Sequence record: PP047752
Length of the DNA: 64,000 bases
Reading direction: 5' to 3' (one strand)
Source: Escherichia phage KEP2
Shown here: piece by piece, positions 1 to 64,000 of the stretch
How the letters are laid out: each line of letters starts with the position of its first letter
Position numbering within the stretch: position 1 is the stretch's first letter
Translations under genes and position numbers: made by a program
The notes under the pieces: generated by a model
Told to the model about the DNA's origin: nothing
Seen by the model: the letters and a program-made list of their open reading frames with translations, nothing else
Databases searched by the model: none

Positions 1-946
1 CCACAACATTCAGCGTTAAGGTCTCACCTTCAGTGATTTCTTGATTTGCTGGTTGCTGAGTGATAACTGGCAAAGCCTTCACCGTGATAGTTGCAGGGTT
101 AGAAGTAACAGAACCCCCAGCACCAGTCACAACGCATGTGTAAGAACCTGCATCTGCTGGAAGCGCACCAGATTTGCTATAGTTAGCATTTGTAGCTGAT
201 GGGATGTCAGAGCCATCTTTCTTCCATTGGTAGCCTGTTGCACCTGTTGCAGTGACTGATAAGTCAATGTTCCCACCTTCATTGATGGTCTGGCTAGAAG
301 GTTGTTTGGTAATCACTGGTAAGGCGTTCACAGTAACTGTTGCTGCATCTGAGGTGACACTTGTCCCACCCTCTCCAGATACAACGCAAGTGTATGAACC
401 AGCGTCAGAAGGCGCTACAGATTGTTTTGTATAGGTTGCAGATGTGGCACTGGAGATATTCTCACCATCCTTCTTCCATTGATACCCAGTGGCATTAGTT
501 GCGAGAACACTTAGGGTAAGTGCTCCACCTTCATTGACTGTTTGGTTTGTCGGTTGCTGAGTAATTACTGGTGGCTTAATGGCATCCTTCAACTTAGCAT
601 TCAACATTGAGAACGGCTTAACTCTTGCCAACCATTCACAATACACTGTGTCAACATCTTTACCATTGATAATTGCATATTGTAAATCCATGAAGAAGTC
701 AGAAGTTCTCATTTGAGCACCGACGCTGTAAAGCAAATCATCACTAAAAGGAACTTTGTAGTCTGGTTTGTAGTCAAACTTCTCAACTTCTGCGATATCA
801 GCTTCAGGCCAATATGAGCTATATGTTAGTGGTAAAATAGCCTCTTGATATGTTCTAAAATCATATCTCTTACCAGCCTTTACATTTGCGATGAAGCCCT
901 TCACAAATTCTTTGAAGTCTGGGTAAGTCTTTGCTTTAATCATTTC
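1..946 (-). CDS. Ig-like repeat protein, N-terminal part (3' end lies left of the window)
   Basis: Minus-strand frame open from ATG at 944-946 to window edge; absent from ORF track because no stop in window. Hand translation gives ~85-aa Ig-like repeats (…VNEGGALTLSVLATNATGYQWKKDG…) with ~255-bp DNA periodicity; N-terminal ~110 aa resemble the 940..1311 product. Confidence 0.55.
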
Positions 947-1311
947 TTTTTAGCCTCTAAACGTGCGTTTAATCTAAAATAGCCTTTATGTTGTGGAGAC
1001 ACATCACCAACAACGATACCTTCAACTTTATAACCTTTACCGATTACATACTGGATATCCATAAGAAATGTACCAAGTCCTACAATGTGGAACATTGGAT
1101 ATAATAACTTATCTGAATCTGGGAGATTAATATCTGGGTTGTAGGTAGGTTGTTTACTAGTAGGTGTAATATCTTCTTCAGGCCATTTACTTAGTCTCCA
1201 TGTCAAAGGTGTTGGGATAACATCATTAAGATTGTACCTCCCACCATTCTCCACGGAATGGATATAGGATTGTAGGAAGCAATAAAAGTCTTTTGCACTC
1301 TTAGCTTTCAT
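940..1311 (-). CDS. hypothetical protein, paralog of N-terminal domain of upstream Ig-repeat protein
   Basis: ORF track; shared motifs (MKAK…DF…, …F.MD.QY.I..G…) with 1..946 product. Confidence 0.5.
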   Translation of the reverse strand: MKAKSAKDFYCFLQSYIHSVENGGRYNLNDVIPTPLTWRLSKWPEEDITPTSKQPTYNPDINLPDSDKLLYPMFHIVGLGTFLMDIQYVIGKGYKVEGIVVGDVSPQHKGYFRLNARLEAKKK

Positions 1312-1358
1312 TAAATATCCTTATAAATAGATAAAGGGGCATTAGCCCCTGTTTATAC

Positions 1359-1949
1359 TTAAGCTTTGGTCTTAAGTAGGTTCTTAAGTTTTTTGAGATT
1401 CATGCTCTCGTCAAACTTAAAACCAAATCCATTGACATAATCAATGAACTCGGATTTCTTACTAAGTGATAGCGCGTAACTCATATCAAAGTTATTACTT
1501 GTTTCTGCGTCTGAACTAGAGTTCACATCAAATGAAATTTCTGTAGGCTCTTGCTTGCTACTTCTCATATTATCAATTAATAGGCATGTATAGTTCGCTG
1601 GATAGAAGTTTGCACTGCCATCAACATACCCATACTTATTGTTGTGAATAAGGTTTGAAAATACCTTAAGAAATGTTTCTGAGTCGTGGCATACAAGTTT
1701 GAATTGGCTGCATTCTCCAAGAGCCACTAAAGAATAAGGGCTTTCACTATCAATGTCGTAGTTTGGATTTGATGTTGTAACCGTCACACGCATCAAGTTA
1801 TTAGCAATAGTCTTCTGCTTGAAAGAATTTGGGACATAGTGAAGACCTCTATCACACTGATTAACTAACTCTTTAAGTAGGTCGTTTGCATATGGTGAAT
1901 TAATTGATACAGAGCCATCACTATTATAGTTAAAACTTACTGTTAACAT
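1359..1949 (-). CDS. hypothetical protein
   Basis: 196-aa ORF, tight spacing with neighbours. Confidence 0.5.
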   Translation of the reverse strand: MLTVSFNYNSDGSVSINSPYANDLLKELVNQCDRGLHYVPNSFKQKTIANNLMRVTVTTSNPNYDIDSESPYSLVALGECSQFKLVCHDSETFLKVFSNLIHNNKYGYVDGSANFYPANYTCLLIDNMRSSKQEPTEISFDVNSSSDAETSNNFDMSYALSLSKKSEFIDYVNGFGFKFDESMNLKKLKNLLKTKA

Positions 1950-2176
1950 TTTTCAGTTCTCCTGCGATTTATGATTTTGCTGCAATAGAGAAACGAAGTA
2001 AACTCACTGGAAGAAACCATTAAGTGTTGTTCACTAGATTGAGCCATTGCCCTGAAATACATTCCAGTCAAAGCATCGTAGTGACTATTCTTTCCAATTG
2101 AGGTTATATAGCCATGACTCTTTGCAGTTTTATATAAATCTATAATATCTGCGATTTCTAATTGGGAACTACACAT
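1943..2176 (-). CDS. hypothetical protein
   Basis: 77-aa ORF overlapping neighbours by a few nt (operon-like). Confidence 0.4.
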   Translation of the reverse strand: MCSSQLEIADIIDLYKTAKSHGYITSIGKNSHYDALTGMYFRAMAQSSEQHLMVSSSEFTSFLYCSKIINRRRTEKC

Positions 2177-2340
2177 AGATAATCCTCTTGTCTTCTGTAA
2201 TTTTGAAAGAACAGGTACAGACCAATTTCAGAGGATGAATAGTAGAGTAACTCTACCCTTTTTGATTCCTTACAGTGATTGGTATTTTTACCTTTCTTCG
2301 GGTTGTTTGATTTTCTCATTAAGTCTCCTTTGTAGAACAA
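2158..2340 (-). CDS. hypothetical small basic protein
   Basis: 60-aa ORF, K/R-rich. Confidence 0.3.
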   Translation of the reverse strand: MFYKGDLMRKSNNPKKGKNTNHCKESKRVELLYYSSSEIGLYLFFQNYRRQEDYLCVVPN

Positions 2341-2417
2341 GGCAGACCTACAGCTTTAAGTAAGATGGTACAGTAATCCATACAACAAGTCAAGAACTAT
2401 TGCAAGTTAAAAAAGTT

Positions 2418-2459
2418 GTTGACAAAGTACTTGACAAGGTGTAGGCTTATAAATACTTA
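2418..2459 (+). promoter_or_regulatory. tandem TTGACA boxes (GTTGACAAAGTACTTGACAAGGTGT), candidate promoter or regulator site in divergent intergenic region
   Basis: Two TTGACA hexamers 6 nt apart; nearly identical 25-mer recurs at 41868-41892. Confidence 0.4.
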
Positions 2460-2568
2460 GAAGATAACTTAAAAGGTTCCTCTAAAAAGGCTATTTAAAC
2501 AGATATCTTTCTGGATATCTATCTTTTATCTTAAAAGCCTTTTAAGAGGTCTTATAAGAGGCATACCA

Positions 2569-2940
2569 ATGAAAAACAGAACAAACAAAGGCCAGTTTAA
2601 AAAAGGCCAGTCTGGAAACCCATCTGGAAGACCAAAAGGCTCTCGTAACAAAAGCTCACTTGTAAAAGCTCAACTGACCATTGATAATTCTGCTGAGTTT
2701 GCTGCAAAGTTGTTTGAAGCGATTGTTACAAGGGACGCTGCTAAGCTTGCAGAGTTCGGGTTAAACACAGATGACGTAACCATCAAGAGCATGATTGAGG
2801 TCGGTAAAACTATCTTTACTCACTCAGCAGGTGAGATGAAAGCACTTGCAGCAGACACTAAGAAGACTCCTGATAATGGTGGTCAGTCACAGACAGATAA
2901 CAAACCAACGTTCTCTGCTGTAGCGACTCTCAAAAAATAA
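2569..2940 (+). CDS. hypothetical protein with Gly/Pro/Lys-rich N-terminus (GNPSGRPKGSRNK)
   Basis: 123-aa ORF downstream of promoter-like region. Confidence 0.5.
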   Translation: MKNRTNKGQFKKGQSGNPSGRPKGSRNKSSLVKAQLTIDNSAEFAAKLFEAIVTRDAAKLAEFGLNTDDVTIKSMIEVGKTIFTHSAGEMKALAADTKKTPDNGGQSQTDNKPTFSAVATLKK

Positions 2941-2952
2941 TTTTAAAAGGTG

Positions 2953-2988
2953 TTGACAGACTCTACAAAGTTACTCTAAAGTCTGTCA
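2953..2988 (+). promoter_or_regulatory. TTGACA box inside a 9-bp inverted repeat (GACAGACTC…AGTCTGTC), promoter/operator candidate upstream of 3022 gene
   Basis: TTGACA at 2953-2958; palindrome arms at about 2955-2963 and 2981-2988. Confidence 0.35.
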
Positions 2989-3021
2989 CATCAAACAACA
3001 AATGAGAGAAGAGAGTAAAAT

Positions 3022-4437
3022 ATGAGCGAATTATTTAAACATGCGCACCTTCATGCAGGTCGAACTGAAAATGGTGCTGTAAACCATACTTCATCAATGT
3101 CTGCTCTGGTAGACTTCTACAAAGCCGCTGGCTCAAGCCGTAGCAATGTAGAAATTTTACCAGACCTGTTCTACAAAGCTTTGCGTGAGGATGTTGATGT
3201 TGCAGTTCGTATTTTACTGCATATGCGAGATGTAAGAGAAGGTATGGGTGAGCGTAAAGCTTTCCGAACTGTTTTACTTCAAGCGATTGAAGATAAAGTT
3301 TTAGAACCTACACAGGTTCTTCGCATTATGGATAAGATTGCAGAGCTTGGTCGTTTTGATGACTTCAAAATCTTCGTAGGTACTCGTTTTGAGACAGATG
3401 CCTTCAAACATTTAGAAGCAGCATTACTAGACCCTGCAACAGCAGGTTTAGCAGCTAAGTGGTTACCACGAGTAAAACCACGCCACAAACAGTTTGTAAA
3501 ACGTTTCTGTAAGTTTGCAAACTTAAGTGAGAAGGAGTATCGCACACTGTTATCTGCACTGTCTGATACAGTTGAGCAAAAAATCTCTGCTAATGAGTTT
3601 GGTAAGATTGACTACAGCAAGATTCCTTCACTCGCTGCTGCACGTTACCAAAAGCTCTTTAACCGTAAAGATGGGGAACGTTACAAAGCTTACATTGAGT
3701 CCCTCTCAAAAGGTGAGGCTAAGATTAACGCTGGTGCTGTTTACCCATACGATGTGATTAAATCTATCAAGTATGGTAATGCAGATGTTGCTAATGAGCA
3801 GTGGAAAGCACTACCAAACTGGATGGCAGATGGTGAAAACATCTTGTGTATGACTGATGTTTCAAGCTCAATGTCTTGGGTGAATCTTGGTTCAATCACT
3901 GCCCTTGATATTGGTGTATCACTTGCCTTGTATGTAGCAGAACGCAATACAGGTTGCTTTAAGAATGAGTTAATGGTTTATTCAACAAACCCTCACTTCA
4001 TCGAACTGAGTGGTGATTTACGAAACCGTCATCGTCAGGTAATGCGTCATGTTGAATATGGCTCAACTAACTTACAAGCAGCTTTTGACCGCATTCTTGA
4101 GATAGGTAAGAGAAACAACTTGACTCAGAAAGATATGCCAAGTAAGCTTATCATCTTCTCTGATATGGAGTTTAATCAGGTTGATGGTGCAAATGGTCGT
4201 ACAAACTTTGAAGCAATTCAGAGTAAGTACAAAAAAGCTGGATACGAAATGCCACAACTAGTATTCTGGTACTTAGCAAACCGTAATGGTACTTGCGAAG
4301 TATCTGTTAAGGATAATGGTGTAGCAATGGTATCAGGGTTCTCTCCAGCCACTTTAAAAGCTCTGCTTGGTGGTGAGAAGTTTGACCCAATCAGCGTAAT
4401 GCTCAAAGCAGTAATGATTGACCGTTACATCTGGTAA
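3022..4437 (+). CDS. vWA-domain protein, candidate Ro60/Rsr-like (TROVE-vWA) RNA-binding protein
   Basis: 471 aa; MIDAS-type D-x-S-x-S (MTDVSSSMSW) and downstream LIIFSDMEF motif resemble the Ro60 vWA domain as I recall it; helical N-terminal ~270 aa; lies just upstream of tRNA/Y-RNA-like cluster. TROVE assignment is not verified. Confidence 0.45.
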   Translation: MSELFKHAHLHAGRTENGAVNHTSSMSALVDFYKAAGSSRSNVEILPDLFYKALREDVDVAVRILLHMRDVREGMGERKAFRTVLLQAIEDKVLEPTQVLRIMDKIAELGRFDDFKIFVGTRFETDAFKHLEAALLDPATAGLAAKWLPRVKPRHKQFVKRFCKFANLSEKEYRTLLSALSDTVEQKISANEFGKIDYSKIPSLAAARYQKLFNRKDGERYKAYIESLSKGEAKINAGAVYPYDVIKSIKYGNADVANEQWKALPNWMADGENILCMTDVSSSMSWVNLGSITALDIGVSLALYVAERNTGCFKNELMVYSTNPHFIELSGDLRNRHRQVMRHVEYGSTNLQAAFDRILEIGKRNNLTQKDMPSKLIIFSDMEFNQVDGANGRTNFEAIQSKYKKAGYEMPQLVFWYLANRNGTCEVSVKDNGVAMVSGFSPATLKALLGGEKFDPISVMLKAVMIDRYIW

Positions 4438-4455
4438 AAAGTTTTAAAAAGGGTA

Positions 4456-4484
4456 TTGACAATGTGTTTGATACCCTTTAATAT
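4456..4484 (+). promoter_or_regulatory. sigma70-like promoter (TTGACA-17-TAATAT) leading the tRNA array
   Basis: TTGACA 4456-4461, 17-nt spacer, TAATAT 4479-4484; flanked by GGGTAT/ATACCC inverted repeat. Confidence 0.55.
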
Positions 4485-4546
4485 GTTCTACATAGAAACG
4501 AAATGAGAGCTTTTCTAAGATACTGAAAAATATTTTAAAAAAGTTC

Positions 4547-4580
4547 TTGACAACCACTAAAAAATAATGTTAAAGTGGTT
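4547..4580 (+). promoter_or_regulatory. second TTGACA box with ACCACT/AGTGGT inverted repeat
   Basis: TTGACA 4547-4552; weak -10 candidates; palindrome arms 4553-4558 and 4575-4580. Confidence 0.35.
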
Positions 4581-4602
4581 ACATAGAGTTTGAAAAGTTT
4601 AT

Positions 4603-4679
4603 CTCTGTTTAGCTCAGCTTGGTAGAGCGTTCCGTTTGGGGCGGTAAGGCCGGAGGTTCAAGTCCTCCAACAGAGACCA
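4603..4679 (+). tRNA. tRNA-Pro (anticodon TGG)
   Basis: Acceptor complementarity, TAGCTCAG D-arm, anticodon loop TTTGGGG, T-arm GGAGG-TTCAAGT-CCTCC. Confidence 0.7.
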
Positions 4680-4686
4680 AATTAAT

Positions 4687-4764
4687 GTTCCAGTAGACAA
4701 AATGGTAAAGTCACCACTCTTTCAAAGTGGATATTTGAGGGTTCAAATCCCTTCTGGAACGCCA
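4687..4764 (+). tRNA. tRNA-Glu (anticodon TTC)
   Basis: Acceptor GTTCCAG/CTGGAAC, anticodon stem CCACT/AGTGG with loop CTTTCAA, T-loop TTCAAAT, CCA encoded. Confidence 0.7.
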
Positions 4765-4771
4765 GTTTTGA

Positions 4772-4844
4772 CAGAAGACCAATTACAGCAAACTTAATCT
4801 TATTCATCTGACACGAAATCGGACAAAGAAGAGGTTTGGTCTGG
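4772..4844 (+). repeat. hairpin module A of CAGAAGACC…GGTCTGG family
   Basis: 5' CAGAAGACCAA pairs with 3' TTGGTCTGG; CAGCAA box in loop. Confidence 0.5.
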
Positions 4845-4855
4845 TCATTAAGAAT

Positions 4856-4932
4856 TGCGGGTATAGAGAAAGGGCGTCTCACATGTCTCATTAGCATGGT
4901 ATCGGCAGGTTCGACTCCTGCACCCGCCTCCA
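4856..4932 (+). tRNA. tRNA with anticodon CAT (Met or Ile2)
   Basis: D-stem GAGA/TCTC, anticodon stem CATGT/GCATG with loop CTCATTA, T-arm GCAGG-TTCGACT-CCTGC, CCA encoded; one acceptor mismatch. Confidence 0.55.
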
Positions 4933-4938
4933 ATTTTG

Positions 4939-4998
4939 CAGAAGACCGTATTCAGCAACAAAATACTTTTTGCGGATAAAAGAAAAAACACGGTCTGG
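4939..4998 (+). repeat. hairpin module B of CAGAAGACC…GGTCTGG family
   Basis: 5' CAGAAGACCGT pairs with 3' ACGGTCTGG (compensatory change relative to A and C); CAGCAA box. Confidence 0.5.
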
Positions 4999-5009
4999 CA
5001 ATGTATTAA

Positions 5010-5086
5010 GGTTAGGAAGCACATAAGGTATGTGCGGTCGCCTGTTAAGCGAATGGCACAGGGTTCGAATCCCTGACTAACCGCCA
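5010..5086 (+). tRNA. tRNA-Asn (anticodon GTT)
   Basis: D-stem GCAC/GTGC, anticodon loop CTGTTAA, T-arm CAGGG-TTCGAAT-CCCTG, CCA encoded. Confidence 0.7.
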
Positions 5087-5173
5087 AATTATAATAAGTA
5101 TTTCAAGATGATGTTTTGAGAGGGCTATTTAGCCCCTCCCTTAAAGAGTTCTTACGAGTATTCTTTAAAGGAG

Positions 5174-5248
5174 CAGAAGACCAAATTCAGCAAGTACGTA
5201 TGATATTTTCAAGCCAATCAAATTTTGAAAAATTTAAACTTGGTCTGG
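5174..5248 (+). repeat. hairpin module C of CAGAAGACC…GGTCTGG family
   Basis: 5' CAGAAGACCAA pairs with 3' TTGGTCTGG; CAGCAA box. Confidence 0.5.
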
Positions 5249-5261
5249 CTCAACAAATTTA

Positions 5262-5393
5262 CAGAAGACCGTTTACAGCAAAACTTAAACAATCTATTTC
5301 TCCGGTAAAGAAAAGGTGAAGGTTCGATTCCTTCACTCGGCAGATGTCGAGTTGGTGTAATGGTAACACTTAAGATGATAAACAACGGTCTGG
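5262..5393 (+). ncRNA. candidate Y-RNA-like (YrlA-like) ncRNA with permuted tRNA-like core
   Basis: Terminal stem AGACCG(5266-5271)/CGGTCT(5386-5391); inside, T-arm GAAGG-TTCGATT-CCTTC (5318-5334), 7-bp acceptor-like stem ACTCGGC/GTCGAGT closed by AGAT loop (5335-5352), D-arm GTGT-AATGGTA-ACAC (5355-5369). Confidence 0.45.
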
Positions 5394-5542
5394 TAATTAT
5401 CTTTGTAGGTGAGCTATTAAGCTTACCTGTGAGTATGCGACCACAAAGGGTGAAAGGGTAAATTCTAGATTTAAACCCAACAAGGCACATCGCTACAGAC
5501 CTTAAGCAAGTCTGGGTAGCTTATCTACAAAGATAATTTAAT

Positions 5543-5618
5543 GGAAGTGTAGCAGAATGGTGATGCGGCAGACTTTTAATCTGACAGGCGATGGGTTCGA
5601 ATCCCTCCACTTCTACCA
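5543..5618 (+). tRNA. tRNA-Lys (anticodon TTT)
   Basis: Acceptor GGAAGTG/CACTTCT, anticodon loop CTTTTAA, T-loop TTCGAAT, CCA encoded. Confidence 0.6.
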
Positions 5619-5622
5619 ATAT

Positions 5623-5699
5623 GGTTCAGTCGCAGATAAGGTAATGCAGGGGTTTCATAAGCCCTTTGAATGTGGGTTAGATTCCCATCTGAACCTCCA
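5623..5699 (+). tRNA. tRNA with anticodon CAT (Met or Ile2)
   Basis: Acceptor GGTTCAG/CTGAACC, anticodon stem GGGGT/GCCCT with loop TTCATAA; T-loop atypical (TTAGATT). Confidence 0.5.
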
Positions 5700-5701
5700 A
5701 T

Positions 5702-5776
5702 TGTGGGTTAGCATAAATGGTAATGCAAACGGCTGATAACCGTTAGAAGAGGGTTCGATACCCTCACCTACAACCA
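5702..5776 (+). tRNA. tRNA-Ile (anticodon GAT)
   Basis: D-stem GCAT/ATGC, perfect anticodon stem AACGG/CCGTT with loop CTGATAA, T-arm GAGGG-TTCGATA-CCCTC, CCA encoded. Confidence 0.75.
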
Positions 5777-5791
5777 ATTTCAATAAAGTTG

Positions 5792-5820
5792 TTGACATTG
5801 AGATGTGACCACTTTATAGT
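5792..5820 (+). promoter_or_regulatory. sigma70-like promoter (TTGACA-17-TATAGT) inside the tRNA array
   Basis: TTGACA 5792-5797, 17-nt spacer, TATAGT 5815-5820. Confidence 0.55.
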
Positions 5821-6113
5821 AACTAAAATACTTCATAATATGTATAATTCAAACACCAATACATGAGCGTTAGACGTAACACAATGTGGGGAAATTTGTT
5901 GTACATATTCTGAATAGTTTTCGTTGCGTAGCGTCTATTTTGCAAATTTAAAATAAATGCAAACGACAATGTTTTTCTGGCAGTAGCTTGATAGGCTAAA
6001 CACCAGTGAGGTCTTCCAATCCCTCATCAAAGAATTTGGCGTACTCGCCCACGGTATGATTAATAAGGTGGGCATCTTTAAGGGCTTTCTAAGAGAGTCT
6101 TTAAAGATAATTA

Positions 6114-6195
6114 CGGGGCGTATCTCAGCGGTCTTCTAAACCGCCGTTAACCGAGTAAGTGGAGTATGCGGGTTCGAGTCCTGCCGCCTCGACCA
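6114..6195 (+). tRNA. atypical tRNA-like element (T-arm, acceptor and TCT anticodon-like loop; no recognisable D-arm)
   Basis: Acceptor CGGGGCG/CGCCTCG plus CCA, T-arm GCGGG-TTCGAGT-CCTGC, stem-loop GCGGT-CTTCTAA-ACCGC; 82 nt. Confidence 0.4.
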
Positions 6196-6209
6196 ATTTT
6201 GGAGAAATC

Positions 6210-6557
6210 ATGAAAACTTGTATTAGGTGCAAACTTAGCAAGGATGAAAATGATTTCTACATGAAAGATGGTAAGAGAACTCATTCATACTGTAAAAAGT
6301 GTGTTAATGAGCAAACCATAGAAAGACAAAGAGCACTTAAACTTTCAGCTATTGAGTACAAAGGTGGGGTTTGTCATGATTGTGGTAAAAGGTATCATCC
6401 AGCAGTGTATGACTTCCATCATTTGAATCCTTCAGAGAAAGATTTTAACATTGGTCATAGAAAAAGTCTGAAGTTCTCTCAAGAACTAAAAGATGAACTT
6501 GACAAATGTGTTTTGCTATGTTCAAATTGCCATAGGGTAAGACATGCAAAGTATTAG
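6210..6557 (+). CDS. HNH homing-endonuclease-like protein
   Basis: CxxC…CxxC zinc pairs and HH…N…CH motif (YDFHHLNP…CSNCHRVRH); start taken at ATG 6210 because track start 6159 overlaps the tRNA-like element. Confidence 0.7.
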   Translation: MKTCIRCKLSKDENDFYMKDGKRTHSYCKKCVNEQTIERQRALKLSAIEYKGGVCHDCGKRYHPAVYDFHHLNPSEKDFNIGHRKSLKFSQELKDELDKCVLLCSNCHRVRHAKY

Positions 6558-6694
6558 TTAGCAGATTGCTTAGACGACCTTATCGGGTCTCCGTGTAAGG
6601 AGGTGGTCTGTATCTCATGTTTTCCAGAACATGTAAATAATCTGAGAAGGGGCTTTACAGTGTTGCGAAAATACGGTAAGCTTCGAATTATAGT

Positions 6695-6776
6695 GTGGGA
6701 CGATGTTAAGACTCTAAGGCATGAGCAACGGCCTCCAAAACCGTTTCAAAGTGGTTCAACTCCTCCGTCCCATGCC
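6695..6776 (+). tRNA. tRNA-Trp-like (anticodon CCA), atypical length
   Basis: Acceptor GTGGGAC/GTCCCAT plus CCA, anticodon loop CTCCAAA; D-region too long for a canonical fold. Confidence 0.4.
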
Positions 6777-6790
6777 AAAGTCTTATTAGG

Positions 6791-6878
6791 GGTAGGTAGC
6801 GGCTAATGGTAGCCAAACTGTCTTGAAAACAGTTGCCACTGTAGAGATACGGTGAGGGTTCGACTCCTTTACTTACCG
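6791..6878 (+). tRNA. tRNA-Ser (anticodon TGA), long variable arm
   Basis: Acceptor GGTAGGT/ACTTACC, anticodon stem ACTGT/ACAGT with loop CTTGAAA, ~20-nt variable arm, T-loop TTCGACT. Confidence 0.6.
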
Positions 6879-7135
6879 CCTAATAAGATTTAAAGCCAAG
6901 CTTCATTCGGATGTTGCTTTGGTATCCCTCGTGTATTGTCGTACACACTGATAAAGCACCTAGTAGGTGTCACGGAGAAGAGATAATATCAAGCTCTCCA
7001 AAGGTTCTAGTCACCGGATTAAACAAGACTATGCAAAGACCAATTTAGGTCTTTTTAGAGGGCTTCTAAGGTTATTACAGCTTGTTGTGGAACCTTGTTG
7101 CTTAGGTTCTTAGAAGTTCTCTAAAAAGATTTAAT

Positions 7136-7212
7136 GCACCTATAGCCCAACTGGTAGAGGCAGCAGACTTAGAATCTGCTCAGTGTGAGTTCGAATCTCT
7201 CTAGGTGTACCA
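7136..7212 (+). tRNA. tRNA with anticodon TAG (Leu codon CUA) but short variable loop
   Basis: Acceptor GCACCTA/TAGGTGT plus CCA, 6-bp anticodon stem AGCAGA/TCTGCT with loop CTTAGAA, T-loop TTCGAAT. Confidence 0.5.
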
Positions 7213-7219
7213 AATTAAT

Positions 7220-7295
7220 GCAGGTGTAGCAAAATGGTTATGCGGCTGACTCTTAATCAGTAAGACGATGGGTTCAATTCCCTCCACCTGTACCA
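7220..7295 (+). tRNA. tRNA-Lys (anticodon CTT)
   Basis: Acceptor GCAGGTG/CACCTGT, anticodon loop CTCTTAA, T-loop TTCAATT, CCA encoded; paralogous to 5543-5618. Confidence 0.6.
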
Positions 7296-7301
7296 AACAT
7301 T

Positions 7302-7377
7302 GGGGATGTAGTTTACATGGTTAAAACATAAGTTTTGCAAACTTAAGTACAGGGTTCAATTCCCTGCTTCTCCACCA
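7302..7377 (+). tRNA. tRNA-Ala (anticodon TGC)
   Basis: D-stem GTTT/AAAC, perfect anticodon stem TAAGT/ACTTA with loop TTTGCAA, T-arm CAGGG-TTCAATT-CCCTG, CCA encoded. Confidence 0.7.
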
Positions 7378-7459
7378 ATTAGTGCATCCATAGTTTAAAT
7401 GGGAAAATTACAGTCTTCCAAACTGAGGTTGAGGGTTCGATTCCCTCTGGATGCTCCAA
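7372..7459 (+). repeat. 88-bp perfect direct repeat, copy 1 (contains tRNA-Gly)
   Basis: Identical to 7785-7872 by direct comparison. Confidence 0.85.
7384..7458 (+). tRNA. tRNA-Gly (anticodon TCC), copy 1
   Basis: Perfect acceptor GCATCCA/TGGATGC, anticodon loop CTTCCAA, T-arm GAGGG-TTCGATT-CCCTC, CCA encoded. Confidence 0.75.
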
Positions 7460-7465
7460 ATTAAT

Positions 7466-7541
7466 GCTCCTATCGTATAATTGGCTATTACGGTTGCCTT
7501 GTAAGCAACTTATCAGGGTTCGAATCCTTGTGGGAGCACCA
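7466..7541 (+). tRNA. tRNA-Thr (anticodon TGT)
   Basis: Acceptor GCTCCTA/TGGGAGC, perfect anticodon stem GTTGC/GCAAC with loop CTTGTAA, T-loop TTCGAAT, CCA encoded. Confidence 0.7.
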
Positions 7542-7543
7542 AT

Positions 7544-7632
7544 TCAGAGGTCAAGTGAAAGACCGCTGGTGTCAACTGAAGACCGTAACAAATTCCACGG
7601 AGTTGAGTTAGCGGCACAACTTCAGACCTCTT
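7544..7632 (+). ncRNA. structured spacer, candidate small RNA related to the AGACC hairpin family
   Basis: Outer stem CAGAGGTC/GACCTCT, inner pairings CTGAAG/CTTCAG and CCGCT/AGCGG; contains CTGAAGACCGTAACAAATT resembling the 5' box of modules A-D. Confidence 0.3.
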
Positions 7633-7636
7633 TCAT

Positions 7637-7711
7637 ACTCGCTTAGTTTATATGGTAAAACACCACCCTTACAAGATGAAGAAAAAGGTTCAAGTCCTTT
7701 AGTGAGTACCA
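7637..7711 (+). tRNA. tRNA-Val-like (anticodon TAC), weak anticodon stem
   Basis: Acceptor ACTCGCT/AGTGAGT plus CCA, D-stem GTTT/AAAC, T-arm AAAGG-TTCAAGT-CCTTT; only 3 of 5 anticodon-stem pairs. Confidence 0.45.
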
Positions 7712-7712
7712 T

Positions 7713-7790
7713 GTTCCAGTATCCCAATTGGCAGAGGATGCAAGCTCAAACCTTGTATTAGTGACGGTTCGAATCCGTCTTGGAACACCA
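7713..7790 (+). tRNA. tRNA with anticodon CAA (Leu codon UUG) but short variable loop
   Basis: Acceptor GTTCCAG/TTGGAAC plus CCA, anticodon stem GCAAG/CTTGT with loop CTCAAAC, T-arm GACGG-TTCGAAT-CCGTC. Confidence 0.5.
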
Positions 7791-7872
7791 ATTAGTGCAT
7801 CCATAGTTTAAATGGGAAAATTACAGTCTTCCAAACTGAGGTTGAGGGTTCGATTCCCTCTGGATGCTCCAA
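7785..7872 (+). repeat. 88-bp perfect direct repeat, copy 2 (contains tRNA-Gly)
   Basis: Identical to 7372-7459. Confidence 0.85.
7797..7871 (+). tRNA. tRNA-Gly (anticodon TCC), copy 2
   Basis: Sequence identical to 7384-7458. Confidence 0.75.
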
Positions 7873-7895
7873 GTTATTTTACTCTCTCTCAATTA

Positions 7896-7968
7896 AAATA
7901 ATAATAATGCCCTGCTATAAGTATTCTTCCTTTCGCTACCGAAGAGTATTTTTAGACAGGGCTTTTTT
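7896..7968 (+). terminator. compound hairpin plus T-run at end of tRNA array
   Basis: GCCCTG…CAGGGC arms followed by TTTTTT. Confidence 0.45.
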
Positions 7969-8033
7969 ACAGAGTTATACTTTATAAGAAGACTTATACA
8001 GTATGTCTCTGACGTACATTGTGGTTTCTCCTT

Positions 8034-8057
8034 GACGGTCTCTGTACCGTCTTTTTT
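8034..8057 (+). terminator. rho-independent terminator-like hairpin
   Basis: GACGGT-CTCTGT-ACCGTC followed by TTTTTT. Confidence 0.55.
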
Positions 8058-8093
8058 AAGGAGAAACATGGTTAATTATTTGGAGAAAACATA

Positions 8094-8294
8094 ATGAGCG
8101 AGACCGTTTATAAAGAACTTTATGAAGCTAATAAGAAGCTAGAATTTATGCAGAATACTATCATGGCAATTGCAGATAGATTGTCTGTAGCAACAGGTAT
8201 TGATATCAAAGAAGCCTCTATGGATGCACTCCTTGATGCTGTTGATGCAAAGTTCGAAGTTAAGAAAGAAGAGACTGCTACAGACTCTGAATAA
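8094..8294 (+). CDS. hypothetical protein (first gene of morphogenesis module)
   Basis: 66-aa ORF preceded by GGAGAAA RBS. Confidence 0.45.
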   Translation: MSETVYKELYEANKKLEFMQNTIMAIADRLSVATGIDIKEASMDALLDAVDAKFEVKKEETATDSE

Positions 8295-8315
8295 TTCTAT
8301 TTGCGGAGGTGCTTA

Positions 8316-9917
8316 ATGGACTTAAATGCTGTTAAGCAGAAGCGAGTGGAAGATGTTAGGAAAGTCCTAGCTGGAGAGTTGGGGCTTTCTGATGAAGTAA
8401 AAGAAATTATCAAATCATTCGGTAAAGACCCCTCTAAATTCCTTCCAACTCAAATTCTGACTTTATTAAGATACACACCAGACCAAGTTAGACTTATCTT
8501 CAAATTGATGACTGATAAGAACTATGTAGCCCCTCAGCCGGGTTCTCAAGAGGTCTTTTTAAATACTAATGCTGACTTGGTTCTCTATGGTGGTGCTGCT
8601 GGTGCTGGTAAAACTGCTGCATTGTTAATGGACTCTTTAAGGTTTATTGAAGACCCTAACTATAATGCTGTATATTTCCGTCGAAATACAACACAGTTAC
8701 AAGGTGGTTTATGGCCTGCTGCAAAGAAACTATTTGGTAAGTTTGGTGGGGTTCCTCACGAGCAGAAGATGACTATCACATTCCCTTCTGGGGCAACTAT
8801 CAAGTTCACCTACCTAGAACTTGAAAAGCACGCTGAAGGCCATCAGGGTATTGAATACTCAGCTATCTACTTTGACGAAGGTACACACTTCTCTGCTTCA
8901 CAGATTTCATACCTACAGACCCGTCTACGTTCTGGTGCTGAAGGTGACTCATACATGAAGATTTCTATGAACCCAGATAGAGACCACTTCATTTATGATT
9001 GGGTAGAACCCTTCTTAGATGAAGAGGGTTACCCAGACCCTGAGAAGTGCGGTCGTATTCGTTGGTATGTTATGAATGATGGTGTGATGGTTTCTGATTG
9101 GGAGAGAGACAAGATTCTTGAAATGTTCCCTCTTGAGATTCCCCAGACATACACCTTCATCTCTGGTACGATTGATGATAACCCAATTCTTGACTTCTTA
9201 GAACCTAAATACCGTGGTAAGTTGGAAAACAACACACCTGTAAACGTTGCAAGACTTCGTTTCGGTAACTGGAAGGCTCGTGCAGAAGGTTCAAACTATT
9301 GGCAAAGACAATGGTGTGAGATTGTTGATTCACTCCCAGAAGATGTGTTTGATGTCAGAGCATGGGACTTAGCAGCAACTTTACCATCTGAGATTAACCC
9401 TAATCCAGACTGGACAGCGGGTGTTAAGATGGGTAAATCTAAAAAAGACGGTTGCTATTATATCATTGATGTAGTAAGATTTAGAGATAGACCCTCTGGA
9501 GTCGAAACACAAATTAATTTGACTGCTGAAAGTGACGGTAAGCGAACTGGTATTTTTATCCCTCAAGACCCAGGCGCTGCTGGTAAATCCTATGCAACAT
9601 CCCTCATCAGGAAACTTGCCGAGAAAGGTTATCGCGCAAGAGCTAAACCAACAAATAAAGATAAAGTTACCCGCTTTGCGGGATTTTCTGCTGCTTCTGA
9701 AGCTGGACTTGTAAAAGTCTTGAGAGGTAGTTGGAACGAAGCTTATTTCCAAGAACTTGAAGGTTTTTGTGGTGATGGCAAAACTAAAGATGACCAAGTG
9801 GATGCTACCAGTGATGCTTTCAACAGTCTTAATGAAGTTAAATTATTCAAGCCACCATCAATGGGTGCTCACACAGACTTAGTGAGAGGAAACCCATATG
9901 AGGGGCTTAGACGTTGA
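8316..9917 (+). CDS. terL: terminase large subunit
   Basis: Walker A LYGGAAGAGKT; size and position ahead of portal; start moved to ATG 8316 (RBS GGAGG at 8305-8309). Confidence 0.85.
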   Translation: MDLNAVKQKRVEDVRKVLAGELGLSDEVKEIIKSFGKDPSKFLPTQILTLLRYTPDQVRLIFKLMTDKNYVAPQPGSQEVFLNTNADLVLYGGAAGAGKTAALLMDSLRFIEDPNYNAVYFRRNTTQLQGGLWPAAKKLFGKFGGVPHEQKMTITFPSGATIKFTYLELEKHAEGHQGIEYSAIYFDEGTHFSASQISYLQTRLRSGAEGDSYMKISMNPDRDHFIYDWVEPFLDEEGYPDPEKCGRIRWYVMNDGVMVSDWERDKILEMFPLEIPQTYTFISGTIDDNPILDFLEPKYRGKLENNTPVNVARLRFGNWKARAEGSNYWQRQWCEIVDSLPEDVFDVRAWDLAATLPSEINPNPDWTAGVKMGKSKKDGCYYIIDVVRFRDRPSGVETQINLTAESDGKRTGIFIPQDPGAAGKSYATSLIRKLAEKGYRARAKPTNKDKVTRFAGFSAASEAGLVKVLRGSWNEAYFQELEGFCGDGKTKDDQVDATSDAFNSLNEVKLFKPPSMGAHTDLVRGNPYEGLRR

Positions 9918-9924
9918 TAGCTAG

Positions 9925-11400
9925 GTGAGAAGAATGGCAGAAATTACAGAAACACAAGAAAGCTTACCACCATTTAGAATGGGTGAAGTAGGTTCTTTGG
10001 GTCTGAAGGTTAAGAATGGTAGAATCTATGAAGAACCTCGTCAGGCACTAAGGTTCCCTGAAAGTATTAAAACTTTCCAATTAATGATGCGTGACCCTGC
10101 TGTAGCAGCATCTGTAAATATTATTAAGATGTTTGTCAGAAAAGTCAACTGGAGATTCGTACCTCCAAAGGGAAAAGAGCAAGACCCTAAAATGCTTGAA
10201 AGAGCAGACTTCTTTAATTCTTTAATGGATGACATGGAGCATGATTGGGCAGATTTTATTAACTCTGTAATGTCATTCTGCACTTATGGGTTCTGTGTTA
10301 ACGAAAAGGTTTATAAGAAACGTCAGGGTAAAAAAGGAAAGTACCAGTCAAAATTTGATGATGGTCTAATTGGGTGGGCTAAATTACCAATCAGAAACCA
10401 GTCAACACTTGATAAGTGGTATTTTGACGAAGACTTTAGAAAAGTTACTGGTGTCAGACAAAATCTAAGAAATGTTTCACATATTGCTGGAGCAATTAAT
10501 CTTGGGGAAAGACCACTAACAAGAAAACTTCCACGAGCTAAATTCATGCTGTTTAAGTATGATGATGAGTATGGTAACCCAGAAGGTCGTTCACCATTAC
10601 TTAACGCTTATGTACCGTGGAAGTATAAAGTACAGATTGAAGAGTATGAAGCTGTTGGTGTTTCAAGAGACTTAGTAGGTATGCCAAAAATTGGTTTACC
10701 ACCAGACTATCTAGATGAAAATGCAGAACCTGAAAAGAAAGCTTTCGTACAATACTGCAAAACTGTTGTTAATGATATGATTGCTAACGATAGAGCAGGT
10801 TTAATCTGGCCTAGATATATCGACCCAGATACTAAAGAGGATATTTTTGAGTTCTCATTAGTTTCTAGACAGGGTGCTAAAGCATATGACACAGGCTCTA
10901 TCATTGACAGATATTCTAAGCAGATTATGATGGCATTTATGTCAGATGTTCTTGCTATGGGTCAGTCAAAGTACGGTTCATTCTCTCTTGCAGATTCTAA
11001 GACAAGTCTATTAGCAATGTCAGTAGATATTCTGCTGAAGCAAATTAAGAACGTAATTAACCGTGACTTAGTTGCACAGACTTATGCTCTTAATATGTGG
11101 GATGATGAAGAACATGTACAAATCACATATGATGATATCGAAACTCCAGACCTTGAAGCAATTGGTTCTTATATTCAGAAGACTGTTGCAGTAGGTGCTT
11201 TGGAAGTTGACAAAGAGCTATCTAATAAACTTAGAGAGCATATTGGTCTTCCTCCTGCTGATGAGTCTCAGCCAGTATCTGAAAAGCTTTCTCCAAATAG
11301 CCAAAGCCGTTCAGGGGATGGTTATAAGACCGCTGGAGAAGGTACTGCAAAGACACCTTCAGCGAAAGACCCAAGCACAGCAAATAAGGCAAATAAATAA
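9925..11400 (+). CDS. portal protein (by synteny)
   Basis: 491-aa ORF directly after terminase. Confidence 0.6.
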   Translation: MRRMAEITETQESLPPFRMGEVGSLGLKVKNGRIYEEPRQALRFPESIKTFQLMMRDPAVAASVNIIKMFVRKVNWRFVPPKGKEQDPKMLERADFFNSLMDDMEHDWADFINSVMSFCTYGFCVNEKVYKKRQGKKGKYQSKFDDGLIGWAKLPIRNQSTLDKWYFDEDFRKVTGVRQNLRNVSHIAGAINLGERPLTRKLPRAKFMLFKYDDEYGNPEGRSPLLNAYVPWKYKVQIEEYEAVGVSRDLVGMPKIGLPPDYLDENAEPEKKAFVQYCKTVVNDMIANDRAGLIWPRYIDPDTKEDIFEFSLVSRQGAKAYDTGSIIDRYSKQIMMAFMSDVLAMGQSKYGSFSLADSKTSLLAMSVDILLKQIKNVINRDLVAQTYALNMWDDEEHVQITYDDIETPDLEAIGSYIQKTVAVGALEVDKELSNKLREHIGLPPADESQPVSEKLSPNSQSRSGDGYKTAGEGTAKTPSAKDPSTANKANK

Positions 11401-11900
11401 TGGCTGAAGTTATCTCTATTTCAAATGCTACACGAGTGCATTCGTATAGAGGTGTCCTTATCATTACTGATAAGTTATCTGTAGAGGCTGGCTCAAGGGT
11501 CAGCCTTTCAGGTTATGTTAGTGATGGTGGAATCTCTGACGTTTTCACTATTTGCAGGTTACTTGATGCACCAATGAGTGGAAAACCGTTTATTTCAGGA
11601 AATTGTAGTGAAATTGTTAAAATTCCATTTGACAGTTCATGCCTTTTGGGTGTAAAGTTATATAACTGCGAGAATAAACGTATCAATGTTAATAGCATTG
11701 AAGCCGCTTTCATTACCCTCGACACTGCATTTCAATCTCCAATGACAGTTAATAAAGAAACAAACAGACTTGAATACATTTTTTCACAAAATGATTACAA
11801 AGTACTTGTCAAAGGTAAAGTATATGATATGATTGTAAATGTGGTAGATGAATCCGGTAACCATTCAACAGTCCTTAAACAAAAAGTAAGGTTTAATTAA
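11400..11900 (+). CDS. hypothetical head-module protein
   Basis: 166-aa ORF, start overlaps portal stop. Confidence 0.45.
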   Translation: MAEVISISNATRVHSYRGVLIITDKLSVEAGSRVSLSGYVSDGGISDVFTICRLLDAPMSGKPFISGNCSEIVKIPFDSSCLLGVKLYNCENKRINVNSIEAAFITLDTAFQSPMTVNKETNRLEYIFSQNDYKVLVKGKVYDMIVNVVDESGNHSTVLKQKVRFN

Positions 11901-12232
11901 TGGGAACATTAACTATTGATGGTAAGAATAAAATCCTCGCCACGCTAACCCCAACGACTATTATTTTACACAATGTAGACCCAACGGCAGACCCTACAGC
12001 AAATAAGGTTACTCAGCCAGTGGCTATTTATTTTTCTGAACCGGATAATGGCTTAATTGCCTCAGAAGACACAGTTAATATCACTGTTCCAGCTTCTGCA
12101 ACGGTCTCACACTATAGCTTGTGGGATGCTAACGATAAATGCGTGGCAACTGGTGCTCTTAGCAAACCTCAATTCTTTGCTGAAGAAGGTATCTATGTTA
12201 TCTCTTCAGTCTCTGTAGATTTAAACAAATAG
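11900..12232 (+). CDS. hypothetical head-module protein
   Basis: 110-aa ORF, overlapping stop/start. Confidence 0.45.
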   Translation: MGTLTIDGKNKILATLTPTTIILHNVDPTADPTANKVTQPVAIYFSEPDNGLIASEDTVNITVPASATVSHYSLWDANDKCVATGALSKPQFFAEEGIYVISSVSVDLNK

Positions 12233-12243
12233 GGTGAGTAAAA

Positions 12244-13590
12244 ATGAGTTCGAATATCTTCAGACTTGCTGATAGATTATTCAACCAACCTTTACTAGCC
12301 ACTGAATCCTTAGCTCACTCAGCAGCAACTTATGTGAATAACAGATTGCTGGGTGATGTCCAAGCAGCAGTAAACTTTGATAAACCCAAAGGTGAAGCAA
12401 GAAGTCTTTTAAAAGTAAAAGATGACATTGCTATTATCCCTATTATGGGTGGTTTAACTCATCGTATGACATTCATTGATGCAATGTGTACAGGTGGTTT
12501 AAGCTCTTATGAAGGTTTGCGCAGAGGCTTTGACGAAGCTTTAGCAGATGAGTCAATCAAGACTATTGTTCTGCATATTGATTCTGGTGGTGGTGAAGCT
12601 TCAGGTTGCTTTGAATTAGCACGTCACATCATGGCTTCAAGAGGCCAAAAGAAAATTATTGCTTATGTAGATGAGTTCGCTTGTTCCGCTGCATATGCTC
12701 TTGCATCTTCTGCTGAAGAAATTATTGCATCACCAGATGCAGATGTTGGTTCTATTGGTGTAATCATGGTTCATCAGGAATTAACTAAGGCATTTGAAAA
12801 GAATGGCGTAACAATTAACGTCATCAAAGCTGGTGAGTTTAAAGGTATGGGTTCACCATTCCAAGCACTTTCAGAAGAAAGCAAAGAAAGACTTCAAAAG
12901 AGAATTAATGATACCTACGCAACCTTTACAGGTTTTGTAGCTGAATCTCGCAATCTCTCTGAAGAAGCTGTAAAGAATACTGAGGCGAATGTTTATTCTG
13001 CTCAGGAAGCTCTTGAACTTGGTTTAATTAACTCAATCATGTCTCAAGATGATTTCTTAAATTACTTACAAGGTTCTGAAGAGGCTCCTGTAAGTTTAAA
13101 CGTTAACAATTCAGGTGAAGAAATGACTGAACAAGAAAAGCAAGAACTAGAAGCTTTGCGTCTTCAGGTTGCTCAAATGAAAGCTAAAGAACAGGAAGCT
13201 GCTTTGTCAGATTTGACTAATAAGATTTCTGCTTCTGCTGAAGCTTTTGGATTTGATGCAAAAGAAGCTGCAACGACTATTTTAGGTGCTGGTCTTGATA
13301 ACCCTCTGAGCGTTCTGTTTATGAATGCTATGGAAGGTGCTAACCAGAAACTTAATGAAACTATCGCGTCCCATGCTTCTGCAATGGAAGAAAAAGAATC
13401 AGAAATTACCAAGCTGAAAGAAACTGCTGGTGCTGTTCTTGAACATTCCAACGCTATGGAAGAAGTGGGTAATGACGGCGAAGCTGATTTGGTTGAAGAA
13501 GAAAAAGAACCAGCTAAGAATGCTTCCGAAGACACCGCTGAACAACGCAAACTGGCTCTCCAGAATGCTCTAAAATCTCTTATCAAATAA
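12244..13590 (+). CDS. prohead protease (S49/ClpP-like) with C-terminal scaffold-like coiled-coil region
   Basis: IPIMGGL…HIDSGGGEASG serine-peptidase-like N-half; E/K/A-rich C-terminal half. Confidence 0.6.
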   Translation: MSSNIFRLADRLFNQPLLATESLAHSAATYVNNRLLGDVQAAVNFDKPKGEARSLLKVKDDIAIIPIMGGLTHRMTFIDAMCTGGLSSYEGLRRGFDEALADESIKTIVLHIDSGGGEASGCFELARHIMASRGQKKIIAYVDEFACSAAYALASSAEEIIASPDADVGSIGVIMVHQELTKAFEKNGVTINVIKAGEFKGMGSPFQALSEESKERLQKRINDTYATFTGFVAESRNLSEEAVKNTEANVYSAQEALELGLINSIMSQDDFLNYLQGSEEAPVSLNVNNSGEEMTEQEKQELEALRLQVAQMKAKEQEAALSDLTNKISASAEAFGFDAKEAATTILGAGLDNPLSVLFMNAMEGANQKLNETIASHASAMEEKESEITKLKETAGAVLEHSNAMEEVGNDGEADLVEEEKEPAKNASEDTAEQRKLALQNALKSLIK

Positions 13591-13601
13591 GGAACACAAT
13601 A

Positions 13602-13979
13602 ATGGCATATCAAGGTTTTACTAAGTTAGGTAAAAGAGAACCTCTGAATGATATCATTCTTTGGGAACAGGTTACCCCAACAGGCCACTCTCGTAAAGAG
13701 TACACTCCAGTTGCTTCAACAGAATACCGTGTAGGTGAAGTTCTGAAAGCAGACGGTACTAAGGTACAAGCTGGAGAAGAAACTCAGGCTGATTCTGTAT
13801 GTATCGTTAACTTTTATGCAGACCTGCAACTGTCTTACCACGGTCAGTTGAAAGTTGTCGGTATTTACCGTGATGCAGAATTAAAAGACATGCTGACTCT
13901 TGAATCAAGCGTTGATGCTGATGCAGTCAAGAAAGCACTGGCTGCTAAAGGTATTGATTTCGTACCAACTGGCCTGTAA
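13602..13979 (+). CDS. hypothetical head protein (decoration?)
   Basis: 125-aa ORF between protease and capsid gene. Confidence 0.4.
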   Translation: MAYQGFTKLGKREPLNDIILWEQVTPTGHSRKEYTPVASTEYRVGEVLKADGTKVQAGEETQADSVCIVNFYADLQLSYHGQLKVVGIYRDAELKDMLTLESSVDADAVKKALAAKGIDFVPTGL

Positions 13980-14012
13980 TAACAATAATAAGACATTCTG
14001 GAGAATTTTACA

Positions 14013-15125
14013 ATGTTGACTAATTCTGAAAAAAGCAGATTTTTCCTTGCTGACCTGACTGGTGAAGTCCAGTCTATCCCAAATACTTATGGGTATATTT
14101 CCAACTTAGGTCTGTTCCGTTCAGCACCAATCACCCAAACTACTTTCCTTATGGACTTGACTGATTGGGATGTTAGCTTGCTTGATGCGGTAGACCGTGA
14201 TAGCCGTAAAGCAGAGACTAGCGCACCTGAGCGTGTTCGTCAAATCAGCTTCCCAATGATGTACTTCAAAGAAGTTGAAAGCATCACTCCTGATGAAATT
14301 CAGGGTGTACGTCAGCCAGGCACTGCAAACGAGCTTACTACTGAAGCTGTAGTACGTGCTAAGAAGCTGATGAAGATTCGTACCAAGTTCGATATTACTC
14401 GTGAGTTCCTGTTTATGCAAGCTCTGAAGGGTAAAGTTGTTGATGCTCGTGGTACTCTGTACGCTGACCTGTACAAGCAGTTCGACGTTGAGAAGAAGAC
14501 TATTCACTTCGACCTTGACAATCCTAATGCTGACATCGACGCTGCTATTGAAGAACTGCGTATGCACATGGAAGACGAAGCTAAGACTGGCACTGTAATC
14601 AACGGTGAAGAAATTCACGTAGTCGTTGACCGTGTATTCTTCAGCAAACTGGTTAAGCATCCTAAGATTCGTGACGCTTATCTTGCACAGCAGACTCCGC
14701 TGGCTTGGCAGCAGATTACTGGTTCTCTGAGAACTGGTGGTACTGACGGCGTTCAGGCTCATATGAATACTTTCTACTACGGTGGTGTTAAGTTTGTCCA
14801 GTACAACGGTAAGTTCAAAGACAAGCGCGGTAAGGTTCACACTCTGGTTAGCATTGATGGTGTTACTCAGGATGGAACTGTAGGTGTAGGTCATGCTTTC
14901 CCTAACGTTTCTATGCTGGGTGAAGCAAACAACATCTTCGAAGTGGCATATGGTCCATGTCCTAAGATGGGTTATGCAAATACACTTGGTCAGGAACTGT
15001 ACGTATTCGAATACGAAAAAGACCGTGACGAAGGTATCGACTTTGAAGCTCACTCTTACATGCTGCCATACTGTACTCGTCCTCAGTTGCTGGTAGATGT
15101 TCGTTCTGACGCTAAAGGTGGCTGA
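14013..15125 (+). CDS. major capsid protein (by synteny)
   Basis: 370-aa ORF after protease/scaffold; highly expressed-looking codon usage. Confidence 0.6.
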   Translation: MLTNSEKSRFFLADLTGEVQSIPNTYGYISNLGLFRSAPITQTTFLMDLTDWDVSLLDAVDRDSRKAETSAPERVRQISFPMMYFKEVESITPDEIQGVRQPGTANELTTEAVVRAKKLMKIRTKFDITREFLFMQALKGKVVDARGTLYADLYKQFDVEKKTIHFDLDNPNADIDAAIEELRMHMEDEAKTGTVINGEEIHVVVDRVFFSKLVKHPKIRDAYLAQQTPLAWQQITGSLRTGGTDGVQAHMNTFYYGGVKFVQYNGKFKDKRGKVHTLVSIDGVTQDGTVGVGHAFPNVSMLGEANNIFEVAYGPCPKMGYANTLGQELYVFEYEKDRDEGIDFEAHSYMLPYCTRPQLLVDVRSDAKGG

Positions 15126-15145
15126 TAAACTTAGGAGGGTTATGA

Positions 15146-15595
15146 ATGTGTTATACAGGCGACCCAGCCAATAACCCTCTTGATAGAGTAAGAATCCTCT
15201 GCACAGACACCAATAATGATGAAATTCTTATTGAGCAGTCTGTGCTAGAGTGGTTCTATCTAGAATCTGGAAAGGATGAAAAGAAAGCAGCCATCAAAGC
15301 TCTTAAATATTTACTCTTTCAAGTAGCCAAGATGGGAGATGAGAAGGTTGGTGGTGTTTATTTACGTAACTCTTCCAGATTCAAATCTCTGAAAGCTGTT
15401 TATGACGACCTTGTTAAAAGCTCTGTTTCAGGACTGCCCTATGCAGGTGGTATTAATCAGTGTGACATTGATATGCGTCGTCAGAATCCTTGCTCTGTCA
15501 AGAAATACACAGAATATGGTGATGCTGCCAGATACGAAGGCAGAGATTACTGCAACCGTGTTAATGGCGTATTTATTATCGAGCGAGATGAATAA
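15146..15595 (+). CDS. hypothetical head-tail joining protein
   Basis: 149-aa ORF. Confidence 0.4.
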   Translation: MCYTGDPANNPLDRVRILCTDTNNDEILIEQSVLEWFYLESGKDEKKAAIKALKYLLFQVAKMGDEKVGGVYLRNSSRFKSLKAVYDDLVKSSVSGLPYAGGINQCDIDMRRQNPCSVKKYTEYGDAARYEGRDYCNRVNGVFIIERDE

Positions 15596-16077
15596 TGGTT
15601 AAAAGGGTTATTCACCCCGCTAGAGCAAAATTAGTCGGGGCTATGAAGAACTTGCAAACGGCTAATGCTCAAGTTGGGTATTTTCAAGAACAAGGTCAAC
15701 ATAGCTCTGGTTTTTCTTATCCTGCTTTAATGTATTTACAAGAAGTCATTGGGGTTCCTTCAGCTTCTGGTAAAGTATATCGTAGGTTGTTTGAAATCAC
15801 TATGATGCTAAACAAACAGACCTTGTTAGAGCAGACTAAGAAGAATCTATATAAGCAACTTAGCAGTCTCAACACAGACCCTTCAAATACCTTAGAAGCA
15901 TTTGCAAAGAATGCTCAGAAGGCAATTAAAAGAGGTTTTGGTAATTCTGCTATCCTCCCTCCTAACGCACCTTCCACAGTCAAGAAAAAAGGCTTTAATG
16001 CACCTCTTGTTGAGACAGGTGACTTAAGGGAGAACCTTGCTTATAAAATTTCTACTAAGAAGGGTATTAAAAAATGA
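15595..16077 (+). CDS. hypothetical head-tail joining protein
   Basis: 160-aa ORF. Confidence 0.4.
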   Translation: MVKRVIHPARAKLVGAMKNLQTANAQVGYFQEQGQHSSGFSYPALMYLQEVIGVPSASGKVYRRLFEITMMLNKQTLLEQTKKNLYKQLSSLNTDPSNTLEAFAKNAQKAIKRGFGNSAILPPNAPSTVKKKGFNAPLVETGDLRENLAYKISTKKGIKK

Positions 16078-16475
16078 GACTCTTAAACAGACACAGCTTT
16101 GTAGTAAAGCGTAAAGTCTCTGAAGACGGTTATTATAATGATGATGGTAATTGGGTAGCTTCACAAGATATTGTAGAGGTTAACTGTAAAGGTAATATCC
16201 AGCCATATATCAAAGGTTCTGTAAAGAATGGTACACAGATTGCTTTACCGGAAGGTATTAGGCTTACCGATACAAGAATCCTGTATACCACATATAAACT
16301 TAGAACTTCAGATGATGTAGAGTGGAATGAGTCTGACATTGTTATGATTGATGGTCATGAGTATGAAGTATTCATGACTATGGATTGGTCACAGCAATTA
16401 GCCCATACATCCCATTATGAATATATCATTATTAGAAGGGATAAAATGAATGCAGTTAGAAACAGCAGAACTTGA
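16074..16475 (+). CDS. hypothetical head-tail joining protein
   Basis: 133-aa ORF. Confidence 0.4.
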   Translation: MRLLNRHSFVVKRKVSEDGYYNDDGNWVASQDIVEVNCKGNIQPYIKGSVKNGTQIALPEGIRLTDTRILYTTYKLRTSDDVEWNESDIVMIDGHEYEVFMTMDWSQQLAHTSHYEYIIIRRDKMNAVRNSRT

Positions 16476-17049
16476 AAAAGGTCTAGTTAGAACCTTAGTG
16501 GATGTTATTGGTCACAGACTAGCTCGTGATAAAAATAATAGACCAAATGTAATTAGAGCTTACCCTTCTGATAACTCAAATGACAAAGGTTTAAAACCTG
16601 ACCAGCCATTTATTACCGTATATTGTCAAGACGCTGCAACACCTTATGGTTGGGTTCTTGATAAGTTTGTTGAGGATGATGTAGTTTGCTACAGAATTGC
16701 TTTTCAGATTCCAGTATTAATTACGGTGAATGGTAAAGGTGCTCACAGTATTATGCTTGAGCTTAAACAACGATTAGAGATGAGTTCAGTCAGAGATTTA
16801 ATTCTTGAAGAGACAGGAGCTACAGTTTTAGACACTGGAGCTATCCCAAATGACTATACTTATCTTAATACAGATTTCGAAAATTCTGCACCTCTTGTTG
16901 TAACTCTTGTAAAAAATTCAGTCCTGAAAGATGAACGTGGAAGTATTATTGAACGTGTCATTGTTGATGGTGAATTAGTTTACGAAGAAGGACAAGAGCC
17001 ACCAGAATATACTATCCATCTAGATGTAGACTCCAAAGGGGTAAAATAA
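16450..17049 (+). CDS. hypothetical tail completion protein
   Basis: 199-aa ORF. Confidence 0.4.
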   Translation: MQLETAELEKGLVRTLVDVIGHRLARDKNNRPNVIRAYPSDNSNDKGLKPDQPFITVYCQDAATPYGWVLDKFVEDDVVCYRIAFQIPVLITVNGKGAHSIMLELKQRLEMSSVRDLILEETGATVLDTGAIPNDYTYLNTDFENSAPLVVTLVKNSVLKDERGSIIERVIVDGELVYEEGQEPPEYTIHLDVDSKGVK

Positions 17050-18402
17050 ATGTGGAATCCAATTGTTAATGTAGATATTACATTGAACACCGCAGGAACT
17101 ACAAGAGAAGGTTTTGGGCTACCACTATTTTTAGCTTCAACAGATAACTTTGAAGAAAGAGTCCGTGGTTACACTTCCTTAACTGAAGTTGCTGAAGATT
17201 TCGATGAAAATTCTGCTGCATATAAGGCTGCTAAACAACTTTGGAGTCAGACTCCTAAAGTAACTCAGCTTTATATTGGTAGACGTGCTATGCAGTACAC
17301 TGTATCAATTCCTGACTCTGTTACTGAAAGTACCGATTATTCTTTAACTGTAGCTGTTAGAGGTGGAGTTTCTCAACCATTCCAGTACACTTCACAGTCA
17401 GAAGATACTGCTGAGAAGGTGTTACAGCAGCTTAAAACACAGATTGAAGCAGAACCTTCTGTAAAAGACCTTGTTACTGTCAATGTAACTGGTACTGGTG
17501 GTTCAGCAACAATGGTAATCACCAAAGCTGGTGACAACGACTTCGTGAAGGTTACTACTACAGCACAAACAGTGTCAATTGCAAGTACAACTGCTGACAC
17601 AGCATCGACTGCTCTGGCAGCTATTGAAGCTTATTCAACTGACTGGTATTTCATTGCAGCAGAAGACAGAACTCAACAGTTCGTCTTAGCAATGGCTTCT
17701 GAGATTCAAGCTCGTAAGAAGATTTTCTTTACAGCTAACTCTGATGTAGCAGCACTGCAAGGTACAGAATTAGCCAGTGCAAATGATGTTCCAGCACAAC
17801 TTGCTAAGAATAAGTACACTCGTACAGTTTGCTTGTGGCATCACACAGCGGCAGAAGACTATCCAGAAATGGCATACATTGCTTATGGTGCTCCATATGA
17901 TGCAGGTTCAATTGCTTGGGGTAACGCACAGTTAACTGGCGTAGCTGCTTCTCTACAGCCATCTAATCAGAGACCTCTGACAAGTATTCAGAAGTCAGCT
18001 TTAGATGCACGTCACTGTAACTTTATTGACCTTGATGGTGGTGTTCCAGTGGTTCGTAGAGGAATTACTTCTGGTGGGGAATGGATTGATATCATCCGTG
18101 GTGTTGACTGGTTAGAATCAGACCTGAAAACTTCTCTGAGAGACTTGCTAATTAATCAGAAGGGTGGTAAGATTACTTATGATGATACTGGTATTACCCG
18201 TATTCGTCAAGTCATTGAAACCTCTCTACAAAGAGCAGTCAACAGAAACTTCCTGTCATCTTACACAGTTAATGTTCCTAAAGCCTCTCAAGTTGCTTTA
18301 GCAGACAAGAAAGCTCGTATCCTGAAAGATGTTACCTTCTCAGGTATCTTAGCAGGGGCTATCTTGGATGTTGACTTGAAAGGTACAGTGGCTTACGAAT
18401 AA
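17050..18402 (+). CDS. putative tail sheath protein (or major tail protein)
   Basis: 450 aa, followed by a 148-aa ORF, two small chaperone-like ORFs and the tape measure gene (myovirus-like order). Confidence 0.45.
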   Translation: MWNPIVNVDITLNTAGTTREGFGLPLFLASTDNFEERVRGYTSLTEVAEDFDENSAAYKAAKQLWSQTPKVTQLYIGRRAMQYTVSIPDSVTESTDYSLTVAVRGGVSQPFQYTSQSEDTAEKVLQQLKTQIEAEPSVKDLVTVNVTGTGGSATMVITKAGDNDFVKVTTTAQTVSIASTTADTASTALAAIEAYSTDWYFIAAEDRTQQFVLAMASEIQARKKIFFTANSDVAALQGTELASANDVPAQLAKNKYTRTVCLWHHTAAEDYPEMAYIAYGAPYDAGSIAWGNAQLTGVAASLQPSNQRPLTSIQKSALDARHCNFIDLDGGVPVVRRGITSGGEWIDIIRGVDWLESDLKTSLRDLLINQKGGKITYDDTGITRIRQVIETSLQRAVNRNFLSSYTVNVPKASQVALADKKARILKDVTFSGILAGAILDVDLKGTVAYE

Positions 18403-18417
18403 TAGAGGTAAATTGGA

Positions 18418-18864
18418 ATGGCTATGTATCAGCAATATTCCCCTAAAGACGTTGTGTGTAGCTGGAATGGTATTGCCATTGAAGGCTTTGCCCCAGACTC
18501 ATTCTTACGTCTACAGAGAACATCACCACTTGTGACACCAGTTGTAGGTGCAGGTGGTCAAGTTGCTCTGACAAGAAATGCAGACAAGACAGGTACTATT
18601 GAGATTGAGCTAATGCAGACTTCTCTCTCTAATCAGATGCTTTCTGCAATTCAAGCTAAACAAGACAATATGGAACTTGAAGAAGATATCTCTTCTAACT
18701 TCGTAATCTACGACCCATCAGGCTCTGTTCTGGCAACTGGTATTAATGCTTGGTTGCAGGAACTACCGCAGATTGAACTTGGTCGTGACCAGAACTCTAA
18801 GACTTGGATTTTTGGTTGTGAGAAGCTAGACTACACTTCTACAATTCCAGCGTCAAGTGTTTAA
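18418..18864 (+). CDS. putative tail tube protein
   Basis: 148-aa ORF after sheath candidate, followed by terminator. Confidence 0.45.
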   Translation: MAMYQQYSPKDVVCSWNGIAIEGFAPDSFLRLQRTSPLVTPVVGAGGQVALTRNADKTGTIEIELMQTSLSNQMLSAIQAKQDNMELEEDISSNFVIYDPSGSVLATGINAWLQELPQIELGRDQNSKTWIFGCEKLDYTSTIPASSV

Positions 18865-18876
18865 TAAATCCTATAA

Positions 18877-18910
18877 GGGGGAGACTTTAAAAGGTCTTCC
18901 CCTTTTTTTG
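18877..18910 (+). terminator. rho-independent terminator
   Basis: GGGGGAGAC…GGTCTTCCCC hairpin followed by TTTTTTT. Confidence 0.6.
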
Positions 18911-18938
18911 TTTCTTTTAAAAGTATTAAGGAATCACA

Positions 18939-19337
18939 ATGAAAACAGAAGCTAGAGTAATTAATGGTAAGAAAGTAAATATCGTTCTGCTTGGGGCAAG
19001 AGATGGTATTAAGATGTCTATGAAGTTGGGTAAAATTGTTGTTCCAACCTTTGCACAGATGCTGTCAAGTCTGACTGATAAAGATAAGAAAGAAGTTCCA
19101 ATGGTTCCATTTAAAGAACTTGTTGAGGCTTGTTTTGACAGAATTGAAGAAATTAACCTTGAAGAAATGGCTACCCTGCTATTTCAAGGGGCAACTGTCG
19201 ATGACTTCCCACTTAATATTGATACATACTTCCAAGCAAACTATGGCGAATTTATTGATTACTTAGCATTTGCGCTGGAGGCAAACTTCGGAAGTTTTTT
19301 CGAAGCAAGCATTTTCAAAAGCCTAACTTCTCAGTAA
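18939..19337 (+). CDS. tail assembly chaperone (upstream ORF)
   Basis: 132-aa ORF before tape measure; contains slippery site near 3' end. Confidence 0.5.
   Translation: MKTEARVINGKKVNIVLLGARDGIKMSMKLGKIVVPTFAQMLSSLTDKDKKEVPMVPFKELVEACFDRIEEINLEEMATLLFQGATVDDFPLNIDTYFQANYGEFIDYLAFALEANFGSFFEASIFKSLTSQ
19295..19301 (+). other. candidate -1 programmed ribosomal frameshift heptamer T_TTT_TTC
   Basis: X_XXY_YYZ in zero frame of 18939..19337; -1 frame is open from 19298 into ATG 19340 and through 19579. Confidence 0.5.
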
Positions 19338-19339
19338 AC

Positions 19340-19578
19340 ATGGGTAATACTCTACAGACACCACTAACTGATGCTGCTGTAGAGGCAACCTATGAAGAAG
19401 CAGACGAGATGAAATTTGTGCTTGCTATTTATGGTATGGAAGGGTGTAAAGAAACACTTGACCAACTCTTTGCTATGACATTCTCTGATTTATTATCATT
19501 GAGACAATTTCTTGAAATTCAGAGGTCGTATAAAGAGGAAATTGCTTACAACGAACTTAGAAGAGCAGGAAAAATGTA

Positions 19579-19579
<1 letters not shown>
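19340..19579 (+). CDS. tail assembly chaperone (downstream ORF, probably expressed as frameshift fusion)
   Basis: 79-aa ORF in -1 frame relative to 18939..19337. Confidence 0.45.
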
Positions 19580-24963
<5,384 letters not shown>

Positions 24964-24964
<1 letters not shown>

Positions 24965-26433
24965 TGGCAGGATTAACTACAACAGGATTACAAACTCTAA
25001 GATATCAGGAAATTTTTGATAATATCAAATCAAGACTTCTTAGAGATATTTCACCCAACCTTGACGTTTCTGAAGATAGCCAATTAGGACTCTTCCTAGC
25101 TTCAATTGCAAGGTCTTTAGCAGATACTCATGAGATTCTATCAGAAATCTACGATGGGGGTACAATTGATAAGGCTGAAGGCTTTAACCTTGATGATATC
25201 ACAGCTTTAAATGCGGTATACAGATATGTTGCTCAGGCAACAAGAGGCCAAGTTGAGTTTACTGGAACGACTGGTGCTACCATTCCTTCAACAACAAGAT
25301 TAAGAAGTACTGCCGGAAACATCTTTTACCCAGTTAATAATATTACCCTTACTCCATCATATTGTGTTGAAGCTATTCTTGAAGTTAACTCTTTACGAAC
25401 TGATGCAGATTATGTTATTATTATTGATAACGTCATTTTCTCATATAAACCAACCTCATCAGACACAATCACCACGCTTCTAACAAAATTATCAGAAGCT
25501 ATTAATGGTGGTATTGTAGCAAAAGCAGAAGTCATTAATGATGGAGCCGCACTAAGAGTCTATAAAGACGAGGGCGATATCATTGCAAGAACAAACCCTA
25601 TGGTTGTCACTGCAACAACGTTTCTGACCTTTACAAAAATTACAACTATTTCAGATGTAGTAGCTGAAGAGGTTGGTGCTACCCCTGCTTTGGCTGGTAC
25701 GCTTATTGAGATTGAGACAACTGTTGATGGTCTTGACAGTATTTATAACAGGTATGACTTAACAACTGGTAGAAACGAAGAAACTGACACAGAACTTAGA
25801 CAGAGATATTTAGAGTCCTTAGCAGTTACTGGTGTAGGGACTTTAGATGCAATTGTAGCTGCTGTTAAAAGAGTTCAAGGTGTCTCAGATGCTTCAGGTG
25901 TTGAGAATGATACTGAAGAGACAAGCTCAGAAGGTCTTCCACCAAAATCTTTTAAGATTGTTGTAGTTGGTGGTCAAAATGATAATGTTGCTCAAGCAAT
26001 CTGGGATACAAAACCTGCTGGTATTAGGGCTTATGGCTCAATTTTTGGTACAGCCCATGATTTAGGTGGTTTGGCACATAATATTTATTTTAGCAGACCA
26101 ACACCAAAATACGCATTTGTTAAAGTCTCTTACTCTTTATATGATGAAGAAAACTTGACAATCCCTGAAGAGGATATCAGAGACAGCATTGTACAAGGTA
26201 TTAATGCCTACGGAAGAACTCTTAAGGTTGGTAATGATGTTATTCCTAATAGAATCTATGGGTATATCTATGACGTAATTAAAGGTATTGAGATTAATGA
26301 GGTTAAAGTAGCCTTATCAAACAGCCAATCAGTTCCACCTAGTGATGGGCAGTATACTACAGCAAGAATTACTGTTGACGGTGACCAATATACTGTTTGG
26401 GAAAGCAGCCAGTATACTATCACTAAGGAGTAA
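24964..26433 (+). CDS. hypothetical baseplate protein (J-like size class)
   Basis: 489-aa ORF. Confidence 0.35.
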
Positions 26434-26435
26434 TA

Positions 26436-27290
26436 ATGTTTGAGAAGATTGATAGTGTTTATTACAAAACACTTGATGAAAGGACTGTAACACAGTTTAA
26501 AGATAAATTTATCTATACAAGTATCTTGAAAGCAATCACTGATGAATTACAAACTCTAGAGGATGTTTGCTGGCAGATGCACACGGAGAGAAATATCAGA
26601 ACGTCAGTAGGCCAACAACTTGATAATATTGGCTCACTGATTAAAGTTCCTAGACCTTTAGGTGCAGATGATGAAACATATAGGGCTATGCTTTATATTC
26701 AAATCTTCCTAAGACGCTCTGACACTACTCCAACATTCTTGCAAAAAGCAATTATGACACTATATGGTGCAACTTTCTCTCAGATTTTTGAGCATATTAC
26801 TCCTAAGACTGGTGGCATTGTTATCCGTATCAACACTAGAAAAAGCGTTCTAGATGCTGCATATACACTGTCAAAGATTTCTGCAACAACTACTGGTTCC
26901 GCTGTTATCTTAAGAGATGTTACTTTAAATGGAACCGCTTGGACACCTGTAGAGGTTGCTGATTCATCACTTGCTATTGTTGATGATAAAGAGAACTGGT
27001 TTGTAACTGATGCTAACAGAGGTCTTGTCACGAATAACACTGGTGGCTCTCTGGAGTCCAACTTAGTAGGTAGTCTTGCAGATGCTGGTGTTATTGATGG
27101 TTACTTTAGGGTTGACAGAACAGCAAACTCACAGAGTGATGATTATATGACTGTAGATAGGTCCAATAATAGTGGCTATTTCATCGTTGGTAAAGAAGCT
27201 ATTGCAGGTGGTGCATACGGAGTCATGGCTGAGGTTGCACAAATTGTCAAAGGCAGAAAAGATAAATCACAACAAGAAGGAAATTCCTAA
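26436..27290 (+). CDS. hypothetical baseplate/tail protein
   Basis: 284-aa ORF. Confidence 0.4.
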
Positions 27291-27592
27291 TGGCAGTTTT
27301 AAATTGGTCTACAAATGAGGTGGACACTGACGGTAATCAGTTAAAAGTCTTACCACCAACAGAAGTCCAAGAGACAGGTCTTTTAAAGGGTGAACCTATG
27401 GGTAGGCAATGGTTCAACTATATTATCAACTACCTACTGAATAAAGTAAACGGTACTGTTGGTGAAGTTCGCTCATATGCAACTCAGCAACCAGATTTAG
27501 TAGCCAATGGCTGGAAACTGATTAAGTCTGAGACAGGTACTGCAACAACAAGTACAAAGAACCTTTACACATATGAATATGTAGGAGCTTAA
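27290..27592 (+). CDS. hypothetical tail protein
   Basis: 100-aa ORF. Confidence 0.35.
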
Positions 27593-27594
27593 TA

Positions 27595-28770
27595 ATGGCA
27601 GTCGGTGAAATTCAAATTAGTGCCTTGCCACAAGCGGCCTTACCAGTTGATTTAAGTGATATCTTCCATCTTAAGCAAGGTGTTGAGGATAAAAGATGTA
27701 CGCTTGAACAGTTGTTAGCACCTCACGCATCTTTGAGGAATAATCCTCATGGTGTAACCAAATCGCAAGTGGGTCTTGATAATGTTATTAACTCTCTTCA
27801 ATTAGTTGCAGCTAATAACTTGTCAGACATTGTGAATGTTGCTGAGGCAAGAGCAAATCTACAAATTATGTCGTCAGAGGAAGTGAATAACTTAATTCAA
27901 CAACATATTGACGACAAAAGTAACCCACACAATACGACGAAAGCACAGGTCGGTTTAAGTAATGTTCAGAACTGGACAACATCTAATCTGTACAATGAAG
28001 ATGCTGATAAGTATGCTACCGCGAGAGCAGTGAATAATTTATACAAAGCTATCCAAGCATCATATCCAGTAGGGACTATTCATCTATCTGTTAATTCTGC
28101 TAACCCAGCCACTTACTTGCTTTGTGGAGGTACTTGGGAGTTAGTTTCTAGAGGTAGAGCACTAGTTGGTTATGATACAAATTCTAGACCTGTTGGTTCA
28201 ACGTTTGGTTCTCAGACTGTAGTATTAACAAATAACAATTTACCAGCACATACTCACTCTATCTATCTAACAGGTGGTGGTCATACACACTCTGCAAGTG
28301 TATCTATCTCTAGTTTTGATTATGGTTCAAAGAGTACATCAACTTTTGACTATGGTACGAAGGCAACTAACAGTGCTGGTGCTCACACTCACACGTTTAG
28401 CGGCACGACAAGTAATGATGGTAACCATAACCATAGAGTACCACTGAGGGGTAATGATAGAAGTGGGTCAAATGCTATTACTGCATCTGCTTATGCTGGG
28501 ATTGATAATAATATGTATACTGATTTAGCAGGTGCTCACACCCATAGCTTCTCAGGCACAACTGCATCATCTGGTGCTCATAGTCATACTGTTGCAATTG
28601 GTGCTCATAGCCACACTGTTAATATTGGTTCACACAGTCATACGGGTACTGTTACTGTCTCTAACTCTGAACATACACACTCAGGAACATCCGGTTCTGT
28701 TGGTGGTGGTCAAGCTTTCAGTGTTGAGCAGCCATCTTTTGTCGTATATGTATGGCAGAGAACAGCTTAA
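27595..28770 (+). CDS. tail fibre protein with HxH repeats
   Basis: Repeated GAHTHTFSGTT / GAHSHTV motifs; C-terminus AFSV…W.RTA shared with 28817..31366. Confidence 0.65.
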   Translation: MAVGEIQISALPQAALPVDLSDIFHLKQGVEDKRCTLEQLLAPHASLRNNPHGVTKSQVGLDNVINSLQLVAANNLSDIVNVAEARANLQIMSSEEVNNLIQQHIDDKSNPHNTTKAQVGLSNVQNWTTSNLYNEDADKYATARAVNNLYKAIQASYPVGTIHLSVNSANPATYLLCGGTWELVSRGRALVGYDTNSRPVGSTFGSQTVVLTNNNLPAHTHSIYLTGGGHTHSASVSISSFDYGSKSTSTFDYGTKATNSAGAHTHTFSGTTSNDGNHNHRVPLRGNDRSGSNAITASAYAGIDNNMYTDLAGAHTHSFSGTTASSGAHSHTVAIGAHSHTVNIGSHSHTGTVTVSNSEHTHSGTSGSVGGGQAFSVEQPSFVVYVWQRTA

Positions 28771-28778
28771 TTTCTTTA

Positions 28779-28801
28779 CAGGGGCTTTGTAGCCCCTTTT
28801 A
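28779..28801 (+). terminator. rho-independent terminator
   Basis: AGGGGCT-TTGT-AGCCCCT followed by TTTT. Confidence 0.55.
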
Positions 28802-28816
28802 AGAGGAAAATTTATA

Positions 28817-31366
28817 ATGGCAGATTACAAGTTGAGTCAATTAAACTCAATCGACACAATTCGTTCAGAAGACCTATTGCACATCAGAGTTAAGAAAAGA
28901 CCTGAAATGTTGGGTGACGAAGACCGTAGAATGACCTATCAAGACTTCTTAGCTTCCTTCAAACTAGAAAGGTTTGTTCAGATTGCTGGGAGCACTATGA
29001 CGGGGGATTTAGGTATTGTCAAGTTACTTTACGGTGGAAAGGCTGTATTTGACCCTACAGACTCTTCTGAGATTACTATTGGGGATATTTTAAAGACTTT
29101 TAAAATTAACTCAAATGGTCTTAAACTCACTATCGCAGATGCTTCAAGGTCAGCAACTGTTTATCATACTTTGAATAAACCAAGTCCTAATGAACTTGGC
29201 ATGAGAACTAATGAAGAGAATGATGCAAGATATGCAAGGCTTGCTGTTACAAACACATTCTCTGGGACTCAGAACATTCAAGGTGATGCTAACTTACTTC
29301 GTCTTAGAAACCAGAATGCAAATAATGCGCAATATATTGAGGGTGTGAACTTAGATGGTTCAGCTAGATGGTGGGTTGGTATTGGTAGTAATGGCTCTGA
29401 TGAAGTAAAACTGTACAATAACAAATACAACTCAGCTTTGGCTATTGCAAGCAATATCTCTGTTAATAAGTCTTTAGCAATCACTGGACAAGTTCAACCT
29501 TCAGATTTCTCTAACTTAGACGCTAGATACTTTACTCAGACAGTCGCTAATCAGAGATTTGCACAGTTAGCTGGCAATAACACCTTTACAGGTGCTAACA
29601 CATTTAGGACTATGAGTGTTATTTCAAATGCTGCTGCCATCACACTGCAATGTGCATCAGCAAACGAATCCCTGTATCTACTTGCAAAAGATTATGAAGG
29701 TGGAAACTTATGGTATCTTGGTAAAGGTAGTTCAGGTGCTGGTGTAACTATCTACAACTATACCACTAACACCTCTTTGGTCTTAGATGCTGCTGGAGTA
29801 TCAGCAAATAAAAATGTCAGAATCACTGGTCAAGTTCAACCTTCAGATTGGGCTAACATTGACTCTAGATATATTCCGGCAGCAACATTAAGTACAATTG
29901 CAAGAACTAATGCAAGGAATACTTTTAATGGTGTACAGACAGTTGTTACGGATAATGAAGGTCTGATTGTTAAAAACTCTACTCAGAATAGACCATTATA
30001 TATTCGTGGTGTGGACACTACTAATGTATCAAGATGGTGGATTGGTGTTGGTGGTGCTGATACGAATGATGTTACCCTAAATAACAGTTATTCTGGAACC
30101 CAATTGGTTCTCGGGAATACAACATCATACATTAACAAAACATTGACTATTGCTGGACAAGTTCAACCTTCAGATTTTTCTAACTTAGATGCTAGATACT
30201 TTACGCAAAGTGCTAGTGATAGCAGATACCTAAGAATCAGAAGCACTAGCTTCAATGTGGGAAACACTGAGAAGTGGGCTAAAATTGCCACTGTTGTGAT
30301 GCCACAATCAGCATCCACTGCTGTTATTGAGGTATTTGGTGGGTCAGGTTTTAATATTAATACACCACAACAAGCAGGTAAATGTGAAATTGTTCTGCGA
30401 ACTTCAAATAACAATCCAAAGGGCTTAAATGTTGTTGCTTGGAGAACATCAGATAACACCATTGTCAGGGATATTGGTTATGTGAATACTTCTGGAGACA
30501 CCTATGATATTTACTATCTTGCTGGTACGTATCAAAACAGCACAACGACAAGGGTTCAGTCTTCTAGTAATGCAAGTGTACAGTTGTTTGAAGTCCCACA
30601 GACATTTGATGATGCTCCACAAGGTATTGTGAAGGGTACAATTGCAAAATACTACACAAGTTTGCAAAAACCAACCCCTTCAGATATTGGTGCATACACT
30701 AAAGCAGAGACTGACCAGAAGATTGCAGAAGCAATTAGTGACTCTACAGACCTGAATAAAATCTATCCAGTGGGTATTGTGACATGGTTTAACAGTAATG
30801 TTAACCCTAATACAGCACTTCCTGGTCTAACTTGGACGTACCTGAATAATGGTGTTGGTAGAACTATTAGAATTGCAGCAGCAAATGGTTCAGATGTTGC
30901 TACAACTGGTGGTTCAGATTCTGTAACGCTATCTGTTGGTAACTTACCTTCACACACGCATAGTTTCTCTGCTACTACTTCATCATTTGATTATGGTACT
31001 AAGACGACAAATACGACTGGCAACCATGCTCACGATAGAGGTAACATGGAAATTTCTGGTGTGGTTGGTTGGTTCAGAAGTGATAACAGTGCATTCTACA
31101 CTGCGAGCGGTGCGTTTCAGATGGGTAGTTCTCAGGCTTCACATGGCTTCACAGGCTCTAACTTCACTTACGGTGCTGCTGTTGATTTCCACGCGTCAAG
31201 AACTTGGACAGGTGTAACCAACACAACTGGTAACCACGCGCACAGCGTTGGTATTGGTGCTCACAGCCACACAGTTAGCGGTAACACAGGTGGCACTGGT
31301 TCTGGTTCAGCATTTAGTGTTACTAACCAGTTCTACAAGTTAATGGCTTGGGTGAGAACTGCTTAA
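28817..31366 (+). CDS. long tail fibre protein with HxH repeats and internal triplicated segment
   Basis: 849 aa; C-terminal HTHSF / GNHAHS / GAHSHTV motifs; three copies of ITGQVQPSDFSNLDARYFTQ-type segment. Confidence 0.65.
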   Translation: MADYKLSQLNSIDTIRSEDLLHIRVKKRPEMLGDEDRRMTYQDFLASFKLERFVQIAGSTMTGDLGIVKLLYGGKAVFDPTDSSEITIGDILKTFKINSNGLKLTIADASRSATVYHTLNKPSPNELGMRTNEENDARYARLAVTNTFSGTQNIQGDANLLRLRNQNANNAQYIEGVNLDGSARWWVGIGSNGSDEVKLYNNKYNSALAIASNISVNKSLAITGQVQPSDFSNLDARYFTQTVANQRFAQLAGNNTFTGANTFRTMSVISNAAAITLQCASANESLYLLAKDYEGGNLWYLGKGSSGAGVTIYNYTTNTSLVLDAAGVSANKNVRITGQVQPSDWANIDSRYIPAATLSTIARTNARNTFNGVQTVVTDNEGLIVKNSTQNRPLYIRGVDTTNVSRWWIGVGGADTNDVTLNNSYSGTQLVLGNTTSYINKTLTIAGQVQPSDFSNLDARYFTQSASDSRYLRIRSTSFNVGNTEKWAKIATVVMPQSASTAVIEVFGGSGFNINTPQQAGKCEIVLRTSNNNPKGLNVVAWRTSDNTIVRDIGYVNTSGDTYDIYYLAGTYQNSTTTRVQSSSNASVQLFEVPQTFDDAPQGIVKGTIAKYYTSLQKPTPSDIGAYTKAETDQKIAEAISDSTDLNKIYPVGIVTWFNSNVNPNTALPGLTWTYLNNGVGRTIRIAAANGSDVATTGGSDSVTLSVGNLPSHTHSFSATTSSFDYGTKTTNTTGNHAHDRGNMEISGVVGWFRSDNSAFYTASGAFQMGSSQASHGFTGSNFTYGAAVDFHASRTWTGVTNTTGNHAHSVGIGAHSHTVSGNTGGTGSGSAFSVTNQFYKLMAWVRTA
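29460..30240 (+). repeat. three in-frame copies of a ~330-340-bp repeat unit inside the fibre gene
   Basis: CACTGGACAAGTTCAACCTTCAGAT… recurs at about 29482, 29824 and 30151. Confidence 0.6.
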
Positions 31367-31387
31367 TCACTTGTTGACTGATTGTTA

Positions 31388-31416
31388 AGATGGTGTTAAT
31401 ATTCTTTATGGGTATT
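31388..31416 (+). promoter_or_regulatory. sigma70-like promoter (TTGACT-17-TAATAT)
   Basis: TTGACT 31388-31393, TAATAT 31411-31416; overlaps 9-bp inverted repeat AAGATGGTG/CACCATCTT. Confidence 0.45.
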
Positions 31417-31445
31417 CTCACCATCTTGGCTGATGAGGTGATTAA

Positions 31446-31643
31446 ATGCCTACAATCCTAGCAATTCTTCTAAAAAATCTAGGTAGCTTCTTCTGGAAAC
31501 TCATTTTATCCCTTCTAAGTGAATACATGATTGAGAAAGTGTTCTTTAAGCTTGCAAGATACCTTGCGAGTAAGACAGACACACCTATTGATGATGAGTT
31601 CGTAGATAACTTAGAAAAAGCTTTTAAGGGGGAGAATAAATGA
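31446..31643 (+). CDS. small hydrophobic protein (holin-like?)
   Basis: 65 aa, hydrophobic N-terminus. Confidence 0.35.
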   Translation: MPTILAILLKNLGSFFWKLILSLLSEYMIEKVFFKLARYLASKTDTPIDDEFVDNLEKAFKGENK

Positions 31644-32011
31644 AGTGGCTAGAGGAAGCTTTTAAAAATAATATTGGTGCAATTGTAGTTGGTATTTTTA
31701 GTGTTATTGGGATGTATACCACCATGCAAGTTTCGGATGGTAAGCAAGAAGTGTCTGTCACAACAAAGTTACAGCAGCTAGATAATTATATCAAATCTAA
31801 TTACTCAGCTATTCGTGATTTACAGTCTGACATGAGACTGATTCAGCTAGGGATGGAGAACCAGAAAGTTCAGTTAGAGAATGTTAAGGGTGAGAACGCA
31901 AAACTTACTAAAACTCTGGATAAATTCTCTGACAGTGTGAACAATCTGGCTCAATCAGTATCAGCCTTGCAAGCTATTACTGAAAAGAACACAAAGAATA
32001 CTGAAAAATAA
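31640..32011 (+). CDS. membrane-anchored coiled-coil protein
   Basis: 123 aa, TM segment (IGAIVVGIFSVIGMY) then heptad-rich region. Confidence 0.4.
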   Translation: MKWLEEAFKNNIGAIVVGIFSVIGMYTTMQVSDGKQEVSVTTKLQQLDNYIKSNYSAIRDLQSDMRLIQLGMENQKVQLENVKGENAKLTKTLDKFSDSVNNLAQSVSALQAITEKNTKNTEK

Positions 32012-32017
32012 AATTTA

Positions 32018-32046
32018 AGGCTCCTTTTTACGGGAGCCTTTTTTGT
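32018..32046. terminator. bidirectional rho-independent terminator between convergent modules
   Basis: AGGCTCC…GGAGCCT hairpin flanked by T-run on plus strand and A-run upstream. Confidence 0.65.
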
Positions 32047-32047
32047 T

Positions 32048-32947
32048 TTACTTGCCTACTGACAGAGGTGCTTCAATCTTACCTGCATGTTGGTAGTTAT
32101 TAATCCCACCAATAAAATCACTTGCTGTAAGATGTTTTAAGTCACTTAAAGTGTTAAGTGGGATACCAATCTCAAAAGTTGGTGCATGGAACTCTTCATT
32201 GTTCATCAGTTCATAAACCTGCTTCATATGGTTCTGATAAATCTGAGTATCCCCAAAGACACCTATCAAGTACCGTGGAGCGTATCCAGTCATCTTGCAA
32301 AGAACTTCCAGAATAAAACCATAAGAGGCAATATTAAACGGAAGTCCTAAAAAGGTGTCTACAGAACGCTGATACCATTGTAAGTCAACTTCACCCTCAT
32401 TAGTGATATAAATCTGAAACAGAACATGACAAGGTGCTAAAGCCATTGAGTTTGCTGCAATATCTGCTGCATTCCAAGCATTAACCAGCATGTAACGGTC
32501 TGTGATATCACCCTTCATCTTTGTTACTAATGTCTCTAGTTGGTCTACAACACAACCATTATGACCTTCAAAGTTTCTCCACTGAACCCCATAGATTCTC
32601 CCACCTGCATCATCTAACCAATCTTGTTCAGAAGAATAATTAGAGCTTAACCAACGTTTAAAATCATCTGACCAGATTGTCCAACGTTCTCCGTCATTTT
32701 CACCCCAAGTACGGTAACGAAGTTCACCAAGCTTATTCTCTCCATTCAGGAACCATAAAGCTTCCCCAATAACTTGCCGTGTAAACACCTGTTTAGATGT
32801 TAAAAGTGGGAAACCAGTTCGCATATCAAAACGAAACTGAGGTGGAGCAAATGCAGAGATAACATCTCCAGTTCGTGTAGTACGCAGTTCACCAACTGAT
32901 AAAACATGGTTCAGAATATTTTTGTAACTTGTATCTGCTTGTGACAT
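32048..32947 (-). CDS. thyA: thymidylate synthase
   Basis: APCHVLFQIY active-site Cys region and DTFLGLPFNIASY motif. Confidence 0.9.
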   Translation of the reverse strand: MSQADTSYKNILNHVLSVGELRTTRTGDVISAFAPPQFRFDMRTGFPLLTSKQVFTRQVIGEALWFLNGENKLGELRYRTWGENDGERWTIWSDDFKRWLSSNYSSEQDWLDDAGGRIYGVQWRNFEGHNGCVVDQLETLVTKMKGDITDRYMLVNAWNAADIAANSMALAPCHVLFQIYITNEGEVDLQWYQRSVDTFLGLPFNIASYGFILEVLCKMTGYAPRYLIGVFGDTQIYQNHMKQVYELMNNEEFHAPTFEIGIPLNTLSDLKHLTASDFIGGINNYQHAGKIEAPLSVGK

Positions 32948-32948
32948 A

Positions 32949-33494
32949 TCAAAAGTGCCCTTTTACTTGTGGTGTATAGATATCAAAAGTTGCTTTTCCA
33001 TCTGCTGATGGTCTTGACTGAATCTTAGCGAAAATTTTACGGTCATGCAACTTGTCAAAGAAGTTCTCAAAAGGTAGATACACAGTTGCCTCTTCAGTCA
33101 CTTCATGGAAAACTGTATGAAACACTACATCAGCATACGGTAAAGCACTGACAAGAATACCTGCACCACCAATTACGAAAACATCTTCTTCAATATTACT
33201 ATCAAGATACTTTAAAAATGCTCCAAAAGAGTCTTGATGAGCTTTAGCAAACATAACATCATCTTTACTAAAATCTATACCGTAATAAGGCACGGAGTTT
33301 GTTAAGATAAGGTTTTCACGTTCAGGTAAAGGGTTACTTCCCAGAGTCTTGAAAGTCTCATTACCCATTACTACTAAGTTGTCTTTAGTGAGTCTCTTAA
33401 ACTCTTGCATATCCTCTTTATGTCGAGGCCACGGCATACCAGTTGGAGTACCAAACTCCCCATTTTCACCACTTGCAAAGATTAATTTAATCAT
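32949..33494 (-). CDS. folA: dihydrofolate reductase
   Basis: N-terminal IFA…GMPW…MGNETF DHFR signature; adjacent to thyA. Confidence 0.85.
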   Translation of the reverse strand: MIKLIFASGENGEFGTPTGMPWPRHKEDMQEFKRLTKDNLVVMGNETFKTLGSNPLPERENLILTNSVPYYGIDFSKDDVMFAKAHQDSFGAFLKYLDSNIEEDVFVIGGAGILVSALPYADVVFHTVFHEVTEEATVYLPFENFFDKLHDRKIFAKIQSRPSADGKATFDIYTPQVKGHF

Positions 33495-33751
33495 TTTGTA
33501 AATCCTTTCTTAATGAACCAGTTGATAACATTCTTCACAGCTTTATTGCTATGGTAGATTAAGTGTGGTGCAGGTTGGTATGAACCATAGGCCCAGAATG
33601 ATAGATGCTCACCACAACCAACACATGTAGTACTTTCTTCAGCTATATGACCATTAACAATCACATGAACTTCACCTTGTAAGTCTGTACACCCACAATG
33701 TGGACAACGTATAGGTGTTCCATCAGACTCATAGCAGTGTTCAATTTTCAT
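33491..33751 (-). CDS. zinc-ribbon protein
   Basis: CPHCGC…CVGCG cysteine pairs. Confidence 0.45.
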   Translation of the reverse strand: MKIEHCYESDGTPIRCPHCGCTDLQGEVHVIVNGHIAEESTTCVGCGEHLSFWAYGSYQPAPHLIYHSNKAVKNVINWFIKKGFTK

Positions 33752-34267
33752 TTATTTAACCTCAAAAACTGGTTCAAGAACCAATATAAAGTCTACACAG
33801 TCATCTTCTTCATCCAGAATACCATCAAAGTTCTTAGGAACGAAGTCGAAGAGGCTCATCACAAAGCAGTCAGAAGTAACCCTGATAGTTCCTCCCATAT
33901 TCTCTACAGTCAACACTGTACGGCTTTCTTTTACCTCTCTCAGAAGATTACTCACAAAGTCATCTAAGAAGTACTTCATCAGTGACTTAAAACCTTTAGG
34001 GTAATCTGTACCAGAGTATGTTTCAATCTGAGGTACAAGCTTAACATTTATACTAGTCTTTGTTAAGAATGTGTTAGAGAACATACTATCAGGTAACTTA
34101 CAAACAATCTTTCCAGTACCTTCATGTTCAATCTCAACAAAACCAGCTTCATCGCCACATGTGACTATTTTAAAAGATGCTTCATTCTCATGCTGTGAAG
34201 CCATAAACTTTTTAAGCATTTCCTTAAGGAAATCTGCATGAGCATCTTGTAAGTAGATATCAATCAT
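33752..34267 (-). CDS. hypothetical protein
   Basis: 171-aa ORF. Confidence 0.45.
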   Translation of the reverse strand: MIDIYLQDAHADFLKEMLKKFMASQHENEASFKIVTCGDEAGFVEIEHEGTGKIVCKLPDSMFSNTFLTKTSINVKLVPQIETYSGTDYPKGFKSLMKYFLDDFVSNLLREVKESRTVLTVENMGGTIRVTSDCFVMSLFDFVPKNFDGILDEEDDCVDFILVLEPVFEVK

Positions 34268-34280
34268 AGTTAATCACCTA

Positions 34281-34640
34281 TTATGGGAACAGACACTTGA
34301 TGTCATCGTTTTTAAAAACAAAACTTGTGTAGTTGTGACCGTCAACATCCAGCCAAACAGCCTGAACATCTACACCATCAAGATTTTGGTAAAGCTCTTT
34401 GATAAAGTGGTCTTTCACAATCTGGCTACTGGTTGTTTCCAGCTTAATGTTTGAGATTGCTGAACCTACAGCCATATAACCCATGACACGTTTCTTCTCA
34501 GTATGCTTAATCTTACCATCTTTGTAAGCCATAATGAGATTGGAAAGAATCTTCACACCATAATACTTTTCAAGGTGAGTCGGTACACCATAAAAGCCTA
34601 ATGCGAAGTTTTCAGAGTGGATAATATTTTCACGTTTCAT
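34281..34640 (-). CDS. hypothetical protein
   Basis: 119-aa ORF. Confidence 0.45.
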   Translation of the reverse strand: MKRENIIHSENFALGFYGVPTHLEKYYGVKILSNLIMAYKDGKIKHTEKKRVMGYMAVGSAISNIKLETTSSQIVKDHFIKELYQNLDGVDVQAVWLDVDGHNYTSFVFKNDDIKCLFP

Positions 34641-34641
34641 A

Positions 34642-34971
34642 TTAATCTGCCAACCTTAAATTAAAATTAACACCAAATTTTTCACATACTTCCAACATAT
34701 ACTCAAGGGAGACATTACCAGTGAGGTGGATTATGTTGGATACACGAGCCTGAGAGATACCACAAATTTTAGCAACTTGCTCTTGAGAAAGACCTCTGGA
34801 TTTAATCTCTCTCTTAAAACGATGTGCAACAAAATCTCTCATTTCGTCTACATCCATTGGACAAATATAACTCTCCATTTCAGCCTCTCTGTCAGCCTCC
34901 CAATCATCTTGTGGAGCATAAGGGTCAAAAACCTCATTCATCTTTCTTCTTCCGTTTGCGTGAAGTATCAA
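34642..34971 (-). CDS. helix-turn-helix protein (XRE-like)
   Basis: LSQEQVAKICGISQARVSNI HTH-like segment. Confidence 0.45.
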   Translation of the reverse strand: MILHANGRRKMNEVFDPYAPQDDWEADREAEMESYICPMDVDEMRDFVAHRFKREIKSRGLSQEQVAKICGISQARVSNIIHLTGNVSLEYMLEVCEKFGVNFNLRLAD

Positions 34972-35146
34972 TCAATGAATCTATGTTTGTAGCCCTAACC
35001 TTTTCACGTTCATCGTTAAGATAATCATCAAGAGCCTTTTCAATCTGTGAATCATCTTGACAGATAACTGTAAAGACTGTAAAGCCGTCTGTATCATCAA
35101 TTATCTTACCATAACCGCTTCTGGGATGTAACTTTTTAAGAGCCAT
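34934..35146 (-). CDS. hypothetical protein
   Basis: 70-aa ORF. Confidence 0.35.
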   Translation of the reverse strand: MALKKLHPRSGYGKIIDDTDGFTVFTVICQDDSQIEKALDDYLNDEREKVRATNIDSLIDTSRKRKKKDE

Positions 35147-35147
35147 A

Positions 35148-35531
35148 TCAAATACCTGTGCAGCTTCTGTTTTCTAAGAAATACTCAACACCATACATAG
35201 CTTTTTGCATCAAGTCTTCTTTAAACTGAATACGATGATTGAGCATAGCCTGTACATCAATATCATCAGGGTGCTTCTCTTTAATATTTGCAGATTGTAG
35301 GAAATACTCTGCAAGAACACGATACTGATAGTCAGTTACCTTATCAGTCATCTCTGTTAAAGACTCTTCAGAGATTGGTTTAAGTAGTTCACCATTAGCT
35401 AGAGCAACACCTTTTACAATCTGGCAAGTGTCTTCTGGAACACCTGATAAGTCCACATTGGGAAGTTCTGTTGCATTAACTGGTAAATTCATTGCCATAA
35501 CCATTGCAGCAGCTAATAAAATCTTTTTCAT
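35148..35531 (-). CDS. secreted/periplasmic protein with signal peptide
   Basis: N-terminus MKKILLAAAMVMAMNLPVNA. Confidence 0.5.
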   Translation of the reverse strand: MKKILLAAAMVMAMNLPVNATELPNVDLSGVPEDTCQIVKGVALANGELLKPISEESLTEMTDKVTDYQYRVLAEYFLQSANIKEKHPDDIDVQAMLNHRIQFKEDLMQKAMYGVEYFLENRSCTGI

Positions 35532-35963
35532 AATGACCTCAAAGTTATATTAAATTTTGTATTACATTGAGTATAAAAATAAGCTATAACACCTGACTTG
35601 TCAACAGATTTTATAGCTTATTTGGCAGATTTTTTATAAGGCTACTGCCATCCTTCCATACCAGACTACACCATGCCAGACCAGACTTCACATCACCTTA
35701 CCGTGCAATACATTACTTAAAAACCCTCTTAAAAGACTCTTAAGTGATGCTGGTGAGTACCCGTTGGTCTATACTGCTCAGTATACTCACCAAATTTTCT
35801 ATGTCAACAACTTTTATATAAAAGTACTGATAGCTATATGTGTTACAAAACAGAAGATTGTGAACAAGACACCCATTGCAAAGGATGTGTTCAAAAGCTT
35901 ACTTGTGATGTAAGACAACACAAAGATAACTAATGCAAATAGTATGATTATGCTTAGCATAGT

Positions 35964-37100
35964 TTACTCATAATCCCTAATAACGAGGCCAACAGGGAAC
36001 TGTAAAGAACCCTTACGAGTCATCTTCTGGAACTGAACAGTTAAAGGTTTCCCGATAAACTCTTCAGGATGTTCAGCAAGATACTGTTTCTTCTCGTGTG
36101 TAGTTTTCCATGAAACATCTACAAAGACGTTAGGAAGAGTCTCTACAACAAACTTGCCATGACCACGTTTGTCAGTTTTTACACCAGTCACTTTAAACTC
36201 TTCCGTGTGCATCTTCTTGTGCTTAATCAAGAAGTATGAACGGTGACAACACTCATAGAAGGAGTCTTCAGAGATTGAACGGTACATTGCACCTTCAAAC
36301 TTAGCTTCAACCCACTTATCATGAGCTTCATCAAACTCCTCCCAAGAGTTCACACGGATAGTCTGTACAGGAACCACTCTACAGGTATCACCAAGCTCAA
36401 TAATGGGTGAGTTATCAATAACTTCACGACGCTCAGGCCAAGTTTTTGAATTGTCACAGATATCATACCAGTAGAATTTAAGAAGGTGACGTTCTGGGTT
36501 GTCAGTATTCTTAATCATAGACACAATATCTTCTAAGTCCCAACCGTGAGCATAAATCTCACCATCAAAGTCTTCGACTTGTGGATGCAATTTAAGCAAC
36601 AAAAGCAAATCTGGGATTAGCTCTGCTGGTACGTTGTAAACAGTATTCTCACGAGAATAAGCCGTGAAACTAACTAAATCAGCATCTCTTGAAATTCTAC
36701 AACGGACACCATCAAGTTTCGGTTGAGCATCAGCAGGGAACTTCAGATACTTTGCATGACTAACCTTTGCAGCATCATGAGCAAGCTGCACACCTACCTT
36801 TTCAGTATTCTGTGCAGACTCTTTTGTATAAGCATAACCTTTGCGGTCAACTTGCTTTTTGTACTTAGCAGTAACTTCAAAGAGAGCTTGCTGTTCAGCA
36901 TTACGCTCATTCTTTTTACCGATGTTTTTAGGTTCTGCTGTATACTCTTCAAACATCATCTTGCCATTTTCTTTACCGTAGGTTGTAATGACTTTGTCAC
37001 CTACAGCAACGCATGACCAGACGTTAAAAGAACCATCTTTATTCTGTTTGTATAGTATTGTCATTTTATTCCTCTGAGTGATACCAAGTATTGCAAGCAT
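35964..37100 (-). CDS. ATP-dependent DNA ligase
   Basis: Adenylation motif PKLDGVRC (KxDG); 378 aa. Confidence 0.8.
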   Translation of the reverse strand: MLAILGITQRNKMTILYKQNKDGSFNVWSCVAVGDKVITTYGKENGKMMFEEYTAEPKNIGKKNERNAEQQALFEVTAKYKKQVDRKGYAYTKESAQNTEKVGVQLAHDAAKVSHAKYLKFPADAQPKLDGVRCRISRDADLVSFTAYSRENTVYNVPAELIPDLLLLLKLHPQVEDFDGEIYAHGWDLEDIVSMIKNTDNPERHLLKFYWYDICDNSKTWPERREVIDNSPIIELGDTCRVVPVQTIRVNSWEEFDEAHDKWVEAKFEGAMYRSISEDSFYECCHRSYFLIKHKKMHTEEFKVTGVKTDKRGHGKFVVETLPNVFVDVSWKTTHEKKQYLAEHPEEFIGKPLTVQFQKMTRKGSLQFPVGLVIRDYE

Positions 37101-37257
37101 TACATGCGTAAAGCTCTAAGTCATTTTTATCTGGTTTATGAAAACAGTTTGCTCCGCAGTGGCAACGAAATGGCTTTCCACCAACTGTAAGGATGAAGGA
37201 TTGAACCTTTCCATCAGGAGTTCGTACAGCATTTTTATGTTTATCTTCTTTGTTCAT
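37066..37257 (-). CDS. zinc-ribbon protein, paralog A
   Basis: FRCHCGANCFH…CNACN; paralog of 37582..37785. Confidence 0.45.
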   Translation of the reverse strand: MNKEDKHKNAVRTPDGKVQSFILTVGGKPFRCHCGANCFHKPDKNDLELYACNACNTWYHSEE

Positions 37258-37330
37258 TTTATCTCTTGCCTCACAAGCTATGCAACCTTTTGAGTAGAAG
37301 TAGTGCCAAGCACAACCATCAAAGCTCTCT

Positions 37331-37585
37331 TTAGTGATTAATTGAATTTACTAATTCCATGTGTTTTTCGTAGAAACATAAACATTTTTTATCTTGCTCA
37401 TTTATGTAGCTCTCATAAAATTCTGGTGATTCTGGTCTTTCACCAAATGAAATAACCTTTAGGTAGTACTTCCCATATGTGGAGCTATCTAACCAAGAGT
37501 CAAATAGTAATTTCTTAGTATTAGTCTTTGGAGGGATTACCAAACTTTTCTCATACAATTCCTTCATTTCTTGGGTTATCTTCAT
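37331..37585 (-). CDS. hypothetical protein
   Basis: 84-aa ORF. Confidence 0.4.
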   Translation of the reverse strand: MKITQEMKELYEKSLVIPPKTNTKKLLFDSWLDSSTYGKYYLKVISFGERPESPEFYESYINEQDKKCLCFYEKHMELVNSINH

Positions 37586-37785
37586 TGCATATCCTTAATC
37601 TTACCTAAGAACCTTACCCCACAGTTATTACACTCGTATGTGTCTAACTTTGTGTTATCAGGTTTGTGAAAACAGTTTGACCCACAACGACACCGGAATA
37701 GTTTACCATCAACACGAAGAATGAACGTCTCAAGCTCACCCTCTTCTGTAAGAACTGCGTTTTTCAATTTATCTCCTACAGTCAT
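37582..37785 (-). CDS. zinc-ribbon protein, paralog B
   Basis: FRCRCGSNCFH…CNNCG. Confidence 0.45.
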   Translation of the reverse strand: MTVGDKLKNAVLTEEGELETFILRVDGKLFRCRCGSNCFHKPDNTKLDTYECNNCGVRFLGKIKDMQ

Positions 37786-38087
37786 TTTCTTTTACCACCA
37801 ATCTCTACGTCGATAACTTGAACATCACCAGCAATATCAAACTTATGAATGATGCTTTCCACAGTATAAGTCCAACCCTCGATTCGAACCAACTCACCCT
37901 CTCGTGGGACGATTGGGTTACGTTGAGCTACGGTTGTAGTGGAGTGAACAACATCATAACAGTAGATATAGTTTACTAGGACTTCCATCGTGAAAACCTC
38001 ACTCAATAACCGTAGTATGTGATTGACCATTTTTGCCATAACTATAAGATGTTGTTGTTTGAGAGTTTGGACACCTGACAACAACAA
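37782..38087 (-). CDS. hypothetical protein
   Basis: 101-aa ORF. Confidence 0.4.
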   Translation of the reverse strand: MLLSGVQTLKQQHLIVMAKMVNHILRLLSEVFTMEVLVNYIYCYDVVHSTTTVAQRNPIVPREGELVRIEGWTYTVESIIHKFDIAGDVQVIDVEIGGKRK

Positions 38088-38235
38088 TATCTCTGCTTAT
38101 TGCATCCCCATTTAACTTATAGACTTTGCAATCTTGCATCTCTGGTGGGAGACTATAAGAAGCATTTTTGTCCTCGTAAGAGGGATTACAGCCAGATAGA
38201 AAGATAACACCAAGCACAATTACTGCTTTCCACAT
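37999..38235 (-). CDS. putative lipoprotein
   Basis: Signal peptide with lipobox MWKAVIVLGVIFLSGC; overlaps 37782..38087 in another frame so one of the two may be spurious. Confidence 0.35.
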   Translation of the reverse strand: MWKAVIVLGVIFLSGCNPSYEDKNASYSLPPEMQDCKVYKLNGDAISRDIVVVRCPNSQTTTSYSYGKNGQSHTTVIE

Positions 38236-38422
38236 AATACTCCTCCTATTTACTGTTCACGATGTTCTACTTCTCTGTACGTTCGTCGATAGTATATAAT
38301 AAGCTGTGCTAATTCGTTGCTTTTAACATCGGAGCGTAACAGTTGCCAATCAAAGCCTTTACCTACCCTACCATATAAACTAAACAACTTCACTTTGCGT
38401 TTCATTTTGGTATCCCCAATAC

Positions 38423-38650
38423 TCAGAGGTCAATACTAATACGTTCACCTTTAAGGACTCCTGTACGGTCCCTTGCAATCTTACCGTCAACAATAAGGAT
38501 ATGTGCAGACCTTAAAGATTCACTATTAAAACCTTTTAAGAACTTGCTAGGCATCACTACAATACACATCTCCTGAATCAACTCTGGAGTATAGCAGTTG
38601 TCGTGAAGTTGCTGAATAACGTCTGCAAGTGTCATTTTTGATGTCTCCAA
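38423..38650 (-). CDS. small protein, paralog pair member 1
   Basis: Shares …DGKIARDRTGVLKGERISID… motif with 38838..39047. Confidence 0.45.
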   Translation of the reverse strand: METSKMTLADVIQQLHDNCYTPELIQEMCIVVMPSKFLKGFNSESLRSAHILIVDGKIARDRTGVLKGERISIDL

Positions 38651-38841
38651 TACTCAATGTCAATAAGTTCTTGTGCAATGCTTTTCAGATTACCTTTCAA
38701 GAAAACCTTCTCAGAACCTGAAAGAGATGAATTGTCAATTAACCTGCTCATTCTCTCAAACAACTTCTGCTTACGGTTCTTGATAGTCTCATTTGAAGCA
38801 CCTTTCATCATCGCTGCATGGGTTCTTCCACGGTGACTCAT
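38632..38841 (-). CDS. small basic protein
   Basis: 69-aa ORF between the two paralogs. Confidence 0.4.
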   Translation of the reverse strand: MSHRGRTHAAMMKGASNETIKNRKQKLFERMSRLIDNSSLSGSEKVFLKGNLKSIAQELIDIEYWRHQK

Positions 38842-39047
38842 AGCAAATTCTCGATGTCTACACGTTCACCTTTTAAGTACCCTGTCTTGTCTTTTGCGAT
38901 TTTCCCTCCAGCAATAAAGATATCTGCTATACGCAGAGCTTCAGGGTTTACTCTATAACCACTGCAAATAACAATAAGCATGTCTTCAATCTCTTTTTGA
39001 GAATAACCTGCACATTGCAACTGAACTTCAATCTCTGAAAGCGTCAT
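38838..39047 (-). CDS. small protein, paralog pair member 2
   Basis: …GGKIAKDKTGYLKGERVDIE…. Confidence 0.45.
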   Translation of the reverse strand: MTLSEIEVQLQCAGYSQKEIEDMLIVICSGYRVNPEALRIADIFIAGGKIAKDKTGYLKGERVDIENLL

Positions 39048-39108
39048 GTGACCTCCTATACAAGATACAGTATAAGGTACTCTTCCATGAGCACCTTGTC
39101 AATACTAA

Positions 39109-41808
39109 TTAGTGTACTTCAAGCCAGCTTTTACCAACCTTACCAGTACCTGTTACAAGTGTTTCTTTCTTAAGACCTAAGTTCTTAGAAGCTTGTCCAT
39201 AATACCAGTCAGTAACTGCTTTCACTTCTGCCGTCATACTTTCTGGACATTCCCAGCTTGTTTCATCGTGATATGCGCAGAGCAAACGAGCACCAATAGC
39301 TGGTTTACGACCATTTAACTTCATCAAACCTTCGTCAATCATACGACGACAAGCAAGGTTAATTGCCTCATTTTGAATCTGAGCCTCTGAACCCATCAAA
39401 AGATAGTTCAACAGTTTGTGTGGAGATTTACACCACAACCAAGCTCCAGCAACCTTTACAAATCCCCCTTTAGAGATTGCAGCGGTCTTACCAAAAACCT
39501 CTTCAAGTGCCTTTTTAGTCGCTTTGTAGTCAGCTTCCAAGTCATCTAGCAACTTCTTAATTTTAGGCAAACGAATAAAGTAAGTCTGTTTAGTCAGTGC
39601 ACCTTCCTGAGTAGTTGCAGCTTTAATTGTCTTAGCAAACTTCTCATCACCTGCACCGAACAGCAGTGCATAGATACCATTCTTAGCTTTTTTACGACCC
39701 TTACTAATCTCATGGAGAAGATTCTCATCCTGAGTGGCTCGACAAGTCAAGATATCCTGCTCATCATTCAAGCTAAAGTAAATACTGTTCAGTGTGTGTG
39801 CATCAGTCCCTGAATAGACAACGTACAGGTCATTCTCAGAGTCATAGCGGAGGTACTTATCAATCTCTGGGTTGAGGTACTCATCAAAGTGTTTGCAGTA
39901 ATAGCGTCCATCTTCTTGACGAATAAACTCAATCTCTTCTTTACCTTGCGTTACCGCTTTGGTGAAGTCTTTGTCACCCATAAAGTTACAAAGGAGAACT
40001 AGCTGGGCTGAGTTCATGTCTACAGAGACAACATTAGTACCTTCTTCACAAATCCACACTGCCCTCATTGGTTCCCCATAGACAGCAGCACCAGACGGTA
40101 CGTTTACAATACCATATTGTGTCATACGTCCAGTTGAAGTACCAAATACCATTGCACCAGCACTAAGGCGACCATCTGGACGAATCTGGTTTAGCCAACC
40201 TTTTTCATCATCCTTTGAGTTCTCAATAGTTCTGCGTCTGTGCATCAAAGTATAGTACTTAGCAATCTTCTGTCCAAGCTCACCTTCAATCGTATCATAA
40301 GATGATTCAGTAAGTTTTGGTGAAGTACGGATTAAGCAAGGCTCAAGCAAATCTGTGTACTTCTTCACAGACCAGTTATGCTCGATGTACTGTACACCTT
40401 CATGTTCAACATAACTCAAACCACACCGCTCAACCATTTCCTGCCACTTAGGATGCTTTGTAATCATCTTTTTATTGTCTTTGAAACGACAAACTTTGAC
40501 AGGGCGACCGTCTGAATCTTTCTTGTAGTTCCAGTCATCTGGAATCCAACCAACTGATTTCAAGTAGTCTTTAACAACTGCTACCTGAGTCATACGAGAA
40601 ACTTCAAACTCAATTGGTGTATATGGTGCATCAATCAATCCTGTGTAGCGACTTGACTCAAGCTCAAAGTGGTTAACAACATGACTGTTATAGTACTTCA
40701 CAGTTTTAACTGTTTTTACTGGCTTCCAGTCTTTGCATTTCTTACCAATCTTTGCATTCAACTCATTGCAAATTGCACGAGCATCCTTCATTGCTACAAA
40801 ACCTTCCTTGTACTCTTCACCAGTTACAGAGTTGGTTGGTGTATAGCAATTTCTCTTTTCAATGTTAAAAATCTTTGTAGTTGGCTTACCAAATGGCTTG
40901 ATTTCATATGTCTGCATCTCACCGTTACGTACCTGCTGACGATACTTTGTCTTAGGGTACTTGGTAATTCTCTTCAGTCCATCTGCGTGACCAAATGCTT
41001 CAACATACTCATTCCAAGCTTTTGCAAACTCTTCTCCAGTGACTTTACCTTTGGTCTTGATAGTTGGTGGAAGGTGTGGTTCAACTTCTGAAGCAAGCTC
41101 ATTAGTCAGCTTGTCAAGTTCCTTTACATGGAACTCCATAAGCTCTTTATCAGCTTTCCAACCATTGATAGCCTGTTGACTCATCCAGAAAGATGTTTCT
41201 TTAGCTCGCATGTAGGTTTCATAAGTATCTATGCCACACTTCTTCAGCTTGAGATATTCATTATCCAGTGCGCGTTTAGTTTTGGCGTTAATACGGATAT
41301 CTTCCACAACACGAGTGAAGATTTCTGCATTCCACACACCCCAATGTTCAATCTCTGGTTTACGTACACCAACACGAGCACCCCATGCTGCCAAGCCATG
41401 AGCACCTTTATAACCTTTTGGAGTTGGTCTATCCATCCACTGAACACGAGACTGGATAAGAGAATCCTGAAAGAAATTACTCCACGGCTTACACTTTGGA
41501 TTATCAAAGTTCCACAAATCAGGTGCAATGTGATTGAAAACCCACCAGTCATACCCCAGACCATTATGGATGCAGAGTCGTTTTGCCTTTAACGCAAACT
41601 CAATGCCTTCACGTAAGCCACCCTTAATGTACTTGGTATACTTGTGACCGAGGATAGGTTCATCTGTAAAGACCCATACAGGCGGCTCTTCATCGTCAGA
41701 TTTATAGTCTGCGAAAGCCATTACGTGCACTTTAGTGAACTCAAGGAGTAAACCATCAGTTTCTGTATCACCAACTAAATGTAAGTTTTTAAAATCTACG
41801 TTTTCCAT
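39109..41808 (-). CDS. family-A DNA polymerase with 3'-5' exonuclease domain
   Basis: Exo motif VGDTETDGL; pol motifs KKAKNGIYALLFGAG and CAYHDE; start taken at second ATG (41808) which has GGGAG RBS; track start 41838. Confidence 0.9.
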   Translation of the reverse strand: MENVDFKNLHLVGDTETDGLLLEFTKVHVMAFADYKSDDEEPPVWVFTDEPILGHKYTKYIKGGLREGIEFALKAKRLCIHNGLGYDWWVFNHIAPDLWNFDNPKCKPWSNFFQDSLIQSRVQWMDRPTPKGYKGAHGLAAWGARVGVRKPEIEHWGVWNAEIFTRVVEDIRINAKTKRALDNEYLKLKKCGIDTYETYMRAKETSFWMSQQAINGWKADKELMEFHVKELDKLTNELASEVEPHLPPTIKTKGKVTGEEFAKAWNEYVEAFGHADGLKRITKYPKTKYRQQVRNGEMQTYEIKPFGKPTTKIFNIEKRNCYTPTNSVTGEEYKEGFVAMKDARAICNELNAKIGKKCKDWKPVKTVKTVKYYNSHVVNHFELESSRYTGLIDAPYTPIEFEVSRMTQVAVVKDYLKSVGWIPDDWNYKKDSDGRPVKVCRFKDNKKMITKHPKWQEMVERCGLSYVEHEGVQYIEHNWSVKKYTDLLEPCLIRTSPKLTESSYDTIEGELGQKIAKYYTLMHRRRTIENSKDDEKGWLNQIRPDGRLSAGAMVFGTSTGRMTQYGIVNVPSGAAVYGEPMRAVWICEEGTNVVSVDMNSAQLVLLCNFMGDKDFTKAVTQGKEEIEFIRQEDGRYYCKHFDEYLNPEIDKYLRYDSENDLYVVYSGTDAHTLNSIYFSLNDEQDILTCRATQDENLLHEISKGRKKAKNGIYALLFGAGDEKFAKTIKAATTQEGALTKQTYFIRLPKIKKLLDDLEADYKATKKALEEVFGKTAAISKGGFVKVAGAWLWCKSPHKLLNYLLMGSEAQIQNEAINLACRRMIDEGLMKLNGRKPAIGARLLCAYHDETSWECPESMTAEVKAVTDWYYGQASKNLGLKKETLVTGTGKVGKSWLEVH

Positions 41809-41867
41809 TTTTACTCCCTCTAAAATCATTAACCTCATACATTACTGCAAAAAATTATAAAAAGCAA

Positions 41868-41892
41868 GTTGACAATGTGCTTGACAAGGTGT
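41868..41892 (+). promoter_or_regulatory. tandem TTGACA boxes (GTTGACAATGTGCTTGACAAGGTGT) in divergent intergenic region
   Basis: 23 of 25 nt identical to 2418-2442. Confidence 0.4.
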
Positions 41893-42065
41893 TAATCTTT
41901 GCGAAGTGGGTTTTTACTTAAAAGGTTACTTAACAGTTTAACTATACAGATACTTTAAAACTCTTAAAAGATTATTTAATAGCTTTTAAAAAGCTTTAAA
42001 GTATAACGTATAGAATACGTTAAGATAAAAGATTAAAACTTAATAGTTACTTAAAAGAGGCTTAC

Positions 42066-42488
42066 ATGCAGAAAATGTTTGTTCACCCAGACATAGCTGA
42101 CTTTGTTAGAGCTTTGCAGAAGTTGGAAGAACTTGACATTGCTGCTCAACGGGAATATGCTCACCATCACAGGAGAATGGTTGATATACAACATGAAATA
42201 GAGTTGTCCGAAGACTATGAAGACGACTTAAAATGCTCTGTGTTTGAGCATATGAAAGATGTTGCTACAGCGAGACGTAAAGCTAAAGACACAGTTGCTT
42301 TACTAGATTCTCTTAAAAAGAGGTTGCAAAGTGGTACAGACCTGTGTAATCTAGCGTCACTGATTAACGATGTTGAAACTTCTTGGGATAGGCATTACTA
42401 TCCACGTTCTGAAAAGACACTTGACTTTTCTTCATCTGAAAACTTAAAATGTTCTAGAAAGAAACTTAACCAACTGAGAGAGAAATAA
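42066..42488 (+). CDS. hypothetical protein
   Basis: 140-aa ORF. Confidence 0.5.
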   Translation: MQKMFVHPDIADFVRALQKLEELDIAAQREYAHHHRRMVDIQHEIELSEDYEDDLKCSVFEHMKDVATARRKAKDTVALLDSLKKRLQSGTDLCNLASLINDVETSWDRHYYPRSEKTLDFSSSENLKCSRKKLNQLREK

Positions 42489-42489
42489 T

Positions 42490-43302
42490 ATGAATACTAC
42501 TGTAGACCAGATGCTTGAAGAAAAAGGTATTGACGAAGCATTCTTAATCAATGCCGTAGAAAGCATGGCTATGATTCTTCGTGGAAACAACTACACAGAA
42601 CAGTTTATGCCTGCAAGCTATAACTTGCCTAAAGACAAGTCTGATAACGGTGCTTTTGCAGAACAGGTTAATATGATGCTGTGTGATAAAACACTTGCTT
42701 TAGCATCTATCGTTGTAGGTGTTGATGCTCTTGCAGAGTTCATTTTCTATGAGATGCAGAAAAATGACTATATTGCCATGACCTCTGAAGAAAAAGACTC
42801 GCTACTGCTCTTAGGTCATGATGAGCTAGTTGACCTGTTAATTTCGTCAACAAGTGCTGTTATGGCTGCTCTTGAGAAGCGAATGGAAGAGAAGCTGTCA
42901 CGATATGAAAAACTTGATTGGGGTGTAGAAGAGTTAAACCCACGAATCAAAGAGATTATCCAGCAAACTAAAGACTCTTTAGCAGAAGCTGTGAAAGATG
43001 ATTCTGTAGCTGATGTAGAACCACTACAGGTTAAGGTTGCTCTGATGATTCCTGCTATCTCTACAATGATGAATATCGTTGCACTAATCCAACTTTCTCA
43101 GATGTTGGGTGTAACCATTGAGTTCGTTGAGGAGATGACTGGTGGTGTCAGTATGCAAGCAATCAATGATGTTTTGGTAAACATTGGCGCTTCAATCATT
43201 GAAGAAAAACTGCGCATTAACTTTGGTGACGATTTTGTGAAGCAAGTCTCAGCTATGGCTGAAAAAGAGCAATCACAGATTACTAGTGACCAACTGCACT
43301 AA
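42490..43302 (+). CDS. hypothetical protein
   Basis: 270-aa ORF. Confidence 0.5.
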   Translation: MNTTVDQMLEEKGIDEAFLINAVESMAMILRGNNYTEQFMPASYNLPKDKSDNGAFAEQVNMMLCDKTLALASIVVGVDALAEFIFYEMQKNDYIAMTSEEKDSLLLLGHDELVDLLISSTSAVMAALEKRMEEKLSRYEKLDWGVEELNPRIKEIIQQTKDSLAEAVKDDSVADVEPLQVKVALMIPAISTMMNIVALIQLSQMLGVTIEFVEEMTGGVSMQAINDVLVNIGASIIEEKLRINFGDDFVKQVSAMAEKEQSQITSDQLH

Positions 43303-43319
43303 GTCTTTATAAATCTTAC

Positions 43320-43345
43320 AAGCCTCCTTAGTTGGGGGCTTTTTA
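43320..43345 (+). terminator. rho-independent terminator
   Basis: AGCCTCC…GGGGGCT hairpin followed by TTTTT. Confidence 0.55.
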
Positions 43346-43363
43346 GTAATTAAGGGAGATAAA

Positions 43364-44107
43364 ATGAGTAATATTATTGCATTTACTGGAAAGGCACGTT
43401 CTGGAAAAGACACCTCATGTTCTATTGTTAAGAATATTTTAGAAGATGAGTATGGCTACAATGTTGCAGTAATGGCATATGCAGACAACCTTAAGCTATC
43501 TGCATCAAAGATATTTGACCTGACTTGGAATGACCTGTACGGTGAAACTAAAGAGACTCCACAGGTCTTTGATTTATCATACTCTGAACTTATGACTAAA
43601 GTTACGGAAGCTATGGAGTTCACCTTCAGAGATGAACGTTACCATATGGACTTTAAGCTTATGTCAGAGTTAACCGGACGACTAATCATGGAACTTAAGA
43701 AGGTTGCTAAACCGACTCTATTGACACGTCTGGGATTTAGCAAAAAGTATAAATTCTCATCAAGACAAATTCAACAGATTTGGGGCACTGAAGTAATCCG
43801 TAAAGTCATGGGTGACAAGTTCTGGTCTAAAGACCTTGAAAAAAGGATGGTAAACTTCTTTGACGTTTGCTCACTTAGGAATCAAGAAGGTGTTGTTTTA
43901 ATCAGTGACTTAAGGTTTGACTCTGAAGCTGAGTGGCTGAGTAGATTTGCACACCAAACTATTGAAGTAAAAAGAGACAATGTGGACAAGGTTTCATCAC
44001 ATGTTTCAGAAAATGGAATTTCTACCAAATATGCGCGTGACATTATCCATAATAATGGTACTCTTGAAGACCTTGAAAGCAAGCTAAGAGCTATCCTGAA
44101 AATTTAA
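43364..44107 (+). CDS. P-loop kinase, probable deoxynucleoside monophosphate kinase
   Basis: N-terminal Walker A IIAFTGKARSGKDT. Confidence 0.45.
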   Translation: MSNIIAFTGKARSGKDTSCSIVKNILEDEYGYNVAVMAYADNLKLSASKIFDLTWNDLYGETKETPQVFDLSYSELMTKVTEAMEFTFRDERYHMDFKLMSELTGRLIMELKKVAKPTLLTRLGFSKKYKFSSRQIQQIWGTEVIRKVMGDKFWSKDLEKRMVNFFDVCSLRNQEGVVLISDLRFDSEAEWLSRFAHQTIEVKRDNVDKVSSHVSENGISTKYARDIIHNNGTLEDLESKLRAILKI

Positions 44108-44115
44108 AAGAGAGA

Positions 44116-44316
44116 ATGAAGATGAGAGTAAAAGATAATTTTAAAGTTATTGACCATCGTTTAGTGGAACTCTCATCTCTTTCCGATGAGGTAATGATTG
44201 AACGTCTTAAGAGAGTTGAATCACGAAGGAAAGAGATTGCAGATGAAATTCATGAACTGGACAAGATTGAAAACGGATTGAAGGCAGAACTACAACGAAG
44301 AGGTGCTAATGTCTAA
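44116..44316 (+). CDS. hypothetical small coiled-coil protein
   Basis: 66-aa ORF. Confidence 0.35.
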   Translation: MKMRVKDNFKVIDHRLVELSSLSDEVMIERLKRVESRRKEIADEIHELDKIENGLKAELQRRGANV

Positions 44317-46294
44317 AGGTCGTAAATTGAAAGAGGCTGGTCAGTTTATTGGTCATTGTGCATGTCCACGTTGTGGTTCATCAGATGCTGGTTCAATCTA
44401 CCATCATGACGATGATTCTTATTCGATGACTTGCTTTAGCTGTAACAAAGGTTTCCCAGAGTGGGATTTTGATAAAGGACAAATCGTGAGCACTTATTCT
44501 ACTGGTTCAGATAATAAAAGCCGTACTTTCCGTGGAATGGATTTAGACGATGTAAAAGAAAACCTAGAAGCAATGGACTTGAAAGACAGGAAGATTCCTG
44601 CAAAAGTCCTTGAACGTTTAGGTATCAAGGTTGATATTGATAGCGACGGTGAAATTGATGCACATTTCTATCCAACTTACAAACGTAATGAAGATGGCAA
44701 GCTAGAACATGTTGGCTATCGTGTTCGTCACCGTTACCCAGAAGACCATCCAAAAGAACACCTACGTGGTAAACTAAAAGACTTTTCAGGTGGTGTTGGG
44801 GACATTAAAGGTGAACTGGCAATGTTCGGTTCATGGATTGCTCCAGAAGGTGGTAACCGTCTATTCATTTGGGAAGGTGAGATGGAATGTGCCACAGCAA
44901 TCTACATGACTTCTCTGGCGATTAAAGATAAGTCTCGTCGTAAGAATTACTGTCACGTATCTGTTCCATCAGGTGCAAACATTAAGTCTATCAAAGACAA
45001 CTATCAGTACATTACATCATTTGATGAGATTTACTTGTGCTTTGATAACGATGAAGCAGGTGCTAAAGCTACCAAAGAGGCTGCTGGCATCCTACCTATT
45101 GAGAAGGTTCGTTTATTCCAGTATCCAGAAGGTGTAAAAGACCTTAACGAATGGTGGACAAAGTTCTATAAAGAGAAAGACACAGTTCTGGAAGGATTTA
45201 AACAGCGTATCTACAACGCACCTCGTTACTGTCCTGCTGGTATCAAGAACTTCGCAGATGGTTTTGAGGCAATGAAGAATCGTGGTCAGATTCCTTTGAT
45301 TCCTTTCCCAGAATCTTTCGGTGATTTGAACAGGTTGACTTATGGTGGTTATGGTTTAGGTGAGATTACAACTCTGGCAGCACCATCTTCAGTAGGTAAA
45401 TCAGCGTACACCCGTGAAATGATTTACACTGCTTGGAAGGAAACCGATTATAATATTGGTGTAATTCCTGTAGAAGATACCTATGAAGAGTTGATGGAGA
45501 TGCTCTGTGCAATTCATCTAAGCAAGCAGATTTCTGAGATTCCTTATGACGAACGTGATTGGGATGAATTGAAGGAAGCACACGCAGAACTATCTAAAGG
45601 CCGTCGTATCCATATCGTTGACCATCAAGGGGCAATTGACCAAGATAACCTACTGGAATTTGTTGACTATCTTGTTAACAGCTTAGATTGCAAGATTATC
45701 ATTCTTGACCCTATCACGTTAGCTCTGTCACGTTCAGATACGGATGAAGAGGAAGTTTTGTCTGAGCTATTGCGTCGTTGCAAACGCTACCAGTATGCAC
45801 AGGTAAACGTATGTCACGTTCGTAAGAGTGCAGGTGGTCAAAAAGCTAACTCTGAAGGTGGAGATATCTCTGAAGAGGATATTAAGGGTTCTGGTGCATA
45901 CTTCCAGATTTCCATGAACAACATTCTGTTAATGCGTAACAAGGTTGACCCAGACCCAGTTAAGAAAAACTTGACAAAAATCAAGTTAACTAAGTGTCGT
46001 CGTCATGGTAAGTCAACAGGTATTGCTGGTCATACTTGGTACAATCCAGATACAGGACGTCTTATCAAAGCTTCTGGATGTGGTGTTGACATTGATGGTG
46101 CAGCAGAAAATATTCGTCAACAGTTTGGTATTGGTGAAGCTGAGGACCATTACGATGACTCTTTACCTCATTATGAGGATGAAGTGTTTGACCGTGAGAC
46201 TGGTGAAGTCTATACTGAAGAACAGCGTCAAAGTTCAACAATTCCACCTGTATTAAGCGAGGATGCCGATGACTGCCCGTTCGAAACTGAGTGA
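44303..46294 (+). CDS. DNA primase-helicase (zinc finger, toprim and DnaB-like helicase)
   Basis: CPRCGSSD…CFSCNKG zinc finger, CFDNDEAG toprim-like, Walker A AAPSSVGKSAYT. Confidence 0.8.
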   Translation: MLMSKGRKLKEAGQFIGHCACPRCGSSDAGSIYHHDDDSYSMTCFSCNKGFPEWDFDKGQIVSTYSTGSDNKSRTFRGMDLDDVKENLEAMDLKDRKIPAKVLERLGIKVDIDSDGEIDAHFYPTYKRNEDGKLEHVGYRVRHRYPEDHPKEHLRGKLKDFSGGVGDIKGELAMFGSWIAPEGGNRLFIWEGEMECATAIYMTSLAIKDKSRRKNYCHVSVPSGANIKSIKDNYQYITSFDEIYLCFDNDEAGAKATKEAAGILPIEKVRLFQYPEGVKDLNEWWTKFYKEKDTVLEGFKQRIYNAPRYCPAGIKNFADGFEAMKNRGQIPLIPFPESFGDLNRLTYGGYGLGEITTLAAPSSVGKSAYTREMIYTAWKETDYNIGVIPVEDTYEELMEMLCAIHLSKQISEIPYDERDWDELKEAHAELSKGRRIHIVDHQGAIDQDNLLEFVDYLVNSLDCKIIILDPITLALSRSDTDEEEVLSELLRRCKRYQYAQVNVCHVRKSAGGQKANSEGGDISEEDIKGSGAYFQISMNNILLMRNKVDPDPVKKNLTKIKLTKCRRHGKSTGIAGHTWYNPDTGRLIKASGCGVDIDGAAENIRQQFGIGEAEDHYDDSLPHYEDEVFDRETGEVYTEEQRQSSTIPPVLSEDADDCPFETE

Positions 46295-46550
46295 TAGTTA
46301 TAAAAGAGAGGGGTTTATACCCTTCTTTGAAGAAAAAAGTTTAAATGAATTTCAGGAAGAGTGTTTGACAAAGATTGATAGGTTCTATAGAATGCTCTAC
46401 ATGAAATGTGATGGAGGTGTTGAGGTAGAAGAAAAGTTCCATCACAGTATAATCACAGTCACCATTACTATACCTGAGCATAATATTGGCTGGCTCTTTG
46501 TAATAAAAGAAAATGTGTTTGAATATCAAGTATATCGGAGAATATCATGA
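46263..46550 (+). CDS. hypothetical protein
   Basis: 95-aa ORF overlapping helicase 3' end. Confidence 0.3.
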   Translation: MPMTARSKLSDSYKREGFIPFFEEKSLNEFQEECLTKIDRFYRMLYMKCDGGVEVEEKFHHSIITVTITIPEHNIGWLFVIKENVFEYQVYRRIS

Positions 46551-46703
46551 AACACTCTAAAGCATTTGAAAAAGTTTTTGGGGATTCCTTAAAAGCCACT
46601 GCTGGCAAACCAGCAAAATACTATGAAGAGAAGCGTGTAAGAACTGGAAAAACTGCACGTAAAGCAGCTTCTAAAGATAAGCACAACTTCCAGTAATTAA
46701 TGT

Positions 46704-46732
46704 TTGACAATAGAGTATCAACAAATTAGAAT
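46704..46732 (+). promoter_or_regulatory. sigma70-like promoter (TTGACA-17-TAGAAT)
   Basis: TTGACA 46704-46709, TAGAAT 46727-46732. Confidence 0.5.
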
Positions 46733-46768
46733 TGGTACTCTTCATAAATTGAGATAGAGGTTTAAATA

Positions 46769-47626
46769 ATGTCTAAAGTTGTTAAAATGAAAGCTCCGGT
46801 AGAGAAGTACAATGGTACTGAACGTCAAACTCTGCGTTACCTTCTGAAAGATGTTTGGTTTTATTACCTGAACACTTCACCACGTCCGGGAAAAGGTAAA
46901 TCCATTGATAAGAAATTCCCAGGAAAAGACTGCAACTATAGTGTTTCAATTCTGGCAGAAGATGGTAACAAGCTGTTTAAAGAGTTCACTAAGTCTAAGA
47001 AAAACCCAGAAGGTTGGGATAAAGTTACTACTGAAGCTGTTGATGCAGATGACTTCGAAGAGAAGTTTGGTTGCAAACCACCTTTTGAAGCAGACACTTA
47101 CTATATCTTGAAAGTAAGTCGTGCAGCAGCTTATAAAGATGGTGCTGTGTGGACAGCTAAACAGTCATTCCCTGTAATGCTGATTGAAGAAGTAAATGGT
47201 AAGCGTGTAGCTGTTAAACAGCCGATGAAGAAAATCAAAGCTCAAGCATCTGATAAGCATGAAGATGACAAGAACTATGATGTAATTCATCCAGATATTG
47301 CAGTTGGTAACGGTTCTTTTGGTAGTGTGATTCTTTCTACTCACTTCTACACCTTTGAGAACAATGTTCTGACAAAACCTATTCAGGAACAGTTTATCAT
47401 TGATACTCTTGTACCTTACACTGGTGGTAACGGTGCTAATGGCGAACCTGAACTGGATGAAGACGAACTGGCTATGCTTGGTCTTGATGGTGTTGAAGAT
47501 AACGGTGAAATCACTGAAGAAGATGCAAAAGACCACAAACCTTCGAATGATTCTGATGATGGTGACGATGAAGACTTGCCAGACCCAGATGACGAAGAAG
47601 ATGAAGACTTCGATACAGAAGACTAA
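46769..47626 (+). CDS. acidic-tailed protein, candidate single-stranded DNA-binding protein
   Basis: C-terminal DDGDDEDLPDPDDEEDEDFDTED tail; replication-module context. Confidence 0.35.
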   Translation: MSKVVKMKAPVEKYNGTERQTLRYLLKDVWFYYLNTSPRPGKGKSIDKKFPGKDCNYSVSILAEDGNKLFKEFTKSKKNPEGWDKVTTEAVDADDFEEKFGCKPPFEADTYYILKVSRAAAYKDGAVWTAKQSFPVMLIEEVNGKRVAVKQPMKKIKAQASDKHEDDKNYDVIHPDIAVGNGSFGSVILSTHFYTFENNVLTKPIQEQFIIDTLVPYTGGNGANGEPELDEDELAMLGLDGVEDNGEITEEDAKDHKPSNDSDDGDDEDLPDPDDEEDEDFDTED

Positions 47627-47687
47627 TCTCTAAAAGTTACTTTAAAGCCCTGTACTTAGTATGGGGCTTTTCATATGGAGAGTCACA

Positions 47688-48728
47688 ATGGAGAAGTATA
47701 CGCTAACAAAACTTCCCGATTCAGTTACACATGTCTTTATTGACTCTGATAGTATTGCCTATAAAGGTGCTTGTGTAGTTGAGAAAGCAAAATATAAATA
47801 TGTCAATAAACTCACAGCAGAAGAATCTGAACCATTTGATAATGCAAAAGATGCTGCAAGATGGTTAGCAGACCAGAGAATCCTTGTAGAAGAGCTTGGC
47901 CTAGCATTTGATGAAGATGAATGGGAAAGACAGACTTGGAAAGAAACTAAGAGTGAAAAAGAAGCTATAATGGCGACTCAGCAGGTTCTTCAGGAATGGC
48001 TTAAGGTTGTTGGTAAAGAAAGAACTTGGGTAGGTTACTTAACAGAGAAGGGTGTACATAAACATAAAGACATTAAAGGTCTTGAGCACCAATATCAAGG
48101 TAACCGTAAAGAGGCTATCACACCAACACACTTAGTTGCTTGTCGTGAATATCTTTTATCCAGACCAGAGTTCAAGCTCTTAAAGGGAGGCTTCGAAGCC
48201 GATTCCATCGTAATTGCTAAAGCTGAAAAGATGGGTAAGAAGGCTGCTCTTATGAGTATTGACAAAGACCTTCGACAAGCTGAAGGGACTTATTGTATTG
48301 ATATGACTTATGAAAAGTCACCACTAATTTTTATTGCTGATAATAATGTTGGTGATATCTGGGATTGTCCTATCAAATCAAAACCAAAAGCTGCAAAAAC
48401 AGTTGGTGTAGGTTTTAAATTCTTGTGTTATCAGGCTGTTGCTGGAGATAATGCAGATAACTACTTCGGCCTCAAAGGTGCTGGCAAAGTAGCTGTGATG
48501 AAGGCTTTAGATGGTAAAGAGACCTATAAAGAGTGCCTTGATGCTATCTATGAACTCTATGCTAAAAAAGAGTCTTATACCTATGTATCGTGGGATGGAC
48601 AGACTGTTACCAAAACACCATTAGAGTTAATGGAACAGCATTTCTGGATAGCATATCAAGAGAGAAATCCAAAAGATAATTTCTCTTTTAAGAAATATAA
48701 TTGGGAGCCGTGTATGAATGAAGATTAA
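47688..48728 (+). CDS. flap endonuclease / 5'-3' exonuclease
   Basis: H3TH-like AGDNADNYFGLKGAGKVA and N-terminal VFIDSDS acidic cluster; start moved to ATG 47688 with RBS. Confidence 0.6.
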   Translation: MEKYTLTKLPDSVTHVFIDSDSIAYKGACVVEKAKYKYVNKLTAEESEPFDNAKDAARWLADQRILVEELGLAFDEDEWERQTWKETKSEKEAIMATQQVLQEWLKVVGKERTWVGYLTEKGVHKHKDIKGLEHQYQGNRKEAITPTHLVACREYLLSRPEFKLLKGGFEADSIVIAKAEKMGKKAALMSIDKDLRQAEGTYCIDMTYEKSPLIFIADNNVGDIWDCPIKSKPKAAKTVGVGFKFLCYQAVAGDNADNYFGLKGAGKVAVMKALDGKETYKECLDAIYELYAKKESYTYVSWDGQTVTKTPLELMEQHFWIAYQERNPKDNFSFKKYNWEPCMNED

Positions 48729-49215
48729 AGGATTTGGCAATTGTCCTACCTATGGTCATTGGGTATCTTTATGTGGGGAAGTTGACCCCACTAAACATTT
48801 TGGTTTTGTCTATTTAGTACACTGTAAGAAGACCGGACAATATTATATTGGAAAGAAACAGCTTAATAGTGTGACCAAAAGAAAAGTTGCTGGCAAGACT
48901 CGGAAGAAGGTAGTCACTAAGGAGAGTGATTGGATGACTTATGAGACTTCTTCTGAGTATATTAAAAAAGATATTGAGAGCTTTGGAAAAGAATTTTTTG
49001 ACTTTTACATTATCCAAACCTACTACACGAAAGGTGGTCTAGTTTATGGTGAAGCAAACCTCCAACATAAATTCGATGTAATGACAAAAAGGATTGACTC
49101 TAAGCTCAGACTCTTCTACAATGCCAATATTGCAGCAATTAAGTTTATCACTAAAGAAACTTATGAAGATGCTGAAAAAAGAATCCATAAGGTAATGAAA
49201 GCAAATTGTGCTTGA
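48718..49215 (+). CDS. GIY-YIG-like nuclease
   Basis: FGFVYLVHCKKTGQYYIGKK resembles GIY-(10-11)-YIG motif. Confidence 0.4.
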   Translation: MKIKGFGNCPTYGHWVSLCGEVDPTKHFGFVYLVHCKKTGQYYIGKKQLNSVTKRKVAGKTRKKVVTKESDWMTYETSSEYIKKDIESFGKEFFDFYIIQTYYTKGGLVYGEANLQHKFDVMTKRIDSKLRLFYNANIAAIKFITKETYEDAEKRIHKVMKANCA

Positions 49216-49221
49216 TAACTA

Positions 49222-49467
49222 TTGAGAGAGAATAAAATGTTTAACAAAAGTAAAGCTGTGAGTCATGTAGCAAAGGTTGACAGCAAGACTGAAGAACTTG
49301 AGCGCATTCTTGCAAATGCCAGAGAGTCAATAATTAAAGAAGTTGAAGCCGTTGAATCTCAAATGCAGCACCTAATGCTTAAACGTCAAGAGTTACGTGA
49401 GCATCTGGAATATATTGAAACACGAGAGCTAAAAGTTAACAGATTTTTAAGGAGTCCGAATGTTTAA
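49222..49467 (+). CDS. hypothetical coiled-coil protein
   Basis: 81-aa ORF. Confidence 0.4.
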   Translation: MRENKMFNKSKAVSHVAKVDSKTEELERILANARESIIKEVEAVESQMQHLMLKRQELREHLEYIETRELKVNRFLRSPNV

Positions 49468-50215
49468 CTCAAGAGAATCAGTAAAAAACTGGAATCTTCG
49501 TTGCGGAAACACCCAAAAGCAACCTTACAGTGATGAGTATTGGGAATCTTTGAAATCCCAGTCTCTGTGTATGCTTGAAGAAGCGAAAGAGCTTGTAAAA
49601 GCAATTGAAGAGAAAGACCCCATTGAGACATTGGATGCTCAGGCAGATTTGCAATATGTTCTTGATGGTCTAATTTATCTGTCACAACATGACCACAATG
49701 GTGCTATGGAAGCTGTTTGCCATAATAATGACCTGAAGTACACAGATGACTATGAAGAAGCTTTAAAACGTCTTGCAGATATTGAGAAGCGTACTAGTCA
49801 AGAGTGTATTATCAGAATGTCAGTGGTTGATGGTAAAGAGTGGTATGCGATTGTCCGTGCAGCAGATGGGAAGATTATGAAGCAATCAAATCTCCCTAAA
49901 GTACAGCTTGGTGAATACATTGTAGAGCTTGAAAGCCAAGAACTTTTTGTGGTAGTATCTGAGACATGCGTTATCTGCAAAGGTATTGTAGGTAGCTTAA
50001 AGGATTTGGGTGTAGATGGTTTTGTAGAAGTTAATCCAATTACCTCTAAAGCAGATAAAGATTTCTGTAAAGAGAATGGACTATGGATTGCAGATATTGT
50101 CTACTACGATGGTGAGCAGTTCCATGTAACCTCATACCCGAAACTGAATTATGATGCTAATAACCTGAAGTGCTGGTTAAAAGGGGTTGGTTATAATGGA
50201 TTCACAGAACATTAA
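49460..50215 (+). CDS. hypothetical protein, possible MazG-like N-terminal domain
   Basis: 251 aa; helical acidic N-terminal region. Confidence 0.3.
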   Translation: MFNSRESVKNWNLRCGNTQKQPYSDEYWESLKSQSLCMLEEAKELVKAIEEKDPIETLDAQADLQYVLDGLIYLSQHDHNGAMEAVCHNNDLKYTDDYEEALKRLADIEKRTSQECIIRMSVVDGKEWYAIVRAADGKIMKQSNLPKVQLGEYIVELESQELFVVVSETCVICKGIVGSLKDLGVDGFVEVNPITSKADKDFCKENGLWIADIVYYDGEQFHVTSYPKLNYDANNLKCWLKGVGYNGFTEH

Positions 50216-50519
50216 TAAAGAAGGTGTGGCTCAGAAGAGCCACTTCTCAAACTACAATATTTCTATGACGGTGTTTATGTATGACCCGTTACTTGAGAAG
50301 TATGGTGAGACTCCAGATACACTTCTGGATAATGAACAAGTTTTAAAAGCAGTCCTGTACAAATATGGGATTGATATTGAGAAAGAGTATTCCTTTGAAA
50401 TCTGCCAACACAGAAATACTTTTGGTAAAGTTGTGATGGCTCCACTCTTCATGGGTGTAGAAAGAACTGACTATGGTTGGTTATATCTAAAAAGAAACTT
50501 GGAGAAATACCGTGTCTAA
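50187..50519 (+). CDS. hypothetical protein
   Basis: 110-aa ORF. Confidence 0.4.
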   Translation: MVIMDSQNINKEGVAQKSHFSNYNISMTVFMYDPLLEKYGETPDTLLDNEQVLKAVLYKYGIDIEKEYSFEICQHRNTFGKVVMAPLFMGVERTDYGWLYLKRNLEKYRV

Positions 50520-50853
50520 AGCAAAAAAGTTATCTTATGATGACATTATCTCAGGTGCTAAGTTAGGTGTTGACAGTATCGGACAAGACGTTAAGCACGG
50601 AGACACAGTTATGTACTGTGATGACCGAAGAGGGAGAAGTGCAATCTTGTTTGGAAGAATTGTTTGCAAGATGCGAGGTAATTACGTTGTTGCAGACATG
50701 GATGTGAACGTTACACAAAAACTTGAAACACTTATGGATGATAATACATCATCATCATGGTTCTTCCTGAATTGTATGCACACTTCTTCAGTCACAAAAG
50801 TAAGTGATAAGTTTTACGATATGTGGCAGAATGAGCAAATTTTCAAGATTTAA
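50512..50853 (+). CDS. hypothetical protein
   Basis: 113-aa ORF. Confidence 0.4.
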   Translation: MSKAKKLSYDDIISGAKLGVDSIGQDVKHGDTVMYCDDRRGRSAILFGRIVCKMRGNYVVADMDVNVTQKLETLMDDNTSSSWFFLNCMHTSSVTKVSDKFYDMWQNEQIFKI

Positions 50854-50858
50854 ACTAG

Positions 50859-50881
50859 GGAGCCTCTTCGGAGGCTCTTTT
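50859..50881 (+). terminator. rho-independent terminator
   Basis: GAGCCTC-TTCG-GAGGCTC followed by TTTT. Confidence 0.6.
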
Positions 50882-50899
50882 CATCTGTAGGATTCAAAA

Positions 50900-53134
50900 A
50901 TGATTAAGACAATTAAAAAATCAAACGGTACAGTAGTAAACTTTGACCCAGAAAGACTGAATAAGTGGGCATCATGGGCAGATAAGCGTGGTATTATCTG
51001 GTCAGAAGTCACTATGGAAGCCATGAAACGTGTCTATGAAGGTTGCACTACAAAAGAGATGCACCAAGCCATGATTGATGTTTGTGTTGATAAACAAACT
51101 CAAGAGTACTCAGATATGGCTGGACGGCTACTTCTAGGGATTATCTACAAAGAAGCCTTTGGAGGCTTTACTAAGGTTCCTACGCTGGTTACCTTCGTTA
51201 AAAATATGGAGAGAGCAGGACTTTGGGAGAAGATGGACTATTCTCAGGAAGAGCTTGAATACCTGCAAGGGTACATTGTGCACTCAAAAGATATCTCTTA
51301 CGGTTATGCAGTCCTGAAACAGTTCAGAGATAAGTATGGTATCCGTGATATTAAAACGGGAAAACTTTTTGAGTCACCGCAGTTTATGTTTATGGGTATG
51401 GCTATGAAAGCCTTCGAGAAGCAACCAAAGCACCGTAGACTGCAAGATGTTATCAAGCTGTACACTTACCTATCTGACCTGAAGATTAATGCTCCTACAC
51501 CTTATCTGAATGGTTTAAGAGCTACTAAATCAGGTTACGCGTCATGCTGTTTGATTAAGGCAAATGATACTGCTGAATCACTTGGTATTGCTGCAAAGGT
51601 TGCTTATGATATGACTACAAAGCAAGCTGGTATTGGGATGCTGATGGAGACTCGTACTATTGGTGATGGTATCCGTCAAAATACTATTGAGCACATGGGT
51701 AAACTACCTTATTACAAGCTTGTACGTTCATCTGTAGAGGCAAACAAACAAAAGAGCCGTGGTGGTTCAGCTAACAACTTCTACACCGCTCTAGACCCGC
51801 AGATTGAAGATTTACTGCGTTTGAAGCACCCTACAACGGTTCCTTCGAAACGTATTAACGAGATGGACTACTCATTTGGTACAAATGATTATTTCTGGCA
51901 GTGTGTTCAATATGATACAGACTGGTTGCTATTCTCTTACAAGGATGCACCAAAACTCTATGACATGTTCTACACAGCATCTGCTGATGAGTTTGCTATG
52001 GCAGTTGGTCACGCAGTACATTCAGGTGTTAAGCACAGACGGGTGAAGGCTCGTGAAATTGCTAAACTGTTTATCCAGCAGCGTTATGCAACAGGCCGTG
52101 TGTACCCATTCTTCACGAATAATGCAAACACACATACACCATTTAAAGAGCCTTTGAAGATGTCAAATCTTTGTATGGAAATTGTGTTGCCAGTGTACGG
52201 CTTTGAGAAAGAGACAGACCTTTACAGAGATGATGCTGTGAAAGAGGATGGTGAGGTAGCTCTTTGCTTCCTAGCTAGTTTGGTTGCAGGGAGAATTTCA
52301 GAAGATGAATACGCTGACGTTGCTTATTATGCTCTTGCAATGGTTGACTCCGTTATTGACCTTATGGATTATCCGTATCCGTCGATGCGTAACCATGTTC
52401 AGAAGCGTCGTTCTGTTGGTATTGGCCTTACAAATGTGGCTCATTACCTTGCAAAAAATTACGTGAACTACTCTTCAAGAGCAGGTAAGACGAAGCTTCA
52501 TGAGCTTGCTGAAATGCACTCTTACTACTTGCACGAAGCTTCTTTAAGACTTGCTAAAGAACGTGGTGTGCCTGAGTATATGCAGTTCACTAAGTATCCT
52601 GAAGGTTGGGTTCCTCCGAAGACAGCTAACAGGAAGATTGATGAGAAGCATGATGCAAAACTTCGTTATGATTGGGATGACTTAGCACAACGTATTAAAG
52701 AAAATGGTGGAATCCGTAACTCTGTATTAGAAGCTTACATGCCTAATGAGAGTTCTTCACTGGCAACTAATACGACAAACGGATTGTATCCAATTCGTGA
52801 CTTTATTTTAACTAAAAAGTCTGCAACTGGTAACGTACTGTTTATTGTTCCAGACTACGAAGAGTTGAAGTATGTCTATGAAATTGCTTGGGATATTGAC
52901 ACCTTTGACCTGATTGATTGCTATGCAATTGTTCAAAAGTTCACTGGTCAAGCTATCTCTTCAGATTTCTATGTTGACTACGCAAAAGCTAAGAAGGTAT
53001 CATTGGCTCAAGCTTTGAAGTACATGATTTATGCAAACTCAGTAGGTATGAAAACCATGTACTACCTTAACAGTCGCATCGGTGTAGGTAAATCTGCACT
53101 GCAAGATGCTTATTGCGAGGGTTGTGGTGTTTAG
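50900..53134 (+). CDS. nrdA: ribonucleotide reductase class Ia large subunit
   Basis: 744 aa; active-site region NLCMEIVLP; N-terminal ATP-cone-like segment. Confidence 0.9.
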   Translation: MIKTIKKSNGTVVNFDPERLNKWASWADKRGIIWSEVTMEAMKRVYEGCTTKEMHQAMIDVCVDKQTQEYSDMAGRLLLGIIYKEAFGGFTKVPTLVTFVKNMERAGLWEKMDYSQEELEYLQGYIVHSKDISYGYAVLKQFRDKYGIRDIKTGKLFESPQFMFMGMAMKAFEKQPKHRRLQDVIKLYTYLSDLKINAPTPYLNGLRATKSGYASCCLIKANDTAESLGIAAKVAYDMTTKQAGIGMLMETRTIGDGIRQNTIEHMGKLPYYKLVRSSVEANKQKSRGGSANNFYTALDPQIEDLLRLKHPTTVPSKRINEMDYSFGTNDYFWQCVQYDTDWLLFSYKDAPKLYDMFYTASADEFAMAVGHAVHSGVKHRRVKAREIAKLFIQQRYATGRVYPFFTNNANTHTPFKEPLKMSNLCMEIVLPVYGFEKETDLYRDDAVKEDGEVALCFLASLVAGRISEDEYADVAYYALAMVDSVIDLMDYPYPSMRNHVQKRRSVGIGLTNVAHYLAKNYVNYSSRAGKTKLHELAEMHSYYLHEASLRLAKERGVPEYMQFTKYPEGWVPPKTANRKIDEKHDAKLRYDWDDLAQRIKENGGIRNSVLEAYMPNESSSLATNTTNGLYPIRDFILTKKSATGNVLFIVPDYEELKYVYEIAWDIDTFDLIDCYAIVQKFTGQAISSDFYVDYAKAKKVSLAQALKYMIYANSVGMKTMYYLNSRIGVGKSALQDAYCEGCGV

Positions 53135-53189
53135 TTTTAATAACTATGAGGGTCGTAAAAGACCCTCTAAAATTAACTTTGGAGAAACT

Positions 53190-53447
53190 ATGAAAGACCT
53201 AATAGAAAAACATGAGAGGCCAATATACTTATTCTACAAACCCCGCAAAACATTATACTACGTGAGCAGCACAGGCATCATGATAAAGCAGAATGATGAC
53301 TTATGGGTCACTGGAGCCTCTTACATCTCTACAGCAGATGGTAAAATCTACGCAAGACCTTATGAGATGTTCAATGAAGAAAATTGGGAAGTTTTAGACA
53401 GAAAACAAGCCTTAGAGATGATAAAGAAAGGAGAAATCACGCTATGA
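53190..53447 (+). CDS. hypothetical small protein between nrdA and nrdB
   Basis: Internal ATG with RBS (GGAGAAACT) within track ORF 53106..53447. Confidence 0.35.
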   Translation: MKDLIEKHERPIYLFYKPRKTLYYVSSTGIMIKQNDDLWVTGASYISTADGKIYARPYEMFNEENWEVLDRKQALEMIKKGEITL

Positions 53448-54517
53448 TTAACCAACACCCAATCTTTTTAGGTGGTGAGAGAAAAACATTCGACTCACTT
53501 AATAAGCACTACCCAAAAATCTTTGAGCTATATAAACAACAAAAAGCACAAGACTGGTCAGAAGATGAGTTCCCTTTTGAACAATCACGCCTTGATTTTG
53601 AGAGTGTACCAGCATCAATGTCAGGTGTAATGCTTGAGATTCTTAAGTGGCAGTGGGAAGCAGATACCCAAGTTGCTAAGAGCTTAGCGTTTGCCTTTGC
53701 GCCATTCATCTCTGATGACATTTATGCAACTGCAATTATGAAGCAGTCTGAGATTGAAAACCTACATGCTCTTACTTACTCGGAGATTGTAAGACAATGT
53801 ATTAAAAATCCTGAAACAATCTTAGATGAGATTAACCAGAACATTGCTGTACAAGACCGATTAAAAACTGTGAATCGTGTTCTTGAAGAATTACTAGATG
53901 AAGGTATAAACTATCGTCTGAGTTATGTCCGTGACTCACTTCTGGACAAAGACCCTTTACACTTCCATAAAGTGATTCTAAAAGGTCTATTTGCAGTGAC
54001 TGCACTTGAAGGTATTTCTTTTATGGCATCCTTTGCATGTACTTTTGCACTTGATGCTCAAGATAAATTTCAAGGTATTGCTCAAGCTGTCCAGAAAATT
54101 ATGCTTGACGAAATCCTTCACACTAAAATTGATATTGAAGTTTTAAAAGAAACTTTAAGAGATGATGAGTGGCAAAAAGCTTTCCAACAAATTCTTCCAG
54201 AGATTAAAGTAATCTTAGATGAAGTAGTTGAAAGTGAAGAGAAATGGTCGTATTATATCTTCTCCGAAGGACGTGCTGTAGTTGGGTTAAATACAAAGCT
54301 TCTTCATGAGTGGGTTTACTACAATGCTGCCCCACTGTATGATATGTTTGGCATTCCCAGAGATTTTGTAGCTCCTAAAGAACCACCTTTGAAGTATATG
54401 ATTAAGAAGATGGAAATTGATAAAGAGCAGAATGCTAATCAGGAGCAACAGAACGGTGCGTACTTATTGAATACTGTTGTAGATGATTTGAATAGTGGAT
54501 TTTTAGAGGTTCCTTAA
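53444..54517 (+). CDS. nrdB: ribonucleotide reductase class Ia small subunit
   Basis: Follows nrdA; start moved to ATG 53444 (MINQHP…) with RBS AAAGGAGAAA. Confidence 0.8.
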   Translation: MINQHPIFLGGERKTFDSLNKHYPKIFELYKQQKAQDWSEDEFPFEQSRLDFESVPASMSGVMLEILKWQWEADTQVAKSLAFAFAPFISDDIYATAIMKQSEIENLHALTYSEIVRQCIKNPETILDEINQNIAVQDRLKTVNRVLEELLDEGINYRLSYVRDSLLDKDPLHFHKVILKGLFAVTALEGISFMASFACTFALDAQDKFQGIAQAVQKIMLDEILHTKIDIEVLKETLRDDEWQKAFQQILPEIKVILDEVVESEEKWSYYIFSEGRAVVGLNTKLLHEWVYYNAAPLYDMFGIPRDFVAPKEPPLKYMIKKMEIDKEQNANQEQQNGAYLLNTVVDDLNSGFLEVP

Positions 54518-54759
54518 TGACTTATGTAATTTACTCCAAAACTGGATGCCCTCAGTGTGAGACTGCAAAGAATTTTGCGAAAGCTCGTGGTATTGACCAT
54601 GTTGTGAGAATGTTAGGGCAGGATTATGAACTGTCAGACCTGATGGATATTGCACAGATGCCAGTTCGTCAGATGCCATTCATCATGAAAACTGACGGTC
54701 AAAACCTAAAACCTGTTGGAACGCTACAGAACTTCATGGCAGAGGTGAATAATGCTTAA
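54517..54759 (+). CDS. nrdH: glutaredoxin-like protein (NrdH-type)
   Basis: CPQC redox motif near N-terminus; 80 aa; follows nrdB. Confidence 0.6.
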   Translation: MTYVIYSKTGCPQCETAKNFAKARGIDHVVRMLGQDYELSDLMDIAQMPVRQMPFIMKTDGQNLKPVGTLQNFMAEVNNA

Positions 54760-54958
54760 ACGCCTTTGGGAAGGTTTGGTTGTTGATGCACCAGCTATTG
54801 TGATTGGTATGCTTGTTGTTAACCTATTTACTGATTTTGAACAAGGTTCATTGTTTGGAGCCATGTTACTATGGGTTATCTTTGAAATATTAGAAATACA
54901 GTTATGTATCACTGAAAAACTAAGAGAACTCTTTTCGAAGTTTTCTAAAAAGATTTAA
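54752..54958 (+). CDS. small membrane protein
   Basis: 68 aa, hydrophobic. Confidence 0.35.
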   Translation: MLKRLWEGLVVDAPAIVIGMLVVNLFTDFEQGSLFGAMLLWVIFEILEIQLCITEKLRELFSKFSKKI

Positions 54959-54964
54959 AATGAA

Positions 54965-54987
54965 AGGGTCTCTTCGGAGACCTTTTT
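54965..54987 (+). terminator. rho-independent terminator
   Basis: GGGTCTC-TTCG-GAGACC followed by TTTTT. Confidence 0.6.
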
Positions 54988-55006
54988 AGCATGTAAAGGG
55001 GCAATA

Positions 55007-57151
55007 ATGAACAAAGTACAAATTATTAAAAAGAATGGCTCACTTGAAGAACCGGATATCAAAAAAGTTTTAGCAGCAGTAACTAAGTCAGCTAACAGAG
55101 TTGGGTATAAAGAACTTCCACCAGATGTTACCCAAGCTCTTGAGTCAGCATTTATGAGGATTCTAGTAAAGTCCACTAAGCAGAATAACTTACTTATCTC
55201 GGTAAATGATATCCACAGTATCGTTGAAGGTGCTTTGGCAGAAGTCAATCACGAGATTTATGAGTCTTACTCAACATACAGAAATTACCGTAAAGAGGTT
55301 GCTCAAAATTGGGATGAGCTTTACCAAAAGACCAGAGACACACTCTTCTTAGGTGACCGTGAAAATGCTAACTTTGACAGTAGTTTAATTTCTACAAAAG
55401 GTTCAATTATTCGTGGTTATCTGACTAAAGAAATCTTTAAACAGTACCATTTAACACCAGAGGAACTTGAATCCATTGAAAAAGGGTTTATCTATATCCA
55501 CGATTTAAGAGACCTGATTTTTTGTGGTATTAACTGTTGCTTGTTTGACATTGGTAAAGTACTGGAAGGTGGCTTTGAAATGTCTGGCATCGAATACTGT
55601 GAACCAAAGTCTGTACTGTCAGCCTTACAAGTTATCGGTGATGTAGTTCTTTCAGCAACTGCACAGCAATTTGGTGGATTTACTTTAGCAGAGATTGACA
55701 AGGTGCTTGTACCGTATGCTAAGAAGTCTCTACGCTATCATGCTGAGAAAGCAGCATCTTACGGTATTCCTAAAGAACATTACCATAACTATGTCATGGA
55801 GCAGCTACAGATTGAATTAACTCAAGGCTTCCAGTCACTAGAGATGAAACTAAATACTGTACCTTGCAGCCGTGGTGATTTTGCATTCACAACTTTAACA
55901 TTTGGTTTACTTGACTCAGATATGTCTAATGAAGACAACCGGCTACAATACATGATTGCAAACACCATTCTTGATGTTCGCATGAATGGACAAGGTAAGA
56001 GTAAGAAGCCTGTTGTATTCCCTAAACTGGTTTATATTCATGACCAGAAGAGACACGATGAGAATATCTGTCAAGGCCAACTGTACAGTAAAGCTATTGA
56101 GTGTTGCTCTAAAGCAATGTATCCAGATTTCTTAAGCGTATCTGGTCATGGTGCTGTAGCAGAGGCTTTTGAGCGTTCTGGCAAGGTAATTTCACCGATG
56201 GGTTGCAGAGCTTTCTTATCCCCATATCTTAACGAGAATGGAGAAGAGTTCTACGTTGGACGTGCTAACATTGGTGCTGTATCTTTGAACTTGCCAATGA
56301 TTTACCAGTATTCTAAAGAGAATGGTTTAGATTTCTGGAAAGAGCTTGATAAGTACCTAGAGATGATTCGCAGCTTCCACAAGAAACGCTACGAAATGAT
56401 TGCTAATATGCCAGCAAGTTCTAACCCTCTTGCATTCACACAAGGTGGTCTGTACAAAGGGACTAAGAAACCTACTGACAAGGTTGGTTGGGATATCGTG
56501 AAGTCCTTCACAGCTTCTTTTGGGGTTACTGCGCTTGATGAGCTGTCTGTTCTTGCTGAAGGTAAACGACTCCATGAAGTTGGAAGCTACAGTTTTGCAT
56601 ACGATGTTCTGGCATACATTAACATGAAAACTGAAGAGTTTAAGAATGAAGATGGCTTCTTATATGCTGTCTATGGTACTCCAGCAGAATCACTTTGCGG
56701 AACTCAGCTAAAACAGTTCAGAGATATGTTTGGCGTTATCAAAGGTGTTTCTGATAAGGAATACTTTACAAACAGTTTCCATATGAATGTTGCAGCAGAC
56801 ATCTCACCATTTGAGAAGCAGGACTTAGAAGAGCCATTCTTCCATATCTGTAGAGGTGGTAGAATCCAGTATGTCAGAGTAGCTAACCCAGAAAACTTAC
56901 CAGCACTTAAAAGTTGTATTACCAGAGGGATGTTGAAGGGTTTTTATCAGGGACTTAACTTTGACTTAGCAATCTGTGAGCATTGCGGTAACAGACCAAA
57001 GGCTGATGTTGAAGAATGTGAGGTTTGCCATTCACATGATATCTCTGTGATTAACAGGGTGTGTGGTTATCTTGGATGGACTAAGATTAAAGGTGAATCC
57101 CGAATGAACGATGCAAAAATCGCTGAGATTCGTGACAGGATTTCTATGTAA
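55007..57151 (+). CDS. nrdD: anaerobic ribonucleoside-triphosphate reductase
   Basis: C-terminal glycyl-radical motif RVCGYLG and CxxC zinc site (CEHCG…CEVC). Confidence 0.85.
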   Translation: MNKVQIIKKNGSLEEPDIKKVLAAVTKSANRVGYKELPPDVTQALESAFMRILVKSTKQNNLLISVNDIHSIVEGALAEVNHEIYESYSTYRNYRKEVAQNWDELYQKTRDTLFLGDRENANFDSSLISTKGSIIRGYLTKEIFKQYHLTPEELESIEKGFIYIHDLRDLIFCGINCCLFDIGKVLEGGFEMSGIEYCEPKSVLSALQVIGDVVLSATAQQFGGFTLAEIDKVLVPYAKKSLRYHAEKAASYGIPKEHYHNYVMEQLQIELTQGFQSLEMKLNTVPCSRGDFAFTTLTFGLLDSDMSNEDNRLQYMIANTILDVRMNGQGKSKKPVVFPKLVYIHDQKRHDENICQGQLYSKAIECCSKAMYPDFLSVSGHGAVAEAFERSGKVISPMGCRAFLSPYLNENGEEFYVGRANIGAVSLNLPMIYQYSKENGLDFWKELDKYLEMIRSFHKKRYEMIANMPASSNPLAFTQGGLYKGTKKPTDKVGWDIVKSFTASFGVTALDELSVLAEGKRLHEVGSYSFAYDVLAYINMKTEEFKNEDGFLYAVYGTPAESLCGTQLKQFRDMFGVIKGVSDKEYFTNSFHMNVAADISPFEKQDLEEPFFHICRGGRIQYVRVANPENLPALKSCITRGMLKGFYQGLNFDLAICEHCGNRPKADVEECEVCHSHDISVINRVCGYLGWTKIKGESRMNDAKIAEIRDRISM

Positions 57152-57153
57152 AA

Positions 57154-57165
57154 CTTGACAAGGTG
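57154..57165 (+). promoter_or_regulatory. third copy of CTTGACAAGGTG motif
   Basis: Same 12-mer as at 2430-2441 and 41880-41891. Confidence 0.35.
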
Positions 57166-57549
57166 GTGTGGGTCTTGATAGGCTTACATCACCTTTTTAT
57201 TTGGAGTTGCATCATGGACTTGTGGCTTTATGTAGCAGTTTGTGGGATTGTATGTCTGATAATCTTATTTATTCTTGGAATAATGAGATTTAGAGACATC
57301 ATACAGTCAGATTTTTTGCCTGAGTTTGCCATGATAGTTGGGGTTATTACACTTTGTGTCTTGGCGGTGTTCTATTCATACAAAACTGTGATATGGATGG
57401 AGGCAAACAATTGTGTAAAAACTCATCAACATCGTGAAGTTACTTATTTTGTGAGTGTACTTAGTGGGAACACCACTATACTTGTCCCACAAACTTCTGT
57501 AGAGTATCTTTACACATGTGATAATGGTAAAACTATATGGTGGAATTAA
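57163..57549 (+). CDS. membrane protein (true start probably downstream)
   Basis: Hydrophobic segments; track start overlaps the conserved motif. Confidence 0.35.
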   Translation: MVWVLIGLHHLFIWSCIMDLWLYVAVCGIVCLIILFILGIMRFRDIIQSDFLPEFAMIVGVITLCVLAVFYSYKTVIWMEANNCVKTHQHREVTYFVSVLSGNTTILVPQTSVEYLYTCDNGKTIWWN

Positions 57550-57752
57550 CAATGACAACACTCTTAAGGGTATTAGCACCCATACTACACATAGCAATCT
57601 TCTTCTTTGGAGTTAGTGTTATGGTATGGGGTTTTTCAGACCCACAATGGAGTTTCGCATATCATGGTCAGATGGATTTATGGTCATGCTTCAAACCATT
57701 TTTAGGGTTAGCTATAGCATTTAGTGCATTACCAACTAAGGTGAAATTATGA
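57537..57752 (+). CDS. small membrane protein
   Basis: 71 aa, two hydrophobic stretches. Confidence 0.35.
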   Translation: MVELTMTTLLRVLAPILHIAIFFFGVSVMVWGFSDPQWSFAYHGQMDLWSCFKPFLGLAIAFSALPTKVKL

Positions 57753-58144
57753 TTAAGTTGAGCAAAAAACAGTTAGAGTGGATTAAAGATTACGCCTCAG
57801 AGTGTGGCTCTTGCGAAAAGAATCACGTAAGATACTCAACATTCCATACAACCTTCACATTGTATGTTGGCGACAACGTTCTAAGTGATTCCGTAGAAGA
57901 TGGTGTAGCGTTGCCTAATGAATTGCTTGACAAATTAGCTGTAGTCACTGGAACTTGGTCTGAAGAAGACGGTCATGAATTATCTGACGATGTTGTCTTC
58001 TACAGTCTTGAAAATATTATGAATCCAGAGTACATTATGCTAATGACTTGTGCACAAGACTGTGTACCATTACAAAACTTCATTAAAGAGCACTGTGAAG
58101 AGTTTATTACTAAACAGGTTCCTTGTGAGGTGGTGTTTGAATGA
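57749..58144 (+). CDS. hypothetical protein
   Basis: 131-aa ORF. Confidence 0.45.
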   Translation: MIKLSKKQLEWIKDYASECGSCEKNHVRYSTFHTTFTLYVGDNVLSDSVEDGVALPNELLDKLAVVTGTWSEEDGHELSDDVVFYSLENIMNPEYIMLMTCAQDCVPLQNFIKEHCEEFITKQVPCEVVFE

Positions 58145-58440
58145 GTAAAACAATTCGAAGAAAAGGTTTAAAGAACGTTCATGGACTCTATGAGTGGAGA
58201 AATGAGGTACGTAACAGAGAAAATGCTTCAGATGTCTACTTCCATTCTGATATGATGTCCAGAAAAGGTGGCTATTATGACTTTACAAGTCAGCCTTGTA
58301 GAGAGATTAAGAAGGCTACTAAACGTCTTACAAGAACACAAATAAGGCAGCTTTCTAAGACATCCTTCTTAGATGAAGACTTTGACATTGATAGCAAGTC
58401 TCCAAAGAAAGCCGCTAATAGCACTTATATGTATTGGTGA
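58141..58440 (+). CDS. hypothetical basic protein
   Basis: 99-aa ORF. Confidence 0.4.
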   Translation: MSKTIRRKGLKNVHGLYEWRNEVRNRENASDVYFHSDMMSRKGGYYDFTSQPCREIKKATKRLTRTQIRQLSKTSFLDEDFDIDSKSPKKAANSTYMYW

Positions 58441-58449
58441 GGTAACTAG

Positions 58450-58935
58450 ATGAATTACATGGAGATTCGACCATTTGACACAGCTAATGGTGAAGGGGTT
58501 CGTGTAAGCCTCTTCGTAGCTGGCTGTAAACATCACTGTGAAGGCTGCTTTAACAGGGAGTCTTGGAAGTTTAATGCTGGTAAAGAGTTTACTTATGCAA
58601 ACCTCTACGGCATCATTAAGTTAATGGATGATAATGCTATCAGTGGGCTGTCAATACTTGGTGGGGAGCCTCTGGATGACAGAAACATTCAAGAGGTCAC
58701 TAACATATGCAAGCGTATTAAAACTGTTTATCCAGAAAAGTCTATATGGCTTTGGACAGGTTTTCAACTGCACGAAAAAATCCACCTAGATGTGATGAAA
58801 TATGTTGACGTGGTGATTGATGGTAAGTATGATTCATCTAAACCAACAGTTAAACCATATCGTGGTTCTGATAACCAAAACCTCTGGAGAAAAGAGTATG
58901 GGTGGCAAGGCGATTGTCAATGGCGAGCAGAATGA
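58450..58935 (+). CDS. nrdG: anaerobic RNR activating protein (radical SAM)
   Basis: CxxxCxxC cluster motif GCKHHCEGC; 161 aa; near nrdD. Confidence 0.75.
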   Translation: MNYMEIRPFDTANGEGVRVSLFVAGCKHHCEGCFNRESWKFNAGKEFTYANLYGIIKLMDDNAISGLSILGGEPLDDRNIQEVTNICKRIKTVYPEKSIWLWTGFQLHEKIHLDVMKYVDVVIDGKYDSSKPTVKPYRGSDNQNLWRKEYGWQGDCQWRAE

Positions 58936-59173
58936 TTATTCTGGTAAGTGGACTTATGACATCAACAAGTTAGATGCCTGGATTATTTATACAAGAGAAA
59001 AATTTGGTGCACATTCATTATGTGCTCTTGCAACGATTGTAAAGAATGTCACCTTTGTCATACATGAGTCAGATAAATTTGGAGACTTCTACAGGATTCA
59101 AAACATCAGAGAAGGTGTAACTCCAATAGGAATCACTGAAGAAGAACTTCATAAGTTTTGTATTAAACTTTAA
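58897..59173 (+). CDS. hypothetical protein
   Basis: Internal ATG of track ORF 58817..59173, avoiding overlap with nrdG. Confidence 0.3.
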
Positions 59174-59188
59174 TGAGAGAGACTAAAA

Positions 59189-59455
59189 ATGGGAATTTTA
59201 GGTAATATGAAGGCTGGCTTCTTGAAGGCACTGGCAAAAGCAGCAGCAATCATTTCTATGACTGGAAAGCAGGTTGGTGTAGATGCTTCAGCAGTTGCAC
59301 AAGTTCTTGCAAGCCAAATTGAACAGCAGCCTTACATCTACGTAGGACGTGGAAAAGGTGGTAAAAAACAAGCACATCGACCAACTGGTGCAGCAGCAAT
59401 TAAACGTGCAGCTAAGAAATCTCGTAACCGTAAACGTAACAAGAAGGCTAAATAA
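59189..59455 (+). CDS. small protein with highly basic C-terminus
   Basis: C-terminal KRAAKKSRNRKRNKKAK. Confidence 0.4.
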   Translation: MGILGNMKAGFLKALAKAAAIISMTGKQVGVDASAVAQVLASQIEQQPYIYVGRGKGGKKQAHRPTGAAAIKRAAKKSRNRKRNKKAK

Positions 59456-59457
59456 TC

Positions 59458-59778
59458 ATGAGCAAAGTTTATAACACTCGTAAATTACAGATTTTCGTAC
59501 TGTGCCAGTTTATGGCTAAAGAGTATAACTACTACTATTGTGGTACAGGGTTCATTAGTGATAATGACGGTTCATATCTACCATTCAAAGAGGCTGTAAA
59601 ACTCTTCAATGAAGAGAAAAGCTCTAAGAAAGATATTGAAAAGGTTAAGCTAACCTACAGCAAGAAAGATAAGAAGATTATCTGCCTAGATAACTTTGTA
59701 AAAGTTACTGGAGAAGCAAAAGAGTTTATGGATGAGAGTGAGATTTCATTCACAAGCATCTTGAAAGTAGCTCAGTAA
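59458..59778 (+). CDS. hypothetical protein
   Basis: 106-aa ORF followed by terminator-like hairpin. Confidence 0.45.
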   Translation: MSKVYNTRKLQIFVLCQFMAKEYNYYYCGTGFISDNDGSYLPFKEAVKLFNEEKSSKKDIEKVKLTYSKKDKKIICLDNFVKVTGEAKEFMDESEISFTSILKVAQ

Positions 59779-59829
59779 ACAGATACTATAAGGGGACTGT
59801 AAAGGTTCCCTTTTTATTTTGGAGATAAA

Positions 59830-60345
59830 ATGTATCTGTCAAACCTGAAACGTTCGGCTGCAATGTCAGTTCTAAGACTCAGCTTTGAGGAACGTCAAGA
59901 GTTCATTGACTCCCACCAATACGACCCTTCTAACTCAAATCACATGATTCTCTGGAATCGTGAGAGTACTCGTGAAAGAGCACTATTCCGCTATTATCCA
60001 CACTACACTATAGATAACCTGTATGAATGTTTTGTTGTGAAGAACACCATTACAGTTCTCAATAAACTTTGCAGATACACAGGTAGTCAATCCTTCACAT
60101 TAGGTCACCACAAGCCTGTTACAAAAGGTGGTGAACATCACTGCGCAAACTGGTTTATCCAAACTAAAGCTGATAACCAGAAGCAAGGAGATAGCCTTCT
60201 AAGCACTCCTAAGATGACCTATGAAGAGCAAGAGAGATATATCAAAAATAATATGCCAGATGTGCTTGACAACAACTATACAGATTTGGCAATATCTCTC
60301 CTGTTGAAGTTTGAGACAGTTTATAGGGCAACTTACAATGGCTAA
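59830..60345 (+). CDS. HNH-motif nuclease-like protein
   Basis: LGHHKPVTKGGEHHCANWFIQTKADNQK (HH…GG…N…N..K pattern). Confidence 0.4.
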   Translation: MYLSNLKRSAAMSVLRLSFEERQEFIDSHQYDPSNSNHMILWNRESTRERALFRYYPHYTIDNLYECFVVKNTITVLNKLCRYTGSQSFTLGHHKPVTKGGEHHCANWFIQTKADNQKQGDSLLSTPKMTYEEQERYIKNNMPDVLDNNYTDLAISLLLKFETVYRATYNG

Positions 60346-60616
60346 AGAGAAGTGGGAGATTCTACCATTAGTGAGTGAAGGTGGTAACGGCTGTGAGATG
60401 TACATGATACGTGGTCATGTCCCAGAACCAATTGCACTTGAGATGGTAAACAATTTTACAGATGGCTCTTACAAAGATTTAGGAGAGCCAACTATAAAGC
60501 ATCAATGGGTCAAACCTGTACCAGACAGCACAGGTAACTGTAGTGTACTTTATCACGTTGTAGACCCTGCAAAATGCAAATCTGCAATGGCAGTAACAAA
60601 CATAACCTTTGATTGA
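60338..60616 (+). CDS. hypothetical protein
   Basis: Internal ATG (MAKEKWEIL…) of track ORF 60311..60616. Confidence 0.35.
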   Translation: MAKEKWEILPLVSEGGNGCEMYMIRGHVPEPIALEMVNNFTDGSYKDLGEPTIKHQWVKPVPDSTGNCSVLYHVVDPAKCKSAMAVTNITFD

Positions 60617-60629
60617 GAGAGAGAAAACT

Positions 60630-61511
60630 ATGAAAACTGTTATTGAAGTCGTTGTCACCGCACAAGAGAAATTCTTCCACACAGAAAAATTTAATATCAT
60701 CCAATTCCCATCTGGAGAAATTGGTGGAAACTTCTCTGAAGATTTTGTTAAGTTTACTGAGCGTAATGCTGGTAAGATTGACAATGTTATACTTACTGTG
60801 CAGGGATATGATAAAGATACACTGTTTGCATTAGCTTTGGCTAAGGATGCCATTGACAGCCTTGTTCCATATAAATCAGCGATGAAAACCGTTGTTTTCG
60901 GGTTCTTACCGAATGCTCGATATGACCGCCATATGTTCAAAGGCGATTCAGCAGCACTAAAAGCTTTTGCCAACCTCGTTAATGCAATGGGCTTTGATGC
61001 AGTATGTGCTCTTGACCCTCACAGTAATGTTGCAGAAAACTTATTTAAGTGCTTCCAAAGCATGAAGCAAAAAGATGTGGCAGTACACTTTGCAAGTGAC
61101 CCACGCATTGATTTCTTGGTAGCCCCAGATGCAGGTGCAGCTAAGAAGACTGAAGAGACTGCTAAAGAGGTGGATAAACCATACATCACAATGTCTAAAG
61201 TACGTAACCTTAAGACTGGTGAAATTACTGGTATGCGAATCCTTGATGATGTTGATTTGACCGATAAAACTGTCATGATTCTCGATGATATCTGTGATGG
61301 TGGTCGAACCTTCATAGAAGCAGCTAAACATCTTCGTGAAGCAGGTGCAAAACGTGTGGAACTCTATGTAACTCATGGCATTTTCTCTAAAGGTGTTGAA
61401 AACTTACTTGACAATGGTATTGACCATATCTACACTACAAACTCTTTAGGGGAAGCTAAAGACCGTGGCTTAACACATTATGCCCAAGTTACTGTAATTA
61501 CCATTGATTGA
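60630..61511 (+). CDS. ribose-phosphate pyrophosphokinase-like protein (Prs family; possibly ADPR-pyrophosphate synthetase)
   Basis: PRTase-type PRPP loop VMILDDICDGGRT; ~295 aa; directly upstream of NAMPT-like gene. Confidence 0.55.
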   Translation: MKTVIEVVVTAQEKFFHTEKFNIIQFPSGEIGGNFSEDFVKFTERNAGKIDNVILTVQGYDKDTLFALALAKDAIDSLVPYKSAMKTVVFGFLPNARYDRHMFKGDSAALKAFANLVNAMGFDAVCALDPHSNVAENLFKCFQSMKQKDVAVHFASDPRIDFLVAPDAGAAKKTEETAKEVDKPYITMSKVRNLKTGEITGMRILDDVDLTDKTVMILDDICDGGRTFIEAAKHLREAGAKRVELYVTHGIFSKGVENLLDNGIDHIYTTNSLGEAKDRGLTHYAQVTVITID

Positions 61512-61519
61512 AACTTTAT

Positions 61520-61542
61520 AGGGGGCTTCAAAGCCCCATTTT
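61520..61542 (+). terminator. hairpin with T-run between Prs-like and NAMPT-like genes
   Basis: GGGGGCT-TCAA-AGCCCC followed by ATTTT. Confidence 0.45.
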
Positions 61543-61558
61543 GAGAGAGATTAAAAAG

Positions 61559-63340
61559 ATGACTAAATCACTTTATGCAGTACCAGCAGGTTTAAACGCG
61601 GATGCTTACAAATCTGGCCATATTTATCAGTATCCTAGTGCAACAGAGTACCTAATGTTCAACCTGACACCACGTAGTGATAAATGGTTTAACAGCCCTT
61701 TAGCAATTGACGGTGTAGTTGCTTTTGGTATTCAACGTTTTGTTAAAGATTACCTGATAGACCACTGGAACGCCACCTTCTTCGAACGTGACAAAAAAGA
61801 AGCAATTGATGAAATCTTAGAAGTCATGAACGGCGTTCTGGGTAAAGATGCTATTGGTCGAGAACATTGGGAAGCACTCCACGACTTAGGTTATCTACCA
61901 GTTGAAGTCTACGCTGTAGAAGAAGGTACAGTTGTCCCTATGCGTGTGCCAATGATTGTCTTCCAGAACACTGTTTCAGGTTTCCATTGGGTAGCGGGGT
62001 ATCTGGAAGATGCTTTCTCTGCTGAGATTTGGAAGGCTTGTACCATTGCAACTATTGCATTGCACTACAAACGTATCTGTAAGAAGTGGGCTGACCTTAC
62101 TTGTGACAACGACTTGCATTTACCTTATCAGTGCCATGACTTTGCTATGCGTGGTATGTCTGGCTTTACTGATGACGCATTTAACGCTGTAGGTCACTTA
62201 ACCAGCTTTAAAGGAACTGACAGCTTCCCTGCTGTGTATACAGCTAAACGCATCTATGGACAGTCCTACCCAATCTCTGATATTGGTAGTTCTGTGCCAG
62301 CCACTGAACACTCTGTAATGTGTGCAAACATTGCTTGGGAAGGTGGTAATGAGTTAATTGAAGATGAAAGACGTTTTAAAGGTGAGTTACAAACCTTCCG
62401 TCGTTTCTTAACAGAAACTTACCCAACTGGTATTGCAAGTGTTGTTTCAGACACTTATAACTTCTGGAGAACTGTATCAGTCATATTACCAGAACTCCGT
62501 AAAGAGATTATGGAACGTAATGGCAAACTAGTAATTCGTCCTGACTCTGGAGACCCTGTACATATTGTCACAGGCTATAAAGCAATCCACTTAGAGTGTG
62601 CTAAAAAGGCTTATTACGAACACCTAAGCAAGCTGGAAGCCAGCGACACAATGTTGAATGCTGTTCTGAACATGAAGCTTGAAAACATCAATTATGGTAT
62701 TGCTGGATGGCTATTGTCAGAAGGCTACGAAATAGTTGTTGACAGAGAAGACTTTGAAGTTGCTGATACAGTGCTGTTGAAAAATGCTTATATGGTTGGT
62801 TCTGCAAACGTTGTAACACGTCCTGTAGCGGAGATTGATGGAGCTATCAAGACACTGTATAACATCTTTGGAGGAACTATCAACGCTAAAGGTTTTAAAG
62901 TACTGGATGAGCATATCGGACTTATTTATGGTGACTCTATCACGTTGGAACGTGCAAACGAAATACTGAAGCGTTTGTATGAAATGGGTTTTGCAAGCTC
63001 TAACGTAGTGTTTGGTGTAGGTTCTTATACTTACCAGTACATGACTCGTGACACCTTTGCATTTGCTGTCAAAGCAACTCTTGCAAGCATTGGTGGTAAA
63101 GAGATTATGCTTGCAAAAGACCCTAAAACAGATAGCGGTGTTAAGAAGTCTGCTTTTGGTGGTGTAGCGCCCATGTGGGATGGTGATAAGCTGAAAGCTG
63201 TAGATGGCTATGGATTCCAGAGCTTTGCAGATGTGCTTGAACATCCAGCTTGTGCTTTACGTTTAGTCTTTAGTGACTCTGAGCAGTTCGGTTACACAAC
63301 TCTTGGCGATATTCGAAATAATATTGACAAGCAGCTTTAA
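61559..63340 (+). CDS. nicotinamide phosphoribosyltransferase family protein (NAMPT/NadV-like; possibly Namat)
   Basis: N-terminal DAYKSGHIYQYP resembles NAMPT DSYKVTHYKQYP; start set at ATG 61559 (track start 61508 is TTG inside hairpin). Confidence 0.7.
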   Translation: MTKSLYAVPAGLNADAYKSGHIYQYPSATEYLMFNLTPRSDKWFNSPLAIDGVVAFGIQRFVKDYLIDHWNATFFERDKKEAIDEILEVMNGVLGKDAIGREHWEALHDLGYLPVEVYAVEEGTVVPMRVPMIVFQNTVSGFHWVAGYLEDAFSAEIWKACTIATIALHYKRICKKWADLTCDNDLHLPYQCHDFAMRGMSGFTDDAFNAVGHLTSFKGTDSFPAVYTAKRIYGQSYPISDIGSSVPATEHSVMCANIAWEGGNELIEDERRFKGELQTFRRFLTETYPTGIASVVSDTYNFWRTVSVILPELRKEIMERNGKLVIRPDSGDPVHIVTGYKAIHLECAKKAYYEHLSKLEASDTMLNAVLNMKLENINYGIAGWLLSEGYEIVVDREDFEVADTVLLKNAYMVGSANVVTRPVAEIDGAIKTLYNIFGGTINAKGFKVLDEHIGLIYGDSITLERANEILKRLYEMGFASSNVVFGVGSYTYQYMTRDTFAFAVKATLASIGGKEIMLAKDPKTDSGVKKSAFGGVAPMWDGDKLKAVDGYGFQSFADVLEHPACALRLVFSDSEQFGYTTLGDIRNNIDKQL

Positions 63341-63353
63341 AAGTATATGATAA

Positions 63354-63377
63354 GAGGCTCCTACGGGAGCCTTTTTA
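63354..63377 (+). terminator. rho-independent terminator
   Basis: AGGCTCC-TACG-GGAGCCT followed by TTTTT. Confidence 0.6.
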
Positions 63378-63393
63378 ATTTCTGGAGAAGATT

Positions 63394-63729
63394 ATGAAAA
63401 TCAAAGAAATGAACATCAACATTGTCTTAGAAGAACGCTGGGAGAACATCAAGAAGCCTGAAAATGGTCATAAGTTCCTCAACAAAATCTTAGTAGCAGC
63501 TAAAGAAGAGCTGACTGGCAAGGTTGCAGCAGCAATCACAATAAAGGTGTGTGTAAAGGGTCTTCCAGACAATCACCAATTTGCACTTGACGAGTTTAAA
63601 GAAAGCTTCTACAATCCAAACAAACAGATGCTTGAAAGTAACTTTGCAGTGTCTACAAGTATCGTCCATGACAGAAGCTTTATCCTTTACAAGAATATGA
63701 GAGGTGAGTCATGCAAGCATATTGGATAG
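63394..63729 (+). CDS. hypothetical protein
   Basis: 111-aa ORF. Confidence 0.45.
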   Translation: MKIKEMNINIVLEERWENIKKPENGHKFLNKILVAAKEELTGKVAAAITIKVCVKGLPDNHQFALDEFKESFYNPNKQMLESNFAVSTSIVHDRSFILYKNMRGESCKHIG

Positions 63730-63887
63730 AAATTTTACTGTCACTTGGTAGTGTAGCAGTGCTTGTTTACCTTCTTTGTAAGTACTTTGCAGAGAACAAA
63801 AAATGTGAATACTGCAACGGAGAGGGGTACATAAGGGCAGGTTGTTGCCCTATGTGTGGTGGTTCTGGTAAAATGTTTAATAAGTGA
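63711..63887 (+). CDS. small membrane zinc-ribbon protein
   Basis: 58-aa ORF below track cutoff, found by hand; RBS GAGGTGAG; hydrophobic N-terminus and CEYCNG…CPMCGG. Confidence 0.3.
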   Translation: MQAYWIEILLSLGSVAVLVYLLCKYFAENKKCEYCNGEGYIRAGCCPMCGGSGKMFNK

Positions 63888-64000
63888 TTTAAAAGAAAAC
63901 TAAGAGGAAAGTATTATGCGCATGGTAAACGACCACGCAGAAGTGATTAAGAGTTCAACTTCTTTAGAGACGTCTCAAGCACAGATTACAATGACGCCTG

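Follow-up and report, generated by a model that had tools for sequence, protein, structure and literature searches.

A repeated TTGACA motif in a Felixounavirus genome most likely represents host-type -35 boxes, doubled at two divergent control regions

What does a sequence that is repeated almost letter for letter in separate control regions of a phage genome do there: is it an ordinary promoter element, does it mark promoters of a phage-specific class, or is it bound by a regulator? The question is posed by Escherichia phage KEP2 (PP047752), of which a stretch of 64,000 nucleotides, hereafter the window, was analysed; matches of 100% to UAB_Phi87, SME50, and others place it in Felixounavirus. 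For the typing and biocontrol of Salmonella and E. coli, Felix O1-like phages are in wide use, and according to two genome papers nobody knows how their transcription is timed. The initial annotation of this DNA had described a 25-mer in two divergent intergenic regions and its 12-nucleotide core at a third place.

Both 25-mers were borne out, GTTGACAAAGTACTTGACAAGGTGT at site 1 and GTTGACAATGTGCTTGACAAGGTGT at site 2 (Table 1), being identical at 23 of 25 positions, and the core CTTGACAAGGTG does recur at 57154-57165 (site 3). The two 25-mers indeed lie in divergent intergenic regions, corresponding to Felix O1 genes 40/41 and 96/97. The description of all three places as module boundaries suits these two, whereas site 3 lies between same-strand genes, on a terminator-like hairpin after nrdD. 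Two related copies had been overlooked: an intergenic ATTGACAAGGTG at 39092-39103 on the minus strand, just 3' of the DNA polymerase gene (site 4), and ATTGACAATGTG at 4455-4466, ahead of the tRNA array. The 12-mer is identical (12/12 bases) at three sites and matches at 11/12 at the fourth; its offset from the proposed -10 differs, since it occupies the spacer at sites 1 and 2 and the -35 at sites 3 and 4.

A chance origin of the copies is ruled out by shuffle statistics. The degenerate 25-mer has two matches against 0.00 expected, the 12-mer with up to two mismatches has 17 against 7.2 expected (17 being reached in no shuffle), and TTGACAANGTR has 8 in the window against 0.57. The motif search proposed at the outset thereby revealed intergenic enrichment across the window: seven of the eight TTGACAANGTR copies are intergenic, where roughly 7% of the window is intergenic, and all eight are co-oriented with genes. 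TTGACA alone is not enriched in the window (76 against 68 expected). The copy inside the nrdD coding sequence is probably a chance occurrence outside the system. A literature search on the motif itself returned nothing relevant, and to our knowledge none of the consensus sequences of the host transcription factors CRP, FNR, NrdR, DnaA, PhoB, and OmpR appears to fit it.

Table 1. Coordinates of the motif copies and of the candidate promoter and hairpin elements in the window (matrix ranks are out of 127,938).
Feature	Coordinates	Strand	Remarks
Site 1 25-mer, two TTGACA 12 bp apart	2418..2442; hexamers 2419-2424, 2431-2436	+	Gene 40/41 region
Candidate -10 TAGGCT of rightward P41	2442..2447	+	17 bp from upstream hexamer; rank 16
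Candidate leftward promoter of gene 40, TTGACT-N17-TACCAT	2365..2393	-	Rank 21; back to back with P41
Candidate pre-tRNA promoter TTGACA-N17-TAATAT	4448..4484; -35 4456-4461, -10 4479-4484	+	Rank 20; ATGTG motif variant
Site 4 cassette, ATTGACAAGGTG at 39103 to 39092, hexamer 39102 to 39097	39074..39103	-	Rank 24
Site 4 candidate -10 TACCTT	39079 to 39074	-	N17 from hexamer
Candidate leftward DNA polymerase promoter, TTGCTT-N17-TAATGT	41839..41867	-	Rank 958; its -35 abuts the P97 -35
Site 2 25-mer, two TTGACA	41868..41892; hexamers 41869-41874, 41881-41886	+	DNA polymerase/gene 97 region
Candidate extended -10 TGtTAATCT of rightward P97	41890..41898	+	18 bp from upstream hexamer; rank 61, TG uncredited
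ATTGACAAGGTG in nrdD coding sequence	55694..55705	+	Rank 5655; missing from Felix O1
Site 3, single CTTGACAAGGTG right after nrdD stop codon	57154..57165; hexamer 57155-57160	+	Rank 31
Site 3 terminator-like hairpin and T-run	57160..57204; hairpin 57160-57195	+	16 pairs, loop 4, tail TTTATTT
Site 3 candidate -10 TAGGCT	57179-57184	+	N18 from hexamer

The explanation that we hold to be probable is that the motif consists of the -35 hexamer and its flanks in promoters read by unmodified host sigma-70 RNA polymerase. The hexamers at 2419, 2431, 4456, 41869, 41881, 57155, and 39102(-) are perfect 6/6 matches, and their earlier description as -35 boxes is supported by their position at the heads of transcription units, their orientation, UP-like A-tracts just upstream of those at 2419, 41869, and 4456, conservation across genera, and a TAnnnT at 17-18 bp. 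This last feature, with its A at -11 and T at -7, lies, at each intergenic site, past the upstream hexamer of a pair or past the single hexamer: TAGGCT at N17 (site 1), TAATCT at N18 with TGn (site 2), TAGGCT at N18 (site 3), TACCTT at N17 (site 4), and TAATAT at N17 (4456). The previous remark that -10 hexamers at 17 bp are weak stands for the downstream hexamer of each 25-mer and falls for the upstream one; the problem of the missing -10 mostly disappears once the upstream hexamer is taken as the -35. At the -10 distance from the downstream hexamers lie TACTTA and AAGTGG, and the downstream hexamer was rejected as a working -35, having no TAnnnT at 16-18 bp in any genus and matrix ranks of only 1290 and 3930. 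In a simple sigma-70 weight matrix, with base frequencies approximated from published promoter compilations, on which the ranks depend, the candidate promoters of sites 1 to 4 and 4456 rank between 16th and 61st of 127,938 (Table 1). A consensus scan demanding at least 4/6 per hexamer and 9/12 overall called only 4456, sites 1-4 being missed because their -10 boxes match at only 3/6. A phage-specific promoter class or regulator site, as had been suggested, is neither needed nor demonstrated, the elements fitting host sigma-70 and lying within the top 0.05% of matrix positions. In Felix O1, neither a phage-encoded RNA polymerase nor a modifier of polymerase was found by Whichard et al. (2010, PMC3185647); a literature search for mapped transcription starts or transcriptomes of Felix O1-like phages returned none.

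Comparison across genera is consistent with this assignment. Felixounavirus, Suspvirus, and Mooglevirus all retain the two hexamers together with the -10, the 6 nt that separate the hexamers being variable; in Kolesnikvirus, both 25-mer loci have one hexamer, with TACATT or TACACT at N17 (TACATT at site 2). At site 1, aligned among the window, Felix O1, SUSP1, and Mordin, both hexamers are invariant, the intervening 6 nt are variable, an A-tract precedes at 2408-2415, and the candidate -10 is kept as TAG(G/C)CT in the four genus-level representatives; the predicted start of P41 is near 2454. Both hexamers of the leftward candidate of gene 40 are conserved in the same alignment. At site 2, SUSP1, Mordin, and ESh21 all preserve the tandem, and the extended -10 of P97 reads TGn followed by TA(A/G)TCT in all four aligned phages, with a start predicted near 41905. 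The leftward DNA polymerase candidate, a tentative and weak promoter, keeps AAGCAA and TA(A/G)(T/G)GT in the site 2 alignment. Taken together, the upstream hexamer of each 25-mer would be the working -35, preceded by A-tract UP-like DNA and followed at 17-18 bp by a weak, correctly placed -10 (TAGGCT; TAATCT with a TGn extended -10). Initiation by sigma-70 polymerase, which we infer from this geometry, would proceed rightward from site 1 into genes 41-42 and the tRNA array, and rightward from site 2 into gene 97 and the genes of replication and nucleotide metabolism, each promoter standing back to back with a putative leftward one.

Site 1 coincides with the locus of P41, which was listed as a host-type promoter of Felix O1 by Whichard et al. 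(PMC3185647), who assigned TATAGG, at N15 from the upstream hexamer, as its -10; no comparable promoter was reported by them in the 96-97 region, where site 2 sits. The TATAGG assignment was rejected, as the window has TGTAGG there and the box is not conserved, TAG(G/C)CT at N17 being conserved instead. The BPROM list of UAB_Phi87 has nothing at site 1 (approximately 6.1-6.4 kb there) among the rows listed, which pass from 5,726 to 9,709. A T4-late-like TATAAATA at 2448-2455 was dismissed because SUSP1 has AATAAAAC instead. Bidirectional use of the motif, TTGACAA being read as TTGTCAA on the other strand, has a candidate at site 1 and none at site 2 and is thus not general. The outcome is a testable promoter map of the main control regions, in which one earlier -10 assignment, that of P41, is corrected and predicted starts around 57191, 39067(-), and 4491 join those near 2454 and 41905.

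As a host-type -35 box, the repeated motif is most likely largely ordinary; the conserved doubling of the box is the only part that could become something larger. Pairs of TTGACA 12-13 bp apart occur three times per genome against 0.1-0.2 expected. They belong to the promoters of genes 22, 41, and 97, and all three have TAnnnT at N17-18 from the upstream member only. Across genera, the box stays doubled at two control regions, and sigma-70 recognition accounts neither for the conservation of the second hexamer nor for the 12/12 identity at three sites. In the proposed arrangement, the second hexamer would lie in the spacer at about -23 to -18, conserved and not a promoter in its own right; we know of no described mechanism for a doubled -35 box. 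A pattern scan of IMG/VR, in which matches are mostly chance or unrelated, yielded 94 non-Felix viral contexts where hexamers stand in tandem; in these, the commonest distance of TAnnnT from the upstream hexamer is N17 (26 cases, 20 of them with TG at -15/-14). The same scan contained one large homologous set, adjoining g55 of T4-like marine phages.

Since the second hexamer is conserved beyond what sigma-70 can account for, a phage regulator site stays a minority possibility. On this alternative, which we regard as unlikely, the motif (CTTGACAAGGTG or the TTGACAA direct repeat of 12 bp) would be bound by a phage or host protein that switches the promoters on or off, either as a separate middle class whose weak -10 needs help or as a shut-off operator over the -35 or the spacer. 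The second hexamer of sites 1 and 2 is invariant across three genera with no -10 of its own, which together with the near-perfect identity of the 12-mer among the four sites speaks in favour. The -10 boxes of the motif promoters (TAGGCT, TACCTT, TAATCT) are moreover poorer than those of other intergenic TTGACA promoters (TATAGT, TAGAAT, TATACT). Set against this, the bases AGGTG that come after the second hexamer vary at site 1 (AGGTG, AGGTA, AGCTG, ACGTG), the conservation of AAGGTG at sites 3 and 4 is explained by a hairpin stem, and the upstream copies retain only TTGACAA.

The timing of expression can be read both ways. By RT-PCR, the downstream ORFs 41, 42, 93, 97-99, 120, and 122 peak at 25 min and the genes behind canonical cassettes (16, 20-22, 45, 46) at 5 min, in line with a regulated class; however, the 25-min class comprises 59 of about 102 ORFs in a noisy table that places capsid and tail genes in the 5-min class. 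A possible regulator is encoded at 34642-34971 on the minus strand, a small helix-turn-helix protein of 109 aa (HTH_3, with a sub-threshold Sigma70_r4) whose gene is present in Felix O1 and SUSP1 and missing from the Kolesnikvirus phage Fifi318. This co-occurrence with the tandem is nevertheless a single phylogenetic contrast, Fifi318 still has one tandem-hexamer promoter, and helix-turn-helix dimers usually target longer palindromes. The temporal control of Felix O1-like phages, called unsolved in two papers, leaves room for such a factor. The stronger version, that a factor made by the phage recognises either the second hexamer or the entire 12-mer and that the three tandem promoters and two AAGGTG cassettes form a phage-controlled temporal class, is judged slightly less probable still. 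Such a factor might regulate by binding DNA or might reposition sigma region 4. If true, this would provide the first handle on transcription timing in Felix O1-like phages, which work with neither an RNA polymerase of their own nor a known polymerase modifier.

Returning to the reading as host promoters, the single copies at 57155, 39102(-), and 4456 form promoter/hairpin cassettes. At site 3, four phages have a nearly invariant segment that runs from TTGACA to the Shine-Dalgarno sequence and includes a hairpin (dG -23.5 kcal/mol, z -5.5) whose 5' stem base is the AAGGTG of the motif; substitutions in the stem are solely switches between Watson-Crick and G-U pairs, which keep the pairing. This G+C-containing hairpin is followed by a T-run, as in an intrinsic terminator, and carries a terminator annotation in phage Mordin. 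Site 4, upstream of a gene starting at 39047, has the hairpin AAGGTGCTC-ATGGAA-GAGTACCTT (39097 to 39074 on the minus strand, dG -15.8, z -2.4), likewise with AAGGTG at its stem base and with no T-run. The element at 4456 is overlapped by a hairpin at 4448-4479 (z -2.6), which is terminator t42 in the list of Whichard 2010 (PMC3185647), and was called both promoter-like and terminator-like by the scan. No significant hairpin was found at sites 1 and 2 (z -0.95 and -0.70), and an RNA-family search of the window returned tRNAs only. Further such cassettes exist at 35604(-) and in the early region of Felix O1, which is rich in analogous examples (CTTTACA-N17-TAAAGT with a GGGGCTTA...TAAGCCCC stem). 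At 57155, 39102(-), and 4456, the hairpin between or over the -35 and -10 would stop or stabilise the incoming transcript, and the promoter would restart transcription for the next gene.

The cassettes at 57155 and 39102(-), both much more strongly conserved than the DNA around them, sit at mosaic junctions. Homology to Felix O1 stops where the site 3 cassette ends, at 57205. The site 4 cassette stands out as a conserved island, with 91.5% identity to Felix O1 against 67.7% for the adjacent 3' end of the polymerase gene. HNH genes have been inserted directly upstream in Felix O1 and SUSP1, and on the 3' side of both cassettes the flanking genes have been replaced.

Because a strong terminator hairpin contains the proposed -10 of site 3, that site may serve solely for termination. 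Extended to both single copies, the proposal that 57155 and 39102(-) are RNA hairpins alone, serving as terminators or 3'-end stabilisers with a TTGACA devoid of promoter function, is one to which we give little credence. It draws on the strength, conservation, T-run, and Mordin annotation of the site 3 hairpin and on -10 boxes that lie inside hairpins and match at 3/6. Yet TTGACA lies outside the stem and is invariant in four phages, and at both sites conservation begins exactly with it on the 5' side, at the point where HNH genes entered independently. The loops are conserved too, beyond the needs of an RNA stem, site 4 has no T-run, and sites 1 and 2 carry the same 11-12-mer without a hairpin. 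The least probable account, namely that the copies are identical through common descent or recombination of intergenic cassettes, as homology patches for module exchange with the extra hexamer a functionless relic, has some points in its favour: the leaders of sites 1 and 2 and of the early-region tandem are long and similar (with AyTTAAAAGG some 25 nt past the -10), suggesting paralogy; sites 3 and 4 lie at mosaic junctions; and such a role has been proposed for the PeSL cassettes of T4-like phages. Decay would be expected of a relic, however, and neither hexamer varies across three genera while neighbouring bases do; use in recombination, moreover, is compatible with, and probably dependent on, promoter function.

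The sites are probably further examples of known promoter and cassette types. With the sigma-70 early promoters of virulent coliphages they share a perfect TTGACA, a spacer of 17-18 bp, the -11 A and -7 T, AT-rich, UP-like upstream DNA, and placement where transcription units begin; they differ in their weak -10 boxes and in the second conserved -35-like hexamer within the spacer. Activator-dependent phage promoters, such as those of lambda CII and the T4 MotA-box middle promoters, control a temporal class. They resemble the present sites in combining a weak -10 with a conserved element around -35 to -25 and in direct repeats that flank or replace the -35. Neither type was retained: the box here is TTGACAAGGTG, with no TGCTT as in a MotA box, which is centred at -30, and CII sites (TTGC-N6-TTGC) straddle a poor -35 with a period of 10 bp, against 12-13 bp here with a perfect -35 as the unit. 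According to two papers, Felix O1-like phages have no polymerase modifiers, and no CII, MotA, or AsiA homologue is reported.

The cassettes at 57155, 39102(-), and 4456 closely resemble the promoter-early stem-loops (PeSLs), composite promoter-terminator cassettes of T4-like phages (Arbiol 2010, PMC2839356; Comeau 2014, PMC4122927), in that a stem-loop lies between, or overlaps, the -35 and -10 of a sigma-70-like promoter. Those at 57155 and 39102(-) also share with PeSLs their location between an upstream stop codon and a downstream Shine-Dalgarno sequence and start, their repetition in the genome, and the insertion or replacement, right beside them, of small ORFs and genes for homing endonucleases. 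They differ from them in belonging to the subfamily Ounavirinae rather than to T4-like phages and in a stem of AAGGTG...CACCTT instead of Gn...Cn; sites 1 and 2, lacking a stem-loop, are not of this kind. On this resemblance, the promoter-plus-hairpin design of T4-like phages would also be present in Ounavirinae, where it coincides with mosaic junctions.

The regions around both 25-mers matched more than 250 phage records, all except a handful of which were Felix O1-like myoviruses, with matches of 100% in UAB_Phi87, SME50, SP3_SHan, and others; the sites were placed relative to genes using the Felix O1 annotation. The two 25-mers and the shorter third copy reported in the initial annotation (sites 1 to 3) were found exactly as given, and that observation is both confirmed and extended. 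The degenerate 25-mer occurs twice in the window against 0.00 expected and TTGACAANGTR eight times against 0.57, with no enrichment of bare TTGACA there (76 versus 68 expected). Intergenic DNA makes up only about 7% of the window, yet it holds seven of the eight TTGACAANGTR copies, all eight of which point in the same direction as the genes. Two previously overlooked copies are ATTGACAAGGTG (site 4) and ATTGACAATGTG (the 4456 site), while a copy within nrdD (55694-55705), not present in Felix O1, probably arose by chance.

Motif copies, with the -10 element predicted for each, its spacing from the upstream or only TTGACA, and the sigma-70 matrix rank
Site	Motif	Strand	Setting	Predicted -10	Spacing	Rank
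Site 1	2418-2442	+	Divergent region, genes 40/41 (Felix O1 numbering)	TAGGCT, 2442-2447	17 bp	16
Site 2	41868-41892	+	Divergent region, DNA polymerase gene (96)/gene 97	TAATCT preceded by TG at -15/-14, 41890-41898	18 bp	61
Site 3	57154-57165	+	Immediately 3' of nrdD (117) stop codon	TAGGCT, 57179-57184	18 bp	31
Site 4	39092-39103	-	Directly past DNA polymerase gene	TACCTT, 39079 to 39074	17 bp	24
4456 site	4455-4466	+	Ahead of tRNA array	TAATAT, 4479-4484	17 bp	20

The hexamers had been likened to -35 boxes whose -10 partners at 17 bp were weak. This weakness holds for the downstream hexamer of each 25-mer, which was rejected as a -35 box since neither 25-mer offers a -10 at the proper distance from it (TACTTA, AAGTGG); it does not hold for the upstream hexamer, from which TAnnnT lies at 17-18 bp. 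The ranks in the table, out of 127,938 positions, come from a simple position-weight matrix with frequencies after published compilations, in which the downstream hexamers ranked 1290 and 3930. A-tracts of the UP-element type lie immediately 5' of 2419, 41869, and 4456. The spacing and the matrix ranks support the hexamers as -35 boxes of predicted host-type promoters. A stricter consensus scan called the 4456 site only, sites 1 to 4 going uncalled because their -10 boxes match at three of six positions, and this counts most against the promoter reading.

Both divergent regions were aligned among Felix O1, SUSP1 (Suspvirus), Mordin and ESh21 (Mooglevirus), two Erwinia phages, and one Pectobacterium phage. 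Within the three enterobacterial genera, the pair of hexamers and the candidate -10 are retained, the latter as TAG(G/C)CT at site 1 and TGn plus TA(A/G)TCT at site 2, while the 6 nt separating the hexamers differ at 4-5 positions; the AGGTG after the second hexamer is constant at site 2 and variable at site 1 (AGGTG, AGGTA, AGCTG, ACGTG). Kolesnikvirus carries one hexamer and an ordinary -10 at 17 bp at the same two loci (TTGACA-N17-TACATT; TTTACA-N17-TACACT). Leftward partner promoters are likewise conserved, TTGACT-N17-TACCAT for gene 40 and the weaker TTGCTT-N17-TAATGT for the polymerase gene. For P41, the predicted rightward promoter at site 1, Whichard et al. (PMC3185647) gave TATAGG at N15 as the -10; this reads TGTAGG in the window, and the conserved box is another one. 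Nothing falls at site 1 among the rows shown of the BPROM list for UAB_Phi87. The minus-strand polymerase has its longest reading frame from 41838, with starts at 41829 in Felix O1 and wV8 and at 41808 in phage Mushroom; the ATG at 41808, the sole candidate with a good Shine-Dalgarno (GAGGGAG), is probably the true start.

Both predicted rightward promoters are followed by long AT-rich leaders of about 115-165 nt (2455-2568 and 41899-42065), which hold six of the 16 window copies of CTTAAAAG (5.1 expected). Perfect palindromes occur in the leaders of site 1 (AGATATC-TTTCTG-GATATCT, 2501-2520; TCTTAAAAG-C-CTTTTAAGA, 2529-2547) and site 2 (AGCTTTT-A-AAAAGCT, 41981-41995; AACGTAT-AGA-ATACGTT, 42005-42021). 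The last is changed on both sides in Mordin (ATGTATAACATACAT), and TCTTAAAAG.CTTT.AAGA is retained even in Erwinia phage Fifi318; these palindromes may act as operators or form structures in the RNA. The gene between site 1 and the tRNA array (3022-4437, +) encodes a 471-aa protein with DUF2828, DUF7788, and a weak VWA domain; RefSeq calls the Felix O1 homologue an RNA-binding protein, and the placement of the gene beside a 16-tRNA array is suggestive.

TTGACA pairs 12-13 bp apart number three per complete genome in Felix O1, SUSP1, and Kolesnikvirus phage Fifi318, against 0.1-0.2 expected. In Felix O1 and SUSP1, the gene 22 homologue has the third pair upstream of it, and this pair was also found in the examined part of Mordin; the gene 22 promoter shares AyTTAAAAGG about 25 nt past the -10 with sites 1 and 2, and the three look paralogous. 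Felix-type tandem loci have TAnnnT N17-18 from the upstream member and no -10 for the downstream one. Most matches of a viral-contig scan for the tandem pattern were unrelated sequences. In the 94 distinct non-Felix contexts, the distance of TAnnnT from the upstream hexamer shows a sharp maximum at N17 (26 cases, of which 20 have TG at -15/-14; they are not independent because many are one homologous locus beside g55 of T4-like phages), and its distance from the downstream hexamer shows a smaller one at N17-18 (12 cases). These statistics support the promoter geometry and do not account for the retention of a second hexamer. The T4-like element, TTGACA-AAGTGC-TTGACA-AGTGn-TAnnnT, conserved in L081 (1889-1967) and about 30 other IMG/VR loci (e.g. 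L016, L026, L052, L133), occupies the short gap directly upstream of the late sigma gene g55 and points away from it, antisense into the preceding reading frame. In Fifi318, a tandem at 75789 (25789 in locus L014), past the last early gene, reads TTGACA-TTCTAC-TTGACA-GGGGC-TAAAGT within a GCCC/GGGC stem, its predicted promoter pointing into about 1.4 kb without an annotated gene.

Sigma-70 recognition needs neither the 12-base identity seen at three sites nor a conserved second hexamer; these features are accounted for in part. A preceding C and a following A are frequent around TTGACA in strong promoters; the GTG of the motif provides the TGn of the extended -10 at site 2, explaining part of the identity, and AAGGTG is kept at sites 3 and 4 because it forms part of a hairpin stem. 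The likely paralogy of the tandem promoters noted above is a further part of the account. With the -35 reading supported, the phage-specific promoter class initially envisaged is not needed. The other proposal, a phage regulator acting on the motif sites, retains a minority weight and appears unlikely. In its favour, -10 boxes are weakest in the promoters that carry the motif, the genes behind them belong to the class that Whichard et al. (PMC3185647) placed at 25 min by RT-PCR, although this class is very large and the table noisy, and the phage encodes a small HTH protein that Fifi318 lacks.

Among the predicted host-type promoters, those at site 3, site 4, and the 4456 site are coupled to hairpins. 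A terminator was called at site 3 (57160-57195, 16 pairs, T-run; -23.5 kcal/mol, z -5.5), with the AAGGTG of the motif as its stem base and three stem substitutions among four phages, each merely switching between Watson-Crick and G-U. Site 4 folds as AAGGTGCTC-loop-GAGTACCTT (z -2.4), and the 4448-4479 hairpin at the 4456 site (z -2.6) was listed as terminator t42 by Whichard et al. (PMC3185647); sites 1 and 2 gave no significant fold (z -0.95 and -0.70). From TTGACA through the Shine-Dalgarno, sites 3 and 4 are near-invariant in four phages with variable flanks, the site 4 cassette being 91.5% identical to Felix O1 versus 67.7% for the adjacent polymerase 3' end. The genes directly downstream (38843-39043, -; 57206-57580, +) differ from those in Felix O1 and SUSP1, that at site 4 having no Felix O1 counterpart at that position and Felix O1 homology around site 3 stopping at 57205 and restarting at 57581. 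An HNH gene is inserted directly upstream of the site 4 hexamer in Felix O1 and SUSP1, and a homing endonuclease gene directly upstream of site 3 in SUSP1. By these comparisons, the two single-copy cassettes are local hot spots of gene turnover. One more cassette lies at 35604 (minus strand); ahead of it, a strong promoter candidate, AAAAGTTG-TTGACA-N16-TATACT (-35 at 35807 to 35802), precedes about 170 nt free of reading frames (35625-35790), possibly a small non-coding RNA or long leader.

Our literature search found no paper on PeSL-type cassettes in Ounavirinae, and pieces had been annotated before, namely P41 and t42 in Felix O1 (Whichard et al., PMC3185647) and the site 3 terminator in Mordin. 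Similar cassettes (CTTTACA-N17-TAAAGT with a GGGGCTTA...TAAGCCCC stem) abound in the early region of Felix O1. Judged by its predicted parts, the design is that of the PeSL cassettes described in T4-like phages (PMC2839356; PMC4122927): a sigma-70-like promoter, AT-rich upstream DNA, a stem-loop lying across or between the two promoter boxes, a location past one stop codon and ahead of the following ribosome-binding site, repeated copies, and adjoining gene turnover. The motif sites are best read as predicted host-type phage promoters and PeSL-like cassettes, both known kinds, of which the members here are new.

What the first reader, a model, noticed from the sequence alone, without database searches (positions are those of the whole stretch)
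3022..5393. Ro60/Rsr-like vWA protein next to a Y-RNA-like element with a circularly permuted tRNA-like core
The 471-aa protein has a C-terminal vWA domain whose MIDAS (TDVSSSMS) and IIFSDMEF motifs resemble the Ro60 vWA domain as I recall it. About 800 nt downstream on the same strand, 5262-5393 has pairing ends (AGACCG/CGGTCT) enclosing, in this order, a canonical T-arm, a 7-bp acceptor-like stem capped by an AGAT loop, and a D-arm with the GG dinucleotide. That order (T-arm, 3' acceptor, 5' acceptor, D-arm, closed by a terminal helix) is the topology reported for bacterial YrlA-type Y RNAs, which bind Ro60/Rsr through the terminal helix and mimic the tRNA elbow. A Ro60-Y RNA module embedded in a phage tRNA array would be an unusual RNA surveillance or decoy system.
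Basis: partly seen in the sequence, partly recalled or inferred. Interest (0 to 1): 0.85.

Follow-up and report, generated by a model that had tools for sequence, protein, structure and literature searches.

The report
Phage Ro60-like protein with four Y-like RNAs
A Felix O1-type phage encodes a ring-shaped Ro60-like RNA-binding protein followed by four small RNA genes, one a rearranged tRNA look-alike, and the same protein-RNA pairing recurs in hundreds of unrelated phages, so it is probably a widespread viral RNA-protein particle whose RNA half had not been pinned down.

Summary

Element 5259-5396 has the YrlA order: terminal helix, V, T-arm, acceptor-like hairpin, D-arm.

All four share a helix AGACC.../...GGUCU-G followed by UWCAGCAA, and they lie between tRNA genes.

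The same helix-plus-CAGCAA module flanks DUF2828 genes in distant phages: 78 matches on the gene strand, 8 on the other, about 4 in shuffles. Hosts include Vibrio, Aeromonas, Mycobacterium and Listeria.

A covariance model built only from distant phages finds 5266-5393 at E 1.6e-9. Rfam YrlA misses the window element but hits its relatives below threshold (E about 1e-5).

Verdict: a divergent Ro60-Y RNA module, a new variant of a known kind. Binding and expression are inferred, not shown.

The parts
2953..2982 (+). Promoter-like site (TTGACA-18-TAAAGT) upstream of the Ro60-like gene
   Evidence: A consensus match only; the number of such sites is not above the shuffle expectation.
3022..4437 (+). 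Ro60-like protein gene, 471 aa: N-terminal alpha-helical repeat ring (DUF2828) plus C-terminal vWA domain (DUF7788). MIDAS residues D279, S281, S283, T349 and D381.
4456..4576 (+). Two promoter-like sites (4456-4484 and 4547-4576) ahead of the tRNA / Y-like RNA array
   Evidence: No terminator-like site lies between the array members.
4769..4847 (+). Y-like RNA e1, short form. Outer helix 4769-4772/4844-4847; loop AGA versus G; helix AGACCAA 4776-4782 / TTGGTCT 4836-4842; CAGCAA 4786-4791. Lies between tRNA-Glu (ends 4764) and tRNA-Met (starts 4856).
   Evidence: Model R2 hit 4776-4843, 17.3 bits.
4936..5001 (+). Y-like RNA e2, short form. Outer helix TTGC 4936-4939 / GCAA 4998-5001; helix AGACCGT 4943-4949 / ACGGTCT 4990-4996; CAGCAA 4953-4958. 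Lies between tRNA-Met (ends 4932) and tRNA-Asn (starts 5010).
   Evidence: Model R2 hit 4943-4997, 20.4 bits, E 0.041.
5171..5251 (+). Y-like RNA e3, short form. Outer helix GAGC 5171-5174 / GCTC 5248-5251; helix AGACCAA 5178-5184 / TTGGTCT 5240-5246; CAGCAA 5188-5193.
   Evidence: Model R2 hit 5178-5247, 13.1 bits. The fold on its own is not distinctive (z -0.37).
5259..5396 (+). Y-like RNA e4, long YrlA-type form. Outer helix TTAC 5259-5262 / GTAA 5393-5396; helix 5266-5273/5384-5391; CAGCAA 5276-5281; anticodon-stem-like helix 5284-5288/5370-5374; V hairpin 5297-5313; T-arm 5318-5334; acceptor-like hairpin 5335-5352; D-arm 5355-5369.
   Evidence: Model R1 50.8 bits, E 1.6e-9. Ortholog pair counts. 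Partial Rfam tRNA hit at 22-23.8 bits, below the gathering score of 29. ARAGORN makes no call here.

Best explanation
The locus encodes a divergent phage Ro60-Y RNA ribonucleoprotein.

Shown:
- The 471-aa DUF2828/DUF7788 protein has the Ro60 architecture: a ring of helical repeats closed by a vWA domain with an intact MIDAS site.
- Four paralogous RNA genes lie downstream on the same strand.
- All four share one module. The 5' and 3' ends pair (AGACCRN with N'YGGUCU), an unpaired G follows, and the single-stranded motif U-W-CAGCAA comes directly after the 5' strand.
- The same module flanks DUF2828 genes in phages of Proteobacteria, Actinobacteria and Firmicutes.

Inferred:
- The module is the protein's binding site, playing the role that the GGUCCGA / GNCGAA bulged helix plays for canonical Ro60/Rsr.
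- The interior of each RNA is a swappable effector module. In e4 it is a circularly permuted tRNA-like domain (V, T, acceptor-like hairpin, D), as in bacterial YrlA. In e1-e3 it is a short hairpin or A/U-rich loop, like YrlB.
- The RNAs are transcribed from the TTGACA promoters together with the tRNAs. e1 and e2 lie 3-8 nt from flanking tRNAs, so their ends would be cut by the tRNA-processing enzymes (RNase P and the 3' trimming enzymes).
- The particle tethers or sequesters host RNA-handling factors during infection, such as PNPase or other exoribonucleases and enzymes that recognise the tRNA elbow.
- This helps the phage control RNA decay or repair and contributes to the counter-defence activity reported for gp130.
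For: Protein:
- Ro60 fold over nearly the full length.
- MIDAS residues invariant across 42 homologs.

RNA in the window and close relatives:
- The four elements share invariant CAGAAGACC, CAGCAA and GGTCTGG. The base pairs next to these blocks covary between paralogs (A-U/G-C), as does the outer helix: TGAC/GTCA, TTGC/GCAA, GAGC/GCTC, TTAC/GTAA.
- All four are kept at syntenic positions in every Felix-like locus examined.

Family-wide association:
- In 65 loci carrying 39-46%-identical DUF2828 genes, a helix+CAGCAA descriptor matches 78 times on the gene strand, 8 times on the other strand and 0-8 times in shuffles. 46 of 65 loci have at least one match, and those inspected sit next to the gene.
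- Most of these loci have no tRNA genes, so the link is to the protein rather than to tRNA arrays.
- Ten long forms from distant phages show 95% pairing, with 16 of 21 pairs changed on both sides and 0 of 500 shuffles as good.

Covariance models:
- Model R1, built from those ten, finds window 5266-5393 at E 1.6e-9.
- R1 also finds an element right after the 'Ro-like RNA binding protein' gp54 of mycobacteriophage Rumpelstiltskin at E 2.5e-10.
- Short-form model R2, run without filters, returns only four hits in the whole window, and they are e2, e1, e3 and part of e4.
- R2 also finds three tandem elements directly upstream of the DUF2828 gene in Listeria phage LMSP-25.
- Rfam YrlA hits family members at E 1e-5 to 4e-4.

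Literature:
- Bas63 gp130 resembles Ro60 and counters the Ppl defence system (PMC11482910).
- Thermus phage phiLo Ro60 binds two adjacent Y-like RNAs and host PNPase (PMC12135203).
- Listeria phage CKA15 has very abundant unannotated transcripts within 2 kb upstream of its Rsr-like gene (PMC12282133).
Against: - No expression or binding data exist for these RNAs in any Felix-like phage.
- gp130 alone, from a plasmid or inserted in T7 (neither construct included the Bas63 RNA genes), restores plaquing on the Ppl strain (PMC11482910). At least that activity therefore does not need the RNAs.
- The protein has no detectable TROVE sequence signature.
- The RNA lacks the GNCGAA motif and fails the Rfam YrlA model in the window.
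- R2 E-values for e1-e3 are individually weak (0.04-1.2).
- The descriptor count requires pairing by construction, so only its excess over the controls is informative.
- Models R1 and R2 were built from alignments anchored with artificial G/C tags, and their E-values are rough.
- The V hairpin and the anticodon-like helix of e4 are only 81-87% paired among orthologs.
Confidence: 0.72

Rival explanations
1. The helix+CAGCAA elements are binding sites for the DUF2828 protein that act in cis. They would be autoregulatory or transcript-stabilising sites on its own mRNA and on the tRNA precursor, not free-standing Y RNAs acting in trans.
For: - In KVP40-like loci the motif AGACAUUU-UA-CAGCAA lies 22 nt before the DUF2828 start codon and has no nearby 3' partner.
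- In many phages a single short element sits directly after or before the gene.
- No terminators separate the elements in the window.
Against: - Up to eight descriptor matches occur per locus, several of them confirmed full-length elements. Some lie 2.4-2.8 kb from the gene.
- The elaborate tRNA-like domains show strong covariation, which a simple operator would not need.
- In Rumpelstiltskin, three elements sit between a terminator-like hairpin that follows the gene's stop and a strong intrinsic terminator, which looks like a separate RNA unit.
Confidence: 0.12
2. Protein and RNAs work independently. The protein is a protein-level inhibitor of host defence (Ppl). The RNA elements are tRNA-operon punctuation or tRNA-like decoys that never bind it.
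For: - gp130 alone rescues T7 on Ppl (PMC11482910).
- The elements in the window are interleaved with tRNA genes.
Against: - The elements follow the DUF2828 gene in loci with no tRNA genes at all.
- They are found across phages of three bacterial phyla.
- In the window they occur only beside this gene.
Confidence: 0.08
3. The element is only decayed or rearranged tRNA fragments plus a local repeat, with no function.
For: - A partial tRNA-model hit at 22-23.8 bits.
- tRNA content in this array varies between relatives; tRNA-Tyr and tRNA-Asp are missing here.
Against: - Compensatory changes keep the acceptor-like stem paired.
- Motifs and synteny are invariant across Felix-like phages.
- The window element is detected by a model trained on unrelated phages.
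Confidence: 0.02

Closest known systems
Bacterial Rsr (Ro60) with YrlA/YrlB Y RNAs (Salmonella rsr-yrlBA-rtcBA; Chen et al. 2014, PMC4201824; Rfam RF02553)
   Same: - A ring-plus-vWA protein with RNA genes within 4 kb on the same strand.
- One long RNA whose centre is a permuted tRNA-like domain in the order V, T, acceptor-like hairpin, D.
- Shorter companion RNAs that lack that domain.
- A terminal helix formed by the 5' and 3' ends.
- In Listeria phage LMSP-25, an RtcB ligase gene lies 1.3 kb downstream.
   Different: - The protein is DUF2828/DUF7788 with no TROVE sequence match.
- The motif next to the helix is UWCAGCAA, not GNCGAAN0-1G.
- The window RNA does not score against the YrlA model, and its relatives reach only 27-41 of the 69 bits required.
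- There are four RNAs, interleaved with tRNA genes.
Bas63 gp130 (Escherichia phage JohannRWettstein, MZ501086; PhageMaP preprint PMC11482910)
   Same: The same gene: 98% identical, in the same position at the head of the tRNA array. It was reported to resemble Ro60 structurally and to counter the Ppl defence system.
   Different: That work did not locate any RNA partner. It guessed that some annotated tRNAs might be Y RNAs. The elements found here are not annotated tRNAs; in Bas63, two small minus-strand 'hypothetical protein' CDS overlap or follow e3 and e4.
Thermus phage phiLo Ro60 with Yrl1/Yrl2 (PMC12135203; PDB 9KOP, 9L5Y)
   Different: phiLo Ro60 is a TROVE-annotated protein whose RNAs carry the CGAA motif. 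No tRNA-like domain or tRNA array is described for it.
Mycobacteriophage 'Ro-like RNA binding protein' (for example Rumpelstiltskin gp54)
   Same: The same protein family: 33% identity over the full length, DUF2828+DUF7788. It is followed by three helix+CAGCAA elements, the middle one a long tRNA-like form.
   Different: A phage of a different host phylum. The RNAs follow the gene directly and end at a terminator, with no tRNA interleaving. None of the three RNAs appears among the annotated features of the fetched region.

Membership tests
Ro60/Rsr (TROVE) proteins | TROVE domain detectable by sequence (Pfam PF05731, or similarity to solved Ro60 chains) | tested here: not met
   No TROVE hit at E<=1. 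phmmer and a 42-sequence profile against PDB sequences find no Ro60. The Pfam assignment is DUF2828+DUF7788.
Ro60/Rsr (TROVE) proteins | Fold: a ring of alpha-helical (HEAT-like) repeats closed by a C-terminal vWA domain | tested here: met
Ro60/Rsr (TROVE) proteins | MIDAS motif (DxSxS, T, D) in the vWA domain | tested here: met
   D279, S281, S283, T349 and D381 are invariant in 42 homologs of 42-89% identity.
Ro60/Rsr (TROVE) proteins | Binds Y RNA and misfolded RNA | not testable with these tools
   Only genomic association is available.
YrlA-type Y RNA (Rfam RF02553) | Score at or above the family's gathering threshold (69 bits) | tested here: not met
   The window element gives no YrlA hit at E<=10, even when only 171 nt are searched. 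Homologs in other DUF2828 loci score 41.4, 38.2, 35.8 and 26.7 bits.
YrlA-type Y RNA (Rfam RF02553) | Topology: 5'/3' terminal helix enclosing V, T-arm, acceptor-like stem-loop and D-arm, in that order | tested here: met
   Sequence and fold. Descriptor scan. Full-length alignment to R1 with all helices paired. Covariation in the acceptor-like stem.
YrlA-type Y RNA (Rfam RF02553) | GNCGAAN0-1G motif near the 5' end (proposed Rsr contact) | tested here: not met
   That position holds U-W-CAGCAA, invariant in all four window elements and across the family.
YrlA-type Y RNA (Rfam RF02553) | Encoded within about 4 kb of the Ro60 gene on the same strand | tested here: met
   The four elements start 332 to 822 nt after the stop codon, on the + strand.
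YrlA-type Y RNA (Rfam RF02553) | tRNA-type modifications; substrate for RNase P and the CCA-adding enzyme | not testable with these tools
   Sequence only: U8, A14, G18, G19, A21, the T-loop TTCGATT and A15:U48 are present in the window copy.
DUF2828-associated helix+CAGCAA RNAs (family defined here) | Significant match to a covariance model trained on members from other phage lineages | tested here: met
   e4: R1 50.8 bits, E 1.6e-9. e1-e3: they are the only R2 hits in the window besides part of e4, but with E 0.04-1.2, so each is inconclusive on its own.
Canonical tRNA gene | Cloverleaf with an anticodon arm, called by ARAGORN or by Rfam tRNA above 29 bits | tested here: not met
   ARAGORN makes no call at 5259-5396. 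The Rfam tRNA match is partial, at 22-23.8 bits.

The most novel reading that the evidence does not exclude
The helix+UWCAGCAA RNAs are an undescribed, very widespread class of phage Y-like RNAs. They would be the cognate partners of DUF2828 Ro60-like proteins, which occur in 709 sequenced phage records infecting Proteobacteria, Actinobacteria and Firmicutes. In this reading the shared module docks on the protein, and the swappable interior aims the particle at different host RNA-processing, repair or defence factors. Observed interiors are a permuted tRNA-like domain, a normal-order tRNA-like domain, a T-arm alone, or a plain loop. In Felix O1-type phages the RNAs would be produced by tRNA-processing enzymes from the tRNA array. 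This would give a mechanism for gp130-type counter-defence and a broad new family of viral RNA-protein particles.
Probability: 0.45. Interest if true: 0.8.

Novelty: new variant of a known kind. Interest (0 to 1): 0.62.

Why it matters
Ro60 with Y RNA is a conserved RNA-quality-control particle, and its function in bacteria and phages is still poorly understood.

This analysis ties a large 'domain of unknown function' protein family, present in hundreds of phages including Felix O1-type and other phages of food-borne pathogens, to a specific and easily recognisable RNA partner. That partner has a distinct binding motif.

It supplies concrete RNA candidates, with coordinates, a motif and mutable helices, for a protein already shown genetically to defeat a bacterial defence system.

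It shows that small hypothetical ORFs annotated over or beside these regions probably sit on RNA genes.

It also suggests that phages adapt tRNA mimicry by swapping the inner module of a common scaffold.

Tried and rejected
- Sequence tests for TROVE found nothing: Pfam at E<=1, NCBIfam, and phmmer and profile hmmsearch against PDB sequences. Only fold comparison showed the relationship.
- Rfam over 4400-8000 and over 5240-5410 gave no Y_RNA or YrlA hit in the window. Weak Dicty_Class_I and RsaE hits were dismissed as helix-only chance matches.
- A loose helix+motif scan had too high a background, 178 versus 105 versus 74. It was replaced by a stricter descriptor.
- Plain MAFFT alignments of the long forms misaligned the 3' strand, the acceptor-like stem and the D-arm. 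I anchored the ends with artificial G/C tags and dropped four odd sequences. The models therefore contain tag columns that real hits skip.
- R2 with default filters found only e2; filters had to be switched off.
- Several permuted-core matches turned out to be junctions of tandem tRNAs and were discarded (L050 7116-7174; L049 7291-7348; window 7183-7258 and 5665-5741).
- The supplements of Chen et al. 2014, which list the 22 phages, are not held. Two Wolin reviews are not held either. I therefore could not check whether any DUF2828-type phage was in their set.
- A Levitt-pair covariation (15:48) in e4 orthologs was considered. It does not hold: position 48 varies among U, C and A while A15 stays constant.
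Full report
**What the window is.**
The region matches more than 250 Felixounavirus genomes (Felix O1-like phages of Salmonella, E. coli and Shigella) at 80-99% identity. ORF 3022-4437 sits at the head of a tRNA array of 16 ARAGORN-called tRNAs between 4603 and 7871. The array is followed by ORFs that look like terminase and portal genes (my reading, not tested).

**The protein.**
- The 471-aa product is Pfam DUF2828 (N-terminal part) plus DUF7788 (vWA-like). VWA_2 scores only below threshold, and there is no TROVE hit at E<=1.
- Sequence searches against solved structures find no Ro60, either with the single sequence or with a 42-member profile.
- The family is large: 2834 clusters at E<=1e-3.
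- An AlphaFold model built on 42 homologs is confident (pLDDT 88.7, pTM 0.88).
- Foldseek against the PDB returns only Ro60/TROVE structures as its top 12 hits. These are Thermus phage phiLo Ro60, Xenopus Ro60 and Deinococcus Rsr, at E 2e-8 to 1.6e-6, with 515-553 aligned columns and TM up to 0.66. Generic vWA domains begin only at E 1e-3.
- The MIDAS residues D279, S281, S283, T349 and D381 are invariant in the family.
The resemblance extends to the N-terminal ring, although the protein fails the sequence definition of TROVE.

**What was already known.**
- The protein is 98% identical to Bas63 gp130.
- The PhageMaP preprint (PMC11482910) reports that gp130 is structurally similar to Ro60 and counters the Ppl defence system. 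It also works when moved into T7.
- PHROGs and RefSeq call the family 'RNA-binding protein'. Mycobacteriophage annotators call it 'Ro-like RNA binding protein'.
- Canonical TROVE Ro60 with YrlA-type RNAs is known in 22 phages (PMC4201824) and in Thermus phage phiLo (PMC12135203).

All stated features are present at 5262-5393 (details in the observation check). The fuller anatomy is:

| Feature | Coordinates |
|---|---|
| Outer helix TTAC / GTAA | 5259-5262 / 5393-5396 |
| Internal loop AGA versus G | 5263-5265 / 5392 |
| Helix AGACCGTT / AACGGTCT | 5266-5273 / 5384-5391 |
| Spacer UA, then CAGCAA | 5274-5275, 5276-5281 |
| Anticodon-stem-like helix CTTAA / TTAAG | 5284-5288 / 5370-5374 |
| V hairpin | 5297-5313 |
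| T-arm | 5318-5334 |
| Acceptor-like hairpin | 5335-5352 |
| U8, G9 | 5353-5354 |
| D-arm | 5355-5369 |

- This is the order described for YrlA: V, T, acceptor-like stem-loop, D (PMC4201824).
- ARAGORN does not call it, and the Rfam tRNA model matches only partially, below threshold.

- Three more elements lie at 4769-4847, 4936-5001 and 5171-5251.
- All four share invariant CAGAAGACC, T-N-CAGCAA and GGTCTGG.
- The pairs next to the invariant blocks differ in a compensatory way (ACCAA/TTGGT versus ACCGT/ACGGT), as does the outer helix (TGAC/GTCA, TTGC/GCAA, GAGC/GCTC, TTAC/GTAA).
- e1 and e2 lie between tRNA genes with 3-8 nt spacers.
- No terminator-like site separates the elements, and consensus-like promoters lie at 4456 and 4547.
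- All four are retained at syntenic places in every Felix-like locus fetched.
- Among 11 distinct e4 orthologs most helices never vary. The acceptor-like stem changes on both sides at 3 of 7 pairs and stays 98.7% paired.

**The decisive comparison: distant phages.**
- I fetched 65 loci with DUF2828 genes only 39-46% identical to the window protein. Most contain no tRNA genes.
- Next to these genes, on the same strand, the same module recurs. The consensus is A-AGGAUnnn-UW-CAGCAA, then an interior of roughly 20-45 nt, often A/U-rich, or a tRNA-like domain, then nnnAUCCU-G.
- A descriptor for this module matches 78 times on the gene strand, 8 times on the opposite strand and 0-8 times (mean 3.9) in shuffles. 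46 of 65 loci have at least one match.
- In the whole 64-kb window the descriptor also finds the four elements, plus six short matches elsewhere (three per strand) that I regard as chance.
- The interior is modular. Variants include a permuted tRNA-like domain (many loci), a tRNA-like body in normal order (L067 6329-6427), a T-arm only (L029 3854-3939, L082 3854-3941), or no obvious structure.
- Ten long forms show 95% pairing, 16 of 21 pairs changed on both sides and a covariation score of 0.80 against 0.22 in shuffles. The terminal helix was a selection criterion, so its pairing is circular. The T-arm was also partly a selection criterion: several seed sequences were first picked by scans that required a fully paired T-stem.

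**Covariance-model tests.**
- R1 was built from those ten distant sequences only. It hits window 5266-5393 at 50.8 bits, E 1.6e-9, across the whole real part of the model; the next hits are tandem-tRNA junctions at 19.8 bits or less.
- R1 also finds paired long forms in three further loci, L045, L047 and L060.
- It finds an element directly after gp54 of mycobacteriophage Rumpelstiltskin at E 2.5e-10, flanked by two short forms and closed by an intrinsic terminator.
- R2 was built from 22 short forms of distant phages. Run without filters, it returns four hits in the entire window: e2, e1, e3 and part of e4.
- R2 also finds three tandem elements between a promoter-like site and the DUF2828 gene of Listeria phage LMSP-25.
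- Rfam's YrlA model aligns full-length to family members L029 5409-5509 (41.4 bits, E 1e-5 in 66 kb and 4e-8 locally) and L020 3770-3880 (38.2 bits), and partially to L024 and L074. It matches the T, acceptor-like and D parts closely.
- Taken together, e4 belongs to a family whose other members are recognisably YrlA-like.
- Caveat: both of my models were built on alignments anchored with artificial G/C tags, and their E-values are rough.

**Breadth.**
tblastn finds the protein in 709 phage records. The largest groups are Escherichia 119, Mycobacterium 95, Salmonella 77, Vibrio 56, Listeria 54, Staphylococcus 42, Campylobacter 40, Enterococcus 36, Bacillus 28 and Aeromonas 23. The Mycobacterium, Listeria and Campylobacter representatives are also DUF2828+DUF7788 without TROVE.

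**Mechanism.**
- Shown: a Ro60-fold protein; four conserved, structured, same-strand elements sharing one module; and a family-wide association of that module with the gene.
- Inferred: the module is the protein's docking site, analogous to the bulged helix and GGUCCGA/GNCGAA strand bound by Ro60/Rsr.
- Inferred: the RNAs are cut out of the tRNA precursor by tRNA-processing enzymes.
- Inferred: the interior modules engage host factors, as YrlA/Yrn1 tether Rsr to PNPase and as phiLo Ro60-Yrl binds and damps PNPase.
- The published finding that gp130 alone rescues T7 on Ppl argues that at least this activity is independent of the RNAs.
- In Listeria phage CKA15 the homologous protein is present in virions. 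Three very abundant unannotated transcripts arise within 2 kb upstream of it (PMC12282133). This is compatible with the three elements seen in LMSP-25, but one of those regions (about 490 nt) is probably the neighbouring ROOL RNA.

**Verdict.**
The finding is real and correctly interpreted. It is a divergent member of a known kind of system, not a new kind. The new content is the identification of the RNA partners: four in this phage, and a conserved helix+CAGCAA module across the DUF2828 family. I could not find this in the searchable literature or in Rfam.

Noticed in passing
window 5392-5545 (+): A very stable structure lies directly after e4 and before tRNA-Lys. A closing stem of about 22 bp (ATTATCTTTGTAG... 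/ ...CTACAAAGATAAT) encloses several hairpins (-50.2 kcal/mol, z -4.9, 0 of 200 shuffles as stable). It has no Rfam match and no CAGCAA motif. It may be another non-coding RNA.
   Followed up: partly
window 6113-6195 and ORF 6159-6557 (+): A tRNA-Arg(UCU)-like sequence with a good acceptor stem, anticodon arm and T-arm, but no proper D-arm and a long extra arm. ARAGORN does not call it, and it gives weak tmRNA-model hits. An HNH endonuclease ORF (PHROG 2255, E 6e-42) starts inside its 3' part. Relatives have an ordinary tRNA-Arg at this place.
   Followed up: partly
window 5087-5175: The window lacks the tRNA-Tyr and tRNA-Asp genes that most relatives carry after tRNA-Asn. An unrelated 89-nt stretch with a GGGCT/AGCCC hairpin sits there instead. 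This explains the two-piece alignments.
   Followed up: partly
window 5218-5490 (-); L083 16749-17023 (-): The mechanical ORF list shows a 90-aa minus-strand ORF over e3/e4. In Bas63, one small minus-strand 'hypothetical protein' CDS (bas63_0137) covers the end of e3 and most of e4, and a second (bas63_0138) starts at the last bases of e4 and runs over the structured stretch that follows it. Both are probably mis-annotations of RNA genes.
   Followed up: no
L111 (Listeria phage LMSP-25) 2428-2979 and 6808-8019: A near-threshold ROOL RNA (88.5 bits against a gathering score of 99.1, E 9e-17) lies about 640 nt upstream of the three Y-like elements. An RtcB 'tRNA-splicing ligase' gene lies 1.3 kb downstream of the DUF2828 gene, recalling the Salmonella rsr-yrlBA-rtcBA arrangement.
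   Followed up: no
It may be an autoregulatory site on the protein's own mRNA.
   Followed up: no
L067 6329-6427; L029 3854-3939; L082 3854-3941: Variants of the family's inner module. One is a tRNA-like body in normal D-anticodon-T order, with the terminal helix in place of the acceptor stem (Rfam tRNA 55.7 bits, model positions 5-66). Two others keep only a T-arm.
   Followed up: partly
L040 3794-3843; L068 4816-4868; L022, L026, L030 and L035 short forms: Several short forms carry a second CAGCAA or AAGCAA copy inside the loop. This hints at two binding sites or a repeated recognition element.
   Followed up: no
window 2569-2940 (+): A 123-aa ORF directly upstream of the Ro60-like gene on the same strand. 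It has a very basic N-terminus (KGQFKKGQSGNPSGRPKGSRNK), falls in PHROG 4114 of unknown function, and is conserved in Felix-like phages (bas63_0129).
   Followed up: no

What the first reader, a model, noticed from the sequence alone, without database searches (positions are those of the whole stretch)
4772..5248. Family of conserved hairpin modules (CAGAAGACC…CAGCAA…GGTCTGG) between tRNA genes, with compensatory base changes
Four units (4772-4844, 4939-4998, 5174-5248 and the ends of 5262-5393) share a 5' box CAGAAGACCNNWTWCAGCAA and a 3' box GGTCTGG that pair into a 6-7-bp helix. Units A and C carry AGACCAA/TTGGTCT while B and D carry AGACCG(T)/(A)CGGTCT, which is covariation preserving the helix and argues for a structured RNA rather than a DNA motif. 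They may be smaller paralogs of the Y-RNA-like element, RNA processing signals, or decoy RNAs. A fifth related element lies at 7544-7632 and a short AGACC hairpin at 7037-7056.
Basis: seen in the sequence. Interest (0 to 1): 0.65.

Follow-up and report, generated by a model that had tools for sequence, protein, structure and literature searches.

The report
Phage Y-like RNAs beside Ro60-like gene
The four repeated hairpin units between the tRNA genes of this Felix O1-type phage are most likely small structured RNAs that partner the Ro60-like protein encoded just upstream, and they closely resemble the enigmatic "Class I" RNAs of social amoebae.

Summary
Four units (4770-4846, 4937-5000, 5172-5250, 5260-5395, + strand) share AGAAGACCNNWTWCAGCAA and GGTCTGG, found together nowhere else in the window.

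They fold as a 3-bp outer helix, an A-N-A/G internal loop and a 7-bp inner helix. Across relatives 98% of cells pair, and 9 of 10 pairs show compensatory change.

Unit D also carries a permuted tRNA-like domain (V, T, closed "acceptor", D arms), the YrlA Y-RNA layout. The upstream ORF (3022-4437, DUF2828+DUF7788) models as a Ro60 ring plus vWA domain.

The same RNA module lies beside DUF2828 genes in at least 11 phage lineages: an invariant G-C pair, a covarying stem, an (U)UACAGCAA box and a C-U/A-G 3' end.

The best reading is a new sequence type of Y-RNA-like partner RNA, with one tRNA-like form and several short forms. Binding and expression are untested.

Unexpectedly, a covariance model built only from dictyostelid Class I RNAs finds these phage modules: 18 hits at E<0.05 in 208 kb, all on the gene strand, against 1 in 860 kb of control DNA. 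I could not establish whether Dictyostelium has a DUF2828 protein.

The elements at 7544-7632 and 7037-7056 are not members.

The parts
3022..4437 (+). Gene for a 471-aa Ro60-like protein (Pfam DUF2828 + DUF7788/vWA), the proposed protein partner
   Evidence: Pfam hits. AlphaFold2 model with pLDDT 90.4 and pTM 0.90. The Foldseek PDB top 11 hits are all Ro60/TROVE proteins: Xenopus 1yvp/2i91, D. radiodurans 2nvo, Thermus phage phiLo 9kop/9l5y (E 6e-8 to 5e-7, TM up to 0.67, both domains aligned). Homologs occur in 709 phage records.
4456..4576 (+). Two sigma-70-type promoter-like sites (4456-4484 and 4547-4576) upstream of the tRNA/unit cluster
   Evidence: One search gives TTGACA-17-TAATAT and TTGACA-18-TAAAGT with an extended TG. 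These are consensus matches only; the region as a whole is not enriched.
4770..4846 (+). Unit A, short module: GAC[AGA]AGACCAA-UUACAGCAA ... UUGGUCU[G]GUC
   Evidence: Matched end to end by the Class I-derived model R1 (13.8 bits, E 0.013 in 3.7 kb) and by Rfam RF01414 (19.1 bits).
4937..5000 (+). Unit B, short module: UGC[AGA]AGACCGU-AUUCAGCAA ... ACGGUCU[G]GCA
   Evidence: RF01414 gives 24.0 bits (E 0.045 in 636 nt). R1 gives 13.7 bits (E 0.014). In JLBYU28 and Mooglevirus the ortholog's outer helix is UAC/GUA, a compensatory change.
5172..5250 (+). Unit C, short module: AGC[AGA]AGACCAA-AUUCAGCAA ... UUGGUCU[G]GCU
5260..5395 (+). Unit D, long tRNA-like (YrlA-type) module: UAC[AGA]AGACCGUU-UACAGCAA ... 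AACGGUCU[G]GUA
   Evidence: The interior arms are conserved with compensatory changes in 10 long modules from phages of five host phyla.
5293..5316 (+). Unit D 'variable-arm' hairpin
   Evidence: MFE fold. This is the least conserved arm.
5318..5334 (+). Unit D T-arm: GAAGG-UUCGAUU-CCUUC
   Evidence: Partial Rfam tRNA hit at 5285-5335 (22 bits).
5335..5352 (+). Unit D closed 'acceptor' stem-loop: ACUCGGC-AGAU-GUCGAGU
   Evidence: It covaries: Sf13 has ACACG/CGUGU and Moogle has ACCCUUC/GAAGGGU.
5355..5369 (+). Unit D D-arm: GUGU-AAUGGUA-ACAC
5394..5538 (+). Neighbouring 145-nt long-hairpin RNA. It is a separate element, possibly a further partner RNA, and contains a mini-module hairpin at 5496-5515 (CAGACC-UUAAGCAA-GUCUGG).
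   Evidence: z = -6.1. 13 of 33 pairs are compensatory in 5 relatives. The mini-hairpin stem covaries in L123-L127. Its membership of the system is inferred from position only.

Best explanation
The four units are genes for small non-coding RNAs of the Y-RNA kind: three short RNAs (A-C, about 65-77 nt) and one tRNA-like RNA (D, about 135 nt).

They are transcribed with the phage tRNAs from the promoters at about 4456 and 4547. They are probably released by the enzymes that mature the flanking tRNAs, since each unit lies 5-20 nt from a tRNA end or from the next unit.

Each RNA closes its 5' and 3' ends into a conserved platform. The platform is an invariant G-C pair within a covarying helix, flanked by A-A on the 5' side and U-G on the 3' side. 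In this genus a 3x1 internal loop and a 3-bp outer helix extend it. A single-stranded (U)UACAGCAA box follows immediately.

This platform is the proposed binding site for the ring-shaped Ro60-like protein encoded just upstream (3022-4437). The variable interior, which in unit D is a T-arm / closed acceptor / D-arm tRNA mimic, would then act as the effector module. It would tether the protein to other factors, as bacterial Y RNAs tether Rsr to PNPase and attract tRNA enzymes.

The RNP probably serves RNA surveillance or repair, or counter-defence, during infection.

What is shown and what is inferred:
- Shown here: the sequence family, its structure and covariation, the Ro60 fold of the protein, and the co-occurrence of RNA and gene across phages.
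- Shown by others: the orthologous-type protein of the Felixounavirus Bas63 (gp130) counters the Ppl defence system.
- Inferred: transcription and processing, RNA-protein binding, and the role of the box.
For: 1. Family and structure. The box and the 3' complement occur only in these four units. Pairing is 98% with 9 of 10 pairs compensatory in 15 Ounavirinae-type modules. In 40 modules from 11 phage lineages pairing is 96.8% and the first G-C pair is 40/40. G.U wobbles are valid only on the + strand.

2. Unit D has the V-T-AS-D order of YrlA RNAs as described by Chen et al. 2014 (PMC4201824). Arms are conserved with 9 of 13 pairs compensatory in long modules from Escherichia, Shigella, Citrobacter, Klebsiella, Enterococcus, Bacillus, Sinorhizobium and Mycobacterium phages, plus one Yersinia-phage-related metagenomic contig.

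3. The adjacent protein has a Ro60 fold with a vWA domain.

4. Co-occurrence. Modules with stem + ACAGCAA + C(U/A)G lie within 3.5 kb of the DUF2828 gene, on its strand, in Mooglevirus and in metagenomic relatives at 63% and 53-55% protein identity. The same holds for Klebsiella FBKp34, Aeromonas LAh_6 (8 copies), Vibrio BUCT194, Campylobacter NCTC12673, Sinorhizobium phiM12, Listeria LMSP-25, Staphylococcus S-CoN_Ph8, Enterococcus EFGrKN, Bacillus PK-3 and the mycobacteriophages BigCheese and Fezzik. Several of these loci have no tRNA close by.

5. As in bacteria, each lineage has at least one tRNA-like RNA plus shorter ones.

6. Context. The PhageMaP preprint (10.1101/2024.10.10.617714) reports that Bas63 gp130 is Ro60-like, sits directly upstream of the tRNA block and counters Ppl. 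Its authors guessed that Y RNAs hide among the tRNAs. Phage phiLo Ro60 binds two phage-encoded Y-like RNAs and host PNPase (PMC12135203). Listeria phage LMSP-25 has an RtcB-type ligase near its DUF2828 gene.

7. The region is conserved in 217 or more phage records.
Against: - There are no expression, end-mapping or binding data for these RNAs.
- The Rfam YrlA model (RF02553) does not match unit D at any threshold tried, and the CGAA/GNCGAAG motif of known bacterial Y RNAs is absent.
- The protein has no sequence-level TROVE hit. Its relation to Ro60 rests on a predicted structure.
- Folding energies of the single units are not exceptional (z -0.5 to -2.1).
- I registered the constructs for the pair counts by hand, using the invariant G-C pair and the box as anchors. 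The percentage paired is therefore partly circular. The compensatory changes between orthologs are not.
- No convincing module was found within 3.5 kb of the gene in a KVP40-like Vibrio phage.
Confidence: 0.75

Rival explanations
1. The units act on their own as decoy or sponge RNAs, independent of the Ro60-like protein. For example, the tRNA-like unit D could distract host anticodon nucleases or tRNA enzymes, and the ACAGCAA box could titrate a host RNA-binding protein.
For: Unit D mimics the top half of a tRNA. The units sit in a tRNA cluster, and phage tRNAs are thought to counter tRNA-targeting defences. In Dictyostelium the similar Class I RNA DdR-21 is reported to bind an RRM protein, Rnp1A.
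Against: The tight, strand-consistent linkage of the module to DUF2828 genes in at least 11 lineages, including loci without tRNAs, points to a dedicated phage partner. The short units have no tRNA-like part.
Confidence: 0.12
2. The hairpins are merely processing punctuation of the polycistronic tRNA transcript (RNase P/E/III entry sites or spacers) and have no life of their own.
For: Each unit lies between tRNAs, 5-20 nt from a tRNA end. Relatives insert or lose tRNAs around them.
Against: Most tRNA junctions in the same cluster have no such unit; 13 tRNA pairs are separated by only 2-8 nt. The module is found next to DUF2828 genes where no tRNA is adjacent (LAh_6, BigCheese). A 9-nt single-stranded box and an invariant G-C pair conserved from Actinobacteria phages to Proteobacteria phages go well beyond what a spacer needs.
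Confidence: 0.08
3. The repeats work at the DNA level, as protein-binding or partition sites, recombination sites or homing-endonuclease targets. Alternatively, they belong to small ORFs such as 5116-5319.
For: One GenBank record (XTG1) annotates the repeat as a possible StbAB binding site. HNH endonuclease genes are inserted in this region in several relatives. Some records call short hypothetical ORFs here.
Against: Covariation keeps pairing while the sequence changes, including G.U pairs that would be A.C mismatches on the other strand. All 37 model hits are on the gene strand. Indels among relatives break the 67-aa ORF frame.
Confidence: 0.03

Closest known systems
Bacterial and phage Y RNAs of the YrlA/YrlB type with Rsr/Ro60 (Chen et al. 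2014, PMC4201824; Rfam RF02553), and Yrl1/Yrl2 of Thermus phage phiLo (PMC12135203)
   Same: - They are encoded next to, and on the same strand as, a Ro60-fold protein.
- The 5' and 3' ends are joined in a stem that carries the presumed protein site.
- There is one RNA with a T-arm / closed acceptor / D-arm tRNA mimic in permuted order, plus shorter RNAs without it.
- There are several paralogs per genome.
   Different: - The protein is DUF2828/DUF7788 by sequence, not TROVE.
- The conserved RNA signature is AAG-stem-(U)UACAGCAA ... stem-CUG instead of GNCGAA(N)G / CGAA.
- The Rfam YrlA model gives no hit in the window and only a 21-bit partial hit in a mycobacteriophage relative.
- The RNAs are embedded in a tRNA operon.
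Class I RNAs of dictyostelid social amoebae (Rfam RF01414; Kjellin et al. 2021, PMC7919456)
   Same: - A short terminal stem joins the ends, with structure conserved but not sequence.
- The first G pairs invariantly with the C of the 3' CUG.
- AAG lies at the 5' side and CUG(U/G) at the 3' side.
- A single-stranded CCUUACAGCAA-type motif sits directly after the 5' strand, followed by a variable interior.
- Typical length is about 45-85 nt, with multi-copy families.
- A few Class I RNAs even carry T-arm hairpins.
   Different: - Class I RNAs are eukaryotic nuclear genes with a DUSE promoter and are reported as unique to Dictyostelia.
- The one partner shown to bind directly is an RRM protein, Rnp1A. 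Three other proteins associated with DdR-21 (Avesson 2011) could not be checked.
- The window's units score below the Rfam gathering score (24 versus 41.5 bits).
- The window's units have an extra internal loop and outer helix, and end in CUGG.
- A DUF2828 protein in Dictyostelium was not found, but the search was not exhaustive.
Metazoan Y RNAs with Ro60
   Same: The RNA ends are paired into a protein-binding stem with a conserved irregularity. The interior is variable, there are several paralogs, and the partner is a ring-shaped Ro60 with a vWA domain.
   Different: There is no GGUCCGA bulged helix and no La-binding U tail, and a tRNA-like module is present. The GGUC/GACC similarity of the stem is in the opposite orientation and is not conserved in other lineages.
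Bas63 gp130, a Ro60-like counter-defence protein of a Felixounavirus (PhageMaP preprint 10.1101/2024.10.10.617714)
   Same: It comes from the same phage genus (that Bas63 is JohannRWettstein is from my own knowledge). The gene position is the same, directly upstream of the tRNA block, and the protein has the same Ro60-like fold. The authors proposed that Y RNAs exist in that block.
   Different: The preprint points to annotated tRNA genes as candidates and does not describe the inter-tRNA modules, their motif or their spread. I did not confirm orthology of gp130 and the window ORF at sequence level.

Membership tests
Y RNA / YrlA (Rfam RF02553; Chen et al. 2014) | Encoded within a few kb of, and on the same strand as, a Ro60 ortholog | tested here: met
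   The units lie 333-960 nt downstream of ORF 3022-4437 on the + strand. The protein model matches Ro60 structures.
Y RNA / YrlA (Rfam RF02553; Chen et al. 2014) | Partner protein carries a TROVE domain recognisable by sequence | tested here: not met
   Pfam finds DUF2828, DUF7788 and weak VWA_2 only, with no TROVE. A sequence search of the PDB finds nothing.
Y RNA / YrlA (Rfam RF02553; Chen et al. 2014) | tRNA-like domain with T-arm, closed acceptor-like stem-loop and D-arm in that order, inside a stem formed by the RNA ends | tested here: met
   Met for unit D. Not present in units A-C, which would correspond to YrlB-type short Y RNAs.
Y RNA / YrlA (Rfam RF02553; Chen et al. 2014) | Conserved GNCGAA(N)G / CGAA motif near the 5' end | tested here: not met
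   Reading of the four units: the 5' region is CAGAAGACC..., and no GNCGAA motif is present there.
Y RNA / YrlA (Rfam RF02553; Chen et al. 2014) | Match to the Rfam covariance model at gathering score (69 bits) | tested here: not met
   No YrlA hit in the window at gathering threshold or at E<=10. There is a 21.4-bit partial hit only in mycobacteriophage BigCheese.
Y RNA / YrlA (Rfam RF02553; Chen et al. 2014) | Physical binding to Ro60/Rsr (and tethering of PNPase) | not testable with these tools
   Needs RIP/EMSA experiments.
Dictyostelid Class I RNA (Rfam RF01414; Kjellin et al. 2021) | Short stem joining the 5' and 3' ends, with pairing conserved but sequence free | tested here: met
   97-98% of cells paired, and every pair except the first G-C (6 of 7 in the 40-module set, 9 of 10 in the 15-module set) shows compensatory change.
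Dictyostelid Class I RNA (Rfam RF01414; Kjellin et al. 2021) | Invariant 5' G paired with the C of the 3'-terminal CUG(U); AAG start | tested here: met
   The G-C pair is present in 40/40 phage modules. AAG precedes the stem in all four window units. The 3' end is CUGG in the window and CUGU in Aeromonas, Vibrio and Listeria phages.
Dictyostelid Class I RNA (Rfam RF01414; Kjellin et al. 2021) | 11-nt motif CCUUACAGCAA directly after the 5' strand (near-invariant U3, C6, C9, A10, A11) | tested here: met
   Units A and D carry UUACAGCAA, and units B and C carry AUUCAGCAA. The Aeromonas LAh_6 module 3344-3398 carries the full CCUUACAGCAA.
Dictyostelid Class I RNA (Rfam RF01414; Kjellin et al. 2021) | Covariance-model match | tested here: inconclusive
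   Rfam RF01414 gives 24.0 and 19.1 bits against a gathering score of 41.5. My own model from 48 Class I RNAs gives units A and B E 0.013-0.014 in 3.7 kb. It gives 18 hits at E<0.05 in 208 kb of DUF2828 loci against 1 in 860 kb of control. E-values from the short calibration are rough.
Dictyostelid Class I RNA (Rfam RF01414; Kjellin et al. 2021) | Eukaryotic DUSE promoter about 60 nt upstream; occurrence in Dictyostelia only | tested here: not met
   This is a phage operon with sigma-70-like promoters. By this criterion the phage RNAs cannot be filed as Class I RNAs proper.
tRNA | Cloverleaf in the canonical order with an anticodon arm | tested here: not met
   ARAGORN calls no tRNA in any unit. 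Rfam tRNA gives only a 22-bit partial hit in unit D. The arm order is permuted and there is no anticodon arm.

The most novel reading that the evidence does not exclude
Dictyostelid Class I RNAs have been abundant, developmentally regulated and of unknown mechanism since 2004, and are held to be unique to social amoebae. On this reading they are eukaryotic members of the same RNA family as these phage modules. That would make them Y-RNA-type partners of a Ro60-like DUF2828/vWA protein, or of whatever reads the G-C/ACAGCAA platform.

The family would then span phages of at least five bacterial host phyla and eukaryotes. DUF2828 proteins of plants, algae, fungi and springtails would be expected to have similar, still undiscovered RNA partners.
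Probability: 0.45. Interest if true: 0.92.

Novelty: new variant of a known kind. Interest (0 to 1): 0.8.

Why it matters
This supplies concrete candidates for the missing RNA partners of a very widespread phage protein. That protein has homologs in 709 phage records, and one of the same genus is reported to defeat the Ppl defence system. The candidates come with defined ends, a defined recognition platform and obvious mutations to test.

It extends the Ro60/Y-RNA principle (a ring protein plus modular RNAs, one of them a tRNA mimic) to a second, sequence-distinct protein family and RNA signature that current Rfam models do not capture.

If the link to dictyostelid Class I RNAs holds, a twenty-year-old puzzle gains a testable mechanism. 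It would also raise the question of whether the amoebae acquired the system from their bacterial or phage prey.

Tried and rejected
- Exact-pattern scan of IMG/VR for AGAAGACCNNNNNCAGCAA. The rows shown were almost all single chance matches, and only L061, L072 and L076 among them were Felix-like. Those loci were reused as a negative control.
- Rfam at gathering threshold and at E<=10. There was no YrlA or Y_RNA match. Apart from tRNAs, the only recurrent hit on the units was Dicty_Class_I_RNA, below threshold.
- Sequence search of the PDB and NCBIfam for the protein found nothing.
- The afdb50 fold search, which could have revealed a Dictyostelium homolog, was not available.
- Avesson et al. 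2011, which lists the four Class I-binding proteins, and Aspegren 2004 could not be read.
- Peptide-motif searches in the truncated dictyostelid proteomes held as supplements found only unrelated proteins.
- I walked towards eukaryotic DUF2828 proteins with a plant-like N-terminal query that I wrote from memory. It found real plant proteins, and I followed with an exhaustive search of representatives. Cluster names included Closterium, Hemiselmis and Camellia. A last homolog search from a non-plant eukaryotic member found springtails, a beetle and Mortierella. No dictyostelid appeared, but only the top of each list is visible, so this is not evidence of absence.
- The 'fifth element' at 7546-7631 and the hairpin at 7035-7054 were rejected as family members. 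Relatives fetched did not cover them well enough for covariation analysis.
- Small ORFs over the units were rejected because indels in relatives shift the frame.
- One literature search was too broad and returned nothing useful.
Full report
**Where this is.** The window is a Felix O1-type phage. The 4400-8000 region matches 370 phage records, at up to 96.6% identity among the full-length matches, mostly Felixounavirus. The finding lies in the tRNA cluster: 16 tRNAs by ARAGORN and one more by Rfam. The cluster starts about 170 nt downstream of a 471-aa ORF at 3022-4437 on the same strand.

AGAAGACCNNWTWCAGCAA occurs four times without mismatch, at 4773, 4940, 5175 and 5263. Nothing closer than three mismatches occurs elsewhere in 64 kb. 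GGTCTGG ends each unit.

Each unit is 5'-NNC[AGA]AGACCNN ... NNGGUCU[G]GNN-3'. The three outer pairs differ in all four paralogs yet always pair: GAC/GUC, UGC/GCA, AGC/GCU, UAC/GUA. The refined limits are A 4770-4846, B 4937-5000, C 5172-5250 and D 5260-5395.

**The structure is selected at the RNA level.** Relatives at decreasing similarity keep the same layout with different helix sequences. These relatives are JLBYU28, Shigella phage Sf13, Citrobacter phage Moogle, one metagenomic contig whose Ro-like protein is 63% identical, and two further loci at 53-55% (Yersinia phage vB_YenM_P778 and a related contig).
- L127 has GAC[AUA]AGAAUC / GAUUCU[G]GUC.
- L126 has UGC[ACA]GGACUGU / ACAGUCC[A]GCA.
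- Window unit B has UGC/GCA, whereas its ortholog in JLBYU28 and Mooglevirus has UAC/GUA.
- Moogle has G.U and U.G wobbles that would be mismatches on the other strand.

On 15 distinct modules, 98% of cells pair and 9 of 10 pairs change on both sides. No shuffle out of 500 does as well, and sliding the partner by 1-3 columns drops pairing to 22-40%. I registered these constructs by hand on the invariant A4, A6, G8 and C19. The percentage paired therefore leans towards the structure, but the ortholog-to-ortholog compensations do not. Single-sequence folding energies are unremarkable.

**Unit D is a tRNA mimic in permuted order.** Inside its closing stem the MFE fold gives four elements:
- a variable hairpin;
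- a T-arm, GAAGG-UUCGAUU-CCUUC (5318-5334);
- a closed 7-bp stem-loop in the place of the acceptor stem (5335-5352);
- a D-arm, GUGU-AAUGGUA-ACAC (5355-5369).

That is the V-T-AS-D order that defines YrlA-type bacterial Y RNAs (Chen et al. 2014). The AS stem is rewritten in relatives: ACUCGGC/GUCGAGU in the window, ACACG/CGUGU in Sf13 and ACCCUUC/GAAGGGU in Moogle. ARAGORN and the Rfam tRNA model do not accept unit D as a tRNA.

**The neighbouring protein has a Ro60 fold.** Pfam sees DUF2828 plus DUF7788 and a weak vWA, with no TROVE. An AlphaFold2 model from a 58-sequence alignment is confident, with pLDDT 90.4 and pTM 0.90. Its 11 best Foldseek matches in the PDB are all Ro60/TROVE proteins aligned over both the ring and the vWA domain: Xenopus, Deinococcus and Thermus phage phiLo, at E 6e-8 to 5e-7 and TM up to 0.67. 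GenBank annotators already call the mycobacteriophage homologs 'Ro-like RNA binding protein'. Those homologs are also DUF2828/DUF7788.

**The RNA travels with the gene.** I fetched the flanks of DUF2828 genes from unrelated phages. I then scanned them with a simple descriptor: a C(A/U)GCAA box preceded within 0-6 nt by a strand that pairs 14-170 nt downstream. Modules appear next to the gene, on its strand, in the following phages:
- mycobacteriophage BigCheese, three in a row, the middle one with T, AS and D arms, and mycobacteriophage Fezzik;
- Klebsiella FBKp34, Aeromonas LAh_6 (eight copies) and Vibrio BUCT194;
- Campylobacter NCTC12673 and Sinorhizobium phiM12;
- Listeria LMSP-25, Staphylococcus S-CoN_Ph8, Enterococcus EFGrKN and Bacillus PK-3.

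Each lineage examined for long forms has one tRNA-like member. An RNAalifold run on ten of them recovers the T, AS and D arms, with 9 of 13 pairs compensatory.

Over 40 modules from 11 lineages the first G-C pair is invariant (40/40), while all other stem positions use several Watson-Crick pair types. Pairing is 96.8%, against 29-45% for slid controls. The pair just outside it also covaries: A-U, G-C or U-A. A KVP40-like Vibrio phage showed no convincing module within 3.5 kb.

**How it most likely works.** By analogy with Rsr/Y RNA systems, the closed ends plus the adjacent single-stranded box form the protein-binding platform, and the interior is an exchangeable effector module. Transcription from the promoter-like sites at 4456 and 4547 and excision by tRNA-processing enzymes are inferred from position only.

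Function is suggested by three observations made by others:
- phiLo phage Ro60 binds two phage Y-like RNAs and host PNPase;
- the Salmonella rsr-yrlBA-rtcBA operon links Ro, Y RNAs and RNA repair, and Listeria phage LMSP-25 has an RtcB-type ligase 1.3 kb from its DUF2828 gene;

The modules described here are better candidates than the annotated tRNAs.

**Comparison with known families.** These RNAs work like YrlA/YrlB, but they fail several defining tests for that family. There is no CGAA-type motif, no Rfam YrlA match and no sequence-level TROVE partner. I therefore file them as a new sequence variant of the Y-RNA kind.

**The unexpected link.** The only non-tRNA Rfam family that kept hitting the units was Dicty_Class_I_RNA. 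Its consensus is GaUcuC-CUUACAGCAA ... GagAuC-UG. It gave 24.0 bits on unit B and 19.1 on unit A, and 24.6-25.7 bits on Mooglevirus orthologs, all below the gathering score of 41.5.

Kjellin et al. 2021 define Class I RNAs by the following features, and report them as unique to Dictyostelia:
- a 6-bp terminal stem whose sequence is free;
- a completely conserved 5' G that pairs with the C of the terminal CUGU;
- a start at AAG;
- an unstructured 11-nt motif, CCUUACAGCAA, directly after the 5' strand.

Every one of these features is present in the phage family.

To test this without the multiple-family penalty, I built a covariance model from 48 Class I RNAs of six dictyostelid species only. 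I searched it over the window plus 17 DUF2828 loci, 207,685 nt on both strands. It returned 37 hits at E<=10, all on the gene strand, and 18 of them had E<0.05. Almost all lie at the modules I had already located. The best is Aeromonas LAh_6 3344-3398, which reads GGUUCCUUACAGCAA ... GGGAACCUG (26.6 bits, E 1.9e-4).

Within the window's tRNA region, units A and B score E 0.013-0.014. In 859,774 nt of unrelated viral contigs the same model gave one hit below E 0.05. Three of its ten hits at E<=5 were the Felix-like contigs in that set. E-values from the short calibration are rough, but the contrast is large.

In addition, three Class I RNAs contain T-arm hairpins in the authors' own structure file: asu_can_20, ppa_can_99 and DpuR-22, each with GGUUCGA(A)UCC. 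This echoes the tRNA-like members of the phage family. No paper in the library mentions Class I RNAs together with Y RNAs.

**What I could not settle.** I could not determine whether dictyostelids encode a DUF2828 protein. Eukaryotic DUF2828+DUF7788 proteins certainly exist, in plants, a charophyte, a cryptophyte, springtails, a beetle and Mortierella. None from a dictyostelid surfaced in the visible parts of those lists. The similarity of the RNAs is therefore a result, whereas common descent or a common protein reader is an inference.

**Other elements.** The 145-nt hairpin at 5394-5538 is a separate conserved structured RNA (z -6.1, 13 of 33 pairs compensatory). It carries a mini version of the motif at 5496-5515. 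The elements at 7546-7631 and 7035-7054 are not family members.

**Verdict.** The best-supported reading is a family of Y-RNA-like partner RNAs of the adjacent Ro60-like protein, which is a new variant of a known kind. The lead connecting them to dictyostelid Class I RNAs is statistically well supported but biologically unproven.

Noticed in passing
window 5394-5538 (mini-hairpin 5496-5515): A 145-nt long-hairpin RNA lies directly after unit D (z = -6.1). Its closing stem shows compensatory changes in relatives. It contains the hairpin CAGACC-UUAAGCAA-GUCUGG, which looks like a minimal version of the module and whose stem covaries in L123-L127. No Rfam family matches it.
   Followed up: partly
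window 2569-2940: A DUF5681 ORF sits immediately upstream of the Ro60-like gene. The same gene pair is kept in relatives at 53-63% protein identity (L125-L127). Its function is unknown, and it may belong to the same module.
   Followed up: no
window 6114-6192 and 6210-6557: Rfam calls a tRNA at 6114-6192 (31.7 bits) that ARAGORN misses. It corresponds in position to the tRNA-Arg(TCT) of relatives. An HNH endonuclease ORF follows directly.
   Followed up: no
window 5087-5171: The window lacks the tRNA-Tyr and tRNA-Asp genes that many relatives carry after tRNA-Asn (for example EF202P1, L001 932-1103). Two hairpins occupy the gap here.
   Followed up: partly
window 7384-7458 and 7797-7871: There are two identical copies of tRNA-Gly(UCC).
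   Followed up: no
Kjellin et al. 2021 supplement file 48 (not in the window): Three dictyostelid Class I RNAs (asu_can_20, ppa_can_99, DpuR-22) contain T-arm-like hairpins with GGUUCGA(A)UCC. The long Class I RNAs DdR-66/67 and DpuR-27 to DpuR-30 share another conserved interior module (GGUGUAGAAUAGGUGGGAG ... GUGAAAUACCACC). Class I RNAs therefore look modular, as Y RNAs are.
   Followed up: partly
L098 3705-3729 (- strand), IMG/VR contig: A 25-nt hairpin, GUUUCU-CUUACAGCAAA-AGAAAC-UG, scored 24.7 bits with the Class I-derived model in the control set. No DUF2828 gene lies within the fetched stretch. It may be a genuine mini-module or a chance match.
   Followed up: partly
L134 6308-7519 (Listeria phage LMSP-25): An RtcB-type 'tRNA-splicing ligase' gene lies 1.3 kb downstream of the DUF2828 gene. 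This recalls the bacterial rsr-yrl-rtcBA arrangement.
   Followed up: no
GenBank KT184316 (phage XTG1), region matching window 4765-5545: The repeat is annotated there as 'direct repeat sequence1 posible binding site of StbAB'. The covariation found here does not support that DNA-level reading.
   Followed up: partly
Protein cluster of P0259 (Camellia): Some plant DUF2828 proteins are named 'Uncharacterized protein L728'. To my knowledge that name derives from a mimivirus protein, which suggests that giant viruses of amoebae also encode this family.
   Followed up: no

Follow-up and report, generated by a model that had tools for sequence, protein, structure and literature searches.

The 82-nt element at positions 6114 to 6195 of the window, the 64,000-nucleotide stretch of Escherichia phage KEP2 (PP047752) analyzed here, is most likely a functional tRNA-Arg that decodes AGR codons, judging from its own sequence and those of its relatives. 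It appears to represent a widespread, phage-restricted class of arginine tRNAs with a rewired D-stem, apparently undescribed so far; at least 279 genomes from unrelated phage groups, and many IMG/VR contigs, share its architecture. The original prediction gave the element its correct coordinates, acceptor stem, TCT anticodon arm, T arm, and CCA, and placed just past it an HNH endonuclease open reading frame (ORF; 6210 to 6557), which is intact. We regard the two as probably independent neighbors, a functional rewired tRNA-Arg(UCU) and a free-standing HNH homing-endonuclease cassette. The window belongs to a Felixounavirus (Felix O1-like) whose nearest relatives are 94 to 99% identical over positions 5780 to 6900, and its tRNA array, as called by ARAGORN, spans 4603 to 7871.

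Architecture of the element at 6114 to 6195

The acceptor stem of the element is 7 bp long and ends in a discriminator and CCA. The anticodon and T stems are 5 bp each; the anticodon loop is 7 nt long, with U33 and a purine at 37, and the T loop fits UUCRANY. Where a D arm would be expected there are only 7 nt (UAUCUCA), and 23 nt separate the anticodon and T stems. No local D hairpin lies between position 9 and the anticodon arm, its place being taken by a long-range helix (h2) in which nt 11 to 13 pair with nt 40 to 42. The earlier description of the element as having no recognizable D arm is therefore accurate for the local hairpin but not for the D-stem as such, an equivalent of which forms by long-range pairing around the anticodon arm. 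The parts of the element are as follows.

6114 to 6195, plus strand: rewired (noncanonical) tRNA-Arg(UCU) gene with encoded CCA, 82 nt (Rfam tRNA, 31.7 bits; same sequence in BPS15Q2)
6114 to 6120, plus strand: acceptor stem 5' strand CGGGGCG, pairing with 6185 to 6191 (CGCCTCG) (in the family, double changes at 7 of 7 pairs and 99.4% of cells paired)
6121 to 6123, plus strand: connector U8-A9-U10 (columns 8 to 10 invariant in alignments A1 and A2)
6124 to 6126, plus strand: helix h2 5' strand CUC (nt 11 to 13), the putative D-stem equivalent, pairing with 6153 to 6155 (58 of 58 distinct members pair at 3 of 3 positions, letters unconstrained)
6128 to 6144, plus strand: anticodon arm GCGGU-CUUCUAA-ACCGC with a 5-bp stem and UCU (TCT) at 6135 to 6137 (5 of 5 pairs compensated)
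6145 to 6152, plus strand: 8-nt bulge CGUUAACC from the anticodon stem to the h2 3' strand (near-invariant C-R-U-Y-A-A-N-N)
6153 to 6155, plus strand: helix h2 3' strand GAG (nt 40 to 42) (same basis as for 6124 to 6126)
6156 to 6167, plus strand: D-loop-like single strand UAAGUGGAGUAU (U-A-A-N-Y-G-G-A...) (UAA..GGA kept in every subfamily)
6168 to 6184, plus strand: T arm GCGGG-UUCGAGU-CCUGC with a 5-bp stem (4 of 5 pairs compensated; loop-closing G53:C61 in 48 of 49 members)
6185 to 6192, plus strand: acceptor 3' strand (6185 to 6191) and discriminator A6192 (purine discriminator in 37 of 42 members)

CCA follows at 6193 to 6195 and is encoded in 27 of 42 family members.

Standard tRNA models see the element poorly. 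Infernal with Rfam RF00005 scores it above the gathering score of 29 but lowest of the 16 tRNA hits in the window, and the alignment deletes the D arm (4 nt against 15 model positions) and inserts 20 nt in the variable region. ARAGORN makes no tRNA call at 6114 to 6195 with default or relaxed thresholds or in its intron and mitochondrial modes. A hidden canonical D arm or an intron was considered and rejected, as the ARAGORN runs with lowered thresholds and in intron and mitochondrial modes were empty and no register yields a local D hairpin. Public phage records label the element tRNA-OTHER or tRNA-Undet, or, mostly, leave it unannotated.

All four helices covary within the family. Among 49 distinct members of 79 nt, 94.6% of cells are paired and double changes occur at 20 of 21 pairs, a combination of pairing and covariation reached by none of 500 shuffles; sliding the partners by 1 to 3 columns lowers pairing to 34 to 48%. 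The acceptor, anticodon, and T helices are each 95 to 99% paired in these 49 members, with compensatory changes at nearly all pairs. The fourth helix, h2, encloses the anticodon arm; it looked invariant in the coliphage copies and was revealed by distant members, in which CUC:GAG is replaced by CGC:GCG, CGG:CCG, CAU:AUG, CAG:CUG, CUU:AAG, CAC:GUG, or UCC:GGA, with an eighth Watson-Crick alternative, CCG:CGG, in phage Persimmon. The 58 members in which all three h2 pairs form were re-collected with all six h2 letters unconstrained. An unbiased mutual-information scan places 12:41 and 13:40 among the true helix pairs, and a fourth h2 pair (14:39) is added in 10 of the 49 members. The h2 pairing thus nests the anticodon arm within a short D-stem-like helix.

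The single-stranded parts are also conserved. The bulge on the 3' strand is usually 8 nt, 3 to 5 nt in some subfamilies, and 10 nt in one, and h2 is followed by U-A-A-N-Y-G-G-A and then 3 to 5 nt more. Invariance of these linkers is partly an ascertainment effect, as members were fetched with linker-derived patterns, each scan leaving a different part free; UAA..GGA is conserved also in subfamilies retrieved without constraining it. There is one change of the Levitt type, UAG...C in L156 where all others have UAA...U, a single event in a single sequence that fits, as would be expected, a 15:48 Levitt pair.

Two other pairings were tried and set aside. The second GAG (6162 to 6164) is not a convincing partner for CUC, being GAU in one subfamily, whereas the first GAG covaries. 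The local variable-arm hairpin (YCG/UGG) of the minimum-free-energy fold has no covariation support; that fold does not contain h2, and its energy equals that of shuffled sequences and is uninformative (z = 0.04).

In the proposed fold, pairing of CUC with the GAG that lies 3' of the anticodon arm takes the place of the D hairpin, and this arm is probably stacked on the resulting D-stem-like helix. The conserved U-A-A-N-Y-G-G-A single strand most likely stands in for the D loop, with the GG touching the T loop and the next A acting as the A20 identity nucleotide for arginyl-tRNA synthetase (ArgRS); by resemblance, UAA..GGA may be read as A14, R15, G18, G19, and A20 of a D loop. The 5' strand of h2 would substitute for the strand of a D-stem that runs on into the anticodon stem, and its 3' strand for residues 10 to 13; the D-loop-like strand would then reach the T loop and afterwards enter the T stem. 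The three-dimensional core of a tRNA would be kept, with the chain threaded differently.

The closest parallel is the D-armless tRNA-Ser(AGY; anticodon UCU) of metazoan mitochondria, which like the phage family is without a D hairpin and which reads AGN codons, as the phage tRNAs would. In these mitochondrial tRNAs, the anticodon stem is extended by pairs that the 5' connector makes with nucleotides past the anticodon arm on its 3' side; the phage family similarly has short connectors and an anticodon stem extended by pairs from the 5' connector. The phage tRNAs differ in several respects. They would operate in bacterial cells, their T arm is canonical throughout, their D-loop-like strand is 12 nt long and includes GG-A, their anticodons are those of arginine, their length (79 nt before CCA) exceeds that of a normal tRNA, and their linkers are near-invariant rather than eroded; the mitochondrial tRNA-Ser is reviewed in PMC7609411 and PMC4013460. 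Class II tRNAs and tRNA-Sec also have extra sequence between the anticodon and T stems, corresponding to the variable-region insertion in the Infernal alignment, but in the rewired tRNA this segment forms no local variable hairpin, its GAG pairing instead with the 5' connector, and there is no D hairpin.

Distribution of the rewired family

A search of phage genomes with positions 6050 to 6200 of the window (the element and its immediate upstream flank) gave, outside the close relatives, matches limited to the 82-nt element at 82 to 90% identity in unrelated phages. Carriers include the jumbo phages PBECO4, 121Q, and SE_PL, phages Sugarland and Roth39, Stephanstirmvirinae (ESCO9), Vequintavirinae (W70 and KpS8; rV5-like), phi92-like phages, Kuravirus (HC-25922 and 1-6af), Streptomyces phages of the Stanwilliamsviridae, and Rhodococcus phage Trina. 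Three pattern scans of IMG/VR, each built on a different part of the element and leaving other parts free, yielded 67 distinct members.

By comparison, a 22-nt core pattern has one match in 185,579 bacterial and archaeal GTDB species genomes (596 Gb), which is on a contig of a metagenome-assembled genome, and none of 5,426 complete E. coli genomes has a match to the element; the family is therefore phage restricted. Ordinary tRNA genes are present at 79 of 92 family loci. Three loci hold both a rewired member and a separate canonical tRNA-Arg(UCU), showing that the two are not always mutually exclusive, and two contigs each hold two family members with differing arginine anticodons.

A family covariance model (R1) separates the members (47 to 97 bits) from canonical tRNAs (at most 34 bits), and canonical tRNA-Arg(UCU) alleles give only partial matches of about 12 to 15 bits; the element in the window scores 97.2 bits as a part of the R1 training set. 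At the low end, Streptomyces phage Daubenski has an R1 member (47 bits) in which h2 was not found by eye. ARAGORN calls only 4 of 93 family members, missing 96%, and the gene is unannotated in most of the at least 279 GenBank phage records, a blind spot of current annotation. A full-text literature search, with most subscription journals outside its coverage, found no account of such a phage tRNA. Phages are absent from a 2020 review of noncanonical tRNAs (PMC7609411), and according to a 2024 paper every known bacterial tRNA is a cloverleaf (PMC11551756).

Arginine identity and predicted decoding

The anticodons of the 67 distinct members are all those of arginine: UCU in 63, ACG in 2, CCU in 1, and UCG in 1. 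The identity set of bacterial ArgRS consists of C35, U or G at 36, A20, and A or G at 73. All 67 members have C35 with either U or G at position 36, and the discriminator is A in the window and G or A in 37 of the 42 members. The D-loop-like strand has GG-A at 6161 to 6163, with GGA kept in all subfamilies, and its adenosine may be equivalent in space to A20. The host enzyme would charge this RNA with arginine, and the charged RNA would read AGA and AGG, which are rare in the host and are the commonest arginine codons of the phage.

Codon usage in the window is consistent with such a role. AGA is the commonest arginine codon, accounting for 248 of 624 (39.7%) in 40 long ORFs, and AGG contributes 9% in the same ORFs. 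No tRNA-Arg other than the element at 6114 to 6195 is present in the window by ARAGORN, and a duplicate tRNA-Gly occupies the place where relatives have a tRNA-Arg(ACG). The Felix O1 genome paper of 2010 reported that AGA is overrepresented and that its tRNA was expected but not found by tRNAscan-SE (PMC3185647); a functional rewired tRNA would fill this "missing" AGA tRNA of Felix O1-type phages.

The rewired gene is also exchanged as an allele with a canonical tRNA-Arg(UCU). The slot is dimorphic in the Ounavirinae: the rewired allele, together with its upstream flank, is found in about 101 records, and a canonical tRNA-Arg(UCU), such as that of Escherichia phage Barry, lies at precisely this position in about 119. 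The canonical tRNA-Arg(UCU) of Barry and of Shigella phage Sf16 shares with the rewired form the slot, the anticodon loop CUUCUAA, a similar T loop, and a purine discriminator with CCA, and the canonical D-loop AAUUGGA of Barry resembles AANUGGA of the rewired family. The canonical alleles differ in having a local D hairpin and a 5-nt variable loop.

The main rival is that the rewired RNA is a tRNA mimic acting outside translation, for example as a decoy or sponge that draws off a host nuclease directed at tRNA-Arg or some other factor that binds tRNA, or as a primer or regulator, and we give this a modest chance of being correct. Phage tRNAs that counter tRNA-cleaving defenses are known, which counts in its favor, as do the confinement of the family to virulent phages, the presence of a canonical tRNA-Arg(UCU) as well in some of them, and the extreme linker conservation between phages of Proteobacteria and those of Actinobacteria, suggestive of a conserved protein partner. 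However, a mimic does not readily account for the maintenance of a 7-plus-5-bp acceptor/T branch, purine discriminator, frequent CCA, canonical T loop, and 7-nt anticodon loop, for four different arginine anticodons on one scaffold, for the exchange with canonical tRNA-Arg(UCU) at one slot, or for an AGA-heavy phage with no other tRNA-Arg. A link to tmRNA, with the element as an alanine-accepting tRNA-like domain, is scarcely credible. It was raised by the best Rfam clan hit in a 4-kb search, which is tmRNA (22.1 bits, spanning both model ends), and by G3:U70 and A73 in the window copy, but G3:U70 occurs in only 8 of 42 members, where 21 of 42 have G3:C70, an mRNA-like domain is absent, ARAGORN calls no tmRNA, and the conserved arginine anticodon arm is present; the alanine-identity reading was dropped because G3:U70 is not conserved.

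Decay into a tRNA-Arg pseudogene, through damage by or after insertion of the endonuclease, is very improbable. The missing D hairpin, the failure of ARAGORN, the borderline Rfam score, and the normal tRNA-Arg(UCU) that precedes the same HNH gene in Sf16 could all be taken as signs of decay, but the sequence is identical in relatives lacking the HNH gene, and in the 67 distinct members, which come from unrelated phage families, each of the four helices shows compensatory changes and the linkers are invariant. The members are not recent copies of one sequence, as their stems differ throughout, and since pseudogenes do not covary, the covariation refutes this reading. The suggestion in the original prediction that the endonuclease had disrupted a tRNA-Arg gene is likewise not supported, because the element is unchanged in endonuclease-free relatives and belongs to a covarying family found in unrelated phages without such an HNH gene. 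That the tRNA is atypical stands, in that no normal D arm was found, but relatives show the same tRNA arrangement without the endonuclease.

Work on engineered tRNAs bears on the favored reading, a functional tRNA-Arg. A tRNA engineered to lack the D arm is accepted by HisRS, EF-Tu, and ribosomes of E. coli (PMC11551756). An engineered D-armless tRNA needed a pnp mutation to accumulate in E. coli (PMC11551756), so stability of the rewired tRNA in vivo is not guaranteed. More tentatively, although still plausibly, the family may be a natural class of elongator tRNA that is specific to arginine, has D-stem strands astride the anticodon arm, is common to virulent phages of Gram-negative and actinobacterial hosts, and is charged by host ArgRS and used by the ribosome; it would be the first nonorganellar exception to the bacterial cloverleaf rule, with a topology possibly selected for escape from factors that recognize or cleave canonical tRNA-Arg. 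That the topology is kept to escape host factors acting on canonical tRNA-Arg is speculative. If the RNA is charged and decodes, bacterial translation in nature already makes use of a tRNA whose core is rewired, and the family would provide a natural test of the tertiary contacts needed by ArgRS, EF-Tu, RNase P, the CCA-adding enzyme, and the ribosome, as well as a ready-made candidate for orthogonal tRNA engineering.

The HNH cassette at 6200 to 6555

The endonuclease gene lies within an insertion with clean boundaries, composed as follows.

6200 to 6555, plus strand: 356-nt HNH cassette with presence/absence polymorphism (boundary slides by 2 nt; relative to BPS15Q2)
6201 to 6204, plus strand: Shine-Dalgarno GGAG of the HNH gene, inside the cassette (read from the sequence)
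6210 to 6557, plus strand: HNH endonuclease ORF, 115 aa, with the TAG stop at 6555 to 6557 completed by the flank (PHROG 2255)

The cassette is inserted 4 nt after the CCA end, and the ATG of the HNH gene is about 14 to 15 nt past it. In Salmonella phage BPS15Q2, ATTT|AGTTAGCAG comes after an identical copy of the 82-nt element; this phage matches the window to position 6199 and again from 6556, and many further felixounaviruses have the identical element with exactly 6200 to 6555 missing. The endonuclease has thus landed beside the tRNA, one of the two possibilities put forward originally. The longer, GTG-start ORF (6159 to 6557) does overlap the element, as had been noted, but it is an artifact, since endonuclease-free relatives are identical to 6199 and resume at 6556.

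The product of the ORF at 6210 to 6557 matches PHROG 2255 (E = 1e-39) and the HNH domain of McrA (6ghc; E = 0.0023), with which its motif CxxC...HH..N...CxxCH..H (CHDC...DFHHLN...CSNCHRVRH) aligns. Its match to Pfam HNH (PF01844; E = 0.0085) is, at 16.7 bits, under the curated cutoff of 21.4, and the phage-specific PHROG profile rather than the Pfam threshold is decisive for the assignment. This HNH gene is present at full length in only 27 of 50,697 phage records, 25 of them felixounaviruses (at least 95% identity) and 2 moogleviruses (84.6%), and the cassette is present in 3 of the 12 Felix O1-like IMG/VR contigs that have the element. In Sf16, the same HNH gene follows a canonical 76-nt tRNA-Arg(UCU); the two HNH proteins are 87% identical with a dN/dS of 0.06, showing that the protein is kept functional by purifying selection.

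Among close relatives, the cassette behaves as a mobile or optional unit, and the unusual tRNA did not arise through it. Its presence/absence polymorphism and own ribosome-binding site fit a free-standing homing-endonuclease gene. Such genes are known in phage tRNA clusters, including SegB, a GIY-YIG enzyme, in T4 and F-TflI, F-TflII, and F-TflIV in T5, and by analogy with this usual picture the HNH protein would be predicted to cleave endonuclease-free alleles and to home. The cassette resembles SegB and the F-Tfl genes in being a small ORF with its own translation signals, situated between tRNA genes and present or absent among close relatives, and differs in coding for a 115-aa HNH protein, a putative homing endonuclease. 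It would be an ordinary case of endonuclease-driven mosaicism in phage tRNA arrays.

It is unlikely that the HNH protein is instead a resident accessory nuclease, for example in DNA packaging or processing, that some relatives have lost. The strong purifying selection, the location of the large terminase gene 1.7 kb downstream, and the same gene position in two genera would be in keeping with such a role. However, the gene is missing from about three-quarters of the felixounaviruses with the same tRNA allele, and its boundaries are clean and include its own ribosome-binding site. Relatives have other HNH or endonuclease VII genes in different slots of the tRNA array, an unrelated HNH gene adjoins the rewired tRNA in Klebsiella phage Roth39, and the rewired tRNA of Streptomyces phage Persimmon is flanked by two HNH genes, a patchiness typical of selfish free-standing endonuclease genes.

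A role for the rewired allele as immunity to the HNH endonuclease was considered and rejected, as Sf16 has the HNH gene after a canonical tRNA-Arg and about 76 phages with the rewired allele have no HNH gene. Homology between the HNH proteins of the window and Roth39 was ruled out (E = 0.49), and the two are therefore independent insertions.

An atypical Trp-like element in the array

Besides the rewired tRNA-Arg gene, whose D-stem is formed by pairing around the anticodon arm, the window contains another atypical tRNA-like element at positions 6696 to 6773, with the anticodon CCA (Trp). It is called by ARAGORN in mitochondrial mode only, and its Rfam match is to tRNA-Sec, at 21 bits. The minimum-free-energy fold is organized with an 8-bp acceptor stem followed by a 9-nt 5' connector, a hairpin (CUC-UAAGGCAU-GAG), and an anticodon arm whose loop has 9 nt; the stem of this arm shows compensatory changes between the window and Shigella phage Sf16 (AACGG/CCGTT against GTAAG/CTTAC). 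The element is present in 235 phage records, those among the matches listed all being Ounavirinae-type phages, and is annotated in almost none of them. The corresponding slot in the relative VpaE1_ev78 is occupied by a different, ARAGORN-recognisable tRNA-Trp.

Paired rewired tRNA-Arg genes in uncultured phages

Some uncultured phage contigs code for two rewired tRNA-Arg genes each, with differing anticodons (CCU plus UCU; ACG plus UCU), and the scaffold has therefore diversified within the arginine isoacceptors.

Rewired tRNA-Arg pairs in two uncultured phage contigs
Contig L053, 12999-13077 and 13348-13426
Contig L093, 2689-2763 and 4029-4107

Apparent replacement, absence and insertion in the tRNA array

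Two identical copies of tRNA-Gly(UCC) are present in the window, the second in the slot that holds tRNA-Arg(ACG) in Salmonella phage BPS15Q2 and VpaE1_ev78; the sequence 3' of this copy is also unlike that in these two relatives. Slot-wise replacement of tRNA genes seems to be common in this array. Two genes are also absent: relatives have tRNA-Tyr and tRNA-Asp between tRNA-Asn and tRNA-Lys, and neither is present at positions 5087 to 5542 of the window; the spacer left there, which includes a T-arm-like fragment (a partial Rfam tRNA match of 22 bits), is common to the relatives. Further optional open reading frames (ORFs) are found in relatives at different slots of the same array, which looks like an insertion hotspot. 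A tRNA-Met(CAT) is called by ARAGORN and falls below the Rfam tRNA threshold; its homologue is listed in the Felix O1 paper, where its Cove score, 28.9, is low (PMC3185647).

Features of the array and its upstream neighbour
Window 3022-4437, 471-aa protein with DUF2828, DUF7788 and von Willebrand A domains, directly 5' of the array
Window 4856-4932, tRNA-Met(CAT)
Window 5285-5335, T-arm-like fragment
Window 7797-7871 and 7384-7458, tRNA-Gly(UCC) copies, in the order in which the text counts them
BPS15Q2 locus (L001) 2838-3251, 'endonuclease VII' ORF between tRNA-Gly and tRNA-Thr
VpaE1_ev78 locus (L003) 2418-2822, 405-nt ORF flanked by the Trp-like element and tRNA-Ser

Spacers and repeats beside tRNA genes

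Hairpin-like A+T-rich repeats (…CTTTAAGGGCTTTCTAAGAGAGTCTTTAAAGATAATT…) lie directly 5' of tRNA genes and may be processing or transcription signals; the one at 7043-7135 has a sub-threshold Rfam match as a miRNA-precursor-like hairpin. A spacer devoid of tRNA genes is kept in relatives and gives weak, sub-threshold tmRNA-type Rfam matches (16-25 bits).

Repeat and spacer segments of the window
6077-6113 and 7043-7135, A+T-rich repeats
5777-6113, 337-nt spacer between tRNA-Ile and the rewired tRNA
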